This document shows positions 1 through 64,000 of a DNA stretch of 64,000 nt, one piece after another. Origin of the DNA: a virus; IMG/VR virus record IMGVR_UViG_3300033143_003851, positions 1 through 64,000 of that record, one strand, 5' to 3'. The first letter of the stretch is position 1. Each line of letters begins with the position of its first letter. The notes below the pieces were generated by a model. That model was not told where the DNA came from. It made no database searches and saw nothing but the letters and a program-made list of their open reading frames with translations. The position numbers were made by a program, and so were the translations under genes.

Positions 1-1
1 C

Positions 2-3000
2 TTCCACTTTGATAGAGGATATGTGCAAGATGGTGGCACTATGGTTTTTGGGGCACATGCTCATATCATTGATTCTGGTTGGTATGTGGATGGCAGCGGT
101 GCAGGGGGAACTGTAACCCAGGGCACAGCCACCTTAACTTGTGATGGCACAGGTGGAAATACAAAAGAATTTGTTATAGATCATGCAAACGGGCAAGTAT
201 ATGCTGATCTTGTGTTTGGTGGGGCTGCATATATTATCCGAGGGGATGAATCAACTATAGTATCTGGTGGTGCAGCGGTTGGTTTTGCCACCACAGTCAA
301 TATTGATATTCAATCTGGTTTGATACTAAAAGATGCATATATTGATACCTTTAGTAATGGGGCCATTATTAGCACAACTGGGGCAGCCCAATTTACCATG
401 ACCTTATCTGGCACAGTTGCACAAGACTTTTGTGGGGCCGGTTTGCTTGGTGATATTACTGGATGCAACACAACATATACTGGTGATGTGGTTTCAGATG
501 AAATCACATTAACTGCAAATCTATCCTGCTTAGACATTCATATTAACACAGTAACACTGGATACTGATACCTTTGATATTACTACTGCCGATGCCTGCAA
601 TATAAATGATGATGGGCATCTTAAGACTGCTGCTGATGCTGCAGGTAACTCATGGACATTTACCGACCATTTCACTTGTGCTGGTGGGATAGTAACTATT
701 ACGGTCAGTTCTGGTGGTGGTTTTACATGGAATATGGCTACTAGTAAATATATTATCGGTGCTGGTGGCTCTGATTCTACTTTTACGAGTACAGGAACCA
801 CAGGTAATGAGGTTAGTATTGTGTGGGCAGTAGCTAACAGTGCCAATGATTTTTCTTGGTTTTCTAATGTTACCATGATTTATACTGATTTTGATAAACC
901 TGATATTGTTATGTTACGAGACACTGTTGCTGATGTTACATATTGTGATGCAACCAACATAAACGGAAGTGGTTGGTATTTCCAAAGCACCACAATTACA
1001 GCATTCAATAATAATACTGGGGCTGGTGTTCGTGGAGCTAGTTTTGCTATGAGCACAACAGGGGATATTCACGATTGCACATTTACCGGGTCTGCTGGTG
1101 ATGTATGTTTTTATTATACCACCTCAGCAACTGTTGAAATGACCGATACTACTTTAACCAATACTACTGTTAATTTAGATGTTACCAGTTCTGGATCTGG
1201 TAACTTTTTCATATTAGATAACGAAGCATCTAATGTGCTTCGTTTTTGGGGAGTTGGGTCAACTTCTGAACAGACAGTCCACAATGGTAGTAGCACAGTC
1301 ATTATGTATACCAATGTAGACGATGGAGCATATGGTCGTTTAACAAATTTAACTGTTAATAGCGAAATGACCGTTGGTGGTGGTGTTATAATCGAATCCG
1401 GTTCTACAGTTACCCATAGTTCAAATTATATATATCTTAACACAACAAGTAAGATAGATAATCAAGGCACTTTTATTATAGCAACAACCACAACTGCCGG
1501 ATTCTCTGGTAGACTTGCTGTTGGAACTATTGAGTGGGATGGAAATGCCCCCGAGTTTACAGGGTTTACAGGAACCTATACTTTTGGTTATGGGGGTATT
1601 AGAGATGGTCCCGATTTTGATACAAATGACATTGTTATTACAACTGGGGATACTGGCGGAACTATTGTTATAAACCGAAACATAGACTGGCACACATTAA
1701 CTATCGCAGCCAGCGACACCATTGAAACTCCTAATAATGGTGGGGCACAAACAATCAACTTCACTGATGACATAGACATATCTGGAACCCTACAGCTTGG
1801 TAAAGGCACAATTACTGCAGCTGTTACATCGAATATAAGTAATAATAAAAATATAACAGTACAGTCTGGTGGTTCTTTTATTACAGTTGGAAATAATAGT
1901 TTTGATGTAGATATTGTTTGGGCAACGGGCAATGGAGGTGCCATAGATAACTACGGCACCTTAACTTTAGATTACGTTGACATAGATTATGTCAGCTACA
2001 TCAGGCTCAGGCCAAGTTCAGTTATAGATATTGATAACAGTGTTATATTAGGAGACAACTTTGGATTAGGATATGTGTTATATACAACATCTAGTACAGT
2101 AACATGGACTAAGTTAGATAACACAACTATTAGTGGGGCAACCACAGCGCTTGTAATACAGGCTGCTGGAGTATCAATTATTGACTTAATTCATACTTGC
2201 ACGTTTACAGGATCAGGCTCTTATGATGTTAAATTTAACTCTGTGGGCGGAACCCTTGAATTAATTAATTGTGATAATGATGGCGCTGCAGGATATTTAA
2301 ATGTATATATAACTAACTCTGGTGTATCAGATGATAGAGCTGGCATATCTGGAAGTCTTGTTATTCTTTATGGCACATTAACAACATCTGACTTAACATA
2401 TGGAGATTGGAGTGGTGCATCTAGTTTAAATATATACCCATCAACCAATGGCGTTAATGCGCTAGTTACTGCAGATGCCACTTGTACTACACATCATATT
2501 ACTATTCAATCTAGTCAGGTAATTCAGGTATCTGGAACAATAACTTTATCAACAACAGGAACCACTACTAATTCTGGCACATTTAGGTGCCTTGATGGTA
2601 TGGTATATGGTCCTAGTTCAGGTGCCCATAAGTGGTCAGGAACTGCCCCATATATTGGATATGACCACGCTAATGTCCCAACAGTTGAGTTTAAATTTAT
2701 GGATTTTGCAACTAACTCTATTACAGTCGACACAGTTCATGCGGGGGTTAAACTTGTTACTTCAGGAAATATATCATGGTATATACTTAATATTCAAATC
2801 GATGATTCTTGGTATCATCAAGATGATGCTACAACTATTACTTGGACCTCTGGCCAAACTTCCACTATCTACGCAGGTGGGTCTGCATTTGTTAATGGCA
2901 CATCTGGAAACCATGTAACTTGGACAGGAGCAGGACATGTTATTGATATGCTTGGCACATATATATTTGATTATCTGACAGTTGCAGATTCAGATGCAAG

Positions 3001-3484
3001 TGGGGGTAAAACAATATATGCCACTAACTCAACAGATGGGAGTGGAAATACTAATTGGTTGTTTGCTGGCGGAAGTACTTGGTATGGATTAACGCCATAT
3101 CAACTGACAGATGGCGTCAATCCAATTGTGCTGACAATCTCAGGTGATGTAACTATGACCTTAGGTTTAAAATACACAGAATATAGATTTCAGGCAGGTA
3201 ATAAACCAACGGTAGATCAGAATATTGTGGAAGTTAGGGGCAAGAAAAATATTAAAATTAGTTTAAGGTGCCATGATTTTACAGTTGGGTCAACTAACTT
3301 ACAGCAATTAGAAGAGTGGTTCCGAGAAGGGACCGCTGTGGATATTATAGATAAGCACTCGGGTAGCGGAATACAATTCTATTTTTACCAACCTAGTAGT
3401 TGGCGAATTACAAAACTGGCCCGCCAACTTAGAGTTGGTATTAGTAGTGTGGTATTTACAGTATATCTTGAGGAGGCAAGTTGA
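2..3484 (+). CDS. Large virion protein (5'-truncated): beta-helix/adhesin-like body with a C-terminal distal-tail (Dit)-like domain
   Basis: Frame is open from the window edge (TTC CAC TTT...GTG at 23). T/G/S/D/N-rich beta-solenoid-type repeats; last ~120 aa differ in composition; lies directly before the hub gene. Confidence 0.65.
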   Translation, partial: FHFDRGYVQDGGTMVFGAHAHIIDSGWYVDGSGAGGTVTQGTATLTCDGTGGNTKEFVIDHANGQVYADLVFGGAAYIIRGDESTIVSGGAAVGFATTVNIDIQSGLILKDAYIDTFSNGAIISTTGAAQFTMTLSGTVAQDFCGAGLLGDITGCNTTYTGDVVSDEITLTANLSCLDIHINTVTLDTDTFDITTADACNINDDGHLKTAADAAGNSWTFTDHFTCAGGIVTITVSSGGGFTWNMATSKYIIGAGGSDSTFTSTGTTGNEVSIVWAVANSANDFSWFSNVTMIYTDFDKPDIVMLRDTVADVTYCDATNINGSGWYFQSTTITAFNNNTGAGVRGASFAMSTTGDIHDCTFTGSAGDVCFYYTTSATVEMTDTTLTNTTVNLDVTSSGSGNFFILDNEASNVLRFWGVGSTSEQTVHNGSSTVIMYTNVDDGAYGRLTNLTVNSEMTVGGGVIIESGSTVTHSSNYIYLNTTSKIDNQGTFIIATTTTAGFSGRLAVGTIEWDGNAPEFTGFTGTYTFGYGGIRDGPDFDTNDIVITTGDTGGTIVINRNIDWHTLTIAASDTIETPNNGGAQTINFTDDIDISGTLQLGKGTITAAVTSNISNNKNITVQSGGSFITVGNNSFDVDIVWATGNGGAIDNYGTLTLDYVDIDYVSYIRLRPSSVIDIDNSVILGDNFGLGYVLYTTSSTVTWTKLDNTTISGATTALVIQAAGVSIIDLIHTCTFTGSGSYDVKFNSVGGTLELINCDNDGAAGYLNVYITNSGVSDDRAGISGSLVILYGTLTTSDLTYGDWSGASSLNIYPSTNGVNALVTADATCTTHHITIQSSQVIQVSGTITLSTTGTTTNSGTFRCLDGMVYGPSSGAHKWSGTAPYIGYDHANVPTVEFKFMDFATNSITVDTVHAGVKLVTSGNISWYILNIQIDDSWYHQDDATTITWTSGQTSTIYAGGSAFVNGTSGNHVTWTGAGHVIDMLGTYIFDYLTVADSDASGGKTIYATNSTDGSGNTNWLFAGGSTWYGLTPYQLTDGVNPIVLTISGDVTMTLGLKYTEYRFQAGNKPTVDQNIVEVRGKKNIKISLRCHDFTVGSTNLQQLEEWFREGTAVDIIDKHSGSGIQFYFYQPSSWRITKLARQLRVGISSVVFTVYLEEAS

Positions 3485-6400
3485 TGACACTAATTGATAT
3501 AGATAATTTTAGATATTATTTTGGACAATCACCAAACCAATATATATATAGTACAAACTTTGATACTACGAAAGTTGAAGTTATGGAGTATGTAGATACT
3601 TGGGAAATTCACAGAGATAACAATGGGCATGATTATTTATATGTTACTGTAAATAACCCTAATAACTATTTTCAAGATGCAACTTATGGTAGGCCTATTG
3701 ATTTCTCATACGGAGTTGAATTTAAATATATCACTAGTCAGGAGACAATAGATGAAGCTGAGTCTGGTTGGACATCTCAAGGAGGAGCACAGCTTGGAAC
3801 ACCAACTGCAGATAAAAATATATTAGTTGAAGGCACAGCCTCCCAAAGATATGATGTTACTGGCACAGTTAATGCCGGCACAGCGACTATATCTAAAACC
3901 AGCCTTAGTGTCAGTATTGTTTCTGGATATAGTGTAGAGGTTTGGATTCGTAGCTCAACTGCTTTAGATGCAGCAGATCTGTCTCTTAAAACATATAGTG
4001 GTTCATATTCTCTTGAGGAAACTCTTGATAGCCTTAATGATATTAAGGTTAACGAGTGGACAAGGCTTAGATTTGAAGATACAACTAAGTCTTACACAAT
4101 GACCAGGTTAGATATATATCCTAATGCTACCCCTACTTGGACTAGTGGAGATAAAGTATATATTGACAAGGCACTATTAGTTAAGACGGTTAAAACTATA
4201 TTTAAAGGGGAACTAAACCCAATTGATTTTAATAGTGGTGCCAAGAAAAATATGTTAAAGTTATATGCTAGGGGGGCAGGCAAATATGCGATGGAAAATA
4301 TTATGTCTAGAGACTATCTGGCAAAGGACTTTAAATATATAGAAGATATAATTATAGATATTGTAGATAACCTCACATCCTTAGGGGAATCAACAGGATA
4401 CAATATAGACATATATGCACCGGTATCGGGTTCAGATGTTGCTATAGCTTCTGTAGATGCTGGAGATAAACATATTGTGGATCGGGACTTTAGGTTTAGA
4501 AATGTTAGCCCAAATGATGCCATAGAACAGCTTTGCACGTATGCTAGGATAGGATATTATTTCCACGCAGATGCCACTACAGGTGGGCTAAGACTAACAC
4601 TAAAATCAAGATCTACTGACACGGCTGACCACACTATTACAGCCGATAATTTTCACATAGGTAAAATTAAATTTAAAGAATATAACGATAACACGGTTTC
4701 CAGAGTTATTGTGGTTGGAAAAGATGGAATATCTGCAACTCAAACTAATAAAGTTGCTTTAGATGCAGGATATACAACTACTAAGGTGTTAGAGAAAGGG
4801 GGTTTAACTACAGTGCATGAGTGTGCTGAAGCTGCCCACTATGAGATTATTAAAAATAGCTCGAACGATGATATTATTGAAACTACCCTTAATCCTAATA
4901 ATACTGATATTGGAGATGATTTCTTATTTGTTGAGCCATATGATGTATTTTCAATTACAGACAACGATGTTGGATTAAGTGCTGATAAGTATAATATTGT
5001 TACATATATGTTCAGGTGCAGTTCTATTTTTGATATTAATGCTACCTTTGGAGACACATATAAAACTCACTGGTTAAGATTCTATGAGATGATGCAAGAT
5101 CAGGAAAAAGATAGTACTATGGAATCTGTGCCAATTCACTATAGAACTACTGCTGCTACAATTGATATTGATTATAATTACCACACAGATACTTTTGGGA
5201 CAGATACAACAGACGTAACATCTAAGTCGGCTGGTAGGCGGGAGATGACAAAAAATATCTCTGACCAGTTTATTGTTGGTCTTGAAGGAAGTGGATTTAG
5301 ATATGCGCTGGTCAAAGATGGGGCAAATTTCTTACAAGAGAAAGCAGAGGTTCTTACTAATGTAGTAATTACACTGGATGACTCAAATAAACTTGTCAGA
5401 ACATACTTAGGATATGATTGGACTAACCCATATGGTGTTAGTAAAGATATGGATTATGTATATCCTGTTATCGAAGAGGTTACAGAACTAACTCAAGATA
5501 TTACGAAGGGCGACAACGAAGTTGTAGTCAGGTCTGCTGTCGGAGGCAACACAGCTAATAAACCATTTACAATATCATATAGGAATGAGGCTAAGGTTGT
5601 TTGGGTGGATGGAAATAATTTTGCTATAGATGCCGATGACTATGATATATTTTTAGATGGAGAAACTATCCAAATTCAATATGCAGATGGAACCACAGAT
5701 GAAATTGATATTAATATGAGTAATGCCGAAAAACTTGCTAATGTTATTGAGCGAGACGGTGGGTCCAGTGGGGGAGCCCCTACAGTTGGTTCCACAGTAT
5801 ATGTTGAAGGCACAGAGGAATGCTATGTGTCCAGCATTAGCTATACAAATAATGAAGATACAATTACAATTGATACAGCTGGGCCTAGTTCAGCTGTCCT
5901 CACTAGAGCAATCCAAGCAGGTGCCAAAGTATACAAATATTTTATTACAGGGTTTGAGAATGACGATGCCCTAACTGGGCCAGTAACAGTTACGGCATCT
6001 AGTACGGAAACAGTATATTTTGTAGTCTTGTTGACATCTGATACAACAACTAGCTCATATAATAAAAGCTATGTTACTAAAGAGGGGTTACTATATATTG
6101 CTAACCAGATTATAGCTGGACCAGATGGTAATGGAAATCGAGAAGAAAACAATGTTCAAAAGCTATATGGAGCCATAGGGGACAGCACAACAGCTTTATC
6201 GTATGATTGGAGTTGGCAACAGAATAATACAAATATTACTATGGAGTTAGATGGTGCTTGGGGGGCAACATATCAGCCAGATATAGTTGTTGGTTCTGAT
6301 ACTGTTCATGCTACACCAGTTCCGAGTGGGGGACAAACAACTCCCACTAAATTTAAGGCAGCTACGCTGGCTCAAGCAGATGACTATTGGAACAACTATG

Positions 6401-9400
6401 AGGTTGTTTTCACATCTGGTAATAACGACGGTGAGCGGAGAAAAATTATTGATTGGACTCAGAGTGGTGGCGTTATAGAAGTTGGGTCTCCTTGGCCTAG
6501 TTTCCCAGACGCTGGAGATAGTTTTTATATTGAGCCCCCTATTCAAGTAGGAGACTATATATACTATGACTCAGGGGACAACTATGATGGTGTTAGTGGG
6601 TCCGAAACAAAGACTATGTTTTTAAAAGTTCTTGGGTTTACAGGTGGGCCACCTAAAACAACCATTGAGGTTGAGGCTAACAACAGAACAGGCACAATTG
6701 CTACAGGCACAAGTATCACTCTTATTGCTAATGGTGAGTTATCTTCTGAGATAAACAGAATAAATAGTAGTGTTGCAGGTGTCCTACAGGGAGACACGGA
6801 CTCTACATATCATATTAAAATAGTTACAGATATTAGTGCAACTCAATCAGGAGAGGCAACTAGTAGTGGGGCTGCAACTGGAGAATATACAGAAATTACC
6901 GAAGCAGGGGTATTTACAGAGGATTCTAATATAGACTCTGATCTACAATATTACCTTGGAGATGTGAGTTGGTCAAATGAAGAGGTGGCGCTTGGGTATG
7001 GAGATGACCCATATAACAATATGACTCAATCTAACGCAGTAGACAGCGAAAACAATGCCCTGGCTCCTAGATCTGTTGATATGACAGATGCATACAATAT
7101 ATGTTATGTTAGTGGTAGCACGGGGAATCAATATTATCCTATCAGAGGATATATGCTTAGAGCGGGAGATCTTACATCTGATGTTAATAAAGAGTCTCTT
7201 GAGTGGTTGTTAGGAAACGAGTTTAATTATTCTAGAGTTGTGCCAGGCAGCGCTTTAAATAGCGTATATGATGGTGTAGCTAAGCCTAATGCCATAACAG
7301 GGTGGGGAGAAGCGTGGTTTTATGGAACATATGGTCCTGGGTTAGCTATCCCCCAACTGTCAGGTGGAGCAGACAGTACTAATGTTGCAACTATTGTGTC
7401 AGCTTACAACGCTATTCAGATATATGAGTTTGTTATCCCCAGAGAGTTTGATGCAGCAGATGTTAAGAAGATGACATTTCACTGGGCTGGGGTTGCTAGT
7501 AATGCTATAGAAACATATATATGGCAACAGAGTAGCAGAGAGTGGGTAGATTTACCACTGAAATCATCTAGAGGTTTCTCAGCTTCCAATATATTAGATA
7601 ACAACACAAACTATTTCTATGGCAAATCTACCAAGTCTGATGATATGAGTAAGACCATAACAACAGATGGTAAGATTTTTATCATGTTAGTTAGTTACCC
7701 GCTTACAGGGGAATTTGGAAAAATATATACTGATTTTGCCTTCGCCAACATATCAACTGACAAGATTAATTTTAACCAAGGCTCAGGAAAATATAGAAAA
7801 GGAATAGACTATTACTATGATAGAACTAATGATCCAGAATATATATGGTGGGACTATGTTGATCCTATAGAACATGTTGATAGTATTAGTAGTCTTGAAG
7901 GGGTAGCTGACGACAGGGCCAGTTTTATCCTTGTGCCGAGTAATTTGGACTTATATGTTAAAGGAGATTATATATATCTTGAAAACAGCGTAGGAACTAT
8001 ATATTCTACAGTTGTTTTAGAAAAATACTCTGACAGGTTGATTATAGATGGCACAAGTATTAATGAGGCAGACTTAGCTGTTAACGACAAAATATATTTA
8101 TTAAGGTCTGAAAACAATAAAAAGATTGATATACATGGGAAAACCTATCATAAGGATATTCCTAACAAAACAAACATATCAGATAGTTACCCAACGCTAC
8201 ATAGTGATGAGTCGGTCTCACTATATGAGGGGTTTGAAAATGGGGGAGACGGAGACACAGTATCTACTGACAACACAAATCTTAATAGTGTTACAGGAAC
8301 CGTAACATTTGATGACACGTATGTTTTTGGTCCGAAGAGTGATATGGGGGCCAAAATAGACAACGGAGAAGAAGTGAGGCTGACAGCCAGTACTACTACA
8401 TCACACAATGTTGCATCTGTAGATGTATATACAACATCAGGCGGAGCAGGGGCAGGTGTGTCTTATGTTGCGCTATTAAATTCTAGCGGGACAGTAAAAG
8501 CAGGCCTCAGATTTAGTAAAACAAATACTGATATAGAGGTATATGATGGGACTTCTTGGCAAACCCCTGATCCGGCATTTATTTGGCAACATGGACAATG
8601 GTATAATATTACTATAATGTGGACAACCACAGAAGCAATATATTTTGTTAATGGGATTGCTATATCTGAGACACTAACAAGTGGGGCTGTATGGAGTGCC
8701 AGTGGAGCCACAGTAGCATCATTCAGCGCTGGTAACAGCGCTACAACTATTAATATGTATATAGATAATATGTATGTTGGTAGGGGGCCAACTACTAAGT
8801 TTGTCTTTAAGTCTGAGGGGGCATCTAGCTTTGCTGAGGCCACCCACAACAAAAGAGGGTTCCTACAATATGCTCCAAGCGAGTTAGTAGTTGTAGATGG
8901 AGCAAGCGGAGACAAATATTCAAGTTTAAATACATATATTGATGGCGGGATTGTAAGGGCAGCCGTGATTGAATATATTGATACAACATATGATAAGATT
9001 CACCTATCTATAATAAATACAGACAGGTATAGCGACCAAACAGATATTACATCTAGAAGTGGTGGGATGACGCCTTTTGCAGGACCAATTGACACAGGCG
9101 ACATAGACCTAGATTTAGATGGTGGTGAAATAGGAGACAACTTAAATATAATATGTGATGCAAGAACTCCAGCTATATCTCATCACGGAGTAGCTATAGG
9201 AGATACATATTATGGGGCAGCCCCAGCTTGGAAAACATTTAATACTGGAGGTGGGGCAACTAAAAAATATATATTAACCAGTAGGTTTGCTAACTTTAAG
9301 GTTAGCTCTATATCAGATGGTGCCAGTGATTGGATTGTTGAGTTGTGGACTGGTCCTGGAGATGGGGCTGGCGGGATAGCTAACTTTGGATATCTGTCTG

Positions 9401-10728
9401 GATATATGTATATTCCTGCAACTCCTCAGGCATCTGTTATCAGAACTATGATGGACACAGGGTCCGACTTCTTTGAGCCATATAGCTTCGGACATATGAG
9501 CCTGTATAAAATAGATTTATCTCCAGCTGCTGCTGATAAATATGGTGAGTTGTATACAGGACTTAAATACAGCTTATTAAGCGGAGATAGTTATATGATA
9601 TTAGATGAAGAATATCAACCAATAACTGGAATCCCAAAAGTTCAAACAGGTATGGTATTTGGGTTATCTGTTGGCAATAACCCAGCAGATGCCAGAGATA
9701 CTGGAAACAGCGGAGATGTTCAATATTTTCAAGTTGACCATGCAGAGATGTATCCTAGACAATCTACTGAAACATGGTATGGATATAGTGCTCCCCAGTC
9801 ATTTAACGACACCGAAATTATTGGTATAACTAATAGTCCTAGTACGTGGACGGGCTGGAAATGGGATATTAGTATAGACGCTGCCTGCACATGCGACTTA
9901 GAAGAAGACTTAGTATTTAGAAGCGACAGACGAATTAAACTATATGCTACAAACGTAACTGGTAGAGAATCTGCTATAGTTAATAGGGGCAGAATAGCCG
10001 ACAGACAAACTGTAAGAATATATTTTAAAGTAGACAGTGAAAACGCAAACTGCACATTTGATATAGGAGAAGCAAGCGGTTCCCTTAACAATATTCAAAC
10101 AAGAATTAGTAGTGGAATGATTCAAATATATGATGGTAACGGAGCTGCGTGGATTGATATATATCAAATTACAGCCACCACAAAAGACAACTGGTTCAAG
10201 TTAGATATAGAATTAGATTATAATAGAGGAGCCAGAGTATATTATGAAATATTAAATACAACAACTAGTGGCTCATCTGATTGGTATAGATACACATTTT
10301 CATTTACTGAGCTTAAGACAATTAAAATTGCAGCAGATGGAAACAACTCTAATGCCACCACATTATATGTTGGAGATGTGTCCCTCTTTGGAGGAGACAC
10401 ATCAGGGAGCACTAAGACATATGTTCATTTAGCTGACACAAGCACCATTACATATACAACTTCTAATTATGTATTTAAATATATGTCAGAAAGAGGGGTG
10501 GCAGACTTTGTGTGGGTTAATCCATATGTTGGTTTGAAACAGGGACACAAGGCAGATATAAGTATGCTGTATCAGAAAGGGGCAAACTATACTGTTACAT
10601 ATGCTAAAGGTCATGGAGTTTGTTTAGTTAGGAGTTTGTTGTCTGACATTTCTCCTGACTCACCTATAAAGATGCGAGCAGGGGAAAAAACAGTTCTCAC
10701 TCAGGATATTCAACTAGTGTTTACTTAA
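3481..10728 (+). CDS. Giant tail-tip/baseplate hub protein (2415 aa) with inserted carbohydrate-binding/LamG-like modules
   Basis: Hub-like N-terminus (IFKG..., DAIEQLC..., SRVIVVG); several Trp-rich beta-sandwich segments; split tail-fibre collar-like motifs; last gene of the tail module. Confidence 0.7.
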   Translation: MMTLIDIDNFRYYFGQSPNQYIYSTNFDTTKVEVMEYVDTWEIHRDNNGHDYLYVTVNNPNNYFQDATYGRPIDFSYGVEFKYITSQETIDEAESGWTSQGGAQLGTPTADKNILVEGTASQRYDVTGTVNAGTATISKTSLSVSIVSGYSVEVWIRSSTALDAADLSLKTYSGSYSLEETLDSLNDIKVNEWTRLRFEDTTKSYTMTRLDIYPNATPTWTSGDKVYIDKALLVKTVKTIFKGELNPIDFNSGAKKNMLKLYARGAGKYAMENIMSRDYLAKDFKYIEDIIIDIVDNLTSLGESTGYNIDIYAPVSGSDVAIASVDAGDKHIVDRDFRFRNVSPNDAIEQLCTYARIGYYFHADATTGGLRLTLKSRSTDTADHTITADNFHIGKIKFKEYNDNTVSRVIVVGKDGISATQTNKVALDAGYTTTKVLEKGGLTTVHECAEAAHYEIIKNSSNDDIIETTLNPNNTDIGDDFLFVEPYDVFSITDNDVGLSADKYNIVTYMFRCSSIFDINATFGDTYKTHWLRFYEMMQDQEKDSTMESVPIHYRTTAATIDIDYNYHTDTFGTDTTDVTSKSAGRREMTKNISDQFIVGLEGSGFRYALVKDGANFLQEKAEVLTNVVITLDDSNKLVRTYLGYDWTNPYGVSKDMDYVYPVIEEVTELTQDITKGDNEVVVRSAVGGNTANKPFTISYRNEAKVVWVDGNNFAIDADDYDIFLDGETIQIQYADGTTDEIDINMSNAEKLANVIERDGGSSGGAPTVGSTVYVEGTEECYVSSISYTNNEDTITIDTAGPSSAVLTRAIQAGAKVYKYFITGFENDDALTGPVTVTASSTETVYFVVLLTSDTTTSSYNKSYVTKEGLLYIANQIIAGPDGNGNREENNVQKLYGAIGDSTTALSYDWSWQQNNTNITMELDGAWGATYQPDIVVGSDTVHATPVPSGGQTTPTKFKAATLAQADDYWNNYEVVFTSGNNDGERRKIIDWTQSGGVIEVGSPWPSFPDAGDSFYIEPPIQVGDYIYYDSGDNYDGVSGSETKTMFLKVLGFTGGPPKTTIEVEANNRTGTIATGTSITLIANGELSSEINRINSSVAGVLQGDTDSTYHIKIVTDISATQSGEATSSGAATGEYTEITEAGVFTEDSNIDSDLQYYLGDVSWSNEEVALGYGDDPYNNMTQSNAVDSENNALAPRSVDMTDAYNICYVSGSTGNQYYPIRGYMLRAGDLTSDVNKESLEWLLGNEFNYSRVVPGSALNSVYDGVAKPNAITGWGEAWFYGTYGPGLAIPQLSGGADSTNVATIVSAYNAIQIYEFVIPREFDAADVKKMTFHWAGVASNAIETYIWQQSSREWVDLPLKSSRGFSASNILDNNTNYFYGKSTKSDDMSKTITTDGKIFIMLVSYPLTGEFGKIYTDFAFANISTDKINFNQGSGKYRKGIDYYYDRTNDPEYIWWDYVDPIEHVDSISSLEGVADDRASFILVPSNLDLYVKGDYIYLENSVGTIYSTVVLEKYSDRLIIDGTSINEADLAVNDKIYLLRSENNKKIDIHGKTYHKDIPNKTNISDSYPTLHSDESVSLYEGFENGGDGDTVSTDNTNLNSVTGTVTFDDTYVFGPKSDMGAKIDNGEEVRLTASTTTSHNVASVDVYTTSGGAGAGVSYVALLNSSGTVKAGLRFSKTNTDIEVYDGTSWQTPDPAFIWQHGQWYNITIMWTTTEAIYFVNGIAISETLTSGAVWSASGATVASFSAGNSATTINMYIDNMYVGRGPTTKFVFKSEGASSFAEATHNKRGFLQYAPSELVVVDGASGDKYSSLNTYIDGGIVRAAVIEYIDTTYDKIHLSIINTDRYSDQTDITSRSGGMTPFAGPIDTGDIDLDLDGGEIGDNLNIICDARTPAISHHGVAIGDTYYGAAPAWKTFNTGGGATKKYILTSRFANFKVSSISDGASDWIVELWTGPGDGAGGIANFGYLSGYMYIPATPQASVIRTMMDTGSDFFEPYSFGHMSLYKIDLSPAAADKYGELYTGLKYSLLSGDSYMILDEEYQPITGIPKVQTGMVFGLSVGNNPADARDTGNSGDVQYFQVDHAEMYPRQSTETWYGYSAPQSFNDTEIIGITNSPSTWTGWKWDISIDAACTCDLEEDLVFRSDRRIKLYATNVTGRESAIVNRGRIADRQTVRIYFKVDSENANCTFDIGEASGSLNNIQTRISSGMIQIYDGNGAAWIDIYQITATTKDNWFKLDIELDYNRGARVYYEILNTTTSGSSDWYRYTFSFTELKTIKIAADGNNSNATTLYVGDVSLFGGDTSGSTKTYVHLADTSTITYTTSNYVFKYMSERGVADFVWVNPYVGLKQGHKADISMLYQKGANYTVTYAKGHGVCLVRSLLSDISPDSPIKMRAGEKTVLTQDIQLVFT

Positions 10729-10730
10729 TT

Positions 10731-10744
10731 ATATCACGTGATAT
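10731..10744. terminator. Perfect palindrome ATATCACGTGATAT between convergent gene arms
   Basis: 14-bp palindrome in the 21-nt gap between the + and - strand stop codons. Confidence 0.4.
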
Positions 10745-10749
10745 GATAA

Positions 10750-10926
10750 TTACCCCAGTAACATTTTATTATGAGCAATATCTTTGTTTAGTTTTTGTCG
10801 TTGTTTAGTTTGAAAGGCTAGTTGCTTTTTTAATCTACACCTATTACAACACCTATAATAGCCTTCTCCATCTGGTTCAGATAAAAACTCTATATTACAA
10901 TCATCGCATTTCACTCTAGCTGGCAT
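10750..10926 (-). CDS. Small Zn-finger protein (58 aa; not in ORF track)
   Basis: MPARVKCDDC...RCCNRCRLKK; two CxxC pairs. Confidence 0.6.
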   Translation of the reverse strand: MPARVKCDDCNIEFLSEPDGEGYYRCCNRCRLKKQLAFQTKQRQKLNKDIAHNKMLLG

Positions 10927-10962
10927 AGTGTTTTATCCCTCACAAATATATAGTTTATTTTT

Positions 10963-11550
10963 TCAGTATCTAAATCCAATTCCAACTCTCCCTAAACTCT
11001 CAGCAACTTTCATAACAACTCCAGTCTTGTCGAAGGGGTCAACCACAATATCTCCCTTACTAGTTGTGCACCTAATAATATTTGCCACTAACCCCTCTGG
11101 CAGATGTGGGATACTATTAACTGTGGCACTAGCATGCCCCCTAAATGAGTTTGACAAATTAATATTCACGAAAAAATATCTGTTAGGGCTCTTAGCAAAC
11201 CACCACACAGGTTCCCCTACACACCTAAACTTCCTATCGCTTGTGGCACCTAAGAATAGCTTGTCCCAATGAATAATATCTATAAGATGCATATCTGTCA
11301 ACTCAGATGCCCCAACCCCTGACCTAGTAATCCTATGATGGTAAAACATGTGCCCAGTTGGAGCAAGCCATGTTTCAACATCTTTAAGAAACTGAGTTTG
11401 CTTGGCAATATATATTGCCTCAAGGTCATCTAGTTTTTTCTTGCCTGGCACAGTGTGAGGGGGCGTTGTGATAAATAGATCAACATGCCCTGGTTTATAT
11501 CCTGCCTCATTTAACCAAACATCGAAATAATAGCCATCTGTTTGTGGCAT
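10963..11550 (-). CDS. Degenerate beta-class DNA N4-C/N6-A methyltransferase-like protein
   Basis: DLFITTPPH (cf. TSPPY), IHWDK, PEGLVANII, DIVVDPFDKTG (cf. DPFxGSG). Confidence 0.7.
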   Translation of the reverse strand: MPQTDGYYFDVWLNEAGYKPGHVDLFITTPPHTVPGKKKLDDLEAIYIAKQTQFLKDVETWLAPTGHMFYHHRITRSGVGASELTDMHLIDIIHWDKLFLGATSDRKFRCVGEPVWWFAKSPNRYFFVNINLSNSFRGHASATVNSIPHLPEGLVANIIRCTTSKGDIVVDPFDKTGVVMKVAESLGRVGIGFRY

Positions 11551-11786
11551 GAATCTACCTCTTTAATTACTTCTTTAGCCTTTTTAGAGCTACCAATCTC
11601 TGTAATATTAGCTACATCTAAACAGAAAAACACATCCCCATACAGATACAGTACAGAGTCAATTACTTGGAATCGCTCAATACTATTTATCTCAATATAA
11701 AATTCATCTTCCCCACAAGAAATATAAAAATTAAAATCCTCATTCATAATATGTCTCATAGCTCTGTATACAGCACTTGGTTGCAT
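11511..11786 (-). CDS. Hypothetical protein
   Basis: ORF packed in the operon. Confidence 0.5.
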   Translation of the reverse strand: MQPSAVYRAMRHIMNEDFNFYISCGEDEFYIEINSIERFQVIDSVLYLYGDVFFCLDVANITEIGSSKKAKEVIKEVDSCHKQMAIISMFG

Positions 11787-11788
11787 AT

Positions 11789-11989
11789 TTATTTTCCCCT
11801 CCGTTTTCTTTCGTATGCTAACTCCTCAGCATTATTTGGCACTCGCCTAGGTCTAACTCTTGGCCTAAAAACCTCAGGTTGAGTGGGCTCATCACTCAAC
11901 CCACAGCCAGTACACAGCGTATAAAAAATACAATGTCTTATTAATACTCCGTGTCCGCATCTTCTACATATTGTTCCTACTAATGTCAT
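11789..11989 (-). CDS. Small Zn-ribbon protein
   Basis: CRRC...CTGC, basic tail. Confidence 0.6.
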   Translation of the reverse strand: MTLVGTICRRCGHGVLIRHCIFYTLCTGCGLSDEPTQPEVFRPRVRPRRVPNNAEELAYERKRRGK

Positions 11990-12637
11990 TTATACCACCC
12001 AATCCTTTGATCTAATAGTAATATGTCCTTTAATAGTTTTTAACCTAACCCCTACAGATACGTTACTCATAACATGAAGCAACACATCATCACAGGATCT
12101 CAACTCATCTGTCATGTCTAAAAAATATTTATGGAGCAACCTTTGTTCTGCTATATCTGTCATCCTAACTCCGTTTGACACTATAGAACCAAGCGGACTT
12201 AAAATATAATGAATAACTCTGTAGCTATAGTCCTGATATATTTTATATACTGTTTTGGTGTCCTTGATAGCCTCTGCTTGAAGGTTCATCCTAATATCAA
12301 TATTTTTCTTGGCCTCTGGTAGAAACGCATTAGTATATGGAGCAACATCCATAGGGCACCTATCTAACACCACAACTCTGTTCTCCTCTGTTGCCTGCTC
12401 CGACAAGAATAGGCAACTTAGAGCCCGCTTAGACTGTGCCCTAATCATGCCCCACTGAGACCCTGGGCTGGCATCTTTATTGATAGGCCAAGAATATTCT
12501 TTATTTACATCACTAGATACTGAACTACCTCTGACAACCCCCCAACCGCTATTGTGCATCTCTTCACACAGGACATCAATGATAGTTGTTTTACCTGACC
12601 CATGAACCCCGGAGAAGATAATACATAGTTTAGTCAT
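11990..12637 (-). CDS. P-loop nucleotide monophosphate kinase (thymidylate kinase/AAA_28-like)
   Basis: GVHGSGKTT Walker A, VLDRCPMD motif, NGVR lid. Confidence 0.8.
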   Translation of the reverse strand: MTKLCIIFSGVHGSGKTTIIDVLCEEMHNSGWGVVRGSSVSSDVNKEYSWPINKDASPGSQWGMIRAQSKRALSCLFLSEQATEENRVVVLDRCPMDVAPYTNAFLPEAKKNIDIRMNLQAEAIKDTKTVYKIYQDYSYRVIHYILSPLGSIVSNGVRMTDIAEQRLLHKYFLDMTDELRSCDDVLLHVMSNVSVGVRLKTIKGHITIRSKDWVV

Positions 12638-12836
12638 TATCTTCTCCTACAAATATTGTTACAATCTCTTTAGTATCAACAATTACAGTCCCACTAACAG
12701 TTTCAAATAAAACAGATGCCATCCATATTGTGTGGTTATATGGGTGAATCTCTGCCACTTTCCCATCGCTTGTAGTAATCTCAAGAGGTAAACCAGCATA
12801 TTTTTTTAAAAACCTAATTAAATCCTGCATGTTCAT
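12630..12836 (-). CDS. Small hypothetical protein (possible Sm-like beta barrel)
   Basis: 68 aa, beta-strand pattern, GGAG RBS. Confidence 0.45.
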   Translation of the reverse strand: MNMQDLIRFLKKYAGLPLEITTSDGKVAEIHPYNHTIWMASVLFETVSGTVIVDTKEIVTIFVGEDND

Positions 12837-12875
12837 GTTGTATAGTCTCCTTTAAATTTTTTCTCAATATGAATA

Positions 12876-13019
12876 TTATAAACCACAACTACCGCCCCTA
12901 CAGTATGGATCATAGATACAATTGTGGTCCGTTAGACACATGCAACAGAGCCACGCATCACAATGCACACATAAATATAGTTTTATATTTTTTATATTAC
13001 ATTTTTCACAAGCTAACAT
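12876..13019 (-). CDS. B-box-like Zn-finger protein
   Basis: CEKC-x9-CVHC-x4-CCMC-x3-H; GGAGGT RBS before MLAC. Confidence 0.55.
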   Translation of the reverse strand: MLACEKCNIKNIKLYLCVHCDAWLCCMCLTDHNCIYDPYCRGGSCGL

Positions 13020-13115
13020 TAACAATACCTCCTTATTATCCATGTAGCAGGACATGTTTGACATCGCCATACTCCATCATATCCTTTACTCATCTCTTCA
13101 GTACAACCAGGACAA

Positions 13116-13859
13116 TTAAGCATATATAGACCACGCATATTTAATATTGTTTTTTGTTAACCTATCGCACGCCTCTACAAATATCTTCATATCAATCTCT
13201 GTGCCTATAAAATTTCTACCAAGCTTGGCACAAACCACAGGGGTTGTTCCTACCCCCATAAAGGGGTCATAGACCGTCGCTCCTGGATATGTGTATAAGG
13301 ATACCAACCAATCAATTAAGCGCTCGGGAAATGCACTAAACTTACCATATTCTGAATCCCCACAAATTTGCCACACATTTCCTGTCAGTTTTGCCTGCCT
13401 GATTGCTTCAATATCTAATTTTTCTACTTTTGTTTGATATGGTTTGCCCTTAGAATACATGATGATAGATTCCCACAACCAATAAGGGTAGTAAAATGTT
13501 GAATACGGAGTCTTCAACATTGTGTTAGGCCACCCCCCTACACCTACTGGCTTTTTCCACACAATTTTATTTACAAACTGCATACGATAGTCATGTAAAA
13601 ACTCGCTGGTAATAGCATCGTTGTCAAGGTGTTTAGTATTACCTATATTAATAATCATCGTGCCCCCGTCTTTAAGTGCCCTTAAACACTGTTTCCACAC
13701 AGGAAATAAAAATTTCTCATGGGCCTCATCAGTTGCCCAATCTGGTCCCCACCTTTTAACGCCTGGATATGGTGGGCTTGTTATTACATAGTCTAATGAC
13801 TTAGTTGGTATTGCACATGCAAACTCTAGTGCGTCTCCTAACACCATATCAATTGTCAT
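13116..13859 (-). CDS. DNA methyltransferase, beta class (N4-C/N6-A)
   Basis: TSPPY catalytic motif IV; DPFMGVGTT SAM-binding motif I; FIGTEI. Confidence 0.92.
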   Translation of the reverse strand: MTIDMVLGDALEFACAIPTKSLDYVITSPPYPGVKRWGPDWATDEAHEKFLFPVWKQCLRALKDGGTMIINIGNTKHLDNDAITSEFLHDYRMQFVNKIVWKKPVGVGGWPNTMLKTPYSTFYYPYWLWESIIMYSKGKPYQTKVEKLDIEAIRQAKLTGNVWQICGDSEYGKFSAFPERLIDWLVSLYTYPGATVYDPFMGVGTTPVVCAKLGRNFIGTEIDMKIFVEACDRLTKNNIKYAWSIYA

Positions 13860-13860
13860 A

Positions 13861-14214
13861 CTATGACATCCTAGGAACCTTCAGTGCGTGCCAGTTATCT
13901 ACAGTAGCAATATAATGCTGGAACCAATATTCTAGCATTCGGTGTGTTGTTGTAGCCTTTCTCCACGCCCGACTAAAGGCAACACATCGACCAAACCACT
14001 TATTGTACTCATCATCTGGGTGAACCTTCGAGACGCCAACAAAAACACACATCATATCTGGTGTGCTCATTTTAATCGTGCATTTAATCATGCTCTTATA
14101 ATCAGATTCGAACTGCACATCTCCATAATGGTTTCTTATAAAGGAAACCATTGATTTGGTTTCCTTTTTGGTCATTATTAGTTCTGTGCCAGTCTTATTT
14201 TTTATTTCTTTCAT
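13861..14214 (-). CDS. Conserved phage-type hypothetical protein
   Basis: GVSKVHPDDEYNKWFGRCVAFSRA resembles a G-x-(S/A)-x-x-H-P-x-D...G...A..RA motif common in small phage proteins. Confidence 0.5.
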   Translation of the reverse strand: MKEIKNKTGTELIMTKKETKSMVSFIRNHYGDVQFESDYKSMIKCTIKMSTPDMMCVFVGVSKVHPDDEYNKWFGRCVAFSRAWRKATTTHRMLEYWFQHYIATVDNWHALKVPRMS

Positions 14215-14225
14215 ACTTTAACACC

Positions 14226-14615
14226 TTAACACGGTCTATATGTCGTTTTAAGTGTCCACATATTAGACAATTTTTCTCCAACTTTAACCTTAGAACAATC
14301 ACAATCACTACACCAAAAAAGACCAGGAGATTTATATATATCATATAGTTTTTCTCTTTCTCTATCCCATCCAACCACACTATATTTTCCAAGTATGATC
14401 TTAGTTTTTCCTTCATTAGCTTTAATGACAATATCATATGAAGTAGTTAAATACACAGTTTCATTATACCAGTCTACTAGTTCTTTGTGGCAGTTTTTAT
14501 GTATGTGTCTAACAAAGGTCATATTGTCTCCATCAAATTCAATATAGCTTATTTCTTTTATTTCTTTATTATCAATAGTAACTTCTATAGAAGATCCATC
14601 CAGTAGTTGTTTCAT
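14226..14615 (-). CDS. Hypothetical protein
   Basis: ATGA overlap with the upstream gene. Confidence 0.55.
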   Translation of the reverse strand: MKQLLDGSSIEVTIDNKEIKEISYIEFDGDNMTFVRHIHKNCHKELVDWYNETVYLTTSYDIVIKANEGKTKIILGKYSVVGWDREREKLYDIYKSPGLFWCSDCDCSKVKVGEKLSNMWTLKTTYRPC

Positions 14616-15094
14616 GTCAGCACCTTATCTGGAATCACTGTAAAGGTAATTTGATTCATCCATGTTTTAGGAATTGGTGGTTCACACTCATATGGTATAT
14701 CGTTAAGCCCACTAATAAACATTGTTGTAACACCAGCATATATCAGGTGTTTCATACACCCTGCACATGGCAAGCTAACCCCATTCTGTCCATATAAATA
14801 CAAGGTGGAGTCCCTGATTCCACCACCATGCATAAGTGCAACCATCTCAGCATGGATACAACTAATCTCTAAGTTAGTTCCTGAGGAAATGTTTTTTCGT
14901 AAACATCTCCTACCGCCACACCTACCAGCTAAAGAGATAGGGGACCTATTCCAACCACTCACTATTCCCCCTGTCGGTAATTTAATAACTGCCCCCCACT
15001 TAGACCTACAACATGGAGACATATTACTTGTTTTCTTTGCTAGCTTCATCAGGTCTATGTGTATCTTTTTTAACTTCAGTTCCACTACCTCCAA
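14612..15094 (-). CDS. dCMP deaminase
   Basis: SPC...GAVI...GWN, IHAE, PCAGC zinc motifs. Confidence 0.88.
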   Translation of the reverse strand: MEVVELKLKKIHIDLMKLAKKTSNMSPCCRSKWGAVIKLPTGGIVSGWNRSPISLAGRCGGRRCLRKNISSGTNLEISCIHAEMVALMHGGGIRDSTLYLYGQNGVSLPCAGCMKHLIYAGVTTMFISGLNDIPYECEPPIPKTWMNQITFTVIPDKVLT

Positions 15095-15629
15095 TTTTTG
15101 TATATATTTGCCTTAAAATTTTCCACATAGCGTCATTACTAAACCCACAGGACTTTTTCTCTGGGCAAAATCCCCTATATAAACACTCTGGAACACACAC
15201 CATCCATAACTCAGGATCAATTTTCTCCAACTTCTCTAACATAAGATCCCAAGCATGTCTAGTTTCGCCAGCTGCCCTGCCACACATCCGTTTCCTTGAT
15301 ATATTAATAATAGCTTGTGCGTTAATAACACACGAAGCTGTGATGAGGGCATCTTGATCTTTTTTACCTCGGTTGCTATCAGGTCGTTGACTATGGATAA
15401 ACCACTCTACACCAATCTTGTGCCTAACGAAGTGGACATGGACCCAATAAGGCATATCTGTCCAAACACAAATATATGTTAGTGCTCTAATAGGACTATG
15501 CTCGGCCATCAGCACACCGTACTTAAAATCCTTGCTAGGTTCTTTGTGGGTCATCTTTTTCCCAGCAGTAGCTCTAGCTAGACCAAGTGCAGTGCTCCAA
15601 CCTGTAAGTTGTTCTATTTCACATTTCAA
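15024..15629 (-). CDS. thyX: ThyX-like flavin-dependent thymidylate synthase
   Basis: EHSPIR, HFVRHK-x8-SQR (variant of RHR-x7-S), KRMC, C-terminal C-x5-CPE-x3-C. Confidence 0.65.
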   Translation of the reverse strand: MKCEIEQLTGWSTALGLARATAGKKMTHKEPSKDFKYGVLMAEHSPIRALTYICVWTDMPYWVHVHFVRHKIGVEWFIHSQRPDSNRGKKDQDALITASCVINAQAIINISRKRMCGRAAGETRHAWDLMLEKLEKIDPELWMVCVPECLYRGFCPEKKSCGFSNDAMWKILRQIYTKIGGSGTEVKKDTHRPDEASKENK

Positions 15630-15814
15630 TTATAAGACCTGACCCATGTTACAAACTCTTTCCATGTTCTGTGTGTATCTCTATCCCAATCAACAGAGCA
15701 TTCCTTACATATACTAAGCGTGCTCACAGAGTTGTATGCTCCTTTAGTTTCTTTAGTTGGAACAACAATAGTATAGTATGCATCAAACTTGCCACGACAC
15801 ACATAACAAACCAT
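15626..15814 (-). CDS. Small Zn-finger protein
   Basis: MVCYVC...ICKEC; GGAGG RBS. Confidence 0.55.
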   Translation of the reverse strand: MVCYVCRGKFDAYYTIVVPTKETKGAYNSVSTLSICKECSVDWDRDTHRTWKEFVTWVRSYN

Positions 15815-15969
15815 TAGGCTAACCTCCTTCTGATCCAATCCTTAAGTGTGTGGACAACACCACTATGGTCATCTATATAGTTTTCTTTGCATGAAACCGT
15901 GCAGAACCGATACTGTCTAAACCTATGTGGGAACCACATAAAGTTTCTACTACATGTTTTACATTCCAT
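15814..15969 (-). CDS. Treble-clef (TRASH/MYM-like) Zn-finger protein (51 aa; not in ORF track)
   Basis: MECKTC...RFCTVSC; GGAG RBS; TAATG coupling to the next gene. Confidence 0.6.
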   Translation of the reverse strand: MECKTCSRNFMWFPHRFRQYRFCTVSCKENYIDDHSGVVHTLKDWIRRRLA

Positions 15970-15980
15970 ATTTCTGTCTC

Positions 15981-18128
15981 CTAATAATCAAATATGCTTT
16001 TCTGTTTCCCGTGTATTACGTCTTTTAAATCAAGTCTCTTAACTGCCCCATCAATAATACTAGCATAGTACTTAGTGTCGATTTCATATATAGTCTTTTC
16101 GTTTCTCTCAACAACAGGCCCAGTGGCCCTAAATATTAGCTTGTCATCAGGGTGGATTAACTTTGGGGCTTTCCCCTTGCTCATCACAAACTCATACTGT
16201 TCTCCATCAGTTGGTTGGATGCCATATGTTTCCTTCACCTGCCCAATTATCTGCATGCTTTGACAATTTTTTGACTTATACTGGTCAGGGGACTTTACTC
16301 TAATCCTCATAGCTAGGTCCATAATCCCCATCGCCACATAAAACCGCTTGTAATTATAATATAGTTCCCTAAGCTTTTCATTGTCCTGCTTGAACCTAAA
16401 AATAATTGCACTGTCCCTGAAATTGTCATACATGCTTGGCAACTTGCTGGCTCTGATACTGACACCTTTATATTTGAATTTGTTACCCCCTTGCCACAAT
16501 ATATAATTTTTGCCCTTGGTGTCTCTAAAGTATGCCCCATCATACTTATCGGTCTTCATGGTCATTGTGTTTTCGTTGAGTAGTTGAAACTGGTCTATGA
16601 ACTTGTTAATTAAACACTGTATTATAGTGTTAGGAAACTTACTGGTTGTATAAAAACCATCTGTATCTACAGCTATAACTGTTTTAAACAAGTTGTATCT
16701 TAATATGTCTTTTTTAACTATATATTCTTTATATATGTTGTTAAAGAACTCATTATATAAACTAGTTGATACACCTTGTTCTATAGACTCTAGTCCACCC
16801 ATAACCCACTTAATAATTTCCCTGCCAATCCCAACGATGCTGACATATTGGCACAAGTCTGCATACTTAGCCCACTGCATGCCCATGTATCCAGTAATAG
16901 CATTAAGAATAATCTTGATGCCCCCTTCTTGAGCGTGCAATTTTTGATATTCAGCTGAGTTTTCATCAAGTTTTGCCTTTTTAGCTTTAAGATCTACTCG
17001 AATTTTATATAAAGCTCTAAAGTATTTTGGGATTCCACCCTCAACTTTCTGATCTATATCTATAACCCAAGTCTTATAACACCTCTCGTCTGGAATATGT
17101 AACCTTAAAACATCGTCACCTTTAATATATTCAGAACTAAACTTATCTGTGTATGGTTCAAACCTAACAAACCTAGTTGTCTCAATTGATATATTAAATG
17201 TCATCACAATATTAGGATACATACTGGCAAAGTCTGAGTGATATATAGGGTCAAGGTAGTATCCTGGTTTCATAGTATCTGTGAGAGCTGCCCTTATATT
17301 GTGGGCAATGTCTGGACCATACTTATCTATGTTAGTTTCTTTAAATGTGTAAATATCTTCTCCTAAATTCTCCCATATTGTTCTACATAGCTTGTTAGCA
17401 GGGTATGAACTGCTCATATATATATACTTTTCTACTGGGATGTCCAGCATGTTTCCAACCGTAATCCAGTTTCTAAAGTATGTATTAAAAAGCACAACGC
17501 TGGCATCAATATCATTTCTAAGATATGATTTTAGTTTTTCGGACCCCAACATATTTCTCATTTTCATATATTGGTTTCTATCTAGGTCCCAATATTCCCC
17601 GCTGGGGTTGAGGTGCTTCGCTACTGTTTTAAGTTTCCTATCTTTAAGATTAAATAGTCGCTGGTCCTTTGCTGACCCCTGAATGAAACTATCAAATATC
17701 AACCGTTGTCCTAGTCGTATCTTAGGGATTTCCTGACGCCTACCCATAAGATATACAACCTCTTTAACATCTGGATCAATGTTAAAATCCTGAGTTGGGT
17801 CTTTAATAACCACCAGCTGAGTAGGATCTATATTATTTGTTTTAAGCCTACTAATAATATATGGTAAATCAAAACCCATAACAAAATAACCATGTAATAT
17901 CTGGATACCGCCCTGTGGTATCTTGACATCGTCTGGTAAATCACTAACCTCATATCCAATCTGGATGATAGTGTTTCTTTCTGGGGTAGGAAATGTGCCA
18001 TTTGTGTCAACTTCAATATCAAAATGAATTACTTTGTTCCAGTTTATAGGATCATTTATAAGCTTAATAAAATCCTCTAATATTTTTTTATCTGATTTAA
18101 AATTTTCCGCTTCAAATATTTCCACCAC
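15981..18128 (-). CDS. polB: Family B DNA polymerase with C-terminal PIP box
   Basis: ExoI FDIE, ExoII FDLPY, ExoIII YLRND, motif A DFASMYP, motif B KIILN, motif C DTDG, C-terminal QKSIFDY. Confidence 0.95.
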   Translation of the reverse strand: MVEIFEAENFKSDKKILEDFIKLINDPINWNKVIHFDIEVDTNGTFPTPERNTIIQIGYEVSDLPDDVKIPQGGIQILHGYFVMGFDLPYIISRLKTNNIDPTQLVVIKDPTQDFNIDPDVKEVVYLMGRRQEIPKIRLGQRLIFDSFIQGSAKDQRLFNLKDRKLKTVAKHLNPSGEYWDLDRNQYMKMRNMLGSEKLKSYLRNDIDASVVLFNTYFRNWITVGNMLDIPVEKYIYMSSSYPANKLCRTIWENLGEDIYTFKETNIDKYGPDIAHNIRAALTDTMKPGYYLDPIYHSDFASMYPNIVMTFNISIETTRFVRFEPYTDKFSSEYIKGDDVLRLHIPDERCYKTWVIDIDQKVEGGIPKYFRALYKIRVDLKAKKAKLDENSAEYQKLHAQEGGIKIILNAITGYMGMQWAKYADLCQYVSIVGIGREIIKWVMGGLESIEQGVSTSLYNEFFNNIYKEYIVKKDILRYNLFKTVIAVDTDGFYTTSKFPNTIIQCLINKFIDQFQLLNENTMTMKTDKYDGAYFRDTKGKNYILWQGGNKFKYKGVSIRASKLPSMYDNFRDSAIIFRFKQDNEKLRELYYNYKRFYVAMGIMDLAMRIRVKSPDQYKSKNCQSMQIIGQVKETYGIQPTDGEQYEFVMSKGKAPKLIHPDDKLIFRATGPVVERNEKTIYEIDTKYYASIIDGAVKRLDLKDVIHGKQKSIFDY

Positions 18129-18138
18129 GCCACCGCCA

Positions 18139-18209
18139 TAGGCTGTGCAGGATTCGAACCTGCGCTGCCAGATCCAAAGTCTAGCGAACTACCATTATTC
18201 TAACAGCCC
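18139..18209 (-). tRNA. tRNA-Gln(TTG)
   Basis: GGGCTGT/ACAGCCT acceptor; CTAGA-CTTTGGA-TCTGG anticodon arm; GCAGG-TTCGAAT-CCTGC T arm; no CCA. Confidence 0.93.
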
Positions 18210-18502
18210 CAAAATTTCACAACTTTAGCAATATCTCTTTTACGAGGATCAGATGATTTACTTAAAAAAGATATAGTCTCCATGTCTTTTTTCATTTTGT
18301 CTGTTAATCCACCACTAATAAAACTAAAATGTCTAGCTGTACTAAGTGTGGTGCCTCCTATTTCGCCAGTTAATATGTTTCTAAACGTTACATGTCCATA
18401 GTTTCCATCTGGTATAATCTCTATAATCTCCCAATATTGGCCGTTCTCTACTGTAATTAATCCAATGCTTATTGTAGCATCTTTGCTATCATTATTTTTA
18501 AA
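18200..18502 (-). CDS. Open frame lacking an early start codon; candidate -1 frameshift extension of the UDG-like gene
   Basis: Stop-to-stop frame 18583-18200 (127 codons) fills the gap; T_TTA_AAA at 18502-18496 in the UDG frame; first ATG is only 31 codons from the stop. Confidence 0.5.
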   Translation of the reverse strand, partial: FKNNDSKDATISIGLITVENGQYWEIIEIIPDGNYGHVTFRNILTGEIGGTTLSTARHFSFISGGLTDKMKKDMETISFLSKSSDPRKRDIAKVVKFWGC

Positions 18503-19011
18503 TATGTAAGATACGTCTGGTATGTAACTCCCCCCTTTATAACAAAAGATGGGTGAAATGTCGGCATAACATTTCCCCTGTAGTCAAGTCCTCTAATATT
18601 TACTGCTTCTTCATATCTGCCCGCAAGCTCTGTCATGCTTTTACCGTATAGTAATACTCTTTTTGTAGGTGTTGTGCCTAGCAACACAATACAGACTGGT
18701 TTAATTAGTTGAGTTTCCATAATAAGATATCGTATGCATGCTTCAATTTCTTTTGATCTGGGTTTTCTATTATTAGGTGGGTTGCACTTAACAACGCTTG
18801 TGTGGTATGTATGAACATTTTCTATTAACCCAATATTTTTAATAGCCTTAGATAACAGTGCCTTAGATAAGCCACTAATGTTTGGGGCACCTGAAACAAA
18901 CATAATAGTTGGTCTATGTATATTACCTACAGGCAGTATTGGTGTTGTGTTATATCTAAGGGGACAATCCTCACATGATAATATCCTATCACACATCACC
19001 TGATGTTTCAT
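18469..19011 (-). CDS. udg: Uracil-DNA glycosylase family 4-like [4Fe-4S] protein
   Basis: CEDCPL, VKCNPPNNRKP...EIEAC, LLG, TFHPS; motif A is altered; start probably MKHQ after the GGAGG RBS. Confidence 0.85.
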   Translation of the reverse strand: MKHQVMCDRILSCEDCPLRYNTTPILPVGNIHRPTIMFVSGAPNISGLSKALLSKAIKNIGLIENVHTYHTSVVKCNPPNNRKPRSKEIEACIRYLIMETQLIKPVCIVLLGTTPTKRVLLYGKSMTELAGRYEEAVNIRGLDYRGNVMPTFHPSFVIKGGVTYQTYLTYLKIMIAKMLQ

Positions 19012-19315
19012 CTTCGACCTCCATAATAGTTGCGCTAGCAGCATGCATCATCTTAATATTTTTATTACTATATTTATATCCTTCCTTTTTTAGCATTCTC
19101 ACTCTCTGACTATATGTTGGCATCCTAATACCGTGATATGGGTCCCATTTTTTTGATTTTGCCCATAAACTATAACACGTATCACAAATATTTGTTCTAT
19201 AGAAAGGGGCATGTCTGGATCTACAATATTTGCATCGTTTTGGTTTTTTATCTTTTGTGGGCATTTTATAGAATGAGAATGCGCTAAATGAGCTAAATGG
19301 GCTAACATATGGCAT
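18989..19315 (-). CDS. Basic Zn-finger protein
   Basis: CKYC...CDTC. Confidence 0.55.
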   Translation of the reverse strand: MPYVSPFSSFSAFSFYKMPTKDKKPKRCKYCRSRHAPFYRTNICDTCYSLWAKSKKWDPYHGIRMPTYSQRVRMLKKEGYKYSNKNIKMMHAASATIMEVEDETSGDV

Positions 19316-20949
19316 TATTTCACAACCTTTATTGGTTCGTCTTTTCTGGACCCATATCTGTATACAGTAACTCCCTTAAGACTTGGTAAAAACTTAAGTA
19401 AGTTATCTGACAACTCATCCACACTATACCCCGATGGCAGTATGATCGTTTTTGAAATACTGCCATCTGTCCACTGTTGAACCTGCTTCTGCACAGCTAG
19501 ATGTTCCTCTGGTGGACACGAATATGCCGACACAAGGTGATCTGTTGGTAATCCAAAACCACTTAGTTCTTTATATATTGAAGCAAACTCGTGAAATTCT
19601 TTATACTTACTCCCATCATATCTAATTTTCCTAATCCACTCAATAGCTGGCGGGGGTTCAATTCCACTAGTTGTCTCTGCTACAATACTAATAGTTCCTG
19701 TTGGGGCCACTGCTAATAGTTGCATGTTTCTCAAACCATATTGTTTAATGTGTGTTATAGTTGCTGTATTAAGTTTCTTAGCTATAGGACTTGCGAAAAA
19801 TTTATCACGACAATTATACCATGATGGTGCAGGTCCATCTGTTTTAGCTAACATAGCGCTTGTCTCATATGCTATATTAAGAATGGTGGACATTATCTTA
19901 TCAATAGTTGTCATACACCGTTCGTTATCTCCATATCTAATTCCCATCCTAGCTAACAGATTATACAACCCCATAAACCCAACACCAACTTGTCTGTAGT
20001 GGTGGGACACCACTCTAATCTTATCTATAGGGTATGTGGTCTTATCTAATACTTTATTAAGCCCACACACAGCTAGTTTAGTTGCACTTGCTAGTCCAAG
20101 TAAGTCTACTCCACCCTCATAGTAAAAGTTTTCTAAGTTAATAGATGCCAAACAACATGACCCATTCTCTGGTAGGGGCACCTCGCCACAGGGGTTTACT
20201 CCATATATTGGGGCATCTATGTATGAATCTCGTTGCATATTTTCTATATTAATAATACCTGGTTCTCCGTTCTTCCATGCTTGTTCTACAATTTTTCTCC
20301 ACAGTATTCTAGCAGGTAAAGATGCGGTTAAAGGAATATTATGGGCTGATCCAAATGGTTTAAGATTCCACATATCATCATTTTTCACAGCTCTAATGAA
20401 GTCATTATTGATAGCTACAGAAATATTAAAAGATGACAATATTTTATCGTCTTTTTTGAAGTTGATGAACTTAAGAATATCTGGGTGAGAAACATCCATT
20501 ATACCTATTAGAGCTGCCCGCCTCTGTCCACCTTGTTCCATAGTCTTAGCAATTGAGTTAACAGCATTCATAAACCCAAGGGGCCCACAAGCATAGCCCC
20601 CTTTAGTATATATATAACTACCTTCTTCTCTTAGCTTACTTGCATTAATCCCAACACCACCGCCACTGGAGCTAACTATAGAAAAGTCTCTAAACAACGA
20701 ACCTATAGATTCTATATTATCATTCCAACCTAGTGTAAAACAGTTCAGTAATGCTGGGTGCTTCCGCCCAGCATTTCGCATAGTTCTACCACCAAATATA
20801 ACGCTCTTCTGATACATCAGTGATTTTAAAGTATTTGGTAGACCTAAAAATTTACACGTCCTATCACAACATTGTTCCCAGGTTTCATCTGGATTTAGTG
20901 CGTGTCTAGATTTAAATGTTGCCTCTGCAATAGGGGTCTTGAATGACAA
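19315..20949 (-). CDS. nrdJ: Ribonucleotide reductase, class II (B12-dependent) type
   Basis: LNCF, GGGVG, QGGQRRAA, NPCGE, CCLASINL, APTGTIS, TSGIEP, SISKT, TVYR; no beta-subunit gene in the window. Confidence 0.9.
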   Translation of the reverse strand: MSFKTPIAEATFKSRHALNPDETWEQCCDRTCKFLGLPNTLKSLMYQKSVIFGGRTMRNAGRKHPALLNCFTLGWNDNIESIGSLFRDFSIVSSSGGGVGINASKLREEGSYIYTKGGYACGPLGFMNAVNSIAKTMEQGGQRRAALIGIMDVSHPDILKFINFKKDDKILSSFNISVAINNDFIRAVKNDDMWNLKPFGSAHNIPLTASLPARILWRKIVEQAWKNGEPGIINIENMQRDSYIDAPIYGVNPCGEVPLPENGSCCLASINLENFYYEGGVDLLGLASATKLAVCGLNKVLDKTTYPIDKIRVVSHHYRQVGVGFMGLYNLLARMGIRYGDNERCMTTIDKIMSTILNIAYETSAMLAKTDGPAPSWYNCRDKFFASPIAKKLNTATITHIKQYGLRNMQLLAVAPTGTISIVAETTSGIEPPPAIEWIRKIRYDGSKYKEFHEFASIYKELSGFGLPTDHLVSAYSCPPEEHLAVQKQVQQWTDGSISKTIILPSGYSVDELSDNLLKFLPSLKGVTVYRYGSRKDEPIKVVK

Positions 20950-20950
20950 T

Positions 20951-21280
20951 CTATTCCCTCTCTAGACTTTCTATTGCTTTATGTTCTGCTTCACAATCAT
21001 TAATTCCTTCAATAGAAAATGCCCAGTGAATTATCTCATGCTCAACAACGGTGCTTATAACATACTCAATAACTTCCTCACATGAGTCATCAACGACGCT
21101 TGTATGGCACCACTGCATAGCTCCCAGAGAAACCTCAATTACGTTTGGTGGACAAAACAACCCTAACAAAATTGCACTGTTCTCTGCATCAATAAACGGA
21201 CTTAAACTATATTCTATCTCGATCATTATATTCTCTCCTGTATAACCACCTGGGGCATGGGTTTTCCCCTGTTGAGGCAA
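20951..21280 (-). CDS. Small zincin-like metallopeptidase
   Basis: HEIIH plus downstream E/H; true start probably MIEIE. Confidence 0.55.
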   Translation of the reverse strand: MPQQGKTHAPGGYTGENIMIEIEYSLSPFIDAENSAILLGLFCPPNVIEVSLGAMQWCHTSVVDDSCEEVIEYVISTVVEHEIIHWAFSIEGINDCEAEHKAIESLERE

Positions 21281-22160
21281 TCCGATCTGCCCACCCTACA
21301 GTGGCACTAATTCTTTCTATGATTCTATTTTCCTCTCGGTTATTAATTCCAACTGGAAACCACCTAGCATTTTTCTTAAAATACTCAAATATCTTAATTG
21401 GTTCCAATCCTTTTTCAAACCTTAAAAATACTGTAAGTGCCCAATACATATCATGGTCAGGCAACTTATCTAATAACATAACTTCTAAAAATGGTTGTGT
21501 AATTCCTGCAGGCTTCTTAGGAATAAATTTTTTGGTCTCTATTTTAGGAACATCCATTAAAAGTACTTCTGGTTCAGAGGGTATATCTATGTCAACTTGC
21601 CCAATTGATTTCTGAAATATTGTGCTGATGCGATCATCTATATTAATAGGAACACTATACCTGCCATTCCCTCTGGCACCACACAACCTAACGATGCCAT
21701 TTCTTTTATATACACTAAGGTCCACATTTTTAGACCTGCCTATAGTAAGCCCATATTTTTGTAGGTTAAGATGGTCATACATCTTCTGAGTTTGTTGCTT
21801 CAGAAATATCATAGTTGAATACTCATCTGCATCAGACGGCTCTATATGCCATATTAAGTGGAGCCCCTTAACTCCACTAAATTTAACTATAGGTGGTGTC
21901 AAAGAAAAATTATATATGTCCCTAGCTGCATGCAACATATTCCATTTACCAGGTGAATCTAAGTCTATAACATACAAATATATATTATTATTTTGTTTAA
22001 GACTAGAGCATGGACAGTATTGTGTTGGAGAATAGTCTGAACCTTCCCTAGGATTAAACCACACATCTCTGTCCTCCTGCCATTCAACAATGCGACTGAA
22101 ACTAGGTGCAGGAGCAATGATTGAGTTACACTCATCCAATATTTCTCTATTAATTTTCAT
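21207..22160 (-). CDS. Archaeo-eukaryotic primase (PriS-like catalytic domain plus helical PriX/PriL-like C-terminus)
   Basis: IDLD motif I, FSGVKGLH motif II, VDLSVY...VRL motif III; start probably MKINRE. Confidence 0.85.
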   Translation of the reverse strand: MKINREILDECNSIIAPAPSFSRIVEWQEDRDVWFNPREGSDYSPTQYCPCSSLKQNNNIYLYVIDLDSPGKWNMLHAARDIYNFSLTPPIVKFSGVKGLHLIWHIEPSDADEYSTMIFLKQQTQKMYDHLNLQKYGLTIGRSKNVDLSVYKRNGIVRLCGARGNGRYSVPINIDDRISTIFQKSIGQVDIDIPSEPEVLLMDVPKIETKKFIPKKPAGITQPFLEVMLLDKLPDHDMYWALTVFLRFEKGLEPIKIFEYFKKNARWFPVGINNREENRIIERISATVGWADRIASTGENPCPRWLYRREYNDRDRI

Positions 22161-22293
22161 CACACCATCTCTTTTTACCGTCTTTGCGACAGTCTTTACA
22201 TGGACCAAATAAAGCTGCACACTCAGATTTAGTAAGAGGCTTTTTAGCTTGTGGTGTGTTATTATATTTTTTCTTTTTCTTTGGTCCTTTCAT
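22150..22293 (-). CDS. Small Lys-rich, Cys-containing protein (47 aa; not in ORF track)
   Basis: MKGPKKKKKY...C-x6-CKDC-x8-C. Confidence 0.45.
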   Translation of the reverse strand: MKGPKKKKKYNNTPQAKKPLTKSECAALFGPCKDCRKDGKKRWCDEN

Positions 22294-22298
22294 ATTTA

Positions 22299-22778
22299 CT
22301 ACCCAAACATTGGATCAAACTTTTCTTTAGGTTCATTATATAGATTGTTTATAATAGTATCAATATCTTGACCCTGTGCTGATTTTTTCTCAATTGTATG
22401 CACAGTATCAATACCTAAGCTGGCAACAAGTTCAGCTCTGTGTAGCTCTTCTATACCTAACAATATTAACATATTTAACAAAGTATTTAAGGTATATTCT
22501 ACCTCATCTTTATCCAATTCTGTCATAAGTTCTGCTAACCTAGCTCTTGTTGTGCCGTGAGTAGTGAATAAAATTTTAGGGTTGCCCTCATCTTTTTCTT
22601 TTTCAATTTGTTTACTAATCGTAGTTACAATATTTTTTATAGCTTCTTTTCCTTTTGTCATATTCTCAACCATTATACCGCCCCTCCTTATGACATTGTC
22701 TCCAGTACGGACACCATTTTTTGTTGCAAAATTTGTATGTTGGATTCGATTGATATATGTTTCGATTGACACAATCAA
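22299..22778 (-). CDS. Hypothetical protein (possible DNA-binding protein); start probably MVENM
   Basis: GGAGG RBS at the internal Met; helical. Confidence 0.55.
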   Translation of the reverse strand: MIVSIETYINRIQHTNFATKNGVRTGDNVIRRGGIMVENMTKGKEAIKNIVTTISKQIEKEKDEGNPKILFTTHGTTRARLAELMTELDKDEVEYTLNTLLNMLILLGIEELHRAELVASLGIDTVHTIEKKSAQGQDIDTIINNLYNEPKEKFDPMFG

Positions 22779-23550
22779 TGAAAAACCTGACCCGCCTAAG
22801 TACTTTTTGAGCTAGATCATCAGGTGGAATTATAGCAACCCACTCACAAGTTCTTAAGTAGTGGCCTGCCATGAGTTCAGGAATTTGTCCATACTTCTCT
22901 GCATATATGTATGAATAAAACTCTAGTTGTCTAATATATTCTTCTCGCATGGGCATCTTATATGGTTTACTAGTTTTATAGTCTACAATAGCTACCCCAG
23001 CACTGTCCCCCATAGGGAGCACAGCATCAATCTTACCCCTTAATATAACTGGTAATTTTTCCCCCTCAGTGGTGATAACACACATATCAGATGAGATACG
23101 CACATCTATCTCAGTTGCTTTAGGGTGCATGTTCTTAAATGCTAAGAATGCTGGTTTCCCTGCATCCACATATACAAAGAACTGCATAACATACCAAAGA
23201 ATATATCTGTCAACAATCTTAGTAATATCTGTTAGTGTTTCCAACCAATCAATCTTGTTCTCTACACAGTATTTTTTAATTCCCCCCCGCTCAATCTCAG
23301 TAATACATATATTGCTACCTATGTGTGCCATAAACTTGTGTAGTTCTGTCTCTGTCTTACAGTTATTTTTAATATCGTGCCAAGACAATAGACTTAGTTT
23401 CTCCACGATGTCATGGACAACTCTGCCTTTATATATGTGTATTGAAGGTTCCTCAGGAATCCTTAAAATATATCTATAGTAGTACTGAGATGGGCAAGCA
23501 TAGAACTTGTTAATCATGGTGGGGGATACTCTGAACTCTTTGCTCACCAA
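22666..23550 (-). CDS. Cas4/RecB-like PD-(D/E)xK exonuclease with Fe-S cluster
   Basis: SPT...CP.QYY, GRVVHD, RGKID, IVDYKT, QLEFY, C-x4-CPY-x3-C. Confidence 0.9.
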   Translation of the reverse strand: MVSKEFRVSPTMINKFYACPSQYYYRYILRIPEEPSIHIYKGRVVHDIVEKLSLLSWHDIKNNCKTETELHKFMAHIGSNICITEIERGGIKKYCVENKIDWLETLTDITKIVDRYILWYVMQFFVYVDAGKPAFLAFKNMHPKATEIDVRISSDMCVITTEGEKLPVILRGKIDAVLPMGDSAGVAIVDYKTSKPYKMPMREEYIRQLEFYSYIYAEKYGQIPELMAGHYLRTCEWVAIIPPDDLAQKVLRRVRFFIDCVNRNIYQSNPTYKFCNKKWCPYWRQCHKEGRYNG

Positions 23551-24956
23551 ATATCCTCCTTTGATATAATTACACTAACGTTGCCCGTAATAGGGTTATC
23601 AAATAACATATCTCCTGTTCTTGAATCAATCTGTGAACTAACCCATCTCTCATATGACTCATCGTCTGTAGATTCTTTAATCTTGTCTCTACCATGTCTC
23701 CAACAGTTGACCCAATCAATTTTTTCAACTTCTTCAAATGTCTGGACCCGATAGAACACCCAAGATCTGGTATCACTACTTCGCTTCTTAACCTCTAGGT
23801 GGTGGCTATGCTCAGCCATCACAGTCATAACATACCTGACAAAATCATATGGTACTTTGATATCTATCTCAGATAAACCTCGAACCACGTCATCAACTGT
23901 AGCCCACTTACGAGTTTCCTGTTTAACAGAATATTGTAAAATATCTTGTTGAGATGTATTAAGTGTGCCACCAAACTCTGGGCGCTCATACATCTGTAAA
24001 ATTTTATCTCCTAAGTATGGAACCCCAAGAATATTTCTGGCACATGTTTGTCCATATATAAAATGATTAACTCTGACATCTTGTATTGTCATTAAATATC
24101 TACCGACATTCTTATCTTTAACTTTCATACTATATGGAGATACTGCATCTGTCCCAATCCTTAGCTTGGCAAATGCCTTAGCAAATTTATGATATTGGAT
24201 CTTATAACTGGGCGATGTAGTTCCATATGAGGGCAATGTCTCTACTAAATATGTAGCGAACGGGTTAGCAATTGGTAATAGTTCTCGTGAATCAGCTACG
24301 ATAATACGTCTAATTCTTTCTTGTAGTGAAAATACTTCTTCTTCTGTAAATTCACTGAATCTTTCGGGTAAAAATTCCCATTCTGCATTTAGTTTCTCGA
24401 TTTCGTGAACATGTTTTGGTGTAATATCTAAGTTGATTTCTGGGAACCGCCTGGCTAACTCTGTGTCAGTTCCTCCCTTACCATAGTGCATGTTCTCATA
24501 GGCTCTGGTGTATACGACACCAATATCTTTAGGGATTGTTTTTGTTTCTACCCCAGTGCGATCAGCCTTAGTAACAAGCCTCTTGGAGTCTTTACCCTCG
24601 CCCAGATCTTTCATCATCTCAACCAGGGACAACTTAGATTCACCAATTGCTTTCTGTAACTCTGGAATATATAGAAACTTAATATTTTCCCATTGGTCAT
24701 AGAATGCAGCTGTGTCGCTAGATAATCCAATTTTCTTAATCCATGAACTATCTACCAATTCAAACATCGTATCAAGTAATTTAGTTTTGCCTGCCCCACT
24801 AGTACTAGCGATGCCAAATTTCATCCTAGTTGTTAGTGCAGCAAATACTGTTAAAATATTTTTTTCTTCACCAGCATATCCTTCATGTCTGGCCCATCTT
24901 AATATGTCTTTTAGAATTTTCACTATCCGCCACCTCCACCAATTCCCCATTAACAC
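23544..24956 (-). CDS. AAA+ (MCM-related) putative replicative helicase
   Basis: SGAGKT Walker A, LYIPE Walker B, ELARRF arginine finger; next to primase and nuclease. Confidence 0.7.
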   Translation of the reverse strand: MLMGNWWRWRIVKILKDILRWARHEGYAGEEKNILTVFAALTTRMKFGIASTSGAGKTKLLDTMFELVDSSWIKKIGLSSDTAAFYDQWENIKFLYIPELQKAIGESKLSLVEMMKDLGEGKDSKRLVTKADRTGVETKTIPKDIGVVYTRAYENMHYGKGGTDTELARRFPEINLDITPKHVHEIEKLNAEWEFLPERFSEFTEEEVFSLQERIRRIIVADSRELLPIANPFATYLVETLPSYGTTSPSYKIQYHKFAKAFAKLRIGTDAVSPYSMKVKDKNVGRYLMTIQDVRVNHFIYGQTCARNILGVPYLGDKILQMYERPEFGGTLNTSQQDILQYSVKQETRKWATVDDVVRGLSEIDIKVPYDFVRYVMTVMAEHSHHLEVKKRSSDTRSWVFYRVQTFEEVEKIDWVNCWRHGRDKIKESTDDESYERWVSSQIDSRTGDMLFDNPITGNVSVIISKEDIW

Positions 24957-24986
24957 ATTTCCAACAATTTTCTCCTATCAAAAAAA

Positions 24987-25187
24987 CTACCACACAGATT
25001 TTTCAAGAATCATGAGACATTTAGTAATTCGTTTTTTAATTCTCTTGAGTCTCCACTCTAAAAACCAACTATCATAGTAAATGCATTCTTCCATCTGAAA
25101 TTTTTTTGTCTTACCTTTAATATAAATTAATACGTGCCCTGCTGATGGATATATTCTCCAGTTAATTTTTATATATTGCTCAGACAT
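24987..25187 (-). CDS. Hypothetical protein
   Basis: Overlap coupling, GGTGG RBS. Confidence 0.45.
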   Translation of the reverse strand: MSEQYIKINWRIYPSAGHVLIYIKGKTKKFQMEECIYYDSWFLEWRLKRIKKRITKCLMILEKSVW

Positions 25188-25599
25188 TATTAACCACCTT
25201 CATCCATGCTTCATCTGGGGTATCTGCTATAAACCATATACCAATCGCATCACCGCATTTGCAATCACAAGGACCCTCTACTCCATAGTCCATTAGTCGA
25301 TAGTTGCCATTGATTTCCCACAACATTTCCATATAATTATTGTCAGAAGGGAGATATAATGGATTATGTTTAAAACTTATTAGCCTGGTAATAGTATCTT
25401 CAGTGCCTTCCCAAGGAGACGGACCAATGATAATATAGTCATCATCTCCCAACATAAGAAAGTATCTGATTTCAGAATCATCCTGACCTTCCGTATAATA
25501 TAAACCAAAATCTTTCTCTTTCCACCTATGCTCTCCATAAACATCTCTAACTTTCTGAGCAATCTCAATTTCTCTATGGTTGCTTGCGATGGTTTCCAT
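25180..25599 (-). CDS. Hypothetical protein, paralog of 29380-29739
   Basis: Shared REIEIA.KVR, L.LPS...YM.MLWEI and TP.EAWMKVV blocks. Confidence 0.7.
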   Translation of the reverse strand: METIASNHREIEIAQKVRDVYGEHRWKEKDFGLYYTEGQDDSEIRYFLMLGDDDYIIIGPSPWEGTEDTITRLISFKHNPLYLPSDNNYMEMLWEINGNYRLMDYGVEGPCDCKCGDAIGIWFIADTPDEAWMKVVNNV

Positions 25600-25775
25600 C
25601 ACAAGCCCCATCCTTCTCTAGTGTGATTAAGCATACCGTCTTTACCAAACACCGTGCTGTAGATATTGCCATATCTACAGCTTTTGCACACACTACTTCT
25701 TTTACTTGTCCCGTACTTACAAAGTTTGCATTTTCGTTTACGCCTTTTAGATTTTCTGCTGTTCCAAGATGCCAT
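25599..25775 (-). CDS. Basic Zn-ribbon protein (58 aa; not in ORF track)
   Basis: GAGGTGG RBS; KRKCKLC-x10-CKSCRYG; TGATG coupling. Confidence 0.6.
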   Translation of the reverse strand: MASWNSRKSKRRKRKCKLCKYGTSKRSSVCKSCRYGNIYSTVFGKDGMLNHTREGWGL

Positions 25776-26202
25776 CTATCCACCTCAGTTGTCTTCTCAT
25801 TCTATTGATACTTTTATTAACAATACCTCTTATTATAGGCATACATTTTAAACATAAAGGATAGTTATTAATTGGAGAAGTATAAGTATTGTTTCTATAT
25901 TTTGAACAGTTGTTACATCTGCGTGATTTGTTCCCATCTTTATCGTAAGATATATTACATCTATTACAGTATATTTTCTCTTCTTCATCAAATATTTGTA
26001 TCTCATAACCACAATCACATACAAAGTATTTTATTTTTTTAGTTATAGTTTTAAGTGGTATTTTTCCACCTCTGGTAGTACTTAGCTAACTGCTCTGGTG
26101 TTGTTGTAGTGCCAATAGGCTCGGTGCCACAATCAAAACAGTAATATCTATTACTTGTCTGGCTGTAAAAAGCGAGGCGACTACAGTCTGGACACCTCAT
26201 AG

Positions 26203-26484
26203 CTAACCACCAGCATGTTTACTCATAAGTCTTCTAACCTCTTCGGCTTCTGAATTACTAACAACAACAACTTTGTTCCGCCTAGCATATGACTCAAAGT
26301 CCCTAAGCTCATCCTCTGCCAACACAATCATCCTTTGAGCATTAGACCTGATAGTTGCCAACTCTTCATCAGTTAAGTCCCTGGCCTCTTCAAGCACAGC
26401 TTCAAGCACCACATAACAATCCTTTTTCTCATACTCTCCCGTGCTTATGGTGTTGCCCATACTAACTTTAATCGAATATGTCAT
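26203..26484 (-). CDS. Small phage-type hypothetical protein
   Basis: VSMGNTISTGEYE beta-hairpin followed by a helix. Confidence 0.6.
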   Translation of the reverse strand: MTYSIKVSMGNTISTGEYEKKDCYVVLEAVLEEARDLTDEELATIRSNAQRMIVLAEDELRDFESYARRNKVVVVSNSEAEEVRRLMSKHAGG

Positions 26485-26737
26485 AAATAACCAACTCTAT
26501 TTAATATAGATCCTTCAACATATGGGGGAACCTTACTGCACTTAGGACACACCCAATCTCCACCTGTATCTGTTGTAGTGTATATGCAATATATACTACA
26601 ACTTGGACATTTATCTCGTCTCATAACAACCACCAGAAAGTAGCAGCACACATAGCAAACAATAAGATGAAAATATTTAGTGGCATTTTCATCTCACCCT
26701 ATAAAATTGTTCTTCTCCCATGTTTAGTCCTCTGTAT

Positions 26738-27541
26738 TCAATTTGGCCACCAACTAATTTTCTTACGATTCTTAAAGATATGGATTGCTTTCTCTAGATC
26801 CCCAATACCGCCACCAATATCACTCATAAGGGTCATAGTAATAATCTCCTGTAAGTTCCTAGCGGTGGGTGTCAGCTCAAGGATTGTTTGCTTACACTTC
26901 TCAATTGCCTGCATAGATTCAGTATCAAACATCCCAACTTCTTCAACTACCGACTCTACCTGCTCTGTCTCCTCAGAAACAGAACCCCAGGGCACAAACT
27001 CAACATACCAATTAGATTTCCCATCCTGTGAAGATATGTGGCATTCATATTCGTGCCATGTATCTTCACTCCAACTCTTGTTGAGTCTTTTTAACCCATT
27101 TGAAATAGCTAAGGCAAGCTTAGACTGTTCTGGATACCAGAGCTTTTCCTCACAACACAGCGTGCCATTACCCCACTGGTGGCACTTGCTACACAACCCA
27201 CTCTGTCCATACCTCTCCCAGTGTTTAATCACAACCCCTGGTTCGTTAGGGGGTTCGATATAGAACGACCAAAGCTCCCACCTACCACCATATGGAGATG
27301 GTCCTGTCTTTGGAGTATCATACATAAGCCTAAGATATTGTGAGTGCCACATAAATAGGTGCATAAATCTGGCATCTCCTTTGTTTTCCCCTCGGGTAAT
27401 TGGCAAATCCTCAAACCCACAGTATCCATCCTTTTTCTGCCTAGCATATTCACTAAACTTAGGGAACGTACTATCGTATAAAATTTTCATCTCTGGGCTT
27501 TTCTGCCCAGCTTCCTTTAATAAAACTCGTCTAGTATTCAT
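26738..27541 (-). CDS. Hypothetical protein (aromatic-rich, Zn-binding; possible ssDNA-binding/recombination role)
   Basis: 267-aa ORF, CSKC...CC, acidic linker. Confidence 0.55.
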   Translation of the reverse strand: MNTRRVLLKEAGQKSPEMKILYDSTFPKFSEYARQKKDGYCGFEDLPITRGENKGDARFMHLFMWHSQYLRLMYDTPKTGPSPYGGRWELWSFYIEPPNEPGVVIKHWERYGQSGLCSKCHQWGNGTLCCEEKLWYPEQSKLALAISNGLKRLNKSWSEDTWHEYECHISSQDGKSNWYVEFVPWGSVSEETEQVESVVEEVGMFDTESMQAIEKCKQTILELTPTARNLQEIITMTLMSDIGGGIGDLEKAIHIFKNRKKISWWPN

Positions 27542-27747
27542 ATTTTTTCCTCTTTTAATTTTTTACCACAAAACATACAAAACTTAATTGGCACCTTAAA
27601 ACCAGCGCCTGCCATTTCACAACAACTTGCAACGTCTACATCAATATATAGATTTTTATTTCCCATGTAAAGTTCTAAGTTAGAATAATTAGTTAAAAAC
27701 TTTGTCTCAATATTAAATATTACTGAGTTTTTACAGTACATACACAC
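27538..27747 (-). CDS. Small Zn-finger protein
   Basis: MCMYC...IKFCMFCGKKL. Confidence 0.6.
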   Translation of the reverse strand: MCMYCKNSVIFNIETKFLTNYSNLELYMGNKNLYIDVDVASCCEMAGAGFKVPIKFCMFCGKKLKEEKI

Positions 27748-27980
27748 TATATCTCACAACCTTCACATATTCTCTTCATGCGTCGCCTAAAATTTTTAAA
27801 CTCTGGTTTAGCATAGATACCCCAATCAACAATATCAATTGAGGAATATAGTTCACATACTCTTAATAGTTCTTTTAGGCCCACGTCATATTCGTGGTGT
27901 TTGCCCAGTTGGAAATAATTTTTGGATTTTAATGTTTTCTCATTAGGTTTGTTTTTATCATATGTTACATGCATCCTCAT
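27747..27980 (-). CDS. Hypothetical protein
   Basis: ATGA coupling. Confidence 0.5.
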   Translation of the reverse strand: MRMHVTYDKNKPNEKTLKSKNYFQLGKHHEYDVGLKELLRVCELYSSIDIVDWGIYAKPEFKNFRRRMKRICEGCEI

Positions 27981-28915
27981 TGACTATCACCGAATAACTT
28001 TTTGTGCTCTTTTACTTTATCTTCATAAATACTAACAATTTTATCCATAAGAGCTTGGGTGTTTCCAAGTTCTTGTTCTGATGCAATATATTTAAAAAAT
28101 ATGCTTGAACTAAACTTGGATGACCAGAAGTATTTTGGTCCTAAGCTCCCCCATACTTTGTATCCTATGAATCTATGGTTATCGTCTGTATACTTATTTT
28201 CATCAATAACTTCATATTTTGAGTAGACACATATAAAGTCATCATCTCCCCGAAGGTGTTGTGGTATTAGCTCGTGCAGTTTTTCCGCAACACCTTCTTC
28301 TGGCATAGTCCACTTATTTACAGGACCATCAGACTTCTCAAGAATAGCATATACGTGGGCTTCCCCATACTTAACACGCTTAATATCGTGCTTTAAGATA
28401 TATCGCCCTGGCACTATATCAATTGTGTCAATATCAGGGGAACCCCCTTTACATACAAAGTCATCATAGTCTGCTAAAGAATACCACCACAGATCAGTAC
28501 AGATCCCACCAACTTCTGGTCCCCAGGATTTCTCTACAACATCAATATAGTCATCATCATGGGCGTAATTAGCAACTCTTAAAGTATTTCCATCTTTAAA
28601 AATCCCTGGACATGAGTTTCCTACAAACCCATGCAGCAACCCCTGTTCCCCATACCACTCCACTGTCTCCTTGATGCCCAGCATTTCGTTAACATAAAAA
28701 TCTGGGCATCCTGGGTACTGGTCTCTAAAGTCATTCCCATATGCTAGTTTGCCACTAGGAATTTCAATAGCTATTTCTATATACTGTCCGCCATAGTTTC
28801 TCTTAGGCATAAAACCACCTCGGTATACTATCATATTGGTCAAAGTATCCTGTGCAGTCATGCAAAATATTTTGACCTTCTCCTGACCACAAACCAAATA
28901 AGCTTGGTCTACCAA
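27977..28915 (-). CDS. Hypothetical protein (312 aa)
   Basis: Long ORF, no recognised motif. Confidence 0.65.
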   Translation of the reverse strand: MVDQAYLVCGQEKVKIFCMTAQDTLTNMIVYRGGFMPKRNYGGQYIEIAIEIPSGKLAYGNDFRDQYPGCPDFYVNEMLGIKETVEWYGEQGLLHGFVGNSCPGIFKDGNTLRVANYAHDDDYIDVVEKSWGPEVGGICTDLWWYSLADYDDFVCKGGSPDIDTIDIVPGRYILKHDIKRVKYGEAHVYAILEKSDGPVNKWTMPEEGVAEKLHELIPQHLRGDDDFICVYSKYEVIDENKYTDDNHRFIGYKVWGSLGPKYFWSSKFSSSIFFKYIASEQELGNTQALMDKIVSIYEDKVKEHKKLFGDSQ

Positions 28916-28991
28916 CTTTAATTCTCATAAATCCCACCCAATTTCTTCACAAGTTTCAAGAACCTATTAATATATGTTTAGTATTATAAAT

Positions 28992-29186
28992 TTAGTAGAA
29001 CTTTATTAAGTGTTTCACACAACAGAAATGGTGTAAGCTACCATCAAACTCAGATCCATACCCATGAGAGACACTTATTGTATCGTACTCTAGCTTTTTT
29101 CCACACATATCACAAGAATATTTTTTATGATATTCGCCACATTTACTACATCTGCTTTCGCTGATTGCCATAGCTACTCCCCCCAC
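28992..29186 (-). CDS. Small Zn-finger protein
   Basis: CSKC, CDMC, HFCC..H. Confidence 0.55.
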   Translation of the reverse strand: MGGVAMAISESRCSKCGEYHKKYSCDMCGKKLEYDTISVSHGYGSEFDGSLHHFCCVKHLIKFY

Positions 29187-29379
29187 CTATATCCTAATCA
29201 TGTTCTACTATAGGAAACTGAAGTTCTCCATTTGGTGGTTTAAATAGGGGGTAGAGACACTTAAAACAAAAAAATACCCCTAACCATCCTTTACATGGAC
29301 ACATATCGCTCATATTATCATCTTTCTGCTGGTCCACACTCATCTCCACACCTATAACATTCTATGTAGTTTATACAAG

Positions 29380-29739
29380 TCATAATACAACCTTCATCCA
29401 TGCTTCTCCTGGAGTACCCAGCAGCTCATTAAAATCAAATGTCCATAAGTCTTTTTGATATGCTGTTTCCCCCATATATACTCCATCATCACAGAGCACA
29501 AACTTATCAGGATCAATTTCCCACAACATTTTCATGTAGTCTATCATGGAAGGGAGCCAGAGGGCAGAAGCTATAACTGCCATTTTAGATGCCTCACAAA
29601 TTGGATGTGAACCCCAAATACCTTTAATCTGAAGTCCTACAGTGGCACCAACAATATATTGATCCCCATATTGAAATTTTCTCTGCCCATGAATTTCTCT
29701 GACCTTTCTAGCAATCTCAATTTCTCTTTTACTAATCAT
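29380..29739 (-). CDS. Hypothetical protein, paralog of 25180-25599
   Basis: Shared terminal blocks at protein and nucleotide level. Confidence 0.7.
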   Translation of the reverse strand: MISKREIEIARKVREIHGQRKFQYGDQYIVGATVGLQIKGIWGSHPICEASKMAVIASALWLPSMIDYMKMLWEIDPDKFVLCDDGVYMGETAYQKDLWTFDFNELLGTPGEAWMKVVL

Positions 29740-30028
29740 TTTCCACCTTAAAACACCGCTTGCACGGCCTTGCCCAACCTAGTTTAAATAGTGCCCGAAT
29801 ATATGATAAGTTAACAGGATATTTACCAACACATGGTCCCTCTAGGTGGTGGACAACTACATTACGACCACCAATTTTGCTAACAGTAGCATCCACACGC
29901 CACTTAACATCTACCATAGTTTTTTTAATTTGTTTTGGAGACATATATACTCCTTTTGGGCACTCAAAACATACTCTATCTTCTCCATCTAAAAATCTTC
30001 TGTTACATCTATTAACCATGTGGCACAT
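29732..30028 (-). CDS. Cys-rich hypothetical protein
   Basis: CFEC, HH...C, CKRC. Confidence 0.5.
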   Translation of the reverse strand: MCHMVNRCNRRFLDGEDRVCFECPKGVYMSPKQIKKTMVDVKWRVDATVSKIGGRNVVVHHLEGPCVGKYPVNLSYIRALFKLGWARPCKRCFKVEND

Positions 30029-30046
30029 AACTCTACCCTGCTTGCT

Positions 30047-30280
30047 TCACGTAAATTGTTCTAAATAGCCTTTTTTACTCATCCAACATAAGATATAAGT
30101 TCCCACAAAACACGATAACATACTAATTACTAAACCAGCAATCTGTTGATGAGTTTGGTCCCATGTAAGTATTACTGTTACAATTAAATGGGTGGCTAAC
30201 ATAAATGCAATTATCCCTCCACCTATAATAAGTAAAAGAGAGATTAACAACATAAAGAACCACGATGTATTATGATTCAT
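30047..30280 (-). CDS. Small membrane protein (2 TM)
   Basis: Two hydrophobic segments; AGGAG RBS. Confidence 0.6.
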   Translation of the reverse strand: MNHNTSWFFMLLISLLLIIGGGIIAFMLATHLIVTVILTWDQTHQQIAGLVISMLSCFVGTYILCWMSKKGYLEQFT

Positions 30281-30470
30281 ATCATGTCTCCTTTAGTTTT
30301 TCAACAAGATTTCTCTCCACTATTGTATCTTCTATGTAGAAGATAATCTGATCTGCTCAGATGGTGTCCAAACACAAAGTTTTCAACCAGTTGTCCAAGT
30401 CTTAACTGAGGATATTTGTGCCACAGGTCTGTAAGCATCTTCATAATCCTGTCAATTCTGTCTGGGTTTC

Positions 30471-31373
30471 TCATCTCTTTACCTCAATATCTCTACCAGA
30501 ACTAGTGTTAATAAGCCTGATATTTTTATCATCGAAGATAACAAATCCTTTAGTCCACTTAGGAAACTTTTCTGTGCTCTGTTTATACTCCATGTTAGCT
30601 GAGTCGCACAGACAACCCATATCAATTACGTGAAATGCTCCACTGTGAGACATAGTATATGTAAGGTGGTGCTGGTGCCCAACAATAACGTTTTCATGGT
30701 ATGTCTCAGCAATAAAATTACCAAGCCTACCTCTGATAAGGGAGAATTTCCTTGGGTGGCAAACTCGCCACCGCTCTCCTATAGTATCAACAAAGAACAT
30801 ATGGTCAATATCTACCGCCTTAATTTTCCGCCCAAACTCATCTACGGCAAGAGACAGCATCTTGTCATATGATACTCCAATACTCCTGGACATCCTCTCA
30901 TCGTGGTTCCCTCGAATCACATAGATCTGGTCAAATACCGAGAGGGCATCTTCAAACATGACAATAGCCATGTTAATCTCTTGCTCTAGTGGGATTGTCG
31001 GGTGGTTGTGGTGAAACTTACTAATCCTCTCACAGTCTAATGTATCTCCACCAAGCACCAGAGTTGGTTTAGTATATTCTTTAGCGTGCGACAACACGCT
31101 GGCCCAACTGTCTTGACACATATATGGGATATGCATATCGCTGACCATAAAAACAGTGGACCCTTTAATCTCAAATGTCTTAAATTTGTTCTTAACTGGG
31201 CTGATGTAGAACATCCCACTAGGAGATTCCTTGACGCTAATCCCTGTTTCTTTCTTAATTGTGCTCAAATATCTTTTCACAGTATCTGGTTTGACACCCA
31301 GATATTTAGAGAGGAAAGTCATATTTCGGGCTTTCCTCTGGATAATATCTACCATTTCTTCATATCTATTCAT
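30471..31373 (-). CDS. HTH-fused calcineurin-like metallophosphoesterase
   Basis: N-terminal HTH (LSKYLGVKPDTVKRYL); SDMH, GGDTLD, GNHD, CHP, GHQH. Confidence 0.88.
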   Translation of the reverse strand: MNRYEEMVDIIQRKARNMTFLSKYLGVKPDTVKRYLSTIKKETGISVKESPSGMFYISPVKNKFKTFEIKGSTVFMVSDMHIPYMCQDSWASVLSHAKEYTKPTLVLGGDTLDCERISKFHHNHPTIPLEQEINMAIVMFEDALSVFDQIYVIRGNHDERMSRSIGVSYDKMLSLAVDEFGRKIKAVDIDHMFFVDTIGERWRVCHPRKFSLIRGRLGNFIAETYHENVIVGHQHHLTYTMSHSGAFHVIDMGCLCDSANMEYKQSTEKFPKWTKGFVIFDDKNIRLINTSSGRDIEVKR

Positions 31374-31683
31374 TTTTAATTAATCTCCCATTATTACTAT
31401 AATAGTTATTTACAATATCTTTTACCCTTCCCATAGAAACAACTTGGTTGCATAATTTATTAAACTCACGCAATCTTATAGTGTGGTGGCACATCATTGA
31501 ATATTTCCTTGTCTTAATATATAAGTGCTCAACTATTTTTAAAGCAACTCTTTCTTTAACAGCTCCGTCACAGGCTTTTTTAAGCTCATATCTAATAACA
31601 TCGCCTATTCCCATCCCTATGTCGTCTATTTTCATACGATAAACCACATAGTACAACTCTGCAACCAGATCATTTCTAGACAA
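31366..31683 (-). CDS. Hypothetical protein
   Basis: Packed ORF, GGTGA RBS. Confidence 0.5.
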   Translation of the reverse strand: MSRNDLVAELYYVVYRMKIDDIGMGIGDVIRYELKKACDGAVKERVALKIVEHLYIKTRKYSMMCHHTIRLREFNKLCNQVVSMGRVKDIVNNYYSNNGRLIKNE

Positions 31684-31689
31684 AAATCA

Positions 31690-32241
31690 TCACCTTTTTT
31701 GACAACCACTAATATACTTAATAAGACTTTCAGTGTTTATATTATCTATATTTCCTAAACTAGTGCCTATATCTATTATATTTTTAATATCGAAGCTTTT
31801 CATATCAGAACCATTATAAACATCTAGTAGTTTACTAGCGCTTATAATAGTAGTGTCGTTCAAAGTTGACCAGTAGAACAGTATATACACATCAACATTA
31901 GAGTCAACTAATGTCTGGTATGTTTTGAGTTGGTTATGTTTCCTAGCACTACCACCAGACCTGTCAAAGAATGTCCACGAATATCTGTCTGTTTTAACAC
32001 TAGATTTAACTTCTAATAGTGCCAACCCAAACTCTGGGTGAACAATAAGGAAATCTGCTGGTTGAGGAGGCAAGGGAACATACCTACTGTTCCCAGTTCG
32101 CCTTCCACAATCTAATTCTTCAACTAATGCCTGGTCATTAAGCTTGAGAATATATGGCAACTTCAAAACCTTAGGTATCATTTTTTCAACTTTCTTCCAG
32201 TGGATTTTTTCATCCTCATAATCCCTAATGTTGGTTCCCAC
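31690..32241 (-). CDS. PD-(D/E)xK nuclease, probable Holliday junction resolvase (Hjc/RecU-like)
   Basis: PADFLI...LLEVKS...HNQ. Confidence 0.75.
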   Translation of the reverse strand: MGTNIRDYEDEKIHWKKVEKMIPKVLKLPYILKLNDQALVEELDCGRRTGNSRYVPLPPQPADFLIVHPEFGLALLEVKSSVKTDRYSWTFFDRSGGSARKHNQLKTYQTLVDSNVDVYILFYWSTLNDTTIISASKLLDVYNGSDMKSFDIKNIIDIGTSLGNIDNINTESLIKYISGCQKR

Positions 32242-32250
32242 ATATAAATG

Positions 32251-32529
32251 TTACCTTGGAGGAACATATGCCAGAAAAATATCTAATTTCATTTTATCTG
32301 GAATACTACTAGGTAATCTATCAAAAAGTTTTTTAGGTATAACTCTAGATATGTGTATATCACACTGAAAATCAAATAACTGTAAATATGGTGTATCATC
32401 TATATAAGGCATAACTACTCTAATAGAAGAACTATCTTTTCTTATAACCTTTCTAATACCGTCATATTTTCCTCCAAGCACTGGCAACATGATATAATCC
32501 CCAACTTCTATTGTTTCAAAAATACTCAT
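32251..32529 (-). CDS. Hypothetical SH3-like protein starting 1 nt after tRNA-Leu
   Basis: MSIFETIEVGDYI; ATG at 32529. Confidence 0.55.
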   Translation of the reverse strand: MSIFETIEVGDYIMLPVLGGKYDGIRKVIRKDSSSIRVVMPYIDDTPYLQLFDFQCDIHISRVIPKKLFDRLPSSIPDKMKLDIFLAYVPPR

Positions 32530-32530
32530 A

Positions 32531-32613
32531 TGCACAGGGCAGGATTCGAACCTGCGAAGGCACTAAGCCACCAGATCTTAAGTCTGGCCTCTTTTCCGCT
32601 AGAGTACCTGTGC
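32531..32613 (-). tRNA. tRNA-Leu(TAA)
   Basis: GCACAGG/CCTGTGC acceptor; CCAGA-CTTAAGA-TCTGG; long variable arm; A73. Confidence 0.93.
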
Positions 32614-33077
32614 TAATCTAATCCTTTAAACTACTAAATCCTCGTCTGTTTCTCCTAGCAGCAACCCCACAAGTTTCATCCTATTTGCCTGACTTAGTGG
32701 AGCAACTATAGTGGAAAGCTCATCTGACATACAGAAAAACGCCTCGTCATTGTAGTTAACTATCTTAAATTTCATTCTTATCCCCCATATTTCCCATTTT
32801 AATATACTCCTCACAACCACACTCAGCACACACTAGCACTACAAAATCTGGTTCATCTGTGTCTGTGCTATAAGTTATTTTTACATTCCATGTATCTGAG
32901 TTACACCTGCAAAACCTCTGCGACATCTAAAACCCACTCCACATATATATAGAACGAACACTAGTATTTCTGAACTTTGCAGCATTTCTGATAGCATCAT
33001 TCTCTCTCTCAAAGGCACACAGAGTTGCACCATCAACACATACTATCCATATTGGTTTCCGTAACATTCCATCTCCA

Positions 33078-33150
33078 AGCCTGCCGAAGGACTCGAACCC
33101 CCAACCTGTGGTTTACAGGACCACCGCACTACCAATTGTGCTAGACAGGC
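33078..33150 (-). tRNA. tRNA-Thr(TGT) with C33
   Basis: GCCTGTC/GGCAGGC acceptor; GTGGT-CCTGTAA-ACCAC; U73 discriminator. Confidence 0.85.
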
Positions 33151-33327
33151 AAATAAGAAGGTGTAATATATATATGATTAAAATGTGATCGGCATTTAAA
33201 CATAATACTACTATATGAGTAAGCAGCAAGTGAACCACTATATTTTTTACATTATACTGTAATAATATATCTCGTGATATGCCAACTGCCACAATATCCT
33301 TCTATCAGAGTACTTCATATTCTATTA

Positions 33328-34116
33328 TTACATTTCCAATAGTTTTTTCTGTGATGCATCACAATCATTACAAACATCGAACTCATTTTTAGTCTTCTCA
33401 ATTAGTCCTGTATCCCAACAAGATGGACAACTCACATATCCTGTACTATAATCTTTATCACAGCTTTTATGGAAGCACCTATCACAAATATCTCCAAGCT
33501 GATCCACTGTGTCTTCATCACAATAGGCACAAAGATATCTATCCTTTTCTGGGACGGTTTCTGACTGCTCAACTAATACAATGTTAGTTGGACAATCTGA
33601 ACATATTGCCATACTATGAGCATCGCTTTTCACATGCTTATAGCACACGGATCTACAGCAAGAACTACAAACAAATGAAATTTCCCCTTCGCAGCCTTCA
33701 ATTTGACACAAAAATCCTGTATCAATATCATCTCTAAGTCTTTGTGAGTTAGCCAAAACAAATTTAGATGCGCTGTCTACAGACGTAAGGTCATCTAATG
33801 CATTAGTAATTTTTTTATGACCATGAATTGTTTTTATAATTATAGATGGAGTATAGTGAGGCAACTCATGTGCTACCTGATGAAACAACACCCTCAATGC
33901 TGTAAAGTAGTTACAGCATTTTATATGAGTCTCCATCTCACGAATAACTCCAAGGGCAGTATATACAATACCAGCCTCTTCTTTTTCTCGATGATGTGTA
34001 TCACACAGAAAGAACACATTGTCAGCAGTAGCCCACTTATGGGTTCCTAGATCATCACAACCATCATTACCACAAGGCTCTACAGCAACCACAGGTGGCG
34101 ATTCTGTCTCAGACAT
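33328..34116 (-). CDS. Multi-Zn-finger protein (AN1/B-box-like knuckles)
   Basis: CGNDGC..LCDTH; CQIEGC..CSSC..CYKH..CSDC; CAYC..CDRC; CPSC..CNDC; start probably MSETES. Confidence 0.65.
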   Translation of the reverse strand: MSETESPPVVAVEPCGNDGCDDLGTHKWATADNVFFLCDTHHREKEEAGIVYTALGVIREMETHIKCCNYFTALRVLFHQVAHELPHYTPSIIIKTIHGHKKITNALDDLTSVDSASKFVLANSQRLRDDIDTGFLCQIEGCEGEISFVCSSCCRSVCYKHVKSDAHSMAICSDCPTNIVLVEQSETVPEKDRYLCAYCDEDTVDQLGDICDRCFHKSCDKDYSTGYVSCPSCWDTGLIEKTKNEFDVCNDCDASQKKLLEM

Positions 34117-35035
34117 CAGAATCTCCACCGTTTGACACATGCCAGTCCATAATAATTCTGCTATAGAGATCAAGCTTTGTCTCCATGAGACCTGGGGCAC
34201 TATTCGTTTCGAGGACAACAAACTCACCATCTTCTTTTCTGATAACATCAATTGCTGCAATCTTTAGTCCAATTGCTTCTGAAGCTCTGTTACATAGAGT
34301 TTCAAGCTCTGACCACGCAGTAAACCTGTCTGGATCTCTGCGACTATGACGATAGCCATTGTCAAATGCTCTAATTTTGCTCACAACATCATAGAAAATT
34401 TCAAAGTAAAGAGTAGTATGTTCAGCAATATACTCATTATAGTACTCCATATCGTGGATTTTTTGATCCAGATATACCATACTCCCATTCACCATATGAG
34501 CTCTATACTCTGTGTCGCTGGGAACCCATTTCATAAGAATAGTTTTATTATCCCTGTCAGATCTTGGTAACATATTATTACTAGTAATCTTATTTGCTCT
34601 GGCAATTCTGGTGCCAGATCCTCCATGATGAGAGTTTGGTCTCATAATAATAATATCATTACCCTGCTCTCTTAACCAGTCAGTGGGCACAACTCTACTG
34701 GTAATAAACTCTGGAACCGCAATATCAGCATCTCTCAGCTTAGCTAGCATAACATCCTTTCTTCGGCTGTTGTCAATACTGCTGATGGTATTAAGCTCAT
34801 TAGATGGGTTAACATATCCTACTAAAGGGTGTCTGGACCCCCACCTTACAAGATTAAATTCGTTTTCACGGGTCCATACTTTAAGGCGACGACTTACAGA
34901 GTCAGTATATGATCTGCTATTGTGGTTAAGGCCATAGATATGATCTCCAACACCCATGTCAGATATTTTTAAACTTAGTCGTCTACCTGTCCCCGCCATG
35001 CTTTTACCAAACAAAACGATGAGTTTTTTGCCCAT
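34109..35035 (-). CDS. ATP-grasp ligase (RimK-like, phage type)
   Basis: VRWGS, RPNSHHGGSG, TEYRAH, AAIDVI, VLETNSAPGL. Confidence 0.9.
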   Translation of the reverse strand: MGKKLIVLFGKSMAGTGRRLSLKISDMGVGDHIYGLNHNSRSYTDSVSRRLKVWTRENEFNLVRWGSRHPLVGYVNPSNELNTISSIDNSRRKDVMLAKLRDADIAVPEFITSRVVPTDWLREQGNDIIIMRPNSHHGGSGTRIARANKITSNNMLPRSDRDNKTILMKWVPSDTEYRAHMVNGSMVYLDQKIHDMEYYNEYIAEHTTLYFEIFYDVVSKIRAFDNGYRHSRRDPDRFTAWSELETLCNRASEAIGLKIAAIDVIRKEDGEFVVLETNSAPGLMETKLDLYSRIIMDWHVSNGGDSDV

Positions 35036-36072
35036 TACTTTTCCTCCATTTCTTTTAGTGGTTCTGTAATTGTCATCCTACACTTATAACACGCTTTAAT
35101 ACTACTAATTTTATTATCTACCTTGCACCTTTGACATTTGGCAATCATCTCTCCAAATGACTTTCTATATGTTTGAGACCACATCTCGTAGCCTACAATT
35201 GCATCTATGTTTTTAACGCTATGTATTTTTCGTTTAAGAGATTTACCAGTACATACCCCAGTAGTAATCTTCGGGGTTATAGTCGTCGACTTCGTCGCCT
35301 TCGACACAGGTGGGGTTTCCGCCCCGCTGCGAGGGAAATCACTACTATACCCCCCACTGTATACAGAGGCAGGCTTTGTAAGCTTGTCCCCAAATACAAC
35401 TGTAGGACCAATTTCACAGTCTAGCAGGGCCATTGTCTTACTTGGAAAATTCCATACTTCTCCAAGATTCTGCATCATAGTTGGGATTCTAGATGCATAT
35501 ATCCAACCACCGTTTTCTAGTTTCAATCCTTGAAAGTCTCCATATGAAACATATACATATGTGCTTTGGTGTTCGTCATCATCTTCTACTTCTTGCCACA
35601 AATATACTCCAGTTCCGTATATAGGGGCATAGATTCCCAACTCTGCAGTCAAAATTGCCATAATCATAGAGTCAGATGAGAAGTGTAAATCTGCCAAATC
35701 ATAGTCATACCCAATGGCCAGACTGAGAATATGTTGGTCATATCCTCTCCAGGTGCCATTATGAGCAAAAACTACTTCTCTAGTTTCGCAACTCTGAGCA
35801 GATATATGAAATGGGTGGCAAAGAATATCTTCTTTACCGCCTATAGATGCGATTCTAGTGTGAAAGATAAAATCCTCATCTCCAAAATGTTTTGATGAAT
35901 CAAAGCATTCTTTGACAGTCATTTTTAAAGCCTTGTCGACATAGGCTTCTGTCCCCAGAAATCCACCAATTCCATTACCGTGCCCTCCACCTGTCTTTTC
36001 AAGAGCTTTAAACAGGTTAATCATATCATCTTCGGCTGTAAATTTATGAGATACTAAAGCTAGCCTGCACAT
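35035..36072 (-). CDS. Class II (Ntn) glutamine amidotransferase-like protein
   Basis: N-terminal MCRL nucleophile, GHGNG, FHTRIAS.G, HPF, AHNG, SDS. Confidence 0.9.
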   Translation of the reverse strand: MCRLALVSHKFTAEDDMINLFKALEKTGGGHGNGIGGFLGTEAYVDKALKMTVKECFDSSKHFGDEDFIFHTRIASIGGKEDILCHPFHISAQSCETREVVFAHNGTWRGYDQHILSLAIGYDYDLADLHFSSDSMIMAILTAELGIYAPIYGTGVYLWQEVEDDDEHQSTYVYVSYGDFQGLKLENGGWIYASRIPTMMQNLGEVWNFPSKTMALLDCEIGPTVVFGDKLTKPASVYSGGYSSDFPRSGAETPPVSKATKSTTITPKITTGVCTGKSLKRKIHSVKNIDAIVGYEMWSQTYRKSFGEMIAKCQRCKVDNKISSIKACYKCRMTITEPLKEMEEK

Positions 36073-36073
36073 A

Positions 36074-37201
36074 CTACCACTCTCCTTGAGTATTGCTCTC
36101 TTTTACTTGCATTTTACTAATGTTTGGTAAATTATCTTTAATTATCTTAATTAGTTGTTTATAAGAAGGAGCATTAATGGTTGTAATAAATTCCTCTTCA
36201 GGGCGATGAGGGTGGTTAGGACTGAAGTCATTATGTTTAGTATCATATGATACATGATTATCAGCATCTGTTTTATTGATATTAATCTTTTCAGTAACAA
36301 CCAACCTTCTGCTAGCCTTAATTAGCTTCTCAATGGCAGATTTTTTAAAACCACCACTTACTGTAACTTTAGCAGGGCCTCTCTCTAGGTCCCAGTTCTT
36401 AAGGATTGATAGCTTATAGAATGTTTTTTTGTTTTCAATCATATCAAAGATAGGGTTAATCCAAGACTCATATCTACTCCAAAGATGACAAGTCTGAAAT
36501 ACCTCTTTAGCTGTATTTACCGTAGGCATGAGGACATCAGTATCAATTGTTCTGAATGCCTCTTTAATTTCATCACCAGAACTACTGATTGCTAATATTC
36601 TACGCAACACAGATTTTTCTCTGAGATATTGGTCAGTAGCTACCCACATCATAGCTAGGGCAGCCTTTGTCATAGTTGGGTGAGTTAACCAGCTACTAAG
36701 TGCCCTATACTCTACATGTCCATCTCCCTTAAACATACGGCTAGTAGAGACCCCTGCTAGATGTCCATAACTACTACTGTTTCTCCTTCTTATGCCCATC
36801 ATCCTATTCTCTACTAGAACGAGCGGAATGCCTATCATGTTATCCATATATCTACATATGTTTTCTCTTTCACCAAGCATGTTATCATTAATATCTCCAC
36901 TGATATGAATATGACCACCAATAACATCTGACCCAATTGCTCCTCCTCCTCCAACAAGCATCCAACCTGGGGGGATGAATCTTCCTATGTCTCGAAGACA
37001 ACCTCGGATCTGTTCCATATGTTCCTCTGGGGTTCCTGTGCCAGGTCTAATTTCAAACACCCGACCACAGTGATCCTGTCCAATTCGTCTAGAGCTTCCT
37101 ATGAAGTTGTGTGCCACAGACAACACAGTATTCACATTACAGTATCTAAGATCATCCTCTTTTACTAACAGTAACTCTGGGTCGCTTCCTATAAGCAGCA
37201 T
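36074..37201 (-). CDS. COOH-NH2 ligase type 2 (phiEco32-like amidoligase, glutamine synthetase/GCS fold)
   Basis: IGSDPELLL, G.D...FEIRP, GGHIH, RR...YG, VEYRALSSW. Confidence 0.88.
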   Translation of the reverse strand: MLLIGSDPELLLVKEDDLRYCNVNTVLSVAHNFIGSSRRIGQDHCGRVFEIRPGTGTPEEHMEQIRGCLRDIGRFIPPGWMLVGGGGAIGSDVIGGHIHISGDINDNMLGERENICRYMDNMIGIPLVLVENRMMGIRRRNSSSYGHLAGVSTSRMFKGDGHVEYRALSSWLTHPTMTKAALAMMWVATDQYLREKSVLRRILAISSSGDEIKEAFRTIDTDVLMPTVNTAKEVFQTCHLWSRYESWINPIFDMIENKKTFYKLSILKNWDLERGPAKVTVSGGFKKSAIEKLIKASRRLVVTEKININKTDADNHVSYDTKHNDFSPNHPHRPEEEFITTINAPSYKQLIKIIKDNLPNISKMQVKESNTQGEW

Positions 37202-37645
37202 TTACTTTTCCTCCTTTAACATATCTTTAACATGATTTATATCTAGTATAAGTTTTTTTAAGTTCCATTTACACACAGTACTATCGTCTAAAATTACCTT
37301 TATTTTTGATGATATTCTATGAATTTTTCCATATATCGTATTTATACCTCTAATACGATTAGAATTAATACTACAGTAATTAGTTTTACTAGATACGTAA
37401 GCTGTTTTAATATGAGAAAAAATGACTCTGTTGGCAGAAGAAAAATGAGTTTCAACCCAACTAAATAATTCTATACTAAGTCTATGAGCTATTGTCTTAA
37501 TATTGGTATTAAATTGCATATCTATCATAGATATAAAACCATATGTGTCCCATAGGCTTTTTAAAAACAGATCTGCCTCAATTATTTCTTCAATCTCTTG
37601 GGTGGTGATGTGCATATAGTTTTTCCCACCTACATATCTCTGCAT
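37202..37645 (-). CDS. Hypothetical protein (AT-rich)
   Basis: Packed ORF. Confidence 0.5.
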   Translation of the reverse strand: MQRYVGGKNYMHITTQEIEEIIEADLFLKSLWDTYGFISMIDMQFNTNIKTIAHRLSIELFSWVETHFSSANRVIFSHIKTAYVSSKTNYCSINSNRIRGINTIYGKIHRISSKIKVILDDSTVCKWNLKKLILDINHVKDMLKEEK

Positions 37646-38033
37646 ATGTTAAGGAAGCATAATAAGTAATTTTAACATAAACCATAAAGGGTATATCTGA
37701 CTTATAAGTTTCAAATATTGACTGAAGCTCTGATATTGTTGCATACATATCCTCAAAAAAAGAAAATACTACTGCATTTTCAAAATTAGATATATGTTCT
37801 TTTGTATGTGGAAATCGAAGTGATCCACTAGCGTCTAACTTAGACCTATTCAGTTTAGATCTTGTGTCAACAAGATGGTTTCTAAAAATCATACCGATAA
37901 AAGATAGTCTTGAATCGACATTACCAGATCCATTAAACGCACAATCTAAGCAATGAATAATATTTGAGTTCTTTTTACGAAATACTCTATATTTAATATA
38001 TGTGTCTATATCCATATACCCACCTGGATTCAA
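37590..38033 (-). CDS. Hypothetical protein (AT-rich)
   Basis: Packed ORF. Confidence 0.5.
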   Translation of the reverse strand: MNPGGYMDIDTYIKYRVFRKKNSNIIHCLDCAFNGSGNVDSRLSFIGMIFRNHLVDTRSKLNRSKLDASGSLRFPHTKEHISNFENAVVFSFFEDMYATISELQSIFETYKSDIPFMVYVKITYYASLTYAEICRWEKLYAHHHPRD

Positions 38034-38238
38034 CTCTGACGTATTTAATTTGAAGACACTTACGATACCTTAAGAATGCTCGAATTACCTCGCACTTAGA
38101 TGGGACATTTCTTCTCCTGCCTCCCCACCTCTTTTTGTTATTTCTGAGCCTGTCGAGGATTGCCAGGATTGGTATGTGGTTTTCGTCTGCTTTTGGTATG
38201 TGTGGAGACACCTGCCTCCACACATCTTGGTTGCTCAT
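37993..38238 (-). CDS. Small basic hypothetical protein
   Basis: Overlap coupling. Confidence 0.4.
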   Translation of the reverse strand: MSNQDVWRQVSPHIPKADENHIPILAILDRLRNNKKRWGGRRRNVPSKCEVIRAFLRYRKCLQIKYVRVESRWVYGYRHIY

Positions 38239-38578
38239 GTGTTTTCCCCCAGTGTTTAATTTGAACAGTGTTAGGAAAATATTTCCTATGTTTTACAGCT
38301 ATAGTTTGAGACTTCAAACATTCTTCGCTGTGGCTCCCGTTTTCATTGATCCTGACAAGACCAATGTTCTGCCTCCAGAGCCAGTAGTATGCTCCAGGGT
38401 AAAGAAACCATACTGGTTCTTTACCTTTGTCTTGGTATGTGATTGGGGCAATATACTTGCCAGACCTAGTTGAGATCAACTCCTGCCCCTTAGATCCAGT
38501 ATATTTGATTGTCATTGTAGTACCTATGAACATTCTATAAAATTCATAATAGCAATAAGAAGCGCTCCAACCATCCAC
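38138..38578 (-). CDS. Hypothetical protein; start probably MTIKY
   Basis: Packed ORF. Confidence 0.4.
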   Translation of the reverse strand: MDGWSASYCYYEFYRMFIGTTMTIKYTGSKGQELISTRSGKYIAPITYQDKGKEPVWFLYPGAYYWLWRQNIGLVRINENGSHSEECLKSQTIAVKHRKYFPNTVQIKHWGKTHEQPRCVEAGVSTHTKSRRKPHTNPGNPRQAQK

Positions 38579-38742
38579 ACTCGAAGTAAAAACCAGTATA
38601 AACTTAACAGCTCAAAGAACGGATCAAAATCCATATAGATAAAACTAAACAAAAGAATAAAACCAAATACCATAACATAAAAAACAGACATCATTATTAC
38701 ACCAACCACCAATGAAGCAGCGATGCTAGTCAGTTGCTTCAT
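38524..38742 (-). CDS. Small membrane protein (2 TM)
   Basis: Two hydrophobic segments; ATGA coupling. Confidence 0.6.
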   Translation of the reverse strand: MKQLTSIAASLVVGVIMMSVFYVMVFGFILLFSFIYMDFDPFFELLSLYWFLLRVWMVGALLIAIMNFIECS

Positions 38743-39518
38743 TGTTGTTCCCCAGCCTTCTTAAATGCTCCAAGGATGGTGGACATCATGTCCATCATCC
38801 TTTTAATTTCCTTCATGTTCCTCTCCTGCCCAGTAACCATGAATTTAAGTTCCCTCAGAGTCTCGGTCAATCCCCCCGATAAGTTACTGAGGTGGTGTCG
38901 AACCTCTGACATCATCTCAGTAGACTTATCCATCTGGTCAATGACATCTGCCCACCTCTCATTAAATGTAGGCTTATCCATTGAGACATGTTCATATCCT
39001 GGTACTGGTACTGGCACAGGTTCAGGTTCAGATTTAAGCTCTGGCCAAACTCCTCTAAAATGAACTCCTCTTGGAATCCTTTTCTTATACAGAACAATAT
39101 CACACATTAGATCATCTGTATTTGGAGGGTATGGAAGATGCTCTGGGATTGCGACGACTTTGCCCTCGCAATCATCCAGAACCTGTTTCAAGAAGGTAGC
39201 CCATGTCTGAACGTTAGGGGAATCCCTTGAGTGCTCACAACATGGCACGAAGATAATCTGTCTATCATCTTCGACATTTACGTAAACTGGTTCTGCCATC
39301 TTCATATTTTTGAGTTGGCTCATGGTCTCCTCATCTGCCACTGAAGCTGCCCAACCATTGTAAGCAGACATAAACACATATACATCTGCATCCACCTTAT
39401 CCACCGTTGGGTTGCCTGTAACTGCAGGTTCAATCACAGTTGCAGTTTCCATCGCTCGCTCTTGAACCTTGGCCTCTAGTTGAGCAATCACTTGCTTAAC
39501 GCTGATATTTTCTTGCAT
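38739..39518 (-). CDS. Hypothetical protein with Pro-rich linker and C-terminal coiled coil
   Basis: GAGGTGA RBS; EPEPVPVPVP; heptad repeats. Confidence 0.7.
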   Translation of the reverse strand: MQENISVKQVIAQLEAKVQERAMETATVIEPAVTGNPTVDKVDADVYVFMSAYNGWAASVADEETMSQLKNMKMAEPVYVNVEDDRQIIFVPCCEHSRDSPNVQTWATFLKQVLDDCEGKVVAIPEHLPYPPNTDDLMCDIVLYKKRIPRGVHFRGVWPELKSEPEPVPVPVPGYEHVSMDKPTFNERWADVIDQMDKSTEMMSEVRHHLSNLSGGLTETLRELKFMVTGQERNMKEIKRMMDMMSTILGAFKKAGEQQ

Positions 39519-40225
39519 TATTTCACCTCTAGTTGAACTCTACTGTAATTTTTGCCTCTAATAACACCACTACCATTATCATATAAAACATCATATAAAT
39601 ATCCCATGACTCCACGACTATGTCTAGCACAAATCACTCCTACTTCTCCCTTATATGGCCCTGTAAGACAGGTAACTTTGGTTCCAACCTGTAAACGACC
39701 AGGAGCAGGGTGCTTGGCAGCGTCGTATGATTCAATATATCTTTCAAGAATCCACCCAGTCGTACAATTAACCATATACTCTAGACTTGTTTTTGGATTT
39801 GTTAGCACAGAAATACGAGTAATATATCCAGACAAATTAATATGTTGGACATACACAAGATCTCCCACCTCATACTTATTATTTGAAGTCATCTTCTTAA
39901 TATTCTTTGATACGGTATATAAATTACACTTAGCAATCATAAGTATGTTACTATTCACTTCAATACCTACAAAATTATTAGGGAATAAAATTTTTATTAC
40001 TCCAGATTCTTCTCTACCAGCTTCCCACCAATATACAGTATCTCCGACTTTGAAGTTCTGTGTAAGCGGAGGTGGAGTTTTGTGCCAAAATGGATCAAGA
40101 GTCTTTACATACTCTGGTTTCTTCTCATGGAGATTGTCAGGGATAATCTCCATGCAGGACATACACCAGTTTCCACAACTCTCTTTCCCACAGGTTTTAC
40201 ACTTATATATTTGTAAATCCTTCAT
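39518..40225 (-). CDS. Zn-ribbon plus three KOW/SH3-like repeats
   Basis: CKTC..CMSC; FKVGDTVYW, YEVGDLVYV, LQVGTKVTCLTGPYKGEVGVI; start probably MKDLQ, downstream of the tRNA. Confidence 0.7.
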   Translation of the reverse strand: MKDLQIYKCKTCGKESCGNWCMSCMEIIPDNLHEKKPEYVKTLDPFWHKTPPPLTQNFKVGDTVYWWEAGREESGVIKILFPNNFVGIEVNSNILMIAKCNLYTVSKNIKKMTSNNKYEVGDLVYVQHINLSGYITRISVLTNPKTSLEYMVNCTTGWILERYIESYDAAKHPAPGRLQVGTKVTCLTGPYKGEVGVICARHSRGVMGYLYDVLYDNGSGVIRGKNYSRVQLEVK

Positions 40226-40234
40226 ACTATCACA

Positions 40235-40341
40235 TGGACCTAAGAGGATTCGAACCTCCATTCTTCCTGTCCCTACTCTCCCAGTCTAAGCAACTAAGAT
40301 TTCGAACTAAACAGGATGCTTTTCCATTAAGCTATAGGCCC
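40235..40341 (-). tRNA. tRNA-like gene with a 35-nt insertion in the anticodon loop (identity unresolved: Pro-TGG, Leu-TAG or other)
   Basis: GGGCCTA/TAGGTCC acceptor; GCTT/AAGC D stem; TCCTG/CAGGA stem enclosing 42 nt; GGAGG-TTCGAAT-CCTCT T arm. Confidence 0.75.
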
Positions 40342-40355
40342 CATAATATATCTTA

Positions 40356-40427
40356 TGGGCCTGGTGGGATTTGAACCCACGACCTTCAGTTTATGAGACT
40401 GGTGCTCTACCACTAAGCTACGGGCCC
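40356..40427 (-). tRNA. tRNA-(CAT), probably Ile2
   Basis: GGGCCC acceptor typical of Ile; CTCATAA loop; A73; lacks initiator GGG/CCC anticodon stem. Confidence 0.88.
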
Positions 40428-41039
40428 AGATATTGAATTAAAAGCATCTCTAAGTTGTGCTACATACCTTTCAATAATCACATACTCACATTCATCTAAA
40501 CCCAGGAGGAAACGGGTAGTTTCCTCCCTGGTTGCTAAGCGAATACAGTTATCTGATGAGTCAGGCATGTTATTGCCCTGAAGTCCATTATTTCTTATGG
40601 CCTTTTGATTCTGTAAGAAGATAACTGGATGTGTCCCGTAGTTATGGTCGTTTGGATTTCCAGTGATAACTATAAGGGTGCCAGAGTCAAAAGAATATTG
40701 TCCTCGCCTTACAGTTCGACCAACTGGAACTGGCACTAAATTACTACTACCAACTGTTTGAATAATAAGATTAGCTAACTTAAAAAATATATGCTCTCTT
40801 CTACCAGTCATATTTGTAGCTGTCTGCTCTATCTCAGTTAATACTTTGGTGAGATTATTCCGAACTACAGTGGCCTCATCAACCTCACCCGATGATGATG
40901 ATGCGCTAGTGTCATCATCCCAAGCTCTCTCCATGATACTCAGAATAATCTGTTTTAACTCTATTCTGACATGAAATGTCTGAACAGACATAGCTGCATC
41001 TAGGCGACTTAAAAATTCCCCATAACTTGCTGTTGGCAT
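40413..41039 (-). CDS. Hypothetical protein whose stop codon lies inside tRNA(CAT)
   Basis: 208 aa; ends GGG CCC GTA GCT TAG. Confidence 0.7.
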   Translation of the reverse strand: MPTASYGEFLSRLDAAMSVQTFHVRIELKQIILSIMERAWDDDTSASSSSGEVDEATVVRNNLTKVLTEIEQTATNMTGRREHIFFKLANLIIQTVGSSNLVPVPVGRTVRRGQYSFDSGTLIVITGNPNDHNYGTHPVIFLQNQKAIRNNGLQGNNMPDSSDNCIRLATREETTRFLLGLDECEYVIIERYVAQLRDAFNSISGPVA

Positions 41040-41040
41040 G

Positions 41041-41661
41041 TCATTTCCCTCTATATATTATTTTTTTAACTGTAACTGATCTAAATGTCATGGCACTATA
41101 TTTTTTATACTCATCTTTTTGATGGTTCTCATGCGAACACCAAACCATCCAGGTGCCTCTATACATAGGATCATATCCAACACACTTTACTACAACAACT
41201 TTATAGTTAGTAAAACGCAGTTTGCTACTTATATATTTAGCGTAGTCTTTTGCGTGTCTTTTATTAGTAAAAACATGGATACCAAATATTGATTTAAAAA
41301 ACACACTGTCTTTAGATATAGTATCTATACTATTTTTGTTGGCATATGTTCTTCTATTTTTTGTGTAATAAAACTTTCTAATGCAAGATACGAAGATATC
41401 GTCAAGCGTGTCCCACATAAGGACAACTTTATATACTGGGCGACTGTATTTCTTGACAGGGTGAAAATTCTCTAAACACATATGATATCTCCAATATATA
41501 GATATATAAGAACTAAAGAAACAGTTTGTTATCTGCACTAACTCCACGACGAAAGTCTTCAAGGGACATCGCAGGTTGTCCAGTAGCCTGCTGACAGATA
41601 TCATCGAGAGCAGCGTGAATCTTGGGAATTGTCTTGTCGTAGATATTTTTGTCAGACCCAA
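41041..41661 (-). CDS. Hypothetical protein; start probably MCLENF near 41482
   Basis: VYKVV...S...GIHVF phage-type motif; GGAG RBS. Confidence 0.55.
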   Translation of the reverse strand: MGLTKISTTRQFPRFTLLSMISVSRLLDNLRCPLKTFVVELVQITNCFFSSYISIYWRYHMCLENFHPVKKYSRPVYKVVLMWDTLDDIFVSCIRKFYYTKNRRTYANKNSIDTISKDSVFFKSIFGIHVFTNKRHAKDYAKYISSKLRFTNYKVVVVKCVGYDPMYRGTWMVWCSHENHQKDEYKKYSAMTFRSVTVKKIIYRGK

Positions 41662-42580
41662 TCAGATCATTGAACTCTTCAACCACCTCTGGGTAGTTTG
41701 TTCCCATGTATTTTTTGACAGCTCCCCAAAGACCACTGTCATTGCTCTCAGCATCAGCCACAATCTCTTCTTGGATTTCCTCGATACTAAGAGTATCTAC
41801 AACATCAGCAACAGGGTCCACAACTTCCGCTTCTTCTTCAGTAGTTTCTTCACTGTCCTCATGGGAACCGAGCTGTTCTAGCTGCTCCATGAGCTGAGCC
41901 ACAGTGAGGTTTCCATGCCCCTGCTTGTTGAACTCATGCAAGGTAGCATAGAGGATATTGATATCGTTGTTCTCCTCATCTGTGTTGATTTCTGGTTCAG
42001 TGCTCCTGTCAGCAACAGTAACAACAGCTGTCTGAGCAACAGGTTCAATGTGCTCAAGAGTCTTTGAGGCTGCTTTGTAAAACACAGCAACCCCATCTCG
42101 AGGCAGATGAAGGAAATGTCCGTCTCCTTCAGTAACCGCAACATGAGCTGCAGCCTTGATACCTGCCCAGCCACCCTTACATGCATAGATGGACCCATCC
42201 CGCTTTCTGACCCAACAGGATTTATATACGCTACCAGCAGGCTCATGCCCAATAGCGTTGTCCTCTGGGCCAGTCCAGCGACCTCCATCTTTAGTTTCAG
42301 TAGTGGCCAGCCACCTTTCTCCATCAAACTGGAAAGACCTATCGTATAGGTCTTTCGCATCAATGAGAGCACTTTTCTGGTACTCCCCCGTCTTTACCAG
42401 ATCATACTCTGGCCACTGTTTCTGAACAGAGCGCTTAGACCAACGATCCTCACGGGTCTCTTGCGGAGTTGATGACCTCGGTTGTAAAGTCGAACGAATC
42501 GACTTGACAACTTCGGGAGTTCGAACCAAGGGAGCACTGCCAAAAAGGGCGGAGATCTGGGGAACCTTCTTATCTGTCAT
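41513..42580 (-). CDS. Early protein, paralog of 47205-48098
   Basis: Own promoter, GGTGA RBS; FLHLPRDG and WGAVKKY...KNIY shared with the paralog; acidic linker. Confidence 0.75.
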   Translation of the reverse strand: MTDKKVPQISALFGSAPLVRTPEVVKSIRSTLQPRSSTPQETREDRWSKRSVQKQWPEYDLVKTGEYQKSALIDAKDLYDRSFQFDGERWLATTETKDGGRWTGPEDNAIGHEPAGSVYKSCWVRKRDGSIYACKGGWAGIKAAAHVAVTEGDGHFLHLPRDGVAVFYKAASKTLEHIEPVAQTAVVTVADRSTEPEINTDEENNDINILYATLHEFNKQGHGNLTVAQLMEQLEQLGSHEDSEETTEEEAEVVDPVADVVDTLSIEEIQEEIVADAESNDSGLWGAVKKYMGTNYPEVVEEFNDLIGSDKNIYDKTIPKIHAALDDICQQATGQPAMSLEDFRRGVSADNKLFL

Positions 42581-42630
42581 TGTATCACCATTTGGGTTTC
42601 CAACGATTGGACATTGATTTGTTCGTTGTT

Positions 42631-42659
42631 GTATAAATAATTTTCGGGTCATTGCATCA
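42631..42659 (-). promoter_or_regulatory. Archaeal promoter (BRE CCGAAA + TATA) with upstream TGATGCAA
   Basis: TGATGCAA-TGAC-CCGAAA-ATTATTTATAC. Confidence 0.7.
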
Positions 42660-42678
42660 CCATCGGTCATAATTTATA

Positions 42679-43203
42679 TTACCACTCACAGACAGTAATA
42701 GAACCATCAGTATGAATTATAATATTCATCACATCTTTACCAAACTGGTATGCCTGTTTAGCTGTCCAGCACCCACCAGACTTGACATGATCTAGTACTG
42801 GGACTTTTTTAATATGATGATAGCATGTATCGAAAACCATACCCTGATAGTTATCTGGATACTCATCTACTACGATACATATTAGTGTGTCGCTGTGTTT
42901 AGCGATGTCTATATTTCTTGCCCTATATCCATATCCTTGCGGGTTCCACTGGTGGACTTTAGGGTTAAAAATTAAGTCTGGATTATATATCTTATCATCT
43001 TCATCCAGATAGTCATCAAGTTTTAGGGCTTCTTCTTCTGCCCAAACATCTATACCACCAACTGGACTACGACCAGATGAGAGTTTGGCACTATAGAGAT
43101 AATGTGCTGTTAAAAGAATATTACGGATGTGCTTTTTAGCAGTTGTCTCTGTGATACTATTGAACTTATCTGCTCCATGCCCAACTATGCCTATAACTGT
43201 CAT
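42679..43203 (-). CDS. SLOG (DprA/YspA-like) domain protein
   Basis: IGIVGH, SSG...GIDVWAE, YRARNIDIAKHSD, SGGCWTAKQA. Confidence 0.8.
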   Translation of the reverse strand: MTVIGIVGHGADKFNSITETTAKKHIRNILLTAHYLYSAKLSSGRSPVGGIDVWAEEEALKLDDYLDEDDKIYNPDLIFNPKVHQWNPQGYGYRARNIDIAKHSDTLICIVVDEYPDNYQGMVFDTCYHHIKKVPVLDHVKSGGCWTAKQAYQFGKDVMNIIIHTDGSITVCEW

Positions 43204-43624
43204 ACTTTCGCCCTCGCAAACTCATTGATAAGTGATCGAAGAAAAAGAAGAAGATATATTTCAAATTTTTCAACAGCTTTATCATCATAGTCGTGTAATC
43301 CTACTGATGCTTTGCACCACTCTATCCACAATGGGTGTTTTCTTTCGTCTAATATCATTTCAATCCCGCCCTCTTAAGACACACATCACAGCCTATGTTT
43401 GTAGGTCCAATCTCTGTTACTGTGCCACAGTTTGCACAAGTTCTAAGTTTAGACTGTCTTTGGTAGTTGTGCAGTCTTGCTATATAACTACCTATACTCC
43501 ATCCTACATCAGATATAGTGGTTGCTGTCATTATATTACCCTCACAATCTGTCTAACATGTCCGCTAGTGGTAGCGCAACAAATAAAACAATGATAATAA
43601 GTATTACAAAAAACAATTCATCTG

Positions 43625-44014
43625 TCATCTTTTTTGACTCCTTACTTGAAACATGTGTCGGCAACTCTCCATTTTATCAACCATTTTCTGTCTAAGAGTT
43701 TCAAACTCTTCTTTATTATTATTCTCCCAACAGACTGATATCTTATACATAAGAGAATTTTTATAATCACGATGAATATTAGTTGGTAAACAAAACTCTT
43801 CGTAAAGAGGACACTGTATACAGATACCTCTATCCATCCAATTAAACTCATAACAAAACCCACACGCATTCCATATAACAGATGCCCATGCACCGGCTCT
43901 ACCAAGCGGTAAATATGATCGCTTAATTAAACGGTCCCATAAGGTATGGTCCCATTTTTTCATACTACTGATAAAATTACTTATCAACACAACTCCCTCC
44001 CACAGTTGGGACAT
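43625..44014 (-). CDS. Cys-rich hypothetical protein
   Basis: CGFC...CIQCPLY...C. Confidence 0.55.
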   Translation of the reverse strand: MSQLWEGVVLISNFISSMKKWDHTLWDRLIKRSYLPLGRAGAWASVIWNACGFCYEFNWMDRGICIQCPLYEEFCLPTNIHRDYKNSLMYKISVCWENNNKEEFETLRQKMVDKMESCRHMFQVRSQKR

Positions 44015-44229
44015 CTATAGATACTCTTAACATGTAGTTCCTCTTTGGTTACAATCTCCCACTCTGGATCGGGCGAAACTAGACCCATAAAGTTATATAT
44101 CTCTGTAACTCTAAGAAGATGCCACTGAGCATGTCCTTCATAAGAGATATACTTATATTTGTGCCTAAATTTCTCTCTGATAGTAATATCTACAGCATCC
44201 TCACAATACAGACAACTCACTGGTGCCAC
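43984..44229 (-). CDS. Zn-finger protein
   Basis: CLYC...IYRCPNCGREL. Confidence 0.6.
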   Translation of the reverse strand: MAPVSCLYCEDAVDITIREKFRHKYKYISYEGHAQWHLLRVTEIYNFMGLVSPDPEWEIVTKEELHVKSIYRCPNCGRELC

Positions 44230-44618
44230 CTTCTGCCACAGGACCAGCAGTCTTCTGGATCATCAGACCCAGCACCACAATCAGGGCAATATTTCGGTAT
44301 CTCCACGACACTACCTAGCTGCGGTATTACCAATACCTTGATAGTCTCATCTTTGACACTACCGCTGTCAGATAGTCGAGATTCACAGCACCAGACACAG
44401 TTACAGTTGACAAAGGGACCATATTTCTCATGGTCTACAACTTTTTGATCTTGGTTGTCAGGGTCAACAATCTTACCAACTACTGCAAAGTCTGTGAGAC
44501 GCCCCTGCTCATCATAGAACAAGACCCACATTGAGTTGGTTTCCTCAATGTATATGAAGTGTCCATCTTTCATAAGTATTCCCCCAGAGGGTCCACATAT
44601 TTTGCAATCTTTACCCAA
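44217..44618 (-). CDS. Zn-finger protein
   Basis: CVWC, YCPDCG, CWSCG. Confidence 0.6.
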   Translation of the reverse strand: MGKDCKICGPSGGILMKDGHFIYIEETNSMWVLFYDEQGRLTDFAVVGKIVDPDNQDQKVVDHEKYGPFVNCNCVWCCESRLSDSGSVKDETIKVLVIPQLGSVVEIPKYCPDCGAGSDDPEDCWSCGRRWHQ

Positions 44619-44773
44619 TACTGTCTCTGTTTAACAGTTATGTCATTTCTGCCCAGAAAAGATATGATATCTTGCACGAAGTCATGCTCAGATATAAATA
44701 ATTCAGACTCAGCATGGTCAGCGTGGATAGACATCAGATATTCCTCCTGGTGGTGGTGGAACAGATGCTGCAT
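44570..44773 (-). CDS. Hypothetical protein
   Basis: GGAGG RBS at the internal MSIH. Confidence 0.4.
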   Translation of the reverse strand: MQHLFHHHQEEYLMSIHADHAESELFISEHDFVQDIISFLGRNDITVKQRQYWVKIAKYVDPLGEYL

Positions 44774-45207
44774 TCATACTTACCCACCCCTTTCTCTTGG
44801 ATGTTCACGAGCTTGTGGATGTTTGGCACCCCACAATCTCTGCACATAAGATTTTTGTTCTCGGTTGAGAAAGGCGAGTGAGGACAGTAGTCTCTGTGGT
44901 CATTAGGGTTGTGCAACCCGAAAGGTTCACCACAGTTCATGCAGACCCAGTGTCTGGATTTGGTCTGAGTTAGGGTACTCACTGCACAGTTGGGACATGT
45001 TTTCATGTCGCAACTACATACTCTGGATCTCTGAAATGCAGCAAGGCTCTGCTGCATTAAATCCAGTTGGTGGTCTGTGAATTTGGCACTAGACAAGATA
45101 ATCATCCTCCATGTACTGCCTCTCGATATCAAGATACCTCTGGATCTCATCTGCACACAGAGGATGGATCTGAAGGGCATCCATGTCTGAAAACATGGCT
45201 TTACCAC
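44734..45207 (-). CDS. Multi-Zn-ribbon protein; start probably MIILSS
   Basis: CPNC, CMNC, CRDC, CSIC. Confidence 0.55.
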   Translation of the reverse strand: MVKPCFQTWMPFRSILCVQMRSRGILISRGSTWRMIILSSAKFTDHQLDLMQQSLAAFQRSRVCSCDMKTCPNCAVSTLTQTKSRHWVCMNCGEPFGLHNPNDHRDYCPHSPFSTENKNLMCRDCGVPNIHKLVNIQEKGVGKYECSICSTTTRRNI

Positions 45208-45416
45208 ACCACGAACAGAGTCTGGTCATCAAACTACCTCCTGTCGAGACTTCACATCTCGATACCAGATCACCCTGCGACGGTAATGCTCTGTATAGCT
45301 CAGTCCAGTCTTCTTCAGGACAATACGATCCCTGAGGCCGTGGGCAGCTCGACTGCCACCCTGCCCAACACTTCTCAGGTCTGCCAACCGCTTCTCCAGG
45401 AAGTTCAGTTTGAGTT

Positions 45417-45755
45417 TCACGGGTAGGCCTCCTGCTGATATATATCAGCCTCGACATCCTGAAGCAGGTCCAGGTAGAACTGAAACTTGAGCTGAACATA
45501 AAGATCATGCTTGATCTTCATGTAGGTCGCTGAATCCCAGCGGTGCCTGTCGCACCAAGTATATGCGACAGTACGGCCCCCCTTCCAACGAGGGTCATCT
45601 GTGGGGCAAGGAGCCCCTACCATCTTCATATTCTTAGGCACCAACCTAAGAATACCGCAGTTTTTACAGCTACGGTTCGGAACCAAGGAAACAGGGTTGG
45701 AGTTGTTGGTGGACCCAACAACTGAGGACGTCATGGTATCGTTGTTTCGACCCAT
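45417..45755 (-). CDS. GC-rich early protein with Cys/His motif
   Basis: Own promoter; CKNC...C...WCDRH. Confidence 0.6.
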   Translation of the reverse strand: MGRNNDTMTSSVVGSTNNSNPVSLVPNRSCKNCGILRLVPKNMKMVGAPCPTDDPRWKGGRTVAYTWCDRHRWDSATYMKIKHDLYVQLKFQFYLDLLQDVEADIYQQEAYP

Positions 45756-45785
45756 TTTTCCACCAACCATACATTGTATTGCCAA

Positions 45786-45814
45786 CTATATAAACATTTC
45801 GGTTTGTTGCATCA
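45786..45814 (-). promoter_or_regulatory. Archaeal promoter (BRE CCGAAA + TTTATATA) with upstream TGATGCAA
   Basis: TGATGCAA-CAAA-CCGAAA-TGTTTATATAG. Confidence 0.75.
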
Positions 45815-45847
45815 TCTCCATTTTACATATTTACATGATACCACTAG

Positions 45848-46062
45848 TTCTATACTATGTATATACACTAGTGTATATACACCTAAAGGTGTATATACAT
45901 TCTATACTATAGTTCTATACTATACATATCTTAATAGATATCTATATCTAATACTAACTCTATGTAAGGCACAGAGTTAGAGTTAGAGACAGAGTTAGAG
46001 ACAGAGATCTGTCTCTAACTAACTGAATGACTGACGAAAAACATGGTCAGACGTGGTCAGAC
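45848..46062. repeat. Palindrome/iteron cluster (candidate origin element 1)
   Basis: 3x TGTATATACA; 24-bp perfect palindrome at 45858-45881; 3x TTCTATACTAT; 13-bp inverted repeat at 45993-46020; 2x TGGTCAGAC. Confidence 0.75.
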
Positions 46063-46150
46063 ATAGTATAAGTGCATTAATTTAGATATTTGTAAGAGAT
46101 ATCTAATAATTGCACGGTTTATACATAGAATAAGAGCACAAAAATATAGG

Positions 46151-46170
46151 GTTAAAAAAACAAAAAAAGA
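46151..46170 (-). terminator. Oligo-T terminator
   Basis: TCTTTTTTTGTTTTTTT immediately after the stop at 46171. Confidence 0.6.
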
Positions 46171-46374
46171 CTAAGAGGTGATGTTTGCCCATATATCTAA
46201 ATCAAACTTAGACATATATACAGTGGTAGTGTCAGGCAGATCAAACACAATAGTATTAATCCACAACCCTCTACCTGCGTCTATAGTGTTGTAACCAAAC
46301 TCTGCATGACCAACTATAGACACAAATATAGATACACTATCTATCACCATTTTGTAGCTAAAGATCCATTTCAT
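46171..46374 (-). CDS. Hypothetical protein
   Basis: ATGA coupling. Confidence 0.5.
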   Translation of the reverse strand: MKWIFSYKMVIDSVSIFVSIVGHAEFGYNTIDAGRGLWINTIVFDLPDTTTVYMSKFDLDIWANITS

Positions 46375-46640
46375 TTTACATCACTATCCAAGTTAAATAA
46401 ATCAATTGGTTCTTCAGGTATCAAATATCCATAAGATAACTCTATCATGCCTGTTCTGTAGCTGGCACAAGCTCGCTCGCACATAGGAAAGCCTTCATAT
46501 TCATCAAGTTTAAGATCTACTACCCAGTAAAAAAGACCACCAGTATCACTATCTCTATCTACAGCACTATAGTTAGCAGCAACCATATCATAGTCATCGT
46601 TGCTCCAAAACTCATCTAGTTCCTCACAGTACTGACACAT
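46371..46640 (-). CDS. Acidic hypothetical protein
   Basis: MCQYC, CERAC; D/E-rich. Confidence 0.55.
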   Translation of the reverse strand: MCQYCEELDEFWSNDDYDMVAANYSAVDRDSDTGGLFYWVVDLKLDEYEGFPMCERACASYRTGMIELSYGYLIPEEPIDLFNLDSDVK

Positions 46641-46642
46641 AC

Positions 46643-46804
46643 TTAGTACTCTCCCAACAGATCGTCCGTCTCTTCAAAGTCAAGGTGGCAGTTGTCCTCT
46701 TGCAACTGACCAATGGACCGAGCGTCAAATACCGCCCAGTCAAACTTCTTCAGGGCCCAGTAGACAACTTGCAAAGTAAGATCAACTTCAATCCAGGTTC
46801 CCAT
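46643..46804 (-). CDS. Small acidic protein (53 aa; not in ORF track)
   Basis: MGTWIEVDL...LLGEY; abuts both neighbours. Confidence 0.5.
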   Translation of the reverse strand: MGTWIEVDLTLQVVYWALKKFDWAVFDARSIGQLQEDNCHLDFEETDDLLGEY

Positions 46805-46969
46805 TTACTTGCCCCCAGAGGCCAGCAATCCCAACTTGCCAAAGTCCAAACTACAGGCAACGGATATTACATCCGTTCTCTGCAGCTCACCAATATCTCC
46901 AACCAGAACGAAGGGTTTGACCTCTGCCCTGGAGACAGAGGTGGTGGTCGAGGGTTTGTCGCTTGACAT
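46805..46969 (-). CDS. Small protein (54 aa; not in ORF track)
   Basis: GGAGG RBS; MSSDKPSTTT. Confidence 0.5.
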   Translation of the reverse strand: MSSDKPSTTTSVSRAEVKPFVLVGDIGELQRTDVISVACSLDFGKLGLLASGGK

Positions 46970-47204
46970 GTTATTCCTCCAGAGTCTCTGTGGGTTCCGA
47001 ACCCATCAATCCTCACAGGACAGAGACATGTAGTGATTTTGTTTTTAGCAGTATCAACACAACTGCTCTGCCCTCGTTCGTCTCAGGTGAGGGGACCATG
47101 TAACAGATCATCATCTGTTATACAAGCAAGAATCAGGTGCCCCAGCCAAGGGGCACTTGCTACTGCATTTTTATACCTCCATATTTTGGGTTTTAGCCTC
47201 GGTC

Positions 47205-48098
47205 TCAGGAGATATAGAGGGCGGAACCAGGGGTTCCATCTTTTCTCACAATGACCTTGCCAGTGTTGTTGGCCTTCCTGAACGAAGTGATTTGGGAGTC
47301 GGTGCCATAGCGAGGCAGGTCGGCCCCAGTCTGAATCAGGACCTTTCCAACTCGCCCGAGAGCCTCATTGTAGAAGTTTTTTGAGGAGTTTGCGAGGGCC
47401 CAGTTCCAGGCATCACACTCATCTGAGTGCGTTGCTCTGAGGTGCTTTTTGATGGCCCCCCATTTGTAGCCTGTCAGGTCGCAGGCTGCGAGGATATCAG
47501 TAACCAGACTGATAGTTCGATTCTGGGTGCCTTTCGGGACCTGAACTGCGGGGACCTCGGGTTTTGGGGGTGGAGGTGGTGCCACCTGGTCGAAGTGGCC
47601 CCAGCGAGTATCTTGGGGGGCACTGATCTGGGCCACAATGGTCTTGTTGGGAACCATCTGAGGTTTGTCCTTGATAGGCACGGGAGTTGAGGTGGTAGCC
47701 TCAACCTCAACCAGGCTGTGAGACCCATCTTTCTTCAGGTGGAGGATGAAACCCCCTTGGGCCACGAACTCAGGGGCATATTGCTCCAGGGCAGCCTGTG
47801 AGTATCGCCAGGCTCGGGTCTTGCCCTTGCTCCAGGCCCAGATGGCCTTGAGGACCTTGCCATCATGGTTGCTGATGCGGGAACCGACAACGGTCCCCTT
47901 GCGGTTCTCGTATGTCTTGATTGCATAGGCCCAGGCGGCCTCTACAACCTCACGCTCGGACAGGTCCTCAGGGACCTCAACATCTGTGAAATACCAGTTT
48001 CCCCCATGAGGGGTGAACTGCAGTCCACAAAACAAAACGGGGTTTGGTCCATCACCGAGGGCAATGGATGAGGGGTCAATGGTGTTGTTTGATACCAT
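47205..48098 (-). CDS. First early gene, GC-rich, paralog of 41513-42580
   Basis: GGAGG RBS; promoter; FILHLKKDG, WGAIKKH...KNFY; Pro-rich linker. Confidence 0.75.
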   Translation of the reverse strand: MVSNNTIDPSSIALGDGPNPVLFCGLQFTPHGGNWYFTDVEVPEDLSEREVVEAAWAYAIKTYENRKGTVVGSRISNHDGKVLKAIWAWSKGKTRAWRYSQAALEQYAPEFVAQGGFILHLKKDGSHSLVEVEATTSTPVPIKDKPQMVPNKTIVAQISAPQDTRWGHFDQVAPPPPPKPEVPAVQVPKGTQNRTISLVTDILAACDLTGYKWGAIKKHLRATHSDECDAWNWALANSSKNFYNEALGRVGKVLIQTGADLPRYGTDSQITSFRKANNTGKVIVRKDGTPGSALYIS

Positions 48099-48130
48099 AT
48101 TTGTTTCCTCCAATGGTGAGTAAGTTGGTG

Positions 48131-48150
48131 GTTGTATATAAATGTTTGGT
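48131..48150 (-). promoter_or_regulatory. Archaeal promoter for the first early gene
   Basis: ACCAAACATTTATATACAAC. Confidence 0.65.
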
Positions 48151-48714
48151 GGGATGTCCCATGATGAGGCACCGAGAGTTCTAGGTGCAAGGGGTTAAAA
48201 TGGGGGATATAAGGGAATATTGGTGTCATGAGGGGTGCCAAAAAAGGCGGGTTTTTCGGGGGTTAGTTGGTCAGGGGCACCAAACCATAGGCAGCTGGCA
48301 CTAGTGAGCCTGGAGCTATGGTTGGAGTTGGGGGAACTATATAAAGCCTATGCAATATAGCTAGTGAAAAGACCAACTATGTGTAATATGGCCACCAGTT
48401 GTATAGATATGTGCATATACCGATCCTATAAATATAGGCAACTAGTGTTAGAACTAGTGTATTGAGAATATAGTTCCTAGTATCAGGTCTAGTAACCTAG
48501 TGTATGGGTAGCACTAGTTAGTAACCTGGTGTTAACTAATAAGGGTTTAGTAACTAAACCTCTTCTATACACTGTGTGATCTCTTGAAGAGTCTTCTCAG
48601 AGAGGACCGGTGCCTCGGAGAGACTCGTGGTTTGGAGAGGGGGACAGGGGGCTCTATTTGGGTACTACCTCCACAACATTATAATTTTTCTCAAATCTAT
48701 ATTTCATTGATTGC

Positions 48715-48797
48715 ACTAGGTATATACCTTTAGGTATATACTAGAACATAGTACTACTCTATGTTCTATACTATGTTCTATACTATAGTATATACAC
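48715..48797. repeat. Palindrome/iteron cluster (candidate origin element 2)
   Basis: GTATATACCT-TT-AGGTATATAC; TAGAACATAG/CTATGTTCTA; 2x TTCTATACTAT. Confidence 0.7.
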
Positions 48798-48834
48798 TGT
48801 GCATTAGAACCGTTTACTGTTTTTGATATTTACT

Positions 48835-48851
48835 AGGAAAGGTTTATAAGT
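48835..48851 (+). promoter_or_regulatory. Archaeal promoter of the late arm (probably leaderless first ORF)
   Basis: GGAAAGG-TTTATAAG, about 25 nt before ATG 48874. Confidence 0.7.
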
Positions 48852-48873
48852 AGGCGTAACTAATGATATAACT

Positions 48874-49056
48874 ATGAAAAGATGTGTTAGTTGCTCAGAT
48901 CAATTTAAATCTTGGTTGCCAAATGGTGTTATTTGGCCGGATGAAATTAATCCTGAGAGCTCTTATGGAGAACACACACCATATAATAAAATAGTTGTTT
49001 GTCCTTGGTGTGGGGGCAAATTAGATGATGTTTCTAAAGTTGTTACTTTTAAATAA
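48874..49056 (+). CDS. Small Zn-finger protein
   Basis: CVSC...CPWCGGKL. Confidence 0.6.
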   Translation: MKRCVSCSDQFKSWLPNGVIWPDEINPESSYGEHTPYNKIVVCPWCGGKLDDVSKVVTFK

Positions 49057-49069
49057 GAGGCGATAAATA

Positions 49070-49324
49070 ATGAGTTTTATGAAAGGTGTTATGTGTGATA
49101 AGTGTGGAACGCACTTAAATTGGCATTTTGAGTTGGATGGAAATATGACTTGTCAGAAGTGCCATGCCAAAGCTAATGAACGGATGAGTAGAATGATGTT
49201 TGATTTTGATTTACTGATTGAGCGATGTATGATGTCTTTAGATTCTGTGATTACTAAAGAGAGATATAATTTTTACGAAAAACTTGAGAAAAAGTTTTCA
49301 AATTTAAGAAAAAAATGGAAATAA
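49070..49324 (+). CDS. Zn-finger protein
   Basis: GAGGCGA RBS; CDKC...CQKC. Confidence 0.6.
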   Translation: MSFMKGVMCDKCGTHLNWHFELDGNMTCQKCHAKANERMSRMMFDFDLLIERCMMSLDSVITKERYNFYEKLEKKFSNLRKKWK

Positions 49325-49346
49325 CATATTATATATATTGTATCTA

Positions 49347-49417
49347 GCAACAGTAGTGTTAAAGGTAGCACAGGCCCAAGCGCAAGCCTAGTATTGGTTC
49401 AACTCCAATTTGTTGCG
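49347..49417 (+). ncRNA. tRNA-like RNA with intact acceptor, D and T arms but an aberrant anticodon arm
   Basis: GCAACAG/TTGTTGC; GTGT/GCAC; ATTGG-TTCAACT-CCAAT; AGGC-(10 nt)-GCCT. Confidence 0.65.
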
Positions 49418-49497
49418 TCCCTCCCAAACTGGCTGGAAGCAGAGCAACTAGGAAACTAGCGGTAACTGTGATATCGGGGTGAAAATCCCCAGGGGAA
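49418..49497 (+). ncRNA. Degenerate tRNA-like structured RNA
   Basis: TCCCT/GGGGA ends; CCA-AACTGGC-TGG; CTAG-GAAA-CTAG; GGGG-TGAAAAT-CCCC. Confidence 0.4.
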
Positions 49498-49500
49498 ACA

Positions 49501-49573
49501 GGGCCGGTAGCTCTAATGGTAGAGCGGTTGCTTTGCAAGCAAACGGATCTGGGTTCGAATCCCAGTTGGTCCA
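49501..49573 (+). tRNA. tRNA-Ala(TGC)
   Basis: G3-U70 pair; TTTGCAA loop; CTGGG-TTCGAAT-CCCAG; A73. Confidence 0.92.
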
Positions 49574-49574
49574 T

Positions 49575-49754
49575 ATGTGTTTTTGTTATGTGTTTTGGGC
49601 AATGTTTTTATTGTGTATGTTTATAGGGATATTTTCAACTAAAACATCAGCAGTAATTGGGGTTGGAGCCATGCTTTATTCAATATATTGGTGGTTCACT
49701 AGAAGCAAAGGTAATGAGAAAACTTGTTGTGAGGGTAAACATAATGTGTTGTGA
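49575..49754 (+). CDS. Small membrane protein (2 TM) starting 1 nt after tRNA-Ala
   Basis: MCFCYVFWAMFLL...; two hydrophobic segments. Confidence 0.55.
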   Translation: MCFCYVFWAMFLLCMFIGIFSTKTSAVIGVGAMLYSIYWWFTRSKGNEKTCCEGKHNVL

Positions 49755-49888
49755 AGATGATGATGGAACAACGAGCGTAACAGTTATTGATAATAGATGG
49801 TTTCATCCCCCTATTCAATATGGTTGGGTCTGTCCAAGGTGTAAAGCTGTGCATGCCCCTTCGTCGATGAATTGTTTTTGTAAACCAG

Positions 49889-50398
49889 ATGAGGAGAAAA
49901 ATGAAGGAAACTGAGTTGACCGGCGGAATTATCAAAGTCGAGAAAAAATTTTTAACAAGTAAAAATGCCACCCCTCTACTTAAGTTCTGGAAGGAGCACA
50001 TGCCAGAAAAATATGCCCAGTTTCAATCATATTGTGATGTGGTTGCCCAAGACCCATCCATCCACATGTCTGCCTTCGAGATGTTTGAAGTTGTATTAAA
50101 CCTGATGATTAAACATGATTTTATTCTTCATATGGATCAATCAGGTAAAAACTATAAGGACATGAATCAGGATGAGGCTCGCATAGCCGAACTAATCAGG
50201 AAGATGGGTTCCGAGGCCGTGAACCTAATCCATAGAAATAAGGGGGAAGTTATCCAACGAGATATATTGGATGAGTTACGAGACGGGTTTAAGGAAATTG
50301 AGATAACAAGGATTAGGGTTCGCAAGAAGTCTGGGGCGGACGAATTGGATGAGATGCTAGAAGCAGAAGAATCAGAGTACGAGATTGAGGAAGAGTAA
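49889..50398 (+). CDS. Probable terminase small subunit
   Basis: Helical, acidic tail, immediately before terL. Confidence 0.55.
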   Translation: MRRKMKETELTGGIIKVEKKFLTSKNATPLLKFWKEHMPEKYAQFQSYCDVVAQDPSIHMSAFEMFEVVLNLMIKHDFILHMDQSGKNYKDMNQDEARIAELIRKMGSEAVNLIHRNKGEVIQRDILDELRDGFKEIEITRIRVRKKSGADELDEMLEAEESEYEIEEE

Positions 50399-50400
50399 AT

Positions 50401-52149
50401 ATGGCAATGGCGCTCAAGGAATATATAGGCTCCAAAAATATCTTTATGGAAGAACTTAGGTGGCCAATTACAGTTGCTAAAGAGTCAAGCCGAGAGTTCG
50501 CCTACCAAGAGATGTTAAAAATATATAATCGAGCAAACTTCTATATGAACCACTCTAAGAACGAAAAAGAGTTGATGTTAAAAGTTTTTAACGACTATGA
50601 AGTTTTTTGTATATTTTTTCGCCGGCTAAACCTTAGTGATATAGATGGCAACATACAACTAGCATCCATGTATCCTACGCCAGCTCAATCTAAAATTACA
50701 GAGATGATATCTGAGTACGATACTATATATGGGATGTTCTCACGGCAGTCTGGTAAAACTGAGTGGGCATCTACATATGGTCCCTTCCAAGCTATTAGGT
50801 CTGAGGGATATATGTTAAATCTCCTAGCTCCCACTGAGAGGCAGTTAATTGTGATGAAAAATACCCACGATTTTCTTAGTGGGAATGAATACTTGAGGGA
50901 AAACTTCGTGATGCCTAACAAAGGGGGAGAACTTAATAAGGAGAGCATCACATTCGGAAGGAACAAATCAAGAATATCATCTATGACACTCAGTCAGGCA
51001 CACAGTGGAGACACGAAGAGAGGTATAAGTGGGCACTGTATCATTGATGAGTTTCCGCTGTTAGATAAGAAAACTATTGATGATCTTATTGAGCCTATCC
51101 AATCGAATGCAAGAATCAAGGTTAAGATTATATATGTGGGAACACCTAAGTTAGAATATAATCCAGATATCGAAACAGAAATGGATACGCTGATAGAGGC
51201 GGGTATAGCGGGCTTCATCCATGTAAACTGCTGGGAGAATATAGAGTTTGGGGCAACTGCCAGAGATAAGATATCTAGGCGATTCATTAAGTTTAATATT
51301 CCCTGCAAATATGGGAGGACAGGCTATTGTCCAAAGTTTTATAAAGATGGTGGGACATTTATTCCCCCAGACCCTAGGCGGGCAAGTTTTAAGTGCGACG
51401 AAGTATGTAAAAACTATGATTCATTTGTTATGGAGAATCTAGCAGAGTTTCCATCTGGATCAAATAGAGTGTTCCCTAAAAATTGGCTATATAATAATTC
51501 TCGGGCTGATGGCAGACTAACTCAACCTCACAATATCAGAGATGTTGGTGATAGGGTTATGTCAATTGATTTAGGGTTTGTTGGAGACCCTACAGTAATA
51601 TTAGTTTGTGATCCTGTTTTGAAAACGGGGATGGAAGAATATGCTCTTAGAGTTATTGGTTGGCACGAGATTCAATCATCTGGAGACATGAGTCGAGGCA
51701 ATGACCCACTAAGAGAGGCCATCCAGAGATACTACTTACTATATAATCCTAATACCATATACATTGATATCACTAGGAGTCGGGAGTTTGTATATGGGTT
51801 AGTTAAACATGGGGATAAACTTATCCCTAGAAATAAATTTTATGCGTGTGAAGTGGAGCGGAAGAAAAATTCGTTTGGTGTGTACTGGGCTAACCATGCC
51901 ACCAAACATGAGATGATGGTCAACCATAGGAGCCAAGTTCAGCAAGGGAATTGGATTGTTCCACAGAACCCAAGTGAGTTTTGGTCTACTTGGTTTAATG
52001 ACCACTACAAAACAAAGGCAGAGGAAAGTTCGGACCAAAGATATAAGCTATATCCAAATACTGGTCATACTTTGGCAGCTGCTATGCAAGCGAGTTTATG
52101 GCTTGCTGGAAAAGGAAGGGGATCTCCACCTAGTTTAATGGTGTTATAA
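50401..52149 (+). CDS. terL: Terminase large subunit
   Basis: SRQSGKT Walker A, CIIDE Walker B, GTP coupling motif, SIDLG..DPT RNase H-like nuclease. Confidence 0.9.
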   Translation: MAMALKEYIGSKNIFMEELRWPITVAKESSREFAYQEMLKIYNRANFYMNHSKNEKELMLKVFNDYEVFCIFFRRLNLSDIDGNIQLASMYPTPAQSKITEMISEYDTIYGMFSRQSGKTEWASTYGPFQAIRSEGYMLNLLAPTERQLIVMKNTHDFLSGNEYLRENFVMPNKGGELNKESITFGRNKSRISSMTLSQAHSGDTKRGISGHCIIDEFPLLDKKTIDDLIEPIQSNARIKVKIIYVGTPKLEYNPDIETEMDTLIEAGIAGFIHVNCWENIEFGATARDKISRRFIKFNIPCKYGRTGYCPKFYKDGGTFIPPDPRRASFKCDEVCKNYDSFVMENLAEFPSGSNRVFPKNWLYNNSRADGRLTQPHNIRDVGDRVMSIDLGFVGDPTVILVCDPVLKTGMEEYALRVIGWHEIQSSGDMSRGNDPLREAIQRYYLLYNPNTIYIDITRSREFVYGLVKHGDKLIPRNKFYACEVERKKNSFGVYWANHATKHEMMVNHRSQVQQGNWIVPQNPSEFWSTWFNDHYKTKAEESSDQRYKLYPNTGHTLAAAMQASLWLAGKGRGSPPSLMVL

Positions 52150-52433
52150 TGAAGAAAGATAAATTTAATAGATTAGAAAATGATTGCCTTGTGATTTTAG
52201 CTGAGGTAGCAAGGAGACGTGGGGAACCTCAAACATATAATAAAATATCTGAATGGACAGGTGTGCCACTCACCACAGTTAGAGTGATATTGTCTTGGTC
52301 GTCTAAGCCTGATAATGCCCAACAGAATGACATGCTGTATAAGGTAGCCAAAAGGTTTGGATATGATTATTTAATTATAAGAAAACCGAAGAAGATTATA
52401 GATGTCATATATAGGGGATTAGTTTATGGCTGA
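52149..52433 (+). CDS. Small HTH protein
   Basis: YNKISEWTGVPLTTVRVIL. Confidence 0.65.
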   Translation: MKKDKFNRLENDCLVILAEVARRRGEPQTYNKISEWTGVPLTTVRVILSWSSKPDNAQQNDMLYKVAKRFGYDYLIIRKPKKIIDVIYRGLVYG

Positions 52434-53841
52434 AGAAAAAAAGCAAGATGAAGAAGATAAGCCCACCATGTTTGTTGGGGCAACAGGTCGCAGGTCTGGA
52501 GGAACGTCTAGACCTGGGTGGGTTAATAAGTTTAGAGATGATACTGCTGGTGGACAAGAGAGCACTAGGTTTAGTGTGTATGAGATTTATGATTATGCGA
52601 AGTTTGGACCACAGGAGTATTTTCAGGCGTGGGATGAAGAGGATTTAGTAAATCCTTGGTTTACCTATCTACTTGATTTTATTAATAATCAACTGTTTGC
52701 AAATTATCACTTTGAGGGAAAGGGGGCTCCGGCTGTCGAGAAATATTGGCGGGACCACAATATGTATAATAAGATATGGCAGTTAGGTAGGACCACATTA
52801 AAGTATGGGACAGGGATTGCCCAGAAAATTAAAACAAACCTTGGCGGTGTTAAGGGGTTGCGAATATTTTATACCCCTGATTTCAAAGTTGATAGAGATG
52901 AAAGGACGTGGGATGAGAAGTGGAAGTATAGTGGTACTGGAGATGCCATCTCTGACACATGGAAATATAATGATGGCAAGTCAAAGAAGTTTGTTATACT
53001 GAGACCGTTTAATAGGCCAGAAACTCCTTGGGGATTCGCTATCGCTCATCAGTGTTATCACGCATTACAATCGCTATATAAAATTACAATAGAAGATATT
53101 CCTGCTGGAGCAGAGAATTTTATGACTATTGAGAGGGTTATTAGAGCAGACTTTAGTAACTATGTGAAGGAAGAAGATAAGTTGGCAGCTGGAAAAACAC
53201 TTCAGGAAAATTGGAGTCGAGCTAATCCAGCTAAGGGAGATATTAGAATTATTGATAATCATCACGAACTTGGATATATGGGTTCACTTAGTGGTGGGAC
53301 TCCAGCTAGGAAGTTGGAACACATCATGTCGTTTATCGAACCCCTTATGTCTGTAGTTCTGTTGAATTACTATATGGCTATTGGTATCATTAGGCAAGAT
53401 GGGGCTAACAAGTCTTTAATCAAAAGACAAGAGTGGAAGGCTTTCGAACTGATGCAACCAATTAAAAAATATGTTGCTGAGGAAATTATCCGGCAATTTA
53501 TTGAACCTCATGTCATTAAGAAGCGACAAGTTTATCTTGTGCATGACCCCCCATATGAGATGTGGTTAGAGCGGGCTGAAGAGGCTATCGCATTATATCA
53601 GGGGGGCATAGTGCCCAGAGAGTGGGCACAGAGTCAGATTGGATTTAATCCAGAGGAATTTAAAAGGAGATACGGCACATCGAAATTCACATATGTTGAA
53701 GATATTGAGAAAGAGTTAGGGCAAGCAAATGCTGGCCTTAAAGAACCTAAGAGTCGCACAAGTGGACAAAAAAGGAACCCTGAAAGCGAAAAGGGTAGTG
53801 ATAACGATAGTGCAACAGGAACAAAGAGGGAGAAACAATGA
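52426..53841 (+). CDS. Portal protein
   Basis: Position, 471 aa, LKYGTG, PWG, GIVPREWAQSQIG. Confidence 0.8.
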   Translation: MAEEKKQDEEDKPTMFVGATGRRSGGTSRPGWVNKFRDDTAGGQESTRFSVYEIYDYAKFGPQEYFQAWDEEDLVNPWFTYLLDFINNQLFANYHFEGKGAPAVEKYWRDHNMYNKIWQLGRTTLKYGTGIAQKIKTNLGGVKGLRIFYTPDFKVDRDERTWDEKWKYSGTGDAISDTWKYNDGKSKKFVILRPFNRPETPWGFAIAHQCYHALQSLYKITIEDIPAGAENFMTIERVIRADFSNYVKEEDKLAAGKTLQENWSRANPAKGDIRIIDNHHELGYMGSLSGGTPARKLEHIMSFIEPLMSVVLLNYYMAIGIIRQDGANKSLIKRQEWKAFELMQPIKKYVAEEIIRQFIEPHVIKKRQVYLVHDPPYEMWLERAEEAIALYQGGIVPREWAQSQIGFNPEEFKRRYGTSKFTYVEDIEKELGQANAGLKEPKSRTSGQKRNPESEKGSDNDSATGTKREKQ

Positions 53842-54071
53842 GTGAAGAAGATATTACTAATAACGAACTTTTAGAGGCCATCACTAGTGAATTTAGTGAT
53901 TTTAGAGACGACATCCAAGAATTACATGAAAAAGTTGGCGAAGTGAAGGGAGAACTCAGTGCCCACAAAGAAGACACAAGTGCCCACATTTATGAGGGAA
54001 AAGGGAAAGTTTTCGCCGGTTTAATCGCTACAATGGTAGTTATTTTGGAAGTAATTGCCACAATTATGTAA
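53838..54071 (+). CDS. Coiled-coil plus C-terminal TM protein (holin/XhlA-like)
   Basis: Heptads followed by a hydrophobic C-terminus. Confidence 0.55.
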   Translation: MSEEDITNNELLEAITSEFSDFRDDIQELHEKVGEVKGELSAHKEDTSAHIYEGKGKVFAGLIATMVVILEVIATIM

Positions 54072-54095
54072 TTGTAGATTAGAGAGAGTGAGTAA

Positions 54096-55061
54096 ATGTC
54101 TAAGAAATATCGGGTTAAGTTTTTGGATCTCAATACTACATACCATGATTCAGATAAAGAGGATCATGTTGGGATTCATCCTTCTTCTCATGTATTAGCC
54201 CTGTCTCAAAATCGTGAGCGGGCACTTAAGGGAGAAATTCCTGTTACTCTCAACCATTCCAATGACAGGATAGGGAGTGTTCTCAGTATTGATTTAGATG
54301 AGAATGGGATTCCTGTTGCCATTATTGAAGTCGAAAAGGATGTCGATGTTAAGGGAATTTCCCCTGGGTTAAAGACGAACGATGTTCAAGATGGCTTAAT
54401 CATGGATTATGATCTCGATCATATTACAATTGTGAATAGTGATGATATTCAATCTAGAAAACCATTTGAGAGTGGTGATATGATTTTGTTAGGGGCAGAT
54501 ATTATGGTTGAAGAAGAGAAAAAGAAAAAAGTTATACTGAATCCAAAAGATGATCCAGACATTGCTAAAGAACTTATGAAGAAACTCAAACATACTGAGA
54601 TTGAAAAGGAGAAGCAGGAAAAGGAACTTGAACTTAAGTTGAAGAAACTTGAGGACATGGAAACTAAACTTGCTAACTCTATGGAAAAAATTAAGCAGTA
54701 TGAAGATGAGCAAAGAACTAAGTTAATTAATGAGTTGTCGGATTCGGCAAAAAATATTATGGTGGAAGGTGGGATTGACATCAATGTTGTTGATATGGCT
54801 ATTTTAGAACAGGCAGTCAAACTGTCTAATATTAATAAACCAACAACTACAGACAAAGTCAAAGAGGAAGTATTAGATGCCGGAGTTCCGCCTCCTGAGA
54901 GGAACACATCAACTCCAGAGAAAGAGCAGATGACGAAGTTACAGGAAATCAGCATGGCTTCTAAGTATAAAAGCGGTTGGAAATATTTTACTGAAGAACA
55001 AGTAAAGCTCGCTAAAGAAGCTCTGGAGAAACATAAAGATTTATTTAAGAAATACTACTAA
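54096..55061 (+). CDS. Prohead protease-scaffold fusion
   Basis: PVTLNH, GISPG, DHITIV protease motifs; K/E coiled-coil C-terminus. Confidence 0.8.
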   Translation: MSKKYRVKFLDLNTTYHDSDKEDHVGIHPSSHVLALSQNRERALKGEIPVTLNHSNDRIGSVLSIDLDENGIPVAIIEVEKDVDVKGISPGLKTNDVQDGLIMDYDLDHITIVNSDDIQSRKPFESGDMILLGADIMVEEEKKKKVILNPKDDPDIAKELMKKLKHTEIEKEKQEKELELKLKKLEDMETKLANSMEKIKQYEDEQRTKLINELSDSAKNIMVEGGIDINVVDMAILEQAVKLSNINKPTTTDKVKEEVLDAGVPPPERNTSTPEKEQMTKLQEISMASKYKSGWKYFTEEQVKLAKEALEKHKDLFKKYY

Positions 55062-55072
55062 GGAGATATAAG

Positions 55073-55942
55073 ATGGGAAATTATGGAACATATGCTGGAG
55101 AATATCTTACCAGCAATAAGATTTTTACGGTGGATTGGTATGAAGGCACGCACGCTTCTGTTGCTACAATTCATTTGCCTGGATCTGGAGTTAGACAGGA
55201 TGGTTATACCATCACTGTTCCGATAAAGGATGGTAATTTTGTTAAGGTATATACAAGTGCTGATAACGCTTTTCAGAAAGTTGCTGCTGATGACGATGGC
55301 GCTAAGGTAGTTGGTATTGCTATTGACTACCCTCAGGGCGACACTAGTGGTGTAACTCGAAGGACAGGAAATTGTTACTTTTTTACACCCGGAGATATTA
55401 TCTTATGCACAGTTGATCCGGCTAATTCTGCAATTGTGATTGGTGATCCAGTTTCTATTGGAGCCACTGCTGTTGTGGATACTGCGTGTCATGGGGCATA
55501 TGTTGATAAGGCTCCTGCTGGAGATCTTGGTTTTGGATATGCTTTAGACTCTGCTAGTGCAGCTGCTGGTGCTGGTAATTATATTCGGGTTATGATTAAG
55601 GCCGAGATGACTCGGGATCAGACTATTACAGCTAACTTAGGGGCAACCGCTTTAGAGCAAGTGATATATCCTTTGTTCCTGGCTCCATATGCTGGTGAAC
55701 TTATGTATGTCCGATATAAGGCAACTTCAGCTTCTGGAGATGCTTCGGCTAATATTGCAGTTGCAGGGGCAGATATTTGGTCTTCGGATAAGACTGATTT
55801 TGGTGCAACAGCTAAAGGTGTGGTTCCTGATGCAGCTACGACTTTTGCAGCTGGAGAACTAATTGCTTTAGATGTTAGTGCTAATGGTACTAATGTGGAC
55901 GGATTAATGGTTCAGTTAGAAGTTCGATATAAGGTTAGGTGA
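55073..55942 (+). CDS. Capsid decoration/cement protein with C-terminal extension
   Basis: Between scaffold and MCP; VVGIA, AIVIGDPV, GYALD..AAAG..IRV. Confidence 0.7.
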   Translation: MGNYGTYAGEYLTSNKIFTVDWYEGTHASVATIHLPGSGVRQDGYTITVPIKDGNFVKVYTSADNAFQKVAADDDGAKVVGIAIDYPQGDTSGVTRRTGNCYFFTPGDIILCTVDPANSAIVIGDPVSIGATAVVDTACHGAYVDKAPAGDLGFGYALDSASAAAGAGNYIRVMIKAEMTRDQTITANLGATALEQVIYPLFLAPYAGELMYVRYKATSASGDASANIAVAGADIWSSDKTDFGATAKGVVPDAATTFAAGELIALDVSANGTNVDGLMVQLEVRYKVR

Positions 55943-55949
55943 TTAAAAA

Positions 55950-57071
55950 ATGGCTTACGCAGATGATCGTGGGGCTATGGGTGGTTTTCAGGGTGATTCG
56001 CCTCTGGCGATTTTCCATCCTGAGCTCTGGCTCGCAGATTGGCAAGAATATATGGAAGCAGAGTTAGTGCTTGGGGCTATTCCGCCCGTTGAGACTCTTA
56101 ATGATGAGAGTTTCTTGTATGAGATTCATACCCCGCCTGGCTCTGATTCTGGGAAAAAGTTTCCCGCAGTGTATCAGTTTGGAGCTCAGGTTCCTTCTAT
56201 CACTGTGTCTGAGATTACAACTGGATCTGGGTTTATTACTGGTCGAGCATTTAAGACTATGGTTTCTCCTCGGGGACAAAACTCATTTAATGGTGTTTCT
56301 CGGATTAAGAAGCATATGTTAAATTGGTGTGGAGATTGGATTGAGAAAAAAGTGTATCAGGATATTACAGGTGATACACTTTCTTCGGGGACATCTACTG
56401 TTACTTGGGCTGATAGTGGCGTGTTTGATACTTTCCTTGATACTAATATGAATGGTGGATATTGTAGTTCTGGTGGAACCACAGATATGATTTGTATCGG
56501 TCAGGTTGATGGTTATGAGTGGGATGCCAATAATGGCGACCCTATTGATGACTTCACACGGATTGCAATGATTATGAAAAACCAGATGAAGGTTCAGGGA
56601 ACATCTGATACTACAATTACGATGAACCCTTCAACTTCGGTGGCACTTTTAGATAGTATCTCTATGGGTGCATTATATCGGTATCTTAGGGATGATGGTA
56701 TCTATTACGACAAGGTTGGTCTTGATGCAATTACAGTGCCTTCGCTGTTCGGTTTAACGTTTAGGCCTGCTGATCGTGGACTGCCTACTGGAACAGTTGA
56801 TATTGGTAACGTGTCTACTGGGTATGGACTTTGTCTTATGTATGATACTACAGATGTGCCTTTCAAAGGATATCAGTATTTCTTAGATAATTGGCATGGT
56901 TGGTCTCGTGGTGGGACTGTTAGTGGTTGGGACTTTATGACTAAGAGCCAGTTCGTTCCTGAGGGAGAGGGCGAGTTCGAAGCTAATATGCATCTTTCCA
57001 TTAACAATAAAGTTTGGTATCCTAAGAAACTTGTGCTTTATGGTGGATTCAGATCTGCAGAAAGTATCTAA
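55950..57071 (+). CDS. Major capsid protein (HK97 fold)
   Basis: Position, 373 aa, WD...DPIDD motif, followed by a terminator. Confidence 0.8.
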   Translation: MAYADDRGAMGGFQGDSPLAIFHPELWLADWQEYMEAELVLGAIPPVETLNDESFLYEIHTPPGSDSGKKFPAVYQFGAQVPSITVSEITTGSGFITGRAFKTMVSPRGQNSFNGVSRIKKHMLNWCGDWIEKKVYQDITGDTLSSGTSTVTWADSGVFDTFLDTNMNGGYCSSGGTTDMICIGQVDGYEWDANNGDPIDDFTRIAMIMKNQMKVQGTSDTTITMNPSTSVALLDSISMGALYRYLRDDGIYYDKVGLDAITVPSLFGLTFRPADRGLPTGTVDIGNVSTGYGLCLMYDTTDVPFKGYQYFLDNWHGWSRGGTVSGWDFMTKSQFVPEGEGEFEANMHLSINNKVWYPKKLVLYGGFRSAESI

Positions 57072-57101
57072 ATACTTTCTACAACAAATAGAATGACCCT
57101 T

Positions 57102-57147
57102 GGGTGGATGGGTATAATCCACCTAATGTTCTTTTTTTAAAAAAGAG
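57102..57147 (+). terminator. Hairpin plus T-tract after MCP
   Basis: GGTGGAT/ATCCACC, then CTTTTTTT. Confidence 0.6.
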
Positions 57148-57202
57148 CGTCAAGAATGTTTATATATATAAGCTAGCTCAAAAAAAATAGAGGTGAATTA
57201 AA

Positions 57203-59335
57203 ATGAGTTTAACCGTTGCTGGATTTAGTGGACCTTTAACAAATAAACATATGCGTCATAGTAAGTGGCGAAAGTTTGTTGTTATGGCCATCAATGATAT
57301 GGTGATTGATTCAATTACGCTTGATAGCGGAGAAACAATTACATTGGCTGATGTTGTGATTGATGATGATGCCACTAATGACCAGCTTGATTTTAATGTT
57401 AACGACGCAGGACATACGCTGCGTCTTATTAATGCAGGTGCTGGAGATTTTGATTTTAATACAGATGGAGATATAGTTGCTGCTAGTGATATTACTAGCA
57501 CAGCTGGTACTATTGAGACATCAGCTGGTGTTATCAATATTAAACACGCAACTCCTAGTTTAGATATCTATGATACTAGCTGTACTGACGACGAAGTTAG
57601 TGCTCAGGTATTAGCTGCTGCTACTGATACATCTACAACTGCTGAAGATGTGGATGTAACACTTAAACAGAAAATTGCTGGAACACTTACGGCATTTTTA
57701 ACATCAGATGCAGATGGCGATATTACTCTTGGATCTGGTCGATCAGTGGTTGCAGACGGAGGCGGAAGCCTTACTGGAACTTGGTCTGATCTTGGTGATG
57801 TTACTACAATTAATATTGATGGAGGTTCTATTGATGGAACAACGCTTGGAGCTGCTTCGGCATCTTCAGCTATCGTAACATCTGCTTCGATTGAGGGGGC
57901 AGCTCCTACATTAACATTTAAGGATACAGACTGTACTGATGCAGATGCCAATGCTACTATCCTCGCACAAGCTACAGATACCGGAACCGGTGCCGAAGAT
58001 GTTGATGTTACATTCAGTCAACAGATTGCGGGCGCTCCTACAGCGTTTTTAACTTCTGACGCTGATGGTAATATTACTTTCGGAACTGGTAGACCACTTG
58101 TTGCTGATGGTGGGGGTTCTCTTACAGGAACTTGGTCCGACCTTGGAGCAGTAACTACTGTGGATATTAATGGCGGAACTGTTGATAATATTTCTACTTT
58201 ATCTGTTGAGTCTGCAACTCCTAGTCTGGATTTAAAAGATTCTAGTTGCACAGATGCTGATGTTAATGCTCAGATTTTAGTGGCTGCTACGGCTACTGGA
58301 ACAGGGGCAGAGAATATTGATGTTACTATTACACAGCAAATTAGTGGGACACCTACAGATGCTGTGTTGTTTGATGCAGATGGTGATATTGCTTTCGATA
58401 GTACACGGACCGTTACAACTGGAGCACTTACTGGCACAGCTATTACAAGTACAAGCTTGCCTGGTCGAATCTTCGATTCTGTGGTTTCCTTAGACGAAAC
58501 TTGGGGAATTGTTGCCGATAATGGGGTTGCTTGTGGATATGTTGGTGGTATGTCTGCTGAGATCTATACTGTCGATACTGCATATAAAACATATCGGTAT
58601 GATTATGGAACTGGGACAGACACATATACAGACTTAAGTAATGGTGGAACTTTACAGGAAGCTGCTGAAGAGGTTGGTGATGCTACTGTTCTAGTGTGCA
58701 CAAGTCAATTTGCTGCTGTTAATTTCTTAAGTTCACAGTTAGCAACTTGGGGCGCTAATGGTGGATTATGGGAGTATGCTACTGCTGCCGATACTTTTGC
58801 TACGCTTACATTTATCGAAGATAATACTGATGCTATTGATGAAGCTACTGGTCTGCGAGCAATGTCTCAAGATGGTGTAATGACCTTTATTCCGCCTACC
58901 AATTGGTGGTCTGGTATTCATACAGCTAATACAGGAGCTACATTAGCTGCTGGATATGCTATTCGATATAGAATTACAGCAACTCAGCTAACACAGCCTG
59001 CAATTGCTCATGCTGGTGGTCGAGGTTTAATACCTGTTGGAATTACAGCCAATACGGGGCATAGATATGATATGGCGGGCACTTTGTCTAAATTAAATAT
59101 CCATGCTGGAACTATTTCAGCTGCAAATGCTGATACTAAGTTCTGCGTGCATAATATTACTCAGAATACTTGGGGCGCTGAACAGACATGGACCAAACAA
59201 AATCGGCATTTCTATATTGCTGATATTGCTGAGTCGATTACTGCTGGAGATGAGATTTGTGTGCTCGTTACGCAGGAAGATGGAACCACAGAATATGCTG
59301 GTGTGTCTTTCCATATGAAAATGGTAGAGGCATAA
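57203..59335 (+). CDS. Head/neck fibre protein with internal repeats
   Basis: TTTATATA promoter and GAGGTGA RBS; 3x ~60-aa repeat (ATPSLD..D..CTD...AEDVDVT..Q.I.G); 2x GGGSLTGTWSDLG. Confidence 0.7.
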   Translation: MSLTVAGFSGPLTNKHMRHSKWRKFVVMAINDMVIDSITLDSGETITLADVVIDDDATNDQLDFNVNDAGHTLRLINAGAGDFDFNTDGDIVAASDITSTAGTIETSAGVINIKHATPSLDIYDTSCTDDEVSAQVLAAATDTSTTAEDVDVTLKQKIAGTLTAFLTSDADGDITLGSGRSVVADGGGSLTGTWSDLGDVTTINIDGGSIDGTTLGAASASSAIVTSASIEGAAPTLTFKDTDCTDADANATILAQATDTGTGAEDVDVTFSQQIAGAPTAFLTSDADGNITFGTGRPLVADGGGSLTGTWSDLGAVTTVDINGGTVDNISTLSVESATPSLDLKDSSCTDADVNAQILVAATATGTGAENIDVTITQQISGTPTDAVLFDADGDIAFDSTRTVTTGALTGTAITSTSLPGRIFDSVVSLDETWGIVADNGVACGYVGGMSAEIYTVDTAYKTYRYDYGTGTDTYTDLSNGGTLQEAAEEVGDATVLVCTSQFAAVNFLSSQLATWGANGGLWEYATAADTFATLTFIEDNTDAIDEATGLRAMSQDGVMTFIPPTNWWSGIHTANTGATLAAGYAIRYRITATQLTQPAIAHAGGRGLIPVGITANTGHRYDMAGTLSKLNIHAGTISAANADTKFCVHNITQNTWGAEQTWTKQNRHFYIADIAESITAGDEICVLVTQEDGTTEYAGVSFHMKMVEA

Positions 59336-59355
59336 TAATAAAAGGTGAATAATAA

Positions 59356-59619
59356 ATGGCTAAAATTCGATTTAAATCTGGTCGAGTTTTGGAGACCGAG
59401 AGAAATGCACTCCGCATTCCTAAGGAAGGAGAAGAGCCTACTGAGATTAAACTCTATGAAGAAGGCTCGGCTCCTGTTCCTTATGAGGTTGAAGAAAAAA
59501 TTCGAGCAGTTTTAGAAGATATAGAAGACGACCCAAAAACTTGTCCTATTTGCGGGAAAAAGTTTAAAACAGCTAGAGGTTGTAAAACACATATTCGTAT
59601 GAAGCATGGGGGCAACTAA
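59356..59619 (+). CDS. Small protein with C2H2 Zn finger
   Basis: CPICGKKFKTARGCKTHIRMKH. Confidence 0.75.
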   Translation: MAKIRFKSGRVLETERNALRIPKEGEEPTEIKLYEEGSAPVPYEVEEKIRAVLEDIEDDPKTCPICGKKFKTARGCKTHIRMKHGGN

Positions 59620-60616
59620 AATGGCTTATCATAAATCATATAAGCAGTTTTTATCAATAGATGATGTTTCAGCAACAACTGGATTTTTATTAGTTGATAA
59701 ATCAGATACGACAAACTGGCCCCACAATACTCCAACTAGTGGAACAATTGGTCATGTTGTTATTGATGATATATGTGGTCATATTAATTTTGGTGCAGCT
59801 TCTGGTGCTAATGGGCATCTTAATATTGGCGTAATTAAAACTATTTATGATATTCCAGCTAGTCATCTAGTATATATTTATGACTATGGTGGGGGAACAG
59901 ATACCATATCTGTTATATCAGCTGGTGGAAACCTAACTGTTTCTGCTACTGGTGAAGAGATTGGAGACGCCACAATATTAGTTGCTCCTACACAATTTAA
60001 CGTATTTAATGTTGATGTAGCTACTGGAACAACTTGGGGAGGAGCAGGCGGAAAATGGCAATATGCTACTGCTGCAAATACTTGGTCTGATTTAACTATT
60101 ATTACCGACGGGTCAATCAGCGCTACTGATTCACTTGAACAAGATGGTACTGTAAAATTTGTTATGCCTACTGATTGGGTATCGGTAGCGCACACAGCTA
60201 ATACAGGATCAACAACTGCTGGATATGCAATTCGGTTTGTATTAACTGCAACTCAACTTACTCAACAGGCAATAGCACAGGCGGGAACTTTTGGATTAAT
60301 TCCTGCAGCCTCATCTATAGTTAACTGGTTTACACGCTATCATGGAGAAAATGGTCAATATACTAATGTAGTGCTCTGTATAAAACCGATTTTAATGCCA
60401 ATAGATCCACTTGCTCTTAATGTGGGGTTTGGTCTTCCACAGGAATCTCAAACACTTGGCGGAGCCGAAACTTATGTAGCAAATGGAACTACTATGTCTA
60501 GTCCGTATGGCGATAAAACTGCACTAGCAGTTGGAGATGTTGTTTTGAAAACATGTATTTCTACAGGAACCATGCGTTTTACAATTGGTATTGAATATCA
60601 CATTGAAAATGGTTAG
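59606..60616 (+). CDS. Virion protein sharing a ~150-aa module with 57203-59335
   Basis: EE.GDAT.LV, W.YATAA, QDG, HTANTG, AGYAIR, ATQLTQ. Confidence 0.7.
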   Translation: MGATKMAYHKSYKQFLSIDDVSATTGFLLVDKSDTTNWPHNTPTSGTIGHVVIDDICGHINFGAASGANGHLNIGVIKTIYDIPASHLVYIYDYGGGTDTISVISAGGNLTVSATGEEIGDATILVAPTQFNVFNVDVATGTTWGGAGGKWQYATAANTWSDLTIITDGSISATDSLEQDGTVKFVMPTDWVSVAHTANTGSTTAGYAIRFVLTATQLTQQAIAQAGTFGLIPAASSIVNWFTRYHGENGQYTNVVLCIKPILMPIDPLALNVGFGLPQESQTLGGAETYVANGTTMSSPYGDKTALAVGDVVLKTCISTGTMRFTIGIEYHIENG

Positions 60617-60625
60617 GTGTAATAG

Positions 60626-61138
60626 TTGGCTGTAGATAATATCAACACAATGTTTAGAAATATTTCAGAGTTAGATACTACTGATATCCCTGATGTAAAT
60701 TTACAAGCTACATATATACCATTAGGTTTACAATATCTTAATAAGATGTGTCGGGTAGATTATACAATATCTGATTATACTGCTGGGACAGTGGGAACTG
60801 TGGAGATTAATGATACAGATGTAGGTAATATAATTGACCATATTTGTGCCAACATCACAGCTTACTTTGCTTGGACCACACATAGGATGAATTTTACTAT
60901 AAGAAATAGTCGTGATTTTCCTGTGCCAGATGAGTTTTTAAGAAACGCTTGGCAACTTATGGCGGTTGTATATGATGATGTTGTTGTGTTTAATGACAAG
61001 TTAGCATACTATATTCCAGCCGATAAACTACATGATACGCCAGATGCGTATATGACATGTGTGGTTGGAGACTCTACAAAAGAAGGTGGTTTTAGATCAG
61101 TTGATGCTAATCAAAGTGTATCAGGCAGGGATAGGTAA
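60626..61138 (+). CDS. Head-tail adaptor (putative)
   Basis: Position, size, helical. Confidence 0.55.
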   Translation: MAVDNINTMFRNISELDTTDIPDVNLQATYIPLGLQYLNKMCRVDYTISDYTAGTVGTVEINDTDVGNIIDHICANITAYFAWTTHRMNFTIRNSRDFPVPDEFLRNAWQLMAVVYDDVVVFNDKLAYYIPADKLHDTPDAYMTCVVGDSTKEGGFRSVDANQSVSGRDR

Positions 61139-61611
61139 TGGCAAATGTATCATGGAACGATGTGTTGGACGACATTAAAGCGCAACTTACAACTCAGGAC
61201 GATAGCACAGAATATCTCGAAAATTTTAATATTTATGACTATAACGATGCTCAAAGTAGCGACTATTATTGCAAAACACCTTATGTTATGATTGGATATG
61301 GTATAATAAACGATGGGCCCACATTTTTATCAGGCCAAACTAAGTCTGGTATTAATTTTGTTTTCAGGTTTGTTATAGACCATAAGACTACTATCACAGA
61401 TATTTCTGAGTCAGGAGATAGGTTAATAGGATATATTTTACAAGAGCATAAGAAATTTTTACGCACGCTGACATTTACAAATTCAGGTGCTGTAATTGTG
61501 AGTAGGAAAGACTTAAGTATTATAGAAGTTGGGTCAAAAAAGGAAAATAATGACCTTTTATACGAGGCAAGGTGCCAGTGGCTGGTTGAAATACTGGATG
61601 AGACATTATAG
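61138..61611 (+). CDS. Tail terminator/neck protein (putative)
   Basis: VLDDIKAQL...TPYVMI pattern; position before the tube genes. Confidence 0.6.
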   Translation: MANVSWNDVLDDIKAQLTTQDDSTEYLENFNIYDYNDAQSSDYYCKTPYVMIGYGIINDGPTFLSGQTKSGINFVFRFVIDHKTTITDISESGDRLIGYILQEHKKFLRTLTFTNSGAVIVSRKDLSIIEVGSKKENNDLLYEARCQWLVEILDETL

Positions 61612-61622
61612 GAGAGTGAAGC

Positions 61623-62540
61623 ATGGTAAAGAAAATACTTGGTGGAAAAACTGTTCATTTTTACCTTAATGGGTATAGGCAGCTTTTAATAGAAAGCCTT
61701 AGCTTTACTCATGGAAATAAACTTGAGGAAATTCAAGTTTTAGATGACCAGTACCCAAGGAGAAGAAAAATTAAAGATGAGGGTGATGGTGAAATTGTAT
61801 TTGTTGCTGGAGATGCCGACGATGGTTATGGAACGATGGAGTTAATTTCATATGTTTTAGGCCACCGATCTTGGGATGCTACAACTGCAGATGCAGATAC
61901 GTGGGATATTACAAGTGATTCTTTAGTGGTTGGTACTGATGGTAATATGAAGAGATATATGTATCATCAGCAAACGGATGACACAGGTTCTGGGACAAAT
62001 ATTGTGCAAGGTGGGGCAACTGAAACTCTTACATATACTGTTCGAGGTGAGGAAATTGATAAAATTGCCCTTAAGTTATCTCTCACCGCAAATATGTCTA
62101 CTGGACATATTAAAATAACTGGAACAGACTCTAATGTTATTAGATATATTAATAATGCAGATTTAACAGATGGTTTTAATTTATATACTTTATATACTAC
62201 TGGTGGTGGATCTACCGAAGGTAGCATTACAACATATTCTGGATCTATGGTTCCTGGGACAATTGATACTCTGACTCTTGAGGTTGATGGAGCTGGGGGA
62301 GATGATTGTACTATTGATGGAAATGTTGGAGACGATAATCCTTGGTTCTGGATGAGACAATATAATGCAAATCATCTTGATTTAGAAGTTCGAGTTTATA
62401 ATGAAGATGAGTCGGTTTATATGAAGTATGTATTTAATAGAGTCTGGATAATGCCTGGAAGTATTGAGATGGGTAGTGAAAAGGCTTTAAGAGGAAAAAT
62501 TAGTTTTATGTATGAAGGTTATACAATAACGGAGGTTTAA
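61623..62540 (+). CDS. Tail tube-like protein 1 (with insertion)
   Basis: Paralogous to the next gene; beta-sandwich pattern. Confidence 0.6.
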   Translation: MVKKILGGKTVHFYLNGYRQLLIESLSFTHGNKLEEIQVLDDQYPRRRKIKDEGDGEIVFVAGDADDGYGTMELISYVLGHRSWDATTADADTWDITSDSLVVGTDGNMKRYMYHQQTDDTGSGTNIVQGGATETLTYTVRGEEIDKIALKLSLTANMSTGHIKITGTDSNVIRYINNADLTDGFNLYTLYTTGGGSTEGSITTYSGSMVPGTIDTLTLEVDGAGGDDCTIDGNVGDDNPWFWMRQYNANHLDLEVRVYNEDESVYMKYVFNRVWIMPGSIEMGSEKALRGKISFMYEGYTITEV

Positions 62541-62542
62541 TT

Positions 62543-63217
62543 ATGGCAAAGACTATTTTGGATGGTTCACGGATTTCTGTTGGTGTGGGATTAGAGGCAG
62601 TTGGAGAAAACTCTACAACAGCCGTTACACTTACTGCTGCTAATGCTGAGGATGCAACTAGAGTTGGCGGACTTGGACTTGGGTGCGCTACTGGTGTTAC
62701 GCTCTATACTATACCTTTAGTAGAGTCTGCTACTCTTGATGTGTTTCAAAAAGACACTGAGGAGTTCCAAACAATTGATGATAATTATATAAAGCGAAGA
62801 GAGATTAGAGACAACGGTTCAGTTAGTATTACATTTGTGGCTTTTGATGATGCTGATACTGGTGATCTTACTACAGTAGATGCATTTAATTGGGAATATG
62901 CTCATTTAAATTTCCCATATGGTCTTTCTGATGTCAGTGCTGGCCATGCTGGAACATATAGCGTATTAGATGATACAGTTGCCAGTAGTGGACATGACTA
63001 TGACATTACAGGATATTGCGTTGAGATTGAAGTTAAAGACGATGTCGGAACAGGTAAGATGTTATACATATTACATAACTGTAGGATGAGTTTATCTTGT
63101 GAAACTGGCTATCAGAAAGCTCAAAGATATACTGTTAAGTTTGAGGACGCTAGAACTATTGAGATCACAAACGCTGCTAAAGCGAGTCCTTGGGTTCATC
63201 TGCACAGTTACTCGTAG
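62543..63217 (+). CDS. Tail tube-like protein 2 (major tail protein candidate)
   Basis: Acidic; YILHNC motif; precedes the chaperones. Confidence 0.65.
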   Translation: MAKTILDGSRISVGVGLEAVGENSTTAVTLTAANAEDATRVGGLGLGCATGVTLYTIPLVESATLDVFQKDTEEFQTIDDNYIKRREIRDNGSVSITFVAFDDADTGDLTTVDAFNWEYAHLNFPYGLSDVSAGHAGTYSVLDDTVASSGHDYDITGYCVEIEVKDDVGTGKMLYILHNCRMSLSCETGYQKAQRYTVKFEDARTIEITNAAKASPWVHLHSYS

Positions 63218-63261
63218 TAAAGTTTATATATAGAATTGAACAAGAAATATATGGTGATTTT

Positions 63262-63657
63262 TTGCCCAAAGGTAAAAAAAATAGTATCTCGGATTTATAT
63301 AATAGATTACCAGAGTTTGAGGAATATAAGTTAGACAGCGGAAATGTTTTTACTATTAGGAGACCAACTCTGGGAGATTGCAAACTGATCTCTAATAAGG
63401 CTAAGTTATATCAGGAAAAGTTATCTGATAACTCATATGCTTTCTTAGCGTGGCAACTCTCAGAGTTTTTGGTTGCTATTAATGGCGACCCAGTTGAAGA
63501 AACATGGGGAGAAAGCGAGTATATTGATTTTATAACTGATATTCTTAACCCTACAGATGCTCACGGCTTAACATCTGCATTTCTTGAATTACAAGGTGTC
63601 TCAAAAGAGCGACAGGAACAACTGTTATCGGATTTCAAGTTAACCCCGCCGAAATGA
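63262..63657 (+). CDS. Tail assembly chaperone
   Basis: TTTATATA promoter, GGTGA RBS with TTG start; FTIRRPTLGD motif. Confidence 0.7.
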   Translation: MPKGKKNSISDLYNRLPEFEEYKLDSGNVFTIRRPTLGDCKLISNKAKLYQEKLSDNSYAFLAWQLSEFLVAINGDPVEETWGESEYIDFITDILNPTDAHGLTSAFLELQGVSKERQEQLLSDFKLTPPK

Positions 63658-63986
63658 ACATACTGATTTCATGTATGAAGTGGGGGATACCACTGAAGCG
63701 ATCACTGATATTTAGGCACAGAATACCGAAAAAGATTATACCAATTCAATGTAATGGTCAGATAATAGAGTATAAGTTTGAATATACTATGGAAGATGAG
63801 GTTATTACAGATACTTGGTCATTAGAATATATGGAACCAGAACTACTTGTGGGTGTAACACAGGCACTCAGCACTTATATTGAAAAAATTGAGGCCCCTC
63901 TGCATGGTGCTACATCAGAAGGGGGTGTGAACGCAGGAGGAGACTTGAAAAAGGCTCAAAAAGAACTTGAAAAATCCACAAGGTAG
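63654..63986 (+). CDS. Second tail chaperone ORF (possible -1 frameshift product)
   Basis: In the -1 frame, open upstream through G_GAT_TTC; followed by ATG at 63991 (expected tape-measure start). Confidence 0.6.
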   Translation: MNILISCMKWGIPLKRSLIFRHRIPKKIIPIQCNGQIIEYKFEYTMEDEVITDTWSLEYMEPELLVGVTQALSTYIEKIEAPLHGATSEGGVNAGGDLKKAQKELEKSTR

Positions 63987-64000
63987 TTTAATGACACTGA

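Follow-up and report, generated by a model that had tools for sequence, protein, structure and literature searches.

The 64,000-nucleotide stretch of DNA that we analysed (the window) comes from a 73.8-kb, circularly assembled virus genome with about 100 genes, probably that of a very compact, tailed, archaeal virus. We found no relatives of this virus, and its family B DNA polymerase (polB) was at most 30% identical to other sequences. The genome carries seven tRNA-shaped elements, all co-oriented with the gene arm in which they lie: five canonical tRNAs, a tRNA with an insertion in its anticodon loop (insertion-tRNA) and a seventh tRNA-shaped element (Table 1). The preliminary description of this DNA had noted tRNAs scattered through polycistronic arms, and the five canonical tRNAs do sit inside such arms. 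ARAGORN, which called the anticodons, and Rfam agreed on these five (58–72 bits on Rfam against a threshold of 29), and for tRNA-Met we used the Rfam ends. A T-loop motif scan of the window revealed no tRNA-like element beyond the known seven.

Table 1. tRNA-shaped elements and adjoining reading frames in the window.
Feature	Coordinates	Strand	Basis or properties
polB, family B DNA polymerase	15981..18128	-	Pfam PF00136, 2.9e-16
tRNA-Gln(TTG)	18139..18209	-	ARAGORN; Rfam 65.6 bits
127-codon open frame	18200..18583	-	stop-to-stop listing
P0014, 92-aa ORF	32251..32529	-	coding score 0.43; identical 92-aa product on record
tRNA-Leu(TAA)	32531..32613	-	ARAGORN, Rfam
ORF46, 46-aa ORF	32927..33067	-	coding score 0.30
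tRNA-Thr(TGT)	33078..33150	-	ARAGORN, Rfam
P0015, 235-aa ORF	39518..40225	-	coding score 0.34; identical 235-aa product on record
insertion-tRNA, tRNA-shaped gene	40235..40341	-	Rfam 56 bits
tRNA-Met/CAT	40356..40427	-	ARAGORN; Rfam 72.2 bits with alignment
P0016, 208-aa ORF	40413..41039	-	coding score 0.38 overall, 0.45 in last 30 codons
seventh tRNA-shaped element	49347..49417	+	Rfam tRNA 36.1 bits, E = 1.8e-6 (171-nt search)
tRNA-Ala(TGC)	49501..49573	+	ARAGORN, Rfam
P0017, 59-aa ORF	49575..49754	+	two hydrophobic segments; coding score 0.10
56-aa ORF	49744..49914	+	GAGGG SD; coding score 0.32

Two of the elements retained the acceptor/T-arm elbow that processing enzymes recognise and had unusable anticodon arms. 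The insertion-tRNA, which follows tRNA-Met by 13 nt and precedes ATG 40225 by 9 nt, had a G3:U70 pair and, within its anticodon loop, a structured insertion of ~35 nt. With introns allowed, ARAGORN called it Leu(TAG), a call that lacks the long variable arm typical of leucine tRNAs. We considered an archaeal intron bounded by a bulge-helix-bulge motif (two 3-nt bulges and a 4-bp helix), pairing registers by hand from the predicted fold, and no register that restored a 7-nt anticodon loop gave the 4-bp central helix. The seventh element, which is the first in the leader ahead of tRNA-Ala, had intact acceptor, D and T arms and a cloverleaf as its minimum-free-energy fold, with an anticodon arm consisting of a 2–4-bp stem and a 10–12-nt loop. 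Both aberrant elements lie upstream of an ORF start (the insertion-tRNA directly, the seventh element via tRNA-Ala), which is the placement of the t-elements of plant mitochondria. The base following the discriminator was T in all seven tRNA-shaped elements (p about 1.8e-4), which fits a tRNase Z site before U. There was no room for a promoter at tRNA-Gln, tRNA-Leu, tRNA-Met or the insertion-tRNA. A 177-nt AT-rich non-coding stretch (33151–33327), likely a promoter region, precedes tRNA-Thr, and a shorter AT-rich stretch (49325–49346) lies upstream of the seventh element.

These junctions belong to a tightly packed genome. The gap between neighbouring genes had a median of 1 nt (interquartile range −4 to 20; 92 gaps), with 18 of the 92 falling between −8 and −28 and overlaps of 10–28 nt being common, and the tightness of the tRNA–gene junctions was not unusual against this distribution. 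Sigma-70-like promoters were not enriched (58 found versus 58.6 expected), whereas TTTATATA was (25 found versus 9.3 expected). At two early genes this archaeal-type promoter element occurred ~23 nt ahead of a short leader with a Shine-Dalgarno (SD) ribosome-binding motif, and it also preceded the leaderless ATG 48874; at least one gene is leaderless in its primary transcript. Among 66 tight internal genes, a strict SD was present in 47 and a loose one in 56, so that 10 to 19 of these genes, the tRNA-adjacent ORFs not included, lacked one. Most of these SD-less genes overlap the upstream ORF, permitting translational coupling, and most genes in the genome rely on an SD or on such coupling.

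Downstream of the tRNAs, ORFs began 1, 9, 1, 10 and 10–13 nt after the tRNA 3′ end. Three of them (ATG 32529, 40225 and 49575, at distances of 1, 9 and 1 nt) had no usable SD, no upstream ORF for coupling and no promoter room. A strict SD was absent at 32529 and 49575, and we discounted the sole strict-core match at 40225 (AGGT, 12 nt upstream), which sits within the acceptor stem of the tRNA. With all three of the three counted as SD-less, the difference from the 47 of 66 internal genes with a strict SD gave a Fisher p of 0.03. On the sense strand, 0.72% of positions carry an ATG that opens at least 59 codons, and finding one at a single fixed offset in two of six tRNAs had p = 8e-4, or about 0.008 when 11 offsets were allowed.

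The start of P0014, ATG 32529, is separated from tRNA-Leu by a single T; the first 21 codons had a coding score of 0.40 and encoded a VGD-type strand motif. A rival start at Met14 (ATG 32490) has GGGGA before it at 7-nt spacing, and a similar GGGGA precedes the 471-aa gene at 52426. P0015 contains a CxxC...CxxC zinc ribbon at residues 9–24, and because the ribbon begins at residue 9, the start is fixed 9 nt after the insertion-tRNA. At P0017, tRNA-Ala is again followed by T and ATG, and the coding score is ambiguous, leaving it uncertain whether P0017 is a real gene. Within the P0017 frame are two T5 runs and TTTATAGG (49620–49627), which could be a terminator/promoter pair, and its end is overlapped by the 56-aa ORF, the next gene in the late arm that is certain. 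The geometry described earlier, of T-ATG after tRNA-Leu and tRNA-Ala with no room for a ribosome-binding site, holds at both places, although the ORF after tRNA-Ala is doubtful.

The remaining two downstream genes keep an SD, and the flush layout is therefore not uniform. ORF46 begins at ATG 33067, 10 nt after tRNA-Thr, with GGAG 5 nt ahead of the ATG. For polB, the distance of 10 nt from tRNA-Gln given previously is right for GTG 18128; GTG 18125 (13 nt) is also possible and is the start used in an identical 714-aa database entry, and the spacer contains GGTGG (18134–18130), leaving room for an SD. The junctions at ATG 40225 and ATG 33067 are additional to those in the preliminary description.

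On the 5′ side of the tRNAs, the distances to the preceding frame were −15 nt at tRNA-Met, −10 nt at tRNA-Gln and 12 nt at tRNA-Leu (where a 49-aa ORF comes first). P0016, which has a GAGGG SD and for which a homology search found no homologues, had been said to stop inside tRNA(CAT), and it does: the frame ends ...ggg ccc gta gct TAG, with its last five codons (four sense codons and TAG) forming the first 15 nt of tRNA-Met and the TAG itself lying at positions 13–15, in the D-loop. The second frame likewise ends where it had been placed, its TAG (18202–18200) being U8-A9-G10 of tRNA-Gln, but its long form has no ATG, GTG or TTG and would need a frameshift or an unusual start; the only such start codon in the frame yields 31 aa. 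This frame reads in −1 with respect to the gene for uracil-DNA glycosylase (UDG), and just upstream of it the UDG gene carries, in its own frame, the heptamer T_TTA_AAA; the codon-usage score of 18466..18200 was 0.42, compared with an off-frame 95th percentile of 0.15. With coding scores of 0.34–0.43, P0014, P0015, P0016 and the −1 frame look like real ORFs. Both overlapping ORFs end at a complete TAG, and mitochondrial-type incomplete stops were not present; as a speculation, an RNA cut ahead of tRNA-Gln would end in ...UG, and one added A would complete a UGA. Such stops inside tRNAs are what the ordinary 10–28-nt gene overlaps of this genome would give.

What might connect these features is compaction combined with co-transcription and excision of the tRNAs by host RNase P and tRNase Z, which would leave the downstream mRNAs with leaders of 1–13 nt, an account to which we give an even chance of being right. 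Apart from tRNA-Thr and the tRNA-Ala leader, which may be exceptions, the tRNA genes would lack their own transcription signals and would be transcribed within long protein-coding operons. The tRNA shape would be recognised by host RNase P and tRNase Z, which would cut the tRNAs out and, as a by-product, the downstream RNA would start one base past the discriminator. The resulting leader would be U-AUG for P0014 and perhaps also for P0017, 9 nt for P0015, and 10–13 nt including the SD for ORF46 and polB. From the layout, then, we infer co-transcription, cleavage and leaderless translation. The intervening tRNA rules out overlap coupling for the three SD-less ORFs, and the combination of no SD, no promoter room and archaeal promoters makes tRNase Z excision a reasonable route to translatable ORFs. 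For two or three of them, translation would most likely use the processed, near-leaderless RNA as its template. The earlier proposal that tRNA processing frees leaderless mRNAs finds partial support in these ORFs, whereas polB and ORF46 keep their SDs. Against the processed-mRNA reading, 5′-monophosphate ends are substrates of archaeal 5′–3′ exonucleases. Leaderless translation may also be inefficient in a host that uses SDs widely, and SD-independent internal initiation may be open to that host, given the other SD-less internal genes.

One competitor is that compaction explains everything, with flush junctions having no role in expression and the SD-less ORFs using SD-independent internal initiation or other starts (such as Met14 of P0014) or not being genes (P0017). 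We consider this unlikely overall. In its favour, gaps and overlaps of this size are normal for the genome, other internal genes also lack an SD, a GGGGA stands 7 nt ahead of Met14, P0017 scores poorly, and two of the five downstream genes retain an SD. Yet those other SD-less genes mostly overlap an upstream stop, as the tRNA-adjacent ORFs do not, and when only 1 nt separates the start codon from a folded acceptor stem, the small ribosomal subunit would probably have poor access to it. The coding character of the first 21 codons of P0014, the zinc ribbon that fixes the P0015 start and the T after all seven discriminators also speak against compaction alone, as does the recurrence of a flush layout in Halogranum tailed virus 1 (HGTV-1). 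In a more ambitious version of the excision account, archaeal tailed viruses, this one and HGTV-1 included, would deliberately use tRNAs and anticodon-defective mimics as RNase P/tRNase Z cutting marks that turn promoter-less operons into individual, near-leaderless mRNAs, and the U after every discriminator would be the selected cleavage context. We hold this version to be unlikely; if true, the tRNA-like array before the packaging and late genes would tie late expression to the tRNA-processing capacity of the host.

Separate transcription units are improbable. Under this alternative, tRNA-Thr, and the tRNA-like element together with tRNA-Ala, would have their own promoters, weak oligo-T terminators would follow tRNA-Leu and tRNA-Ala, the late operon would restart from TTTATAGG at 49620, and it would be by chance that T-ATG follows tRNA-Ala. 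The AT-rich stretches upstream of tRNA-Thr and the tRNA-like element, the T5 runs at 49580–49584, 49605–49609 and 32522–32518, the TTTATAGG copy and the poor score of P0017 are all consistent with it. But T5 runs are not depleted on the sense strand, where there is one per ~620 nt (119 seen versus 97 expected), the likely real terminators in the genome are T7 runs, the T5 run in P0014 lies within an N-terminal part that scores as coding, and at the other four elements a promoter would have no room. We think it very improbable that tRNA maturation acts as a switch for gene expression, as the preliminary description suggested. In such a switch, tRNA maturation would compete with translation, RNase P would deprive upstream ORFs of their stop and tRNase Z would activate leaderless downstream ORFs. 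A cut at G1 of tRNA-Met or tRNA-Gln would indeed remove the sole in-frame stop of P0016 or the −1 frame, and downstream ORFs without an SD would suit such a scheme. However, we saw no sign of regulation: just two upstream ORFs are affected, one of them without a normal start codon, no regulatory logic can be derived from the affected proteins, which are orphans with no known function, overlaps of this size are routine, and polB and ORF46 keep an SD. Under the excision account, the near-universal U8-A9-G10 or D-loop UAG would simply serve as a stop in an ordinary overlap, with no designed switch; a consequence would be that, for any one RNA molecule, tRNA cleavage and full translation of the upstream ORF are mutually exclusive.

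Several known systems share parts of this arrangement. In the E. coli thrU-tyrU-glyT-thrT-tufB operon and the phage T4 tRNA cluster, tRNAs share a promoter with protein genes and are released by RNase P and 3′ nucleases. The co-transcription is like that proposed here, but the downstream genes have normal SD leaders, with neither flush starts nor stops in tRNAs. The tRNA-miRNA units of murid herpesvirus 68, reportedly described by Bogerd and colleagues in 2010, are said to be cut by host tRNase Z at a tRNA-like structure, freeing a functional downstream RNA, as we propose for this virus; there a pre-miRNA, not an mRNA, is set free, RNA polymerase III makes the transcripts and the host is a eukaryote. 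Closer in layout is HGTV-1, a cultured haloarchaeal myovirus that is unrelated in sequence (NC_021328; GenBank annotation). Its co-oriented tRNAs, which include an intron-containing tRNA-Ala(TGC), are interleaved with small ORFs, with tRNA-to-ATG gaps of 2, 2, 4 and 1 nt (junctions cgcctgtc-aa-ATG, gtgggcg-tt-ATG, gccagta-t-ATG and cagcac-tccg-ATG). A difference is that our virus mostly uses SDs. The HGTV-1 host, in turn, mostly uses leaderless mRNAs. In a 2026 paper on the tRNAs of HGTV-1, the words leaderless, polycistronic, processing and transcriptome never occur (PMC13532342).

Mitochondria offer further parallels. The t-elements of plant mitochondria are tRNA-like, non-decoding structures at mRNA 5′ and 3′ ends that have been proposed as RNase P/RNase Z signals (Forner et al., 2007; PMC1920247). 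Like the seventh element and the insertion-tRNA, they keep tRNA arms while missing a normal anticodon arm; they differ in that the mRNA ends were mapped experimentally, whereas cleavage in the virus is deduced and would involve real tRNAs as well. In animal mitochondria, tRNAs lie 0–1 nt from ORFs, and their excision by RNase P and RNase Z sets the ends of leaderless mRNAs. This tRNA punctuation of transcripts was reportedly described by Ojala, Montoya and Attardi in 1981. As in the virus, co-oriented tRNAs abut ORFs with no promoter between them, and the cut bears on the 3′ ends of preceding ORFs, as it would in the virus. Unlike in mitochondria, where partial U or UA stops are completed by polyadenylation, the stops of the virus are complete codons within the tRNA, and the virus would depend on host enzymes for the proposed cleavage. 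With five junctions, seven tRNA-shaped elements and about 100 genes, most of which have an SD, punctuation is not a general rule for the genes of this virus. The layout nevertheless resembles mitochondrial gene punctuation, and excision of the tRNAs probably frees nearly leader-free messages for two or three genes.

Genes in the window are organised in three arms (plus strand from 1 to 10.7 kb, minus strand from 10.7 to 48.1 kb and plus strand from 48.8 kb on), and seven tRNA-shaped elements are each encoded on the sense strand of the arm they occupy. Five were called as tRNAs by both ARAGORN and Rfam, and Rfam added a sixth (40341..40235, here the insertion-tRNA) at 56 bits; a T-loop motif at 14105 was not a tRNA. 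The preliminary description had reported that two reading frames stop inside tRNAs, that two tRNAs are followed by exactly T-ATG and that polB starts 10 nt past tRNA-Gln, and the anatomy of each of these junctions was recovered at the nucleotide level, along with two further junctions, at P0015 and ORF46 (table). The polB spacer, TGGCGGTGGC, contains GGTGG, and polB therefore has a normal Shine-Dalgarno motif (SD); the copy of polB in the database (714 aa) begins at the second GTG, 18125.

Junctions between tRNAs and reading frames, with TATA boxes and giant ORFs, and the comparable region of HGTV-1
Feature	Coordinates	Strand	Detail
P0014, 92-aa ORF after tRNA-Leu(TAA)	ATG 32529	-	tRNA end 32531, then T
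ORF46, 46-aa ORF after tRNA-Thr	ATG 33067	-	10 nt past tRNA; GGAG 5 nt before ATG
P0015, 235-aa ORF after insertion-tRNA	ATG 40225	-	9 nt past tRNA
P0016, 208-aa ORF ending inside tRNA-Met	41039..40413	-	ends ...ggg ccc gta gct TAG; tRNA G1 = 40427; TAG = tRNA positions 13-15
P0017, 59-aa ORF after tRNA-Ala	ATG 49575	+	tRNA end 49573, then T
polB after tRNA-Gln	GTG 18128		10 nt past tRNA
Open frame ending inside tRNA-Gln	18583..18200		open 127 codons; TAG = U8-A9-G10
Archaeal-type TATA box	45787-45794	-	
Archaeal-type TATA box	48135-48142	-	
Archaeal-type TATA box	48843-48850	+	
Giant ORF	G000:C1 (contig) 68943-73903		
Giant ORF	window 23-3484		
Giant ORF	window 3481-10728		
HGTV-1 tRNA/CDS junctions	record positions about 42.2-53.5 kb		GenBank annotation

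The base after the discriminator is T in all seven elements (18138, 32530, 33077, 40355, 40234, 49418 and 49574; p ~1.8e-4, given a sense-strand T frequency of 0.292), which fits processing of the tRNAs. tRNase Z commonly cuts CCA-less precursors just before U; if it does so here, a start codon could not lie any closer than in T-ATG without using that U itself. Two of the elements are incapable of normal decoding. A structured stretch of 35 nt is inserted into the anticodon loop of the insertion-tRNA, which also has G3:U70 pairing and A73, and hand pairing from the fold found no bulge-helix-bulge in any register that restores a 7-nt anticodon loop. Removing the 35 nt leaves the anticodon UAG, UGG or AGG, depending on the register; the Leu(TAG) call made by ARAGORN comes without the extended variable arm that Leu tRNAs have. 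The other element, 49347-49417, matches the Rfam tRNA model at 36.1 bits in a narrow search only and has an aberrant anticodon arm, with a stem of 2-4 bp and a loop of 10-12 nt. Both retain the acceptor stem, the D-loop GG and the T-loop, the part of a tRNA that RNase P and tRNase Z recognise, and this too fits processing. The second one opens a 227-nt tRNA-like leader ahead of the late arm, in which it and then a folding 83-nt stretch stand directly before tRNA-Ala. That stretch (unit 2, 49418-49500) was rejected as another tRNA-like element, having no Rfam tRNA match and a fold z-score of -1.0.

Pfam and PHROGs returned nothing for the ORFs beside the tRNAs. To judge whether these ORFs are real, we assessed their codon usage against tables derived from 31 long genes, with which small genes give an in-frame median of 0.25 and an off-frame 95th percentile of 0.15. 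P0016, for which no homologues were found, scores 0.38 as a whole and 0.45 over its last 30 codons. P0015 scores 0.34 and matched only itself in the protein search; its CxxC...CxxC zinc ribbon begins at residue 9, which fixes its start. P0014 scores 0.43 as a whole and 0.40 over its first 21 codons, and its residues 7-13 (IEVGDYI) resemble a strand motif repeated in P0015, with no significant similarity between the two proteins by BLASTP. A rival start for P0014 is Met14, ahead of which stands GGGGA at 7-nt spacing; GGAGG-ATG at 32466 was rejected as another, being out of frame. Apart from itself, P0014 retrieved only a 787-aa protein, through a repeat at residues 53-84, which is uninformative on the N terminus; an AlphaFold model made with no alignment had a mean pLDDT of 47.7, too low to decide the matter. 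Judged from the sequence, the T-ATG start at tRNA-Leu nonetheless appears solid. P0017 is the weakest ORF of the set: it has a tidy two-helix hydrophobic pattern and scores 0.10, its frame holds two T5 runs, and TTTATAGG within that frame, at 49620-49627, could restart transcription. The start at tRNA-Ala therefore seems about evenly balanced between a genuine one and a spurious one.

An ATG opening at least 59 codons occurs at 0.72% of sense-strand positions, and the presence of such an ATG at the same offset from two of six tRNAs has p = 8e-4, or ~0.008 allowing for eleven offsets. A fairer null than random ATG placement, however, is the genome's own gene packing: gaps between consecutive genes have a median of 1 nt (interquartile range -4 to 20), and 18 of 92 are overlaps of 8 to 28 nt. 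Against this packing, flush starts and 10-15-nt overlaps with tRNAs are ordinary, and the UAG that nearly all tRNAs carry, at positions 8-10 or in the D-loop, offers an overrunning frame an obvious stop. Initiation is another matter. A start 1 nt after a tRNA cannot have an SD, since the bases ahead of it are dictated by the tRNA, nor can it be served by termination-reinitiation, as no ORF terminates at that point. In a comparison set of 66 other tightly packed internal genes, an SD is present in 47 by its strict core and in 56 by a loose definition, and most of the SD-less remainder overlap the upstream stop. P0014 and P0017 have no SD, and the sole match for P0015 is AGGT, 12 nt upstream inside the acceptor stem; with that match discounted, the three tRNA-abutting ORFs counted as SD-less differ from the 66 internal genes at p = 0.03 (Fisher).

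The sequence also bears on the host domain. Bacterial sigma-70 promoters show no enrichment (58 against an expected 58.6), whereas TTTATATA occurs 25 times against 9.3 expected. In two early genes it stands ~23 nt ahead of a short leader with an SD, the arrangement being TTTATATA-N22-TTGGAGGAAACAAAT-ATG at 48098 and TTTATATA-N22-GGTGGAAAA-ATG at 45756. A third start, ATG 48874, has TTTATAAG 23 nt upstream and no SD, and its message looks like a primary leaderless mRNA. One of the remote polB matches comes from an Aenigmarchaeota genome. Together with the 35-nt anticodon-loop insertion, the promoters, the leaderless ATG and this match make it very likely that the host is an archaeon that uses SD widely. 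The two minus-strand TATA boxes stand 22-23 nt before the early SD leaders and the plus-strand one 23 nt before ATG 48874; both early proteins begin M-x-x-N-N. Likely terminators are the T7 runs at 57132-57138 and 46154-46168. A T5 run also lies no more than 12 nt past each T-ATG junction (32518-32522 and 49580-49584); T5 runs were rejected as strong terminators, the sense strand not being depleted of them (119 seen, 97 expected).

One of the two frames that run into tRNAs has an unusual beginning. The 260-nt 'gap' after the uracil-DNA glycosylase (UDG) gene is one open frame (18200-18583) whose codon usage is clearly that of coding sequence, its score of 0.42 lying far above the 0.15 that marks the off-frame 95th percentile. 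Its stop in tRNA-Gln stands as described earlier, but a conventional start does not, there being no ATG, GTG or TTG until 31 codons before its end. A T_TTA_AAA heptamer lies just upstream in the UDG frame, at 18502-18496, and is a candidate site for a -1 frameshift; the open frame is plausibly a frameshift extension of UDG. RNase P cleavage at the start of tRNA-Gln would leave an end in ...UUU-UG, which lacks just the A of UGA.

From these junctions we infer co-transcription, cleavage and leaderless translation. The tRNAs would be transcribed together with their own operons and excised by host RNase P and tRNase Z, after which the RNA of P0014, and perhaps that of P0017, would start pU-AUG, that of P0015 would carry a 9-nt leader, and those of ORF46 and polB would carry leaders of 10-13 nt with an SD, which would resemble the virus's own primary early leaders. 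A cut by RNase P before tRNA-Met or tRNA-Gln would strip the upstream frame of its only stop, so that complete translation and tRNA release would be mutually exclusive on any one molecule. We regard this exclusion as a cost of compaction and not as a switch: the effect is confined to two ORFs, both of them orphans, and overlaps of this kind are common in the genome. The earlier proposal that tRNA maturation is a switch for viral gene expression is unsupported, whereas its companion, that excision releases leaderless downstream mRNAs, is plausible for two or three ORFs. With two or three junctions, the support that this genome alone lends is thin.

The window covers the first 64 kb of one contig of 73,903 bp. 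The last 115 bases of this contig repeat its first 115, so that the contig represents a complete genome, circularly assembled and 73,788 bp long. Among the encoded proteins are a family B DNA polymerase (polB), UDG, ribonucleotide reductase, a PD-(D/E)XK nuclease and a DNA methylase; none of seven large late-arm ORFs tested matched a PHROG family. Three consecutive giant ORFs (about 1650, 1153 and 2415 aa), presumably fibre or adhesin proteins, span the assembly junction. A giant contig-end-wrapping ORF and an alternative genetic code were both rejected for 69-73.8 kb, which holds the ~1650-codon ORF ending near the junction. Long non-coding regions rich in repeats (tatagtatagaac, gtatatac and ctctaac units) flank the early genes at 45786-46170 and 48114-48873 and probably hold origin or regulatory sites.

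No close relative of the virus was found in the phage records, IMG/VR, metagenome contigs or protein collection searched. Against phage records, the DNA of the polB region (megablast) and a 582-aa ORF (tblastn) had no match, and polB (tblastn) matched cyanophage gp43 only, at 23-28% identity. In IMG/VR, polB as a single-protein query found nothing and an alignment query found matches at 21-26% identity only; a nine-sequence polB alignment was too divergent to serve as a search query. Metagenome contigs yielded four loci (26-38% identity in the best segment), none with a tRNA, and the closest polB relative in a word-indexed search of 5.8 billion proteins is 30% identical.

The nearest known principle is mitochondrial tRNA punctuation together with the t-elements of plant mitochondria (PMC1920247). 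The literature searched yielded no description of tRNA punctuation for bacterial or archaeal viruses, and no paper that ties the excision of tRNAs to leaderless mRNAs in viruses of prokaryotes. The tRNA-mRNA operons of bacteria and the tRNA cluster of phage T4 are co-transcribed, as we propose for this virus, but lack the flush starts seen here. If tRNase Z does make translatable, near-leaderless mRNAs, the mitochondrial principle would extend to viruses of prokaryotes, virus-encoded tRNAs would gain a second role beyond decoding, and the retention of non-decoding tRNA mimics would be explained; gene calling would also be affected, since tRNA-flush starts and CDS-tRNA overlaps are usually taken for annotation errors. 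The same flush layout occurs in the cultured halovirus HGTV-1 (NC_021328), in which annotated starts lie 2, 2, 4 and 1 nt after four tRNAs, with the ATGs confirmed in the sequence. In HGTV-1 one CDS stops right where tRNA-Ser begins, and a second CDS is annotated as overlapping tRNA-Leu(TAA) by 45 nt. The words leaderless, polycistronic, processing and transcriptome are all absent from a 2026 paper devoted to the HGTV-1 tRNAs (PMC13532342). Because HGTV-1 and Halogranum form a cultured pair and share this virus's layout, the idea is directly testable there.

What the first reader, a model, noticed from the sequence alone, without database searches (positions are those of the whole stretch)
33328..37201. 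Peptide/amide-ligation operon (COOH-NH2 ligase + Ntn amidotransferase + ATP-grasp + multi-Zn-finger) in an archaeal-type virus
Seen: three tightly coupled genes with intact catalytic motifs, followed by a multi-Zn-finger protein. Established: a similar amidoligase/GATase/ATP-grasp cluster is described in phiEco32-like phages and some Firmicutes, with an unproven proposal of cell-wall peptide modification. Inference: in an archaeal host the substrate must differ or the proposal is wrong. Candidates are protein tagging (e.g. glutamylation), coenzyme F420/methanopterin-type tails, pseudomurein/S-layer, or a small anti-defence metabolite. The Zn-finger protein may be the adaptor or substrate.
Basis: partly seen in the sequence, partly recalled or inferred. 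Interest (0 to 1): 0.72.

Follow-up and report, generated by a model that had tools for sequence, protein, structure and literature searches.

The report
Phage-type amide-ligase cassette, orphan virus
A complete but unrelated-to-anything tailed virus carries a divergent copy of the enzyme trio (carboxylate-amine ligase, glutamine amidotransferase, ATP-grasp ligase) known by prediction in phiEco32-like phages since 2009. The product is still unknown, and the claim that the host is an archaeon could not be settled.

Summary
On the minus strand, 33328-37201, lie four translationally coupled genes:
- a PF14395 COOH-NH2 ligase;
- a stand-alone class-II (Ntn) amidotransferase with a C-terminal zinc ribbon;
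- a RimK-like ATP-grasp ligase;
- a 262-aa Cys-rich protein. Its real start is 34116, not 34260.

A fifth coupled ORF of unknown family (37202-37645) precedes them.

The enzyme trio is the known phiEco32-type phage neighbourhood. The ATP-grasp aligns with that of Kuravirus NJ01 (E 1e-16), which has the same gene order. Nine of 12 IMG/VR loci with a ligase relative have the GATase beside it. Four have ligase-GATase-ATP-grasp in the window's order, and at least two loci also carry sigma-70-type genes, so those are bacterial phages. This copy is very divergent: the ligase is at most 32% identical to anything in 1.84 billion cluster representatives. It also lacks the Amidoligase_2 and GGCT genes.

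The "archaeal virus" premise is not established. PolB and UDG lean archaeal. No murein hydrolase or sigma factor was found, and zinc-ribbon ORFs are many. But no host link exists, the tRNA insert has no bulge-helix-bulge, and ligase relatives in genomes are all bacterial. I put an archaeal host at about 50%. The Zn protein has no relatives.

This scan noted the same cassette before in at least 23 other genomes, one called archaeal.

The parts
37202..37645 (-). 147-aa ORF of unknown family, translationally coupled to the ligase gene (its stop TAA directly abuts the ligase ATG)
   Evidence: No Pfam family. That it belongs to the functional unit is inferred from the coupling only.
36074..37201 (-). 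COOH-NH2 (glutamate-cysteine-ligase / GS-fold) carboxylate-amine ligase, family PF14395. The catalytic core is residues 1-270; the roughly 100-aa C-terminal tail is unassigned.
   Evidence: Pfam E 1.6e-29; six-frame search E 1.8e-31. HMMER found 627 relatives at 32% identity or less. All invariant residues are kept.
35035..36072 (-). Stand-alone class-II (Ntn) glutamine amidotransferase or gamma-glutamyl amidohydrolase domain (residues 1-230), a low-complexity linker, and a C-terminal CxxC...CxxC zinc ribbon (residues about 312-333)
   Evidence: Cys2 follows the initiator Met. Weak GATase_4 hit. Invariant C2/R73/N105-G106/D134 shared with ten phage GATases, several of which have the same C-terminal ribbon. 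The fold matches EgtC, GlmS and PurF.
34109..35035 (-). RimK-like ATP-grasp ligase of the phage cassette type
   Evidence: phrog_2599, E 4e-27. tblastn matches in 159 phage records, mostly phiEco32-like. BLASTP E 1e-16 to NJ01 gp096. Weak PDB hits to Ddl and RimK. Conserved K93, G139, E176, R178, K192, D263, E276, N278.
33328..34116 (-). 262-aa Cys/His-rich protein with about three predicted zinc-binding modules (residues 15-42, 136-175, 195-255); no family
   Evidence: Start and coupling come from the sequence. Six CxxC pairs and 7.4% Cys over the longer TTG-started ORF 33328-34260 (310 aa) that the script read. No Pfam or PHROG family; only sub-threshold DZR_2, zf-AN1 and zf-RING_2 hits on fragments. 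No atlas relatives.

Best explanation
This is a functional but strongly diverged copy of the phiEco32-type viral amide-bond cassette. It is expressed as one translationally coupled unit in the early/replication arm of a complete 73.9-kb tailed virus.

Shown here: the three enzyme folds, their intact catalytic residues, their order, and the recurrence of that order in other viruses.

Inferred from what these families do elsewhere:
1. The GS/GCS-fold ligase activates a carboxylate as an acyl-phosphate and joins it to an amine. The carboxylate is most likely a glutamate side chain, as in GshA, YbdK and EgtA.
2. The RimK-like ATP-grasp adds one or more amino acids to a free carboxylate of the same molecule. 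RimK, Ddl and cyanophycin synthetase are the nearest solved relatives.
3. The stand-alone Ntn enzyme keeps the Cys1/Arg/Asn-Gly/Asp glutamine site. It either supplies ammonia from glutamine to amidate an activated carboxylate, or trims a gamma-glutamyl amide as EgtC does.

The product would be a small glutamate-type amide or peptide, or a short peptide tail on a protein, made inside the infected cell. Its identity and target are unknown.

The Cys-rich protein and the upstream 147-aa ORF are lineage-specific accessories. Their role is undetermined.
For: Family and motif evidence for all three enzymes.

Same order in Kuravirus NJ01, namely PF14395 ligase at 65.3-65.6 kb, then Amidoligase, GATase and ATP-grasp.

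Among 12 IMG/VR loci found through the ligase, 9 have the GATase gene adjacent to a ligase gene. Four (L005, L009, L010, L011) have ligase-GATase-ATP-grasp in the window's order, with overlapping stops and starts in L005. A phage contig in a MAG (L048) also has ligase-GATase beside a terminase gene.

The genes are coupled by 1-nt to 8-nt junctions with Shine-Dalgarno sequences.

A gamma-glutamyl cyclotransferase accompanies the cassette in NJ01 and in one IMG/VR locus. This points to gamma-glutamyl chemistry.

The best structural match of the Ntn domain is EgtC, a gamma-glutamyl amidohydrolase that works downstream of a GCS-type ligase.
Against: No member of this cassette has been characterised biochemically in any paper I could find. 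Every catalytic step is therefore inference.

The GATase is below Pfam's threshold and is not found by an HMM of the ligase-linked phage GATases. hhalign gives only 25% probability. Its fold model was built on an alignment with those same GATases and is of moderate confidence (pLDDT 55 overall, about 60-83 in the domain).

The window lacks the Amidoligase_2 and GGCT genes of the phiEco32 version. The pathway may therefore be shorter or different.

The ligase has no tblastn match in 50,697 phage records.
Confidence: 0.7

Rival explanations
1. First reader's reading. The virus infects an archaeon, so the cassette does something other than murein modification. Examples are glutamylation-type tagging of a host or viral protein, with the multi-zinc-finger protein as adaptor or substrate, or a cofactor-tail or anti-defence metabolite.
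For: Archaeal-leaning hints:
- The only NCBIfam hits of PolB are PRK05761 type-B polymerase models, which by my recollection of that family are archaeal. Its best PDB hits are Pol delta and the 783-aa polymerase 5mdn, which I recall as Pyrobaculum PolB. There are no hits to RB69, phi29 or E. coli Pol II.
- The best NCBIfam model for UDG is Arch_udg.
- No Pfam murein hydrolase, sigma factor, DnaB or DnaG appears in any ORF of 100 aa or more. The six-frame Sigma70_r2 search is negative.
- There are 23 small double-CxxC ORFs.
- A tRNA has a 35-nt anticodon-loop insert.
- TerL, portal and capsid-region proteins are unknown to PHROGs and Pfam.
- Cys-rich ORFs also sit inside the cassette in L005 and L010.
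Against: No host link of any kind was found.
- The insert-bearing tRNA shows no bulge-helix-bulge.
- TATA-like boxes are not consistently placed.
- All 80 best genome hits of the ligase are Bacteria.
- At least two of the IMG/VR loci that carry the cassette also encode sigma-70-type factors.
- The ATP-grasp's only named relatives are in phages of Proteobacteria.
- The RNR is nearest to bacteriophage NrdJ.
- Genes use strong GGAGG/GGTGA ribosome-binding sites, which fits Bacillota as well as many Euryarchaeota.
- ORF4 has no significant similarity to the other Cys-rich ORFs.
Confidence: 0.12
2. The original 2009 proposal. The cassette remodels the peptide part of the host cell envelope to block superinfection or to aid lysis or adsorption. 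The target would be the murein stem peptide in a bacterium or pseudomurein in a methanogen.
For: This is the interpretation attached to the phiEco32 cluster in the literature, as cited in PMC10580990 and PMC11318856.

The ATP-grasp's nearest solved relatives include D-Ala-D-Ala ligases.

In Paenibacillus the PF14395 domain is encoded next to the spore-coat gene cotE.
Against: None of the three enzymes has a signal peptide or a recognised wall-precursor-binding domain. The cassette sits among early and nucleotide-metabolism genes rather than lysis genes. The proposal has never been tested. No wall-related gene was recognised in this genome.
Confidence: 0.15
3. The genes are adjacent but do not form one pathway. 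In this view they are independent auxiliary enzymes, and the Cys-rich ORF is an unrelated small regulator like the many other zinc-ribbon ORFs of this virus.
For: The virus is full of CxxC proteins, so one next to the cassette could be coincidence. ORF4 has no counterpart in other cassettes.
Against: Ligase-GATase adjacency occurs in 9 of 12 loci, and the full ordered trio recurs in four unrelated viral loci and in Kuravirus. The stops and starts overlap.
Confidence: 0.05

Closest known systems
phiEco32 / Kuravirus-type phage amidoligase neighbourhood (Iyer, Abhiman, Burroughs and Aravind 2009, Mol Biosyst 5:1636; Pfam PF14395 is named after it). Here it was examined in Escherichia phage NJ01 and Citrobacter phage CVT22.
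   Same: A PF14395 ligase, a class-II GATase and a RimK-like ATP-grasp, co-directional and in the same order. The ATP-grasp is directly alignable (25% identity, E 1e-16). Location is among early and replication genes.
   Different: The window lacks the second ligase (Amidoligase_2, PF12224) and the GGCT-like gene. The genes are contiguous and overlapping rather than spaced by small ORFs. Its GATase is short (345 aa against 562) and of the stand-alone GATase_4/EgtC-like kind with a zinc ribbon. The ligase and GATase are too diverged for BLAST to pair them with the Kuravirus proteins: BLASTP was run against NJ01's annotated amidoligase and GATase, and tblastn of the ligase against all phage records, not against NJ01's PF14395 ORF itself. 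A 262-aa Cys-rich gene is appended.
Uncultured-virus 'long form' of the cassette (IMG/VR loci L005, L009, L010, L011): ligase, GATase, ATP-grasp, then a second ligase paralogue
   Same: An identical ligase-GATase-ATP-grasp order with coupled junctions. The GATases have the same C-terminal CxxC...CxxC ribbon. L005 and L010 have a Cys-rich ORF inside the cassette.
   Different: Those loci have two ligase paralogues, and at least two of them have an ECF-sigma-like gene, so they are bacterial phages. Their GATases are GATase_6/7-type and are not detected from the window's protein by HMM. Their Cys-rich ORFs are not detectably homologous to ORF4.
EgtA/EgtC pair of ergothioneine biosynthesis (a GCS-type ligase plus an Ntn amidohydrolase)
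   Same: A GS/GCS-fold carboxylate-amine ligase paired with a stand-alone class-II GATase-fold enzyme. EgtC is the top structural match of the window's Ntn domain.
   Different: No EgtB, EgtD or EgtE is present. Sequence identity to EgtC is about 14%. The analogy is mechanistic only, not membership.
Amidoligase plus GATase genes reported in a putative Poseidoniales (archaeal) virus, Vyasavirus brisbanense (PMC11706807), and in OM43 phages (PMC10580990)
   Same: A viral ligase plus class-II GATase, with a calcineurin-like phosphoesterase nearby. The window has one at 30471-31373.
   Different: In the OM43 phages the ligase is Amidoligase_2 (PF12224), not PF14395. The Vyasavirus group lacks a DNA polymerase, unlike this virus. 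Its archaeal host assignment is itself uncertain, because it carries a murein amidase.

Membership tests
phiEco32-type phage amide-ligase neighbourhood (PF14395 context) | A COOH-NH2 ligase scoring above the PF14395 gathering threshold | tested here: met
   103.4 bits against a cut-off of 25; 104.2 bits in the six-frame search.
phiEco32-type phage amide-ligase neighbourhood (PF14395 context) | The ligase keeps the family's invariant acidic, His and Arg residues | tested here: met
   G5 D7 E9 G41 D43 E50 R52 G95 G96 H97 H99 Y145 G146 E164 are invariant in 36 sequences including the query.
phiEco32-type phage amide-ligase neighbourhood (PF14395 context) | An adjacent class-II (Ntn, Cys1) glutamine amidotransferase gene | tested here: met
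   MC start, invariant R73/N105-G106/D134, and a fold match to EgtC, GlmS and PurF. Caveat: the Pfam hit is below threshold.
phiEco32-type phage amide-ligase neighbourhood (PF14395 context) | An ATP-grasp ligase homologous to the one in the phage cluster | tested here: met
   phrog_2599, E 4e-27. BLASTP E 1e-16 to the NJ01 ATP-grasp. Matches in 159 phage records.
phiEco32-type phage amide-ligase neighbourhood (PF14395 context) | Co-directional arrangement in the order ligase, GATase, ATP-grasp | tested here: met
   The same order is seen in NJ01 and in L005, L009, L010 and L011.
phiEco32-type phage amide-ligase neighbourhood (PF14395 context) | Accessory Amidoligase_2 (PF12224) and GGCT/AIG2-like genes, present in the type example but not in all members | tested here: not met
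   Six-frame searches of the complete genome find neither. Most IMG/VR loci also lack them, so I treat them as accessory rather than defining.
phiEco32-type phage amide-ligase neighbourhood (PF14395 context) | A defined product or substrate | not testable with these tools
   No biochemical study was found.
RimK (ribosomal protein S6 glutamate ligase) family | A match to the RimK ATP-grasp model over its whole length | tested here: inconclusive
   Pfam RimK gives 21.4 bits against a cut-off of 21, but only over profile positions 129-173. PDB hits to RimK and Ddl have E about 0.01 and cover the C-terminal motif only. The S6 substrate cannot be tested.
Class-II glutamine amidotransferases with a synthase partner | A fused or demonstrably bound acceptor (synthase) domain that receives ammonia | tested here: inconclusive
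   No fused domain other than a zinc ribbon. Partnership with the ligase remains undemonstrated.
Archaeal tailed viruses | A direct host link or relatedness to a classified archaeal virus | tested here: not met
   No nucleotide or protein match of the cassette DNA, TerL or ligase in 50,697 phage and archaeal-virus records. No PHROG for the TerL, the portal-sized ORF or the other late-arm proteins scanned. A spacer or provirus search was not possible with the caps left.
Archaeal tailed viruses | Archaeal-type informational genes or signals (PolB clade, BHB tRNA intron, TATA/BRE promoters) | tested here: inconclusive
   PolB and UDG lean archaeal. The tRNA insert has no BHB. TATA-like boxes are not consistently placed. 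Sigma-70-like promoters and intrinsic terminators are not enriched either.

The most novel reading that the evidence does not exclude
An archaeal tailed virus of a wholly unsampled lineage has captured the bacteriophage amide-ligase cassette. It has coupled it to a multi-zinc-finger protein with cross-brace RING/PHD/HIT-like modules, which recruits a host or viral protein for ATP-dependent peptide tagging (for example glutamylation followed by amidation). That would be a virus-encoded, ubiquitin-independent protein-tagging system working in an organism without murein.
Probability: 0.1. Interest if true: 0.7.

Novelty: new member of a known kind. Interest (0 to 1): 0.35.

Why it matters
The phiEco32-type cassette is one of the most widespread viral enzyme modules with no known product. 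A minimal, tightly coupled three-enzyme version gives a compact construct for finding that product by co-expression. It has no second ligase and no GGCT. If its host proves to be an archaeon without murein, the long-standing cell-wall hypothesis for this module could not be general. As it stands, the finding adds a divergent member and a cleaner test object, not a new kind of system.

Tried and rejected
Searches for relatives of the cassette
- The search for homologous proteins with the ligase and the search for related loci with the single ligase returned only the query or nothing. The 36-sequence alignment was too diverse for pattern search.
I used IMG/VR, GTDB and JGI pattern scans instead.
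- blastn of the cassette and tblastn of TerL and the ligase against the phage collection gave no match.

Host inference, none of which gave taxon names or a consistent signal
- PolB relatives. Their neighbours are mixed: ERCC4, bacterial RecA, sigma-70.
- RNR relatives.
- tRNA blastn, which gave 75-81% identity to many bacterial phage tRNAs.
- The atlas look-up of TerL.
- TATA-box counts.
- The genome search cannot draw relatives for a virus record or for metagenome loci.

Structure and binding
- The single-sequence fold of ORF4 had pLDDT 34 and was not used.
- Complex prediction of the ligase (1-300) with the GATase (1-235) returned no verdict, score 0.00.

Considered and dropped
- A graspetide/RiPP system: there is no small precursor gene with a core motif, and the ATP-grasp is RimK/Ddl-like rather than microviridin-type.
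- DNA hypermodification: none of the known pathway enzymes was recognised.


Full report
**What the record is.** The window is bases 1-64000 of a 73,903-bp IMG/VR virus record. The record has 114-bp direct terminal repeats and CheckV rates it complete. Genes lie in three arms: plus strand 1-10.7 kb, minus strand 10.9-48.1 kb, plus strand from 48.9 kb.

The late arm encodes a large terminase and a tape-measure protein, so this is a tailed virus.
- The terminase is not recognised by Pfam or PHROGs. The ESM atlas places it with Terminase_6N clusters at 0.98-0.99.
- The tape measure matches PF10145.

The minus-strand arm encodes:
- PolB, a class-II RNR, ThyX, dCMP deaminase and thymidylate kinase;
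- a family-4 UDG, a PD-(D/E)XK nuclease and two N6/N4 methyltransferases;
- a calcineurin-like phosphoesterase and six tRNAs.

**The observation.** Four minus-strand genes fill 33328-37201.

Gene 1 (36074-37201) is a clear PF14395 COOH-NH2 ligase at E 1.6e-29. An exhaustive HMMER search of 1.84 billion cluster representatives found 627 relatives, none above 32% identity. In an alignment with 35 of them the query keeps every invariant residue.

Gene 2 (35035-36072) starts MCRLAL.
- Pfam gives only a sub-threshold GATase_4 hit. An HMM of ligase-linked phage GATases does not find it, and hhalign gives 25% probability.
- When aligned with ten such GATases it shares all thirteen invariant columns. 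These include Cys2, His71-x-Arg73, His-Pro, His-Asn-Gly 104-106 and Asp-Ser 134-135.
- These correspond to the nucleophile, glutamine-binding and oxyanion residues that I recall for PurF-type enzymes.
- An AlphaFold model built on that alignment has domain pLDDT of about 60-83. It matches EgtC, the GlmS glutaminase domain and PurF at Foldseek probability 1.00.
- The model leans on the alignment used, so I count the fold as corroboration, not independent proof.
- The C-terminus carries a CxxC...CxxC ribbon, which several of the phage GATases share.

Gene 3 (34109-35035) is an ATP-grasp ligase.
- It matches phrog_2599 at E 4e-27.
- tblastn finds matches in 159 phage records, most of them phiEco32-like coliphages.
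- BLASTP to the NJ01 ATP-grasp gives E 1e-16.
- The Mg/ATP motifs are conserved.
- Weak PDB hits go to Ddl and RimK.

Gene 4 is mis-bounded in the finding. The ORF from 34260 begins at a TTG inside gene 3. The credible start is the ATG at 34116, which overlaps gene 3's stop (ATGTCTGA) behind GGTGGAG. That gives a 262-aa protein with six CxxC pairs.

The junctions between genes are a 1-nt spacer, a TAATG overlap and an 8-nt overlap. An upstream 147-aa ORF (37202-37645) abuts gene 1, so the coupled unit has five genes.

**Is it the known cassette?** Yes.
- In Escherichia phage NJ01 (Kuravirus, phiEco32-like) a PF14395 ligase lies at 65.3-65.6 kb. It is followed on the same strand by an annotated amidoligase, a 562-aa GATase, two small ORFs, the ATP-grasp, and further on a GGCT-like gene.
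- Citrobacter phage CVT22 shows a comparable set.
- Of 12 IMG/VR loci retrieved through the ligase, Pfam counts 16 PF14395 ORFs, 9 GATase_6, 3 RimK, 1 GGACT and 2 sigma-70 factors.
- Local HMMs show a ligase immediately upstream of the GATase in nine loci.
- They show the full order ligase, GATase, ATP-grasp in four loci: L005, L009, L010 and L011. Each of these has a second ligase paralogue downstream.
- L005, L009 and L010 have an ORF with ECF-sigma-like sequence just upstream of that second ligase. Pfam counted two sigma-70 hits among the 12 loci, so at least some of these are bacterial phages.
- A phage contig binned in a MAG (L048) has ligase-GATase beside a terminase.

The complete genome here has no Amidoligase_2 and no GGCT. 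This is a minimal three-enzyme version.

In cellular genomes the family is bacterial as far as sampled. All 80 best GTDB hits are Bacteria, mostly Paenibacillaceae, Thermoactinomycetaceae and Syntrophomonadaceae. In Paenibacillus mesophilus the domain is the C-terminal half of a protein encoded between cotE and mutS, with no GATase nearby.

Points leaning archaeal:
- PolB matches only PRK05761 type-B polymerase models in NCBIfam, which by my recollection of that family are archaeal. In the PDB it matches Pol delta, a 783-aa polymerase (5mdn, which I recall as Pyrobaculum PolB) and herpesvirus polymerases. It does not match RB69, phi29 or Pol II.
- The best UDG model is Arch_udg, though only marginally ahead of the general family-4 model.
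- No murein hydrolase, sigma factor or DnaB/DnaG-type protein was recognised in any ORF of 100 aa or more.
- There are 23 small double-CxxC ORFs.
- One tRNA carries a 35-nt insert in the anticodon loop and still scores 56 bits on the Rfam tRNA model.
- The structural proteins are orphans.

Points against, or neutral:
- The insert shows no bulge-helix-bulge in optimal or suboptimal folds.
- TTTAWATA boxes are about twice as frequent as a mononucleotide expectation (41 against about 23), but most lie inside coding sequence rather than in intergenic gaps (my reading of the positions against the ORF map). Few sit at a promoter-like distance.
- Sigma-70-like promoters and intrinsic terminators are at shuffle level.
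- Genes use strong GGAGG/GGTGA ribosome-binding sites, as in Bacillota and many Euryarchaeota.
- RNR and tRNAs resemble those of diverse bacteriophages at low identity.
- The nearest PolB-bearing metagenome contigs share 29-34% identity, share almost nothing else, and have mixed neighbours.

I put an archaeal host at roughly one half. An uncultured bacterial lineage whose phages are unsampled is the main alternative.

**How it probably works.** The steps and the shown-versus-inferred split are set out under Best explanation. Two points bear on the direction of the chemistry:
- The Ntn enzyme has no fused synthase domain. The structural match to EgtC and the presence of GGCT in the fuller cassettes favour gamma-glutamyl chemistry.
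- The location among early and replication genes suggests action inside the infected cell.

**The Cys-rich protein.**
- By my own reading of the sequence it has about three zinc-binding modules, two with cross-brace-like C4HC3 or C-x2-C...C-x2-H spacing.
- Tools give only sub-threshold DZR_2, zf-AN1 and zf-RING_2 hits on fragments.
- It has no atlas relatives and no usable model.
- Cys-rich ORFs also occur inside two of the four long-form cassettes, but without significant similarity to ORF4.
- Because this virus is full of CxxC proteins, the association may be incidental.

**Literature.**
- Papers that cite Iyer et al. 2009 repeat a proposal of cell-wall modification or secondary-metabolite synthesis. 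None reports an experiment. The 2009 paper itself is not held.
- Amidoligase plus GATase has been reported in a putative Poseidoniales virus. That virus lacks a polymerase and its host assignment is doubtful.
- This scan's own notes record the same cassette in at least 23 other genomes. One was called an archaeal (methanogen) virus with a duplicated ligase. Those notes are unchecked.

**Verdict.** The cassette is a divergent, minimal member of a known but uncharacterised viral module. The archaeal framing is unproven, and so is a role for the zinc-finger protein. Interest is modest: 0.35.

Noticed in passing
whole record; e.g. window 10750-10926, 12876-13070, 25599-25775, 26481-26651, 43355-43531, 44217-44618, 44734-45207 (all minus strand): About 23 ORFs, nearly all short (39-157 aa), carry two or more CxxC pairs. 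Many lie in what look like intergenic gaps. This is an unusually zinc-ribbon-rich proteome (Cys 1.9% overall).
   Followed up: partly
window 2-3484 (+) together with genome 68943-73901 (L014:5044-10002, +), and window 3481-10728 (+): The last ORF of the record is open at its 3' end (1653 aa) and the first ORF of the window is open at its 5' end (1160 aa). They probably form one giant gene across the 114-bp terminal repeat. A 2415-aa ORF follows. Neither has any Pfam domain.
   Followed up: no
window 40235-40341 (-): A tRNA with a 35-nt insert in the anticodon loop. Rfam tRNA scores 56 bits and ARAGORN calls Leu(tag) with an intron, yet the variable arm is short and the acceptor stem has G3-U70. 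No canonical bulge-helix-bulge appears in the folds.
   Followed up: partly
window 45786-46170 and 48114-48873: Repeat-rich non-coding stretches flank the early region between the divergent arms. They hold repeated TATAGTATAGAAC units and GTATATACAC-type palindromes and may be an origin or a promoter cluster. A TTTATATA box lies 21 nt before the start of ORF 47205-48113.
   Followed up: no
L015:5455-6786 (Paenibacillus mesophilus) and most of L015-L094: In Bacillota the PF14395 ligase domain is the C-terminal half of a protein of about 440-560 aa whose N-terminal domain is unassigned. In L015 the gene sits between the spore-coat gene cotE and mutS, with no GATase or ATP-grasp nearby. This suggests a chromosomal, possibly sporulation-linked role, distinct from the viral cassette.
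   Followed up: partly
L005:7343-7999, L009:6843-7430, L010:7448-8017: An ORF whose sequence looks ECF-sigma-like lies inside the long-form cassette, directly upstream of the second ligase paralogue. Pfam counted two Sigma70_r2 and two Sigma70_r4_2 hits among the 12 loci.
   Followed up: no
window 36074-36078 / 37202-37206 and 35035-35040: Two gene junctions of the unit are nearly identical: GGAGGAAAAGTAA followed by ATG, or overlapping it. The preceding proteins therefore both end in ...EEK.
   Followed up: no
window 30471-31373 (-): A calcineurin-like metallophosphoesterase lies 2 kb downstream of the cassette. The same enzyme class is listed beside amidoligase and GATase genes in OM43 phages and in Vyasavirus.
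   Followed up: no

Follow-up and report, generated by a model that had tools for sequence, protein, structure and literature searches.

Archaeal tRNA genes reportedly carry introns marked by bulge-helix-bulge (BHB) motifs, at the canonical position 37/38 as well as at non-canonical positions, as Marck and Grosjean are said to have described in 2003. A different use of the tRNA shape, the punctuation of longer transcripts for processing, is known for mitochondrial transcripts, and a tRNA-like element before haloarchaeal 5S rRNA is cut by tRNase Z; in the literature searched here, we found no description of tRNA-like processing punctuation in archaeal viruses. Archaea are not known to have a tmRNA/SmpB system. 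Among viruses, the Lak megaphages encode tRNAs with 'enigmatic' short inserts that lack a self-splicing core, one of these inserts being itself tRNA-like (Devoto et al. 2019, PMC6784885).

We analysed a window of 64,000 nucleotides, the whole stretch of DNA considered here (positions 1 to 64,000 of IMG/VR record IMGVR_UViG_3300033143_003851, at 73,903 bp and with direct terminal repeats, the full record represents a complete virus genome), which contains on its minus strand a tRNA-shaped gene, termed X, with an interrupted anticodon loop. Like the archaeal intron-bearing tRNAs, X probably has an archaeal setting, and its anticodon loop is interrupted by a few tens of nucleotides; whereas control genes of that class show the motif, X has no hBHBh', HBh' or hBH element giving a normal loop, and its stable fold retains the anticodon stem. 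On this feature, X falls outside the class of BHB-intron tRNAs. With tRNA punctuation the locus shares tRNA-shaped units between the ORFs of one transcript, the next start codon following within 0-10 nt, and the genome likewise has degenerate cloverleaves beside true tRNAs, a likeness that is one of sequence layout. With the Lak tRNAs X shares its viral origin, a short insert and the lack of a self-splicing core; the Lak phages, however, infect bacteria, and their inserts are conserved across genomes with junctions set by intron-free copies (PMC6784885), whereas X stands alone in what is probably an archaeal virus. Finally, like the tRNA-like domain of tmRNA and other alanine-accepting tRNA-like RNAs, X has G3:U70 on an acceptor/T-arm module and a long helix replacing the anticodon arm; it differs from tmRNA in its full D arm and in having neither an mRNA-like part nor a tag ORF. 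Of these systems, X is closest in kind to the tRNA-like processing signals and to the enigmatic inserts of the Lak tRNAs.

A cloverleaf with a 42-nt anticodon loop

X scores 56 bits (E 2e-9) against the Rfam tRNA model RF00005, passing the gathering score of 29, and aligns over the whole 71-position model with 38 inserted positions, all of them in the anticodon loop. Its parts, with loop positions numbered L1-L42, are as follows.

40235-40341, minus strand: tRNA-shaped gene X, 107 nt, CCA not encoded (RF00005 and ARAGORN -i)
40335-40341, minus strand: acceptor 5' strand GGGCCUA with G3 at 40339 (sequence; first five bases as in viral and host-order tRNA-Ala)
40318-40332, minus strand: D arm GCUU-AAUGGAA-AAGC, carrying A14, A15, G18G19 and A21 (RF00005 alignment, predicted fold)
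40312-40316, minus strand: anticodon stem 5' strand UCCUG (RF00005 alignment, fold; pair probabilities 0.66-1.0)
40270-40311, minus strand: 42-nt 'anticodon loop', L1-L42 (predicted fold)
40279-40299, minus strand: inner hairpin of 8 bp, UCUUAGUU/GACUGGGA, with three G.U pairs and the loop GCUUA (fold; pair probabilities at least 0.97)
40265-40269, minus strand: anticodon stem 3' strand CAGGA (RF00005 alignment, fold)
40243-40264, minus strand: variable loop AGAAU and T arm GGAGG-UUCGAAU-CCUCU (RF00005 alignment)
40235-40242, minus strand: acceptor 3' strand UAGGUCC and discriminator A73, with U70 at 40238 and A73 at 40235 (sequence)

All 21 stem positions are paired, two of them as G.U, which bears out the perfect arms of a preliminary description made from the sequence, and all core nucleotides are kept (U8, A14, G18G19, A21, U54U55C56, A58 and the A15:U48 Levitt pair). 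The anticodon loop departs from the 7-nt form with U33 and a purine at 37: it measures 42 nt in the gene and 7 nt only after a hypothetical excision. Running ARAGORN, as that description had proposed, gave a divided answer, since X is missed at default settings and called with the -i option through a shifted anticodon stem and a 33-nt intron, under the label Leu(UAG). We rejected this label and the alternative Thr(AGU), both of which need the shifted 5-bp stem and the 33-nt intron; X has no long variable arm, and its class-I body makes the leucine label unfit.

The best fold of the middle of X is a rod composed of an 8-bp stem, an internal loop and an 8-bp hairpin. The stem is the anticodon stem extended to 8 bp by pairing of L1-L3 (UUU) with L40-L42 (GGA), namely U1-A42, U2.G41 and U3.G40, with pair probabilities of 0.82-0.99. 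The fold thus reproduces both the 42-nt loop and the inner hairpin as drawn in the preliminary description, whose term 'structured' for the insertion held in part: the hairpin can be drawn, but its stability is that of shuffled sequence. Folded alone, the insert has z = -0.26 relative to dinucleotide shuffles (364 of 1,000 shuffles equally or more stable); the anticodon arm as a whole has z = -2.5, to which the anticodon stem is the main contributor. The insert is therefore structured in the sense of being drawable, not beyond chance, and we do not regard the inner hairpin as a selected structure. The recurrence of UUAG in the insert is equally unremarkable (17% of shuffles have some 4-mer three or more times), and UUAG/UAG repeats as an anticodon-loop decoy were set aside as not significant once any k-mer is allowed. 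The insert occurs once in the virus genome, which disposes of a repeated or mobile element.

Several other identities for X were examined and discarded. A YrlA or Y RNA-like match (RF02553, 30.1 bits against a gathering score of 69) runs across two adjacent tRNAs, and a Plastid-ycf2 Rfam match is below threshold and accounted for by the adjacent tRNA. For a tmRNA there was no ARAGORN tmRNA call, no Rfam tmRNA match and no tag ORF. A group I or other self-splicing intron would require a core of about 200 nt or more, compared with an insert of 35 nt, and there was no Rfam intron match; the motifs of K-turn, H/ACA-like or box C/D RNAs were absent from the rod on inspection of the sequence by hand.

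The virus genome and its probable host

The genome belongs to a tailed virus that most likely infects an archaeon of the Thermoproteota (TACK). The genes recognised in it encode PolB and ribonucleotide reductase, a thymidylate kinase-like P-loop protein and a metallophosphoesterase, ThyX, dCMP deaminase, UDG, a Cas4-like nuclease, two DNA methylases and a phiEco32-type ligase with an adjacent ATP-grasp protein; the large terminase was recognised by protein-atlas features only. A cassette of ligase (COOH-NH2), GATase and ATP-grasp genes lies 3 kb from X. There are five ordinary viral tRNAs (Gln UUG, Leu UAA, Thr UGU, CAU and Ala UGC), one of which is the immediate upstream neighbour of X.

40356-40427, minus strand: tRNA(CAU), archaeal tRNA-Ile2-like, 14 nt upstream of X (Rfam 72 bits)
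39518-40225, minus strand: downstream ORF of 235 aa belonging to no known family, its ATG 9 nt past A73 of X (ORF call, protein searches)

The tRNA(CAU) and X are probably co-transcribed. Elsewhere in the genome, start codons follow tRNA-Gln, tRNA-Leu and tRNA-Ala by 0-10 nt, and a second cloverleaf with an aberrant anticodon arm (4-bp stem, 10-nt loop) is located at 49347-49417, ahead of tRNA-Ala; with A3-U70, it has no alanine identity. Protein searches with the ORFs flanking X returned no homologues, and a cluster look-up placed them as singletons. Among viral contigs, exact and gapped DNA patterns recovered no relatives of X, and queries with the neighbouring ORFs, PolB, a PolB homologue and the portal recovered no relatives of the virus; the ribonucleotide reductase likewise found none in species genomes.

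An archaeal host is probable, with good support from tRNA(CAU) similarity, promoter geometry and PolB. A pattern built on the viral tRNA(CAU) had matches in 26 species genomes. Archaea account for 25, which are almost entirely Thermoproteota in the wide sense (Nitrososphaeria, 'Thermoprotei', Methanomethylicia, Geothermarchaeota and Nezhaarchaeales). The four closest matches all fall in one order of 12 small genomes (0.9-1.9 Mb), whose fetched loci have 28-33% G+C, and in 10 of the 12 the tRNA(CAU) is 83-85% identical to the viral one. A BRE/TATA box, AAACA-TTTATATA, stands 22-34 nt ahead of the leaderless start of the gene at 47205-48113, and three further units, tRNA-Thr among them, are preceded by TATA-like boxes, which for tRNA-Thr lie 17-28 nt upstream of the mature 5' end and for ORF 57203 about 37-48 nt ahead of its start. 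In the protein atlas, the PolB cluster nearest to the viral protein is 54% archaeal, with Nitrososphaerota most frequent. Internal viral genes have GGAGG or GGTGA ribosome-binding sites; these Shine-Dalgarno motifs and the phiEco32-type ligase had suggested a bacterial host, an assignment overruled by the promoters and the tRNA(CAU) matches. The particular order is only a lead as to the host: the 12 genomes held no spacer-like match to positions 30001-50000 of the window, and no provirus link was found. It is referred to below as the candidate host order.

Search for a splice signal

Removal of 35 nt from the loop of X would restore seven nucleotides, giving the anticodon AGG, UGG or UAG depending on the junction, none of them NGC; the same three (as TGG, TAG or AGG, none Ala) had been listed in the preliminary description. 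The loop has a single UGC, which sits at the inner hairpin loop's base and puts U where position 37 would be. One of the possible excisions deserves its own entry.

40274-40308, minus strand: hypothetical intron of 35 nt (L4-L38), removal of which leaves the loop UUUGGGA with junction 34/35 and anticodon UGG (hand enumeration)

We searched for BHB motifs using a rule in which helix H comprises positions 32-35 for a 37/38 intron and each 3-nt bulge is cut after its second nucleotide, the rule having been checked against a review (PMC4090602) and against intron-bearing control tRNAs. Neither hand checking nor the scanner found a BHB in X, strict or relaxed (HBh' or hBH), at any of the seven junctions leaving 7 nt, in line with the earlier failure to draw a canonical one. 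BHB-type folds of X come to +6.4 to +10.6 kcal/mol, the UGG junction (34/35) being the highest of these, compared with a minimum free energy (MFE) of -16.3 kcal/mol, and for the UGG junction and both relaxed candidates the anticodon stem must melt. The only BHB-like element in the stable folds is a 4-bp helix, G5-C8/G34-U37, between bulges of 4 nt and 2 nt, and cutting there leaves a 13-nt loop. As positive controls, the scanner recovered the 37/38 motif in about 20 metagenomic tRNA-Ala genes with introns, each with a correct 7-nt loop, as well as the non-canonical D-arm intron motif in a tRNA-Pro(CGG) gene of the candidate host order; in the other controls, including introns of that order, the helix and a 3-nt bulge were visible in the MFE folds. 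The strict scanner missed about half of the genuine intron-bearing tRNA-Ala controls, which indicates that relaxed motifs exist, and for this reason the missing motif in X counts against splicing without excluding it. The candidate host order itself carries non-canonical tRNA introns and relaxed splice motifs. The viral proteins scanned included no recognisable splicing endonuclease, RtcB or RNA ligase. Given the missing motif, the host splicing endonuclease would probably leave the insert in place, and X would then not decode.

The alternative that X is a working intron-bearing tRNA, from which a lenient host (alpha-beta)2 endonuclease or some other route removes the 35 nt between U34 and G35 to yield a reader of CCA and CCG, is in our judgement unlikely. 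ProRS could charge such a tRNA through G35/G36, A73 and G1:C72; AlaRS might do so as well, or in its place, through G3:U70, and the product would then be a Pro-to-Ala missense tRNA. Thermoproteota-type (alpha-beta)2 splicing endonucleases tolerate relaxed motifs at non-canonical sites (PMC4090602), and the candidate host order has non-canonical introns. On either side of the insert, the sequence (UUU...GGGA) rebuilds a canonical proline loop with U33, G37 and A38, the cloverleaf and its tertiary nucleotides are intact, and CCA is the commonest viral proline codon (43%), just as the NNA codons read by the other five viral tRNAs account for 31-54% of those used for the respective amino acid. Analysed by hand, either splice site alone can be drawn beside a helix paired at three of four positions; the two half-motifs, however, compete for one 5' strand (positions 29-32), which each pairs with another partner, and both need the anticodon stem to be melted. 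These folds are at +6 to +11 kcal/mol against -16, and no strict or relaxed BHB leaves 7 nt. The body of X is, moreover, unlike that of tRNA-Pro in the candidate host order, where tRNA-Pro(UGG) has G3:C70 and different D, anticodon and T arms; X has neither this likeness nor the G3:C70 pair. A proline decoder with a full alanine acceptor signature would mistranslate, and the viral proteins scanned offer no recognised splicing or ligation enzyme to assist it. If X is spliced, archaea would remove a tRNA intron that has no BHB signal, and the product would be a decoder with conflicting proline and alanine identities.

A variant in which a relaxed BHB, its central helix paired at three of four positions, releases 34 nt to give an 8-nt loop, UUUAGGGA, of the kind seen in a frameshift-suppressor tRNA, appears barely credible. 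It is the sole product of the relaxed BHB-like candidates near the anticodon arm, but these folds are at +6.4 and +6.8 kcal/mol, other parts of X yield many spurious candidates that are just as good, and no programmed quadruplet sites are known here.

Acceptor identity, probable origin of the insert and proposed use of the tRNA shape

AlaRS recognises G3:U70 and not the anticodon. The G3-U70 pair and A73 pointed out in the preliminary description are present in X and belong to a longer agreement: its first five acceptor pairs and A73 (GGGCC../..GGUCCA) are identical to those of the viral tRNA-Ala and of three tRNA-Ala genes in a genome of the candidate host order (G004). Among the 44 tRNAs detected in G004, the one genome of the order checked in this way, G3:U70 (..GGUCC) occurs only in the three tRNA-Ala genes. 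This pattern supports the view that G3:U70 and A73 are part of a full tRNA-Ala acceptor signature and not an incidental wobble. X differs from tRNA-Ala in having no NGC anticodon in a 7-nt loop. For the rest of the body, the two halves of X without the loop were scored against viral and host tRNAs, with the following results.

Viral tRNA-Ala: 70
Host tRNA-Arg(UCG): 69
Viral tRNA(CAU): 66
Host tRNA-Ala (three genes): 65, 62 and 62
Best-scoring host tRNA-Pro: 48

The 3' half is closest to tRNA-Ala, and X appears best placed in the alanine-tRNA family, the margin in overall similarity being thin. BLAST of X against the 12 genomes of the candidate host order gave no tRNA match beyond chance, in a search in which the neighbouring tRNA(CAU) received many, and no X-like genes were found in that order. 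The stems of X have A-U pairs where tRNA-Ala of the order has G-C, and every stem still pairs. Divergence beyond the reach of BLAST with all stems paired, and with A-U replacing G-C, suggests that X is old and that its fold has been under long selection.

We tentatively prefer to read X as an unspliced, non-decoding and probably alanylatable tRNA-like RNA that is excised from the operon transcript by RNase P and RNase Z and kept for its shape. What RNase P, tRNase Z and the CCA-adding enzyme recognise is the acceptor/T-arm helix together with the D/T elbow; both are intact in X, so that X should be cut from the transcript like its neighbour. As the layout suggests, RNase P and tRNase Z would free X from a polycistronic transcript in which the host splicing endonuclease leaves the insert in, and this excision would split the upstream tRNA(CAU) from the downstream ORF, which would keep a 9-nt leader. 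After CCA addition, X would be a predicted AlaRS substrate, since AlaRS reads G3:U70 and ignores the anticodon. The second aberrant cloverleaf at 49347-49417 points to an anticodon-independent use of the tRNA shape, and its lack of alanine identity suggests that shape, not charging, is the property the two share. Against the non-decoding reading, the insert flanks rebuild a textbook proline loop (UU-UGG-GA, with G37 and A38), which together with CCA as the commonest proline codon fits a working decoder, and with tRNA(CAU) only 14 nt upstream X is not required to make a processing site. Of the three options put forward in the preliminary description, an unspliced, non-decoding RNA is thus the one favoured, on account of the full alanine acceptor signature and the lack of a drawable BHB, while the non-canonical intron and the missense tRNA are weakened and no more than that, since the candidate host order has relaxed splice motifs. 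A functional but unspliced X would mean that archaeal viruses use degenerate tRNA shapes as processing punctuation or as chargeable RNAs, a use familiar from mitochondria of which there is hardly any description in archaeal viruses.

The insert itself contains tRNA-like sequence, in two segments.

40301-40307, minus strand: T-loop-like heptamer GUUCGAA (local alignments to tRNA 3' parts)
40275-40293, minus strand: D-arm-like segment UUGCUUAGACUGGGAGAGU (alignment to the D arms of the viral tRNA(CAU) and of host-order tRNAs, in permuted-junction order)

The heptamer gives way to UUAG, as also seen in the acceptor 3' strand of X, and then to the D-arm-like segment, which has the hallmarks U8, G10, A14, G15, G18G19 and A21 and a pairable stem. 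The insert was aligned to tRNAs in permuted order, 3' part before 5' part, and the scores were compared with those of shuffled inserts; shuffles reaching the observed score numbered as follows.

Permuted viral tRNA(CAU): 1 of 2,000
Permuted viral tRNA-Ala: 5 of 2,000
X's own halves, permuted: 39 of 2,000
31 host-order tRNAs, permuted, mean score: 1 of 300

For the 31 host-order tRNAs, the difference between permuted and normal order was +1.8, compared with -0.55 +/- 0.85 for shuffles, and an equally strong match was obtained with the viral tRNA-Gln in normal order (2 of 2,000 shuffles). On these alignments the tRNA-like signal is real but modest, and the insert looks like leftovers of tRNA sequence, T-loop then D-arm. 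This order is expected where two head-to-tail tRNA copies meet, which suggests that the loop was probably disrupted through tRNA-tRNA duplication or recombination; the signal is consistent with a head-to-tail tRNA duplication that later collapsed, or with tRNA genes that recombined.

An origin of this kind also bears on whether X is of any use. X could be a neutral relic, a viral gene of the tRNA-Ala family recently broken in its anticodon loop by illegitimate recombination or duplication, still transcribed and trimmed, purposeless and bound to decay. The resemblance of the insert to tRNA-derived debris, its chance-level structure and the lack of a BHB all suit such a relic, as does the fact that X is known as one copy in one genome, unique there and with no relatives carrying it found. 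Natural partial duplications inside tRNA genes were seen in the metagenomic contigs L085, L102, L112 and L122, a further point in favour of this history. A decaying gene, however, would be expected to show mismatches, whereas X has 21 of 21 stem positions paired and its core tertiary nucleotides kept despite divergence beyond BLAST, with compensated A-U pairs in the stems relative to tRNA-Ala; another aberrant cloverleaf is also kept in the same genome. We consider a relic doubtful on these grounds, and the non-decoding RNA kept for its shape remains our preferred reading.

The alanine signature could also be read as the purpose of the gene. That X is maintained as an alanine-identity tRNA, either spliced without a BHB and placing alanine at CCA/CCG proline codons during infection, or unspliced as an alanylated RNA that lacks an anticodon and has its own role, seems to us improbable. 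Still less probable is an RNA whose function lies in the alanine identity itself, acting as an amino-acid donor (for example to the COOH-NH2 ligase/ATP-grasp cassette), in tmRNA-like rescue, or as a decoy or sink whose targets are AlaRS or nucleases that attack tRNAs. The complete acceptor signature and the independence of AlaRS from the anticodon would allow such a function, and the ligase/GATase/ATP-grasp cassette is near; yet nothing links X to the cassette, there is neither a tag ORF nor a tmRNA call, the UUAG repeats that might suggest an anticodon-loop decoy are not significant, and the second aberrant cloverleaf is without alanine identity. A search pattern for alanine-type acceptors with oversized middles, which found L077 and L078, bears in its favour: the viral contigs L077/L116 and L078/L113 carry tRNA-like genes with alanine acceptors and no normal anticodon loop. 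If X does act as an unspliced alanylated RNA, it would be one of a broader and so far undescribed class of tRNA-like RNAs that accept alanine, do not decode and recur in bacterial and archaeal viruses.

Alanine-acceptor tRNA-like genes and partial tRNA duplications in other contigs

Genes carrying an alanine acceptor signature like that of the tRNA-shaped viral gene (window 40235-40341, minus strand) were found in two other viral contigs of IMG/VR, each represented by a second contig with the same sequence:

L077, 1103-1196, minus strand: tRNA-like gene; same sequence in L116
L078, 8322-8427, plus strand: tRNA-like gene; same sequence in L113

Both have the acceptor GGGCC../..GGUCCA (G3:U70, A73), and in both the place of the anticodon arm is taken by 50-60 nt. 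Because CCA is encoded in L078, the host of this contig may be bacterial. Further alanine-acceptor tRNA-like genes, lacking a recognisable anticodon loop, were observed in the metagenome contigs L093, L095, L099, L124/L128 and L129; in L095, L124 and L128 an encoded CCA comes after the gene.

In other metagenome contigs (L085/L104, L102, L112 and L122), a tRNA 5' fragment comprising the acceptor and D arm is fused ahead of a complete tRNA, so that each contig shows a naturally occurring tandem duplication of part of a tRNA gene.

tRNA-like units and unusual positions in the viral tRNAs

Two tRNA-like units (window 49347-49500, plus strand), both preceded by a TATA-like box near 49330, lie immediately 5' of the viral tRNA-Ala(UGC). 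The first is as follows:

49347-49417, plus strand: unit 1, cloverleaf fold with 7-bp acceptor, D arm and T arm

Its anticodon arm is replaced by a 4-bp stem with a 10-nt loop and its acceptor has A3-U70; unit 1 received no Rfam call.

Position 15 is A in four of the six viral tRNAs (18139-18209, 33078-33150, 40235-40341 and 49501-49573), unlike most tRNAs of the host-order genome G004, which have G15 as read by eye; because they carry A15 rather than G15, archaeosine could not be added to these four. The top pair of the viral tRNA-Gln is G1.U72.

The viral tRNA(CAU) and the candidate host order

The viral tRNA(CAU) (40356-40427, minus strand), which has a C6xA67 mismatch, resembles archaeal tRNA-Ile2 and is 83-85% identical to tRNA(CAU) in 10 of the 12 genomes of one small-genome Thermoproteota order, whose GC content is low as judged from the loci fetched. 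This identity is a lead to a possible host. Non-canonical introns of 18-20 nt, within or right after the D arm, occur in tRNA-Pro genes of the order:

L161 (G010), L164 (G011), L168 (G001): tRNA-Pro(UGG) with non-canonical intron
L162 (G003), L166 (G012): tRNA-Pro(CGG) with non-canonical intron

ARAGORN assigned a wrong label to three of these five genes, and a strict bulge-helix-bulge is present in the tRNA-Pro(CGG) gene of G003.

Promoters and the divergent intergenic region

Archaeal-type BRE/TATA boxes, AAACATTTATATA and variants (window 48114-48146, 33151-33178, 57155-57166 and about 48900), lie 22-34 nt upstream of leaderless start codons or close 5' of tRNA-Thr, and internal viral genes have the ribosome-binding sites GGAGG or GGTGA. 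Two transcription arms are separated by a divergent intergenic region of ~950 bp (48114-49070), which may be a replication origin or regulatory region and contains many short repeats (ACTAGTG-type words and GTATATAC palindromes) together with a G-rich stretch.
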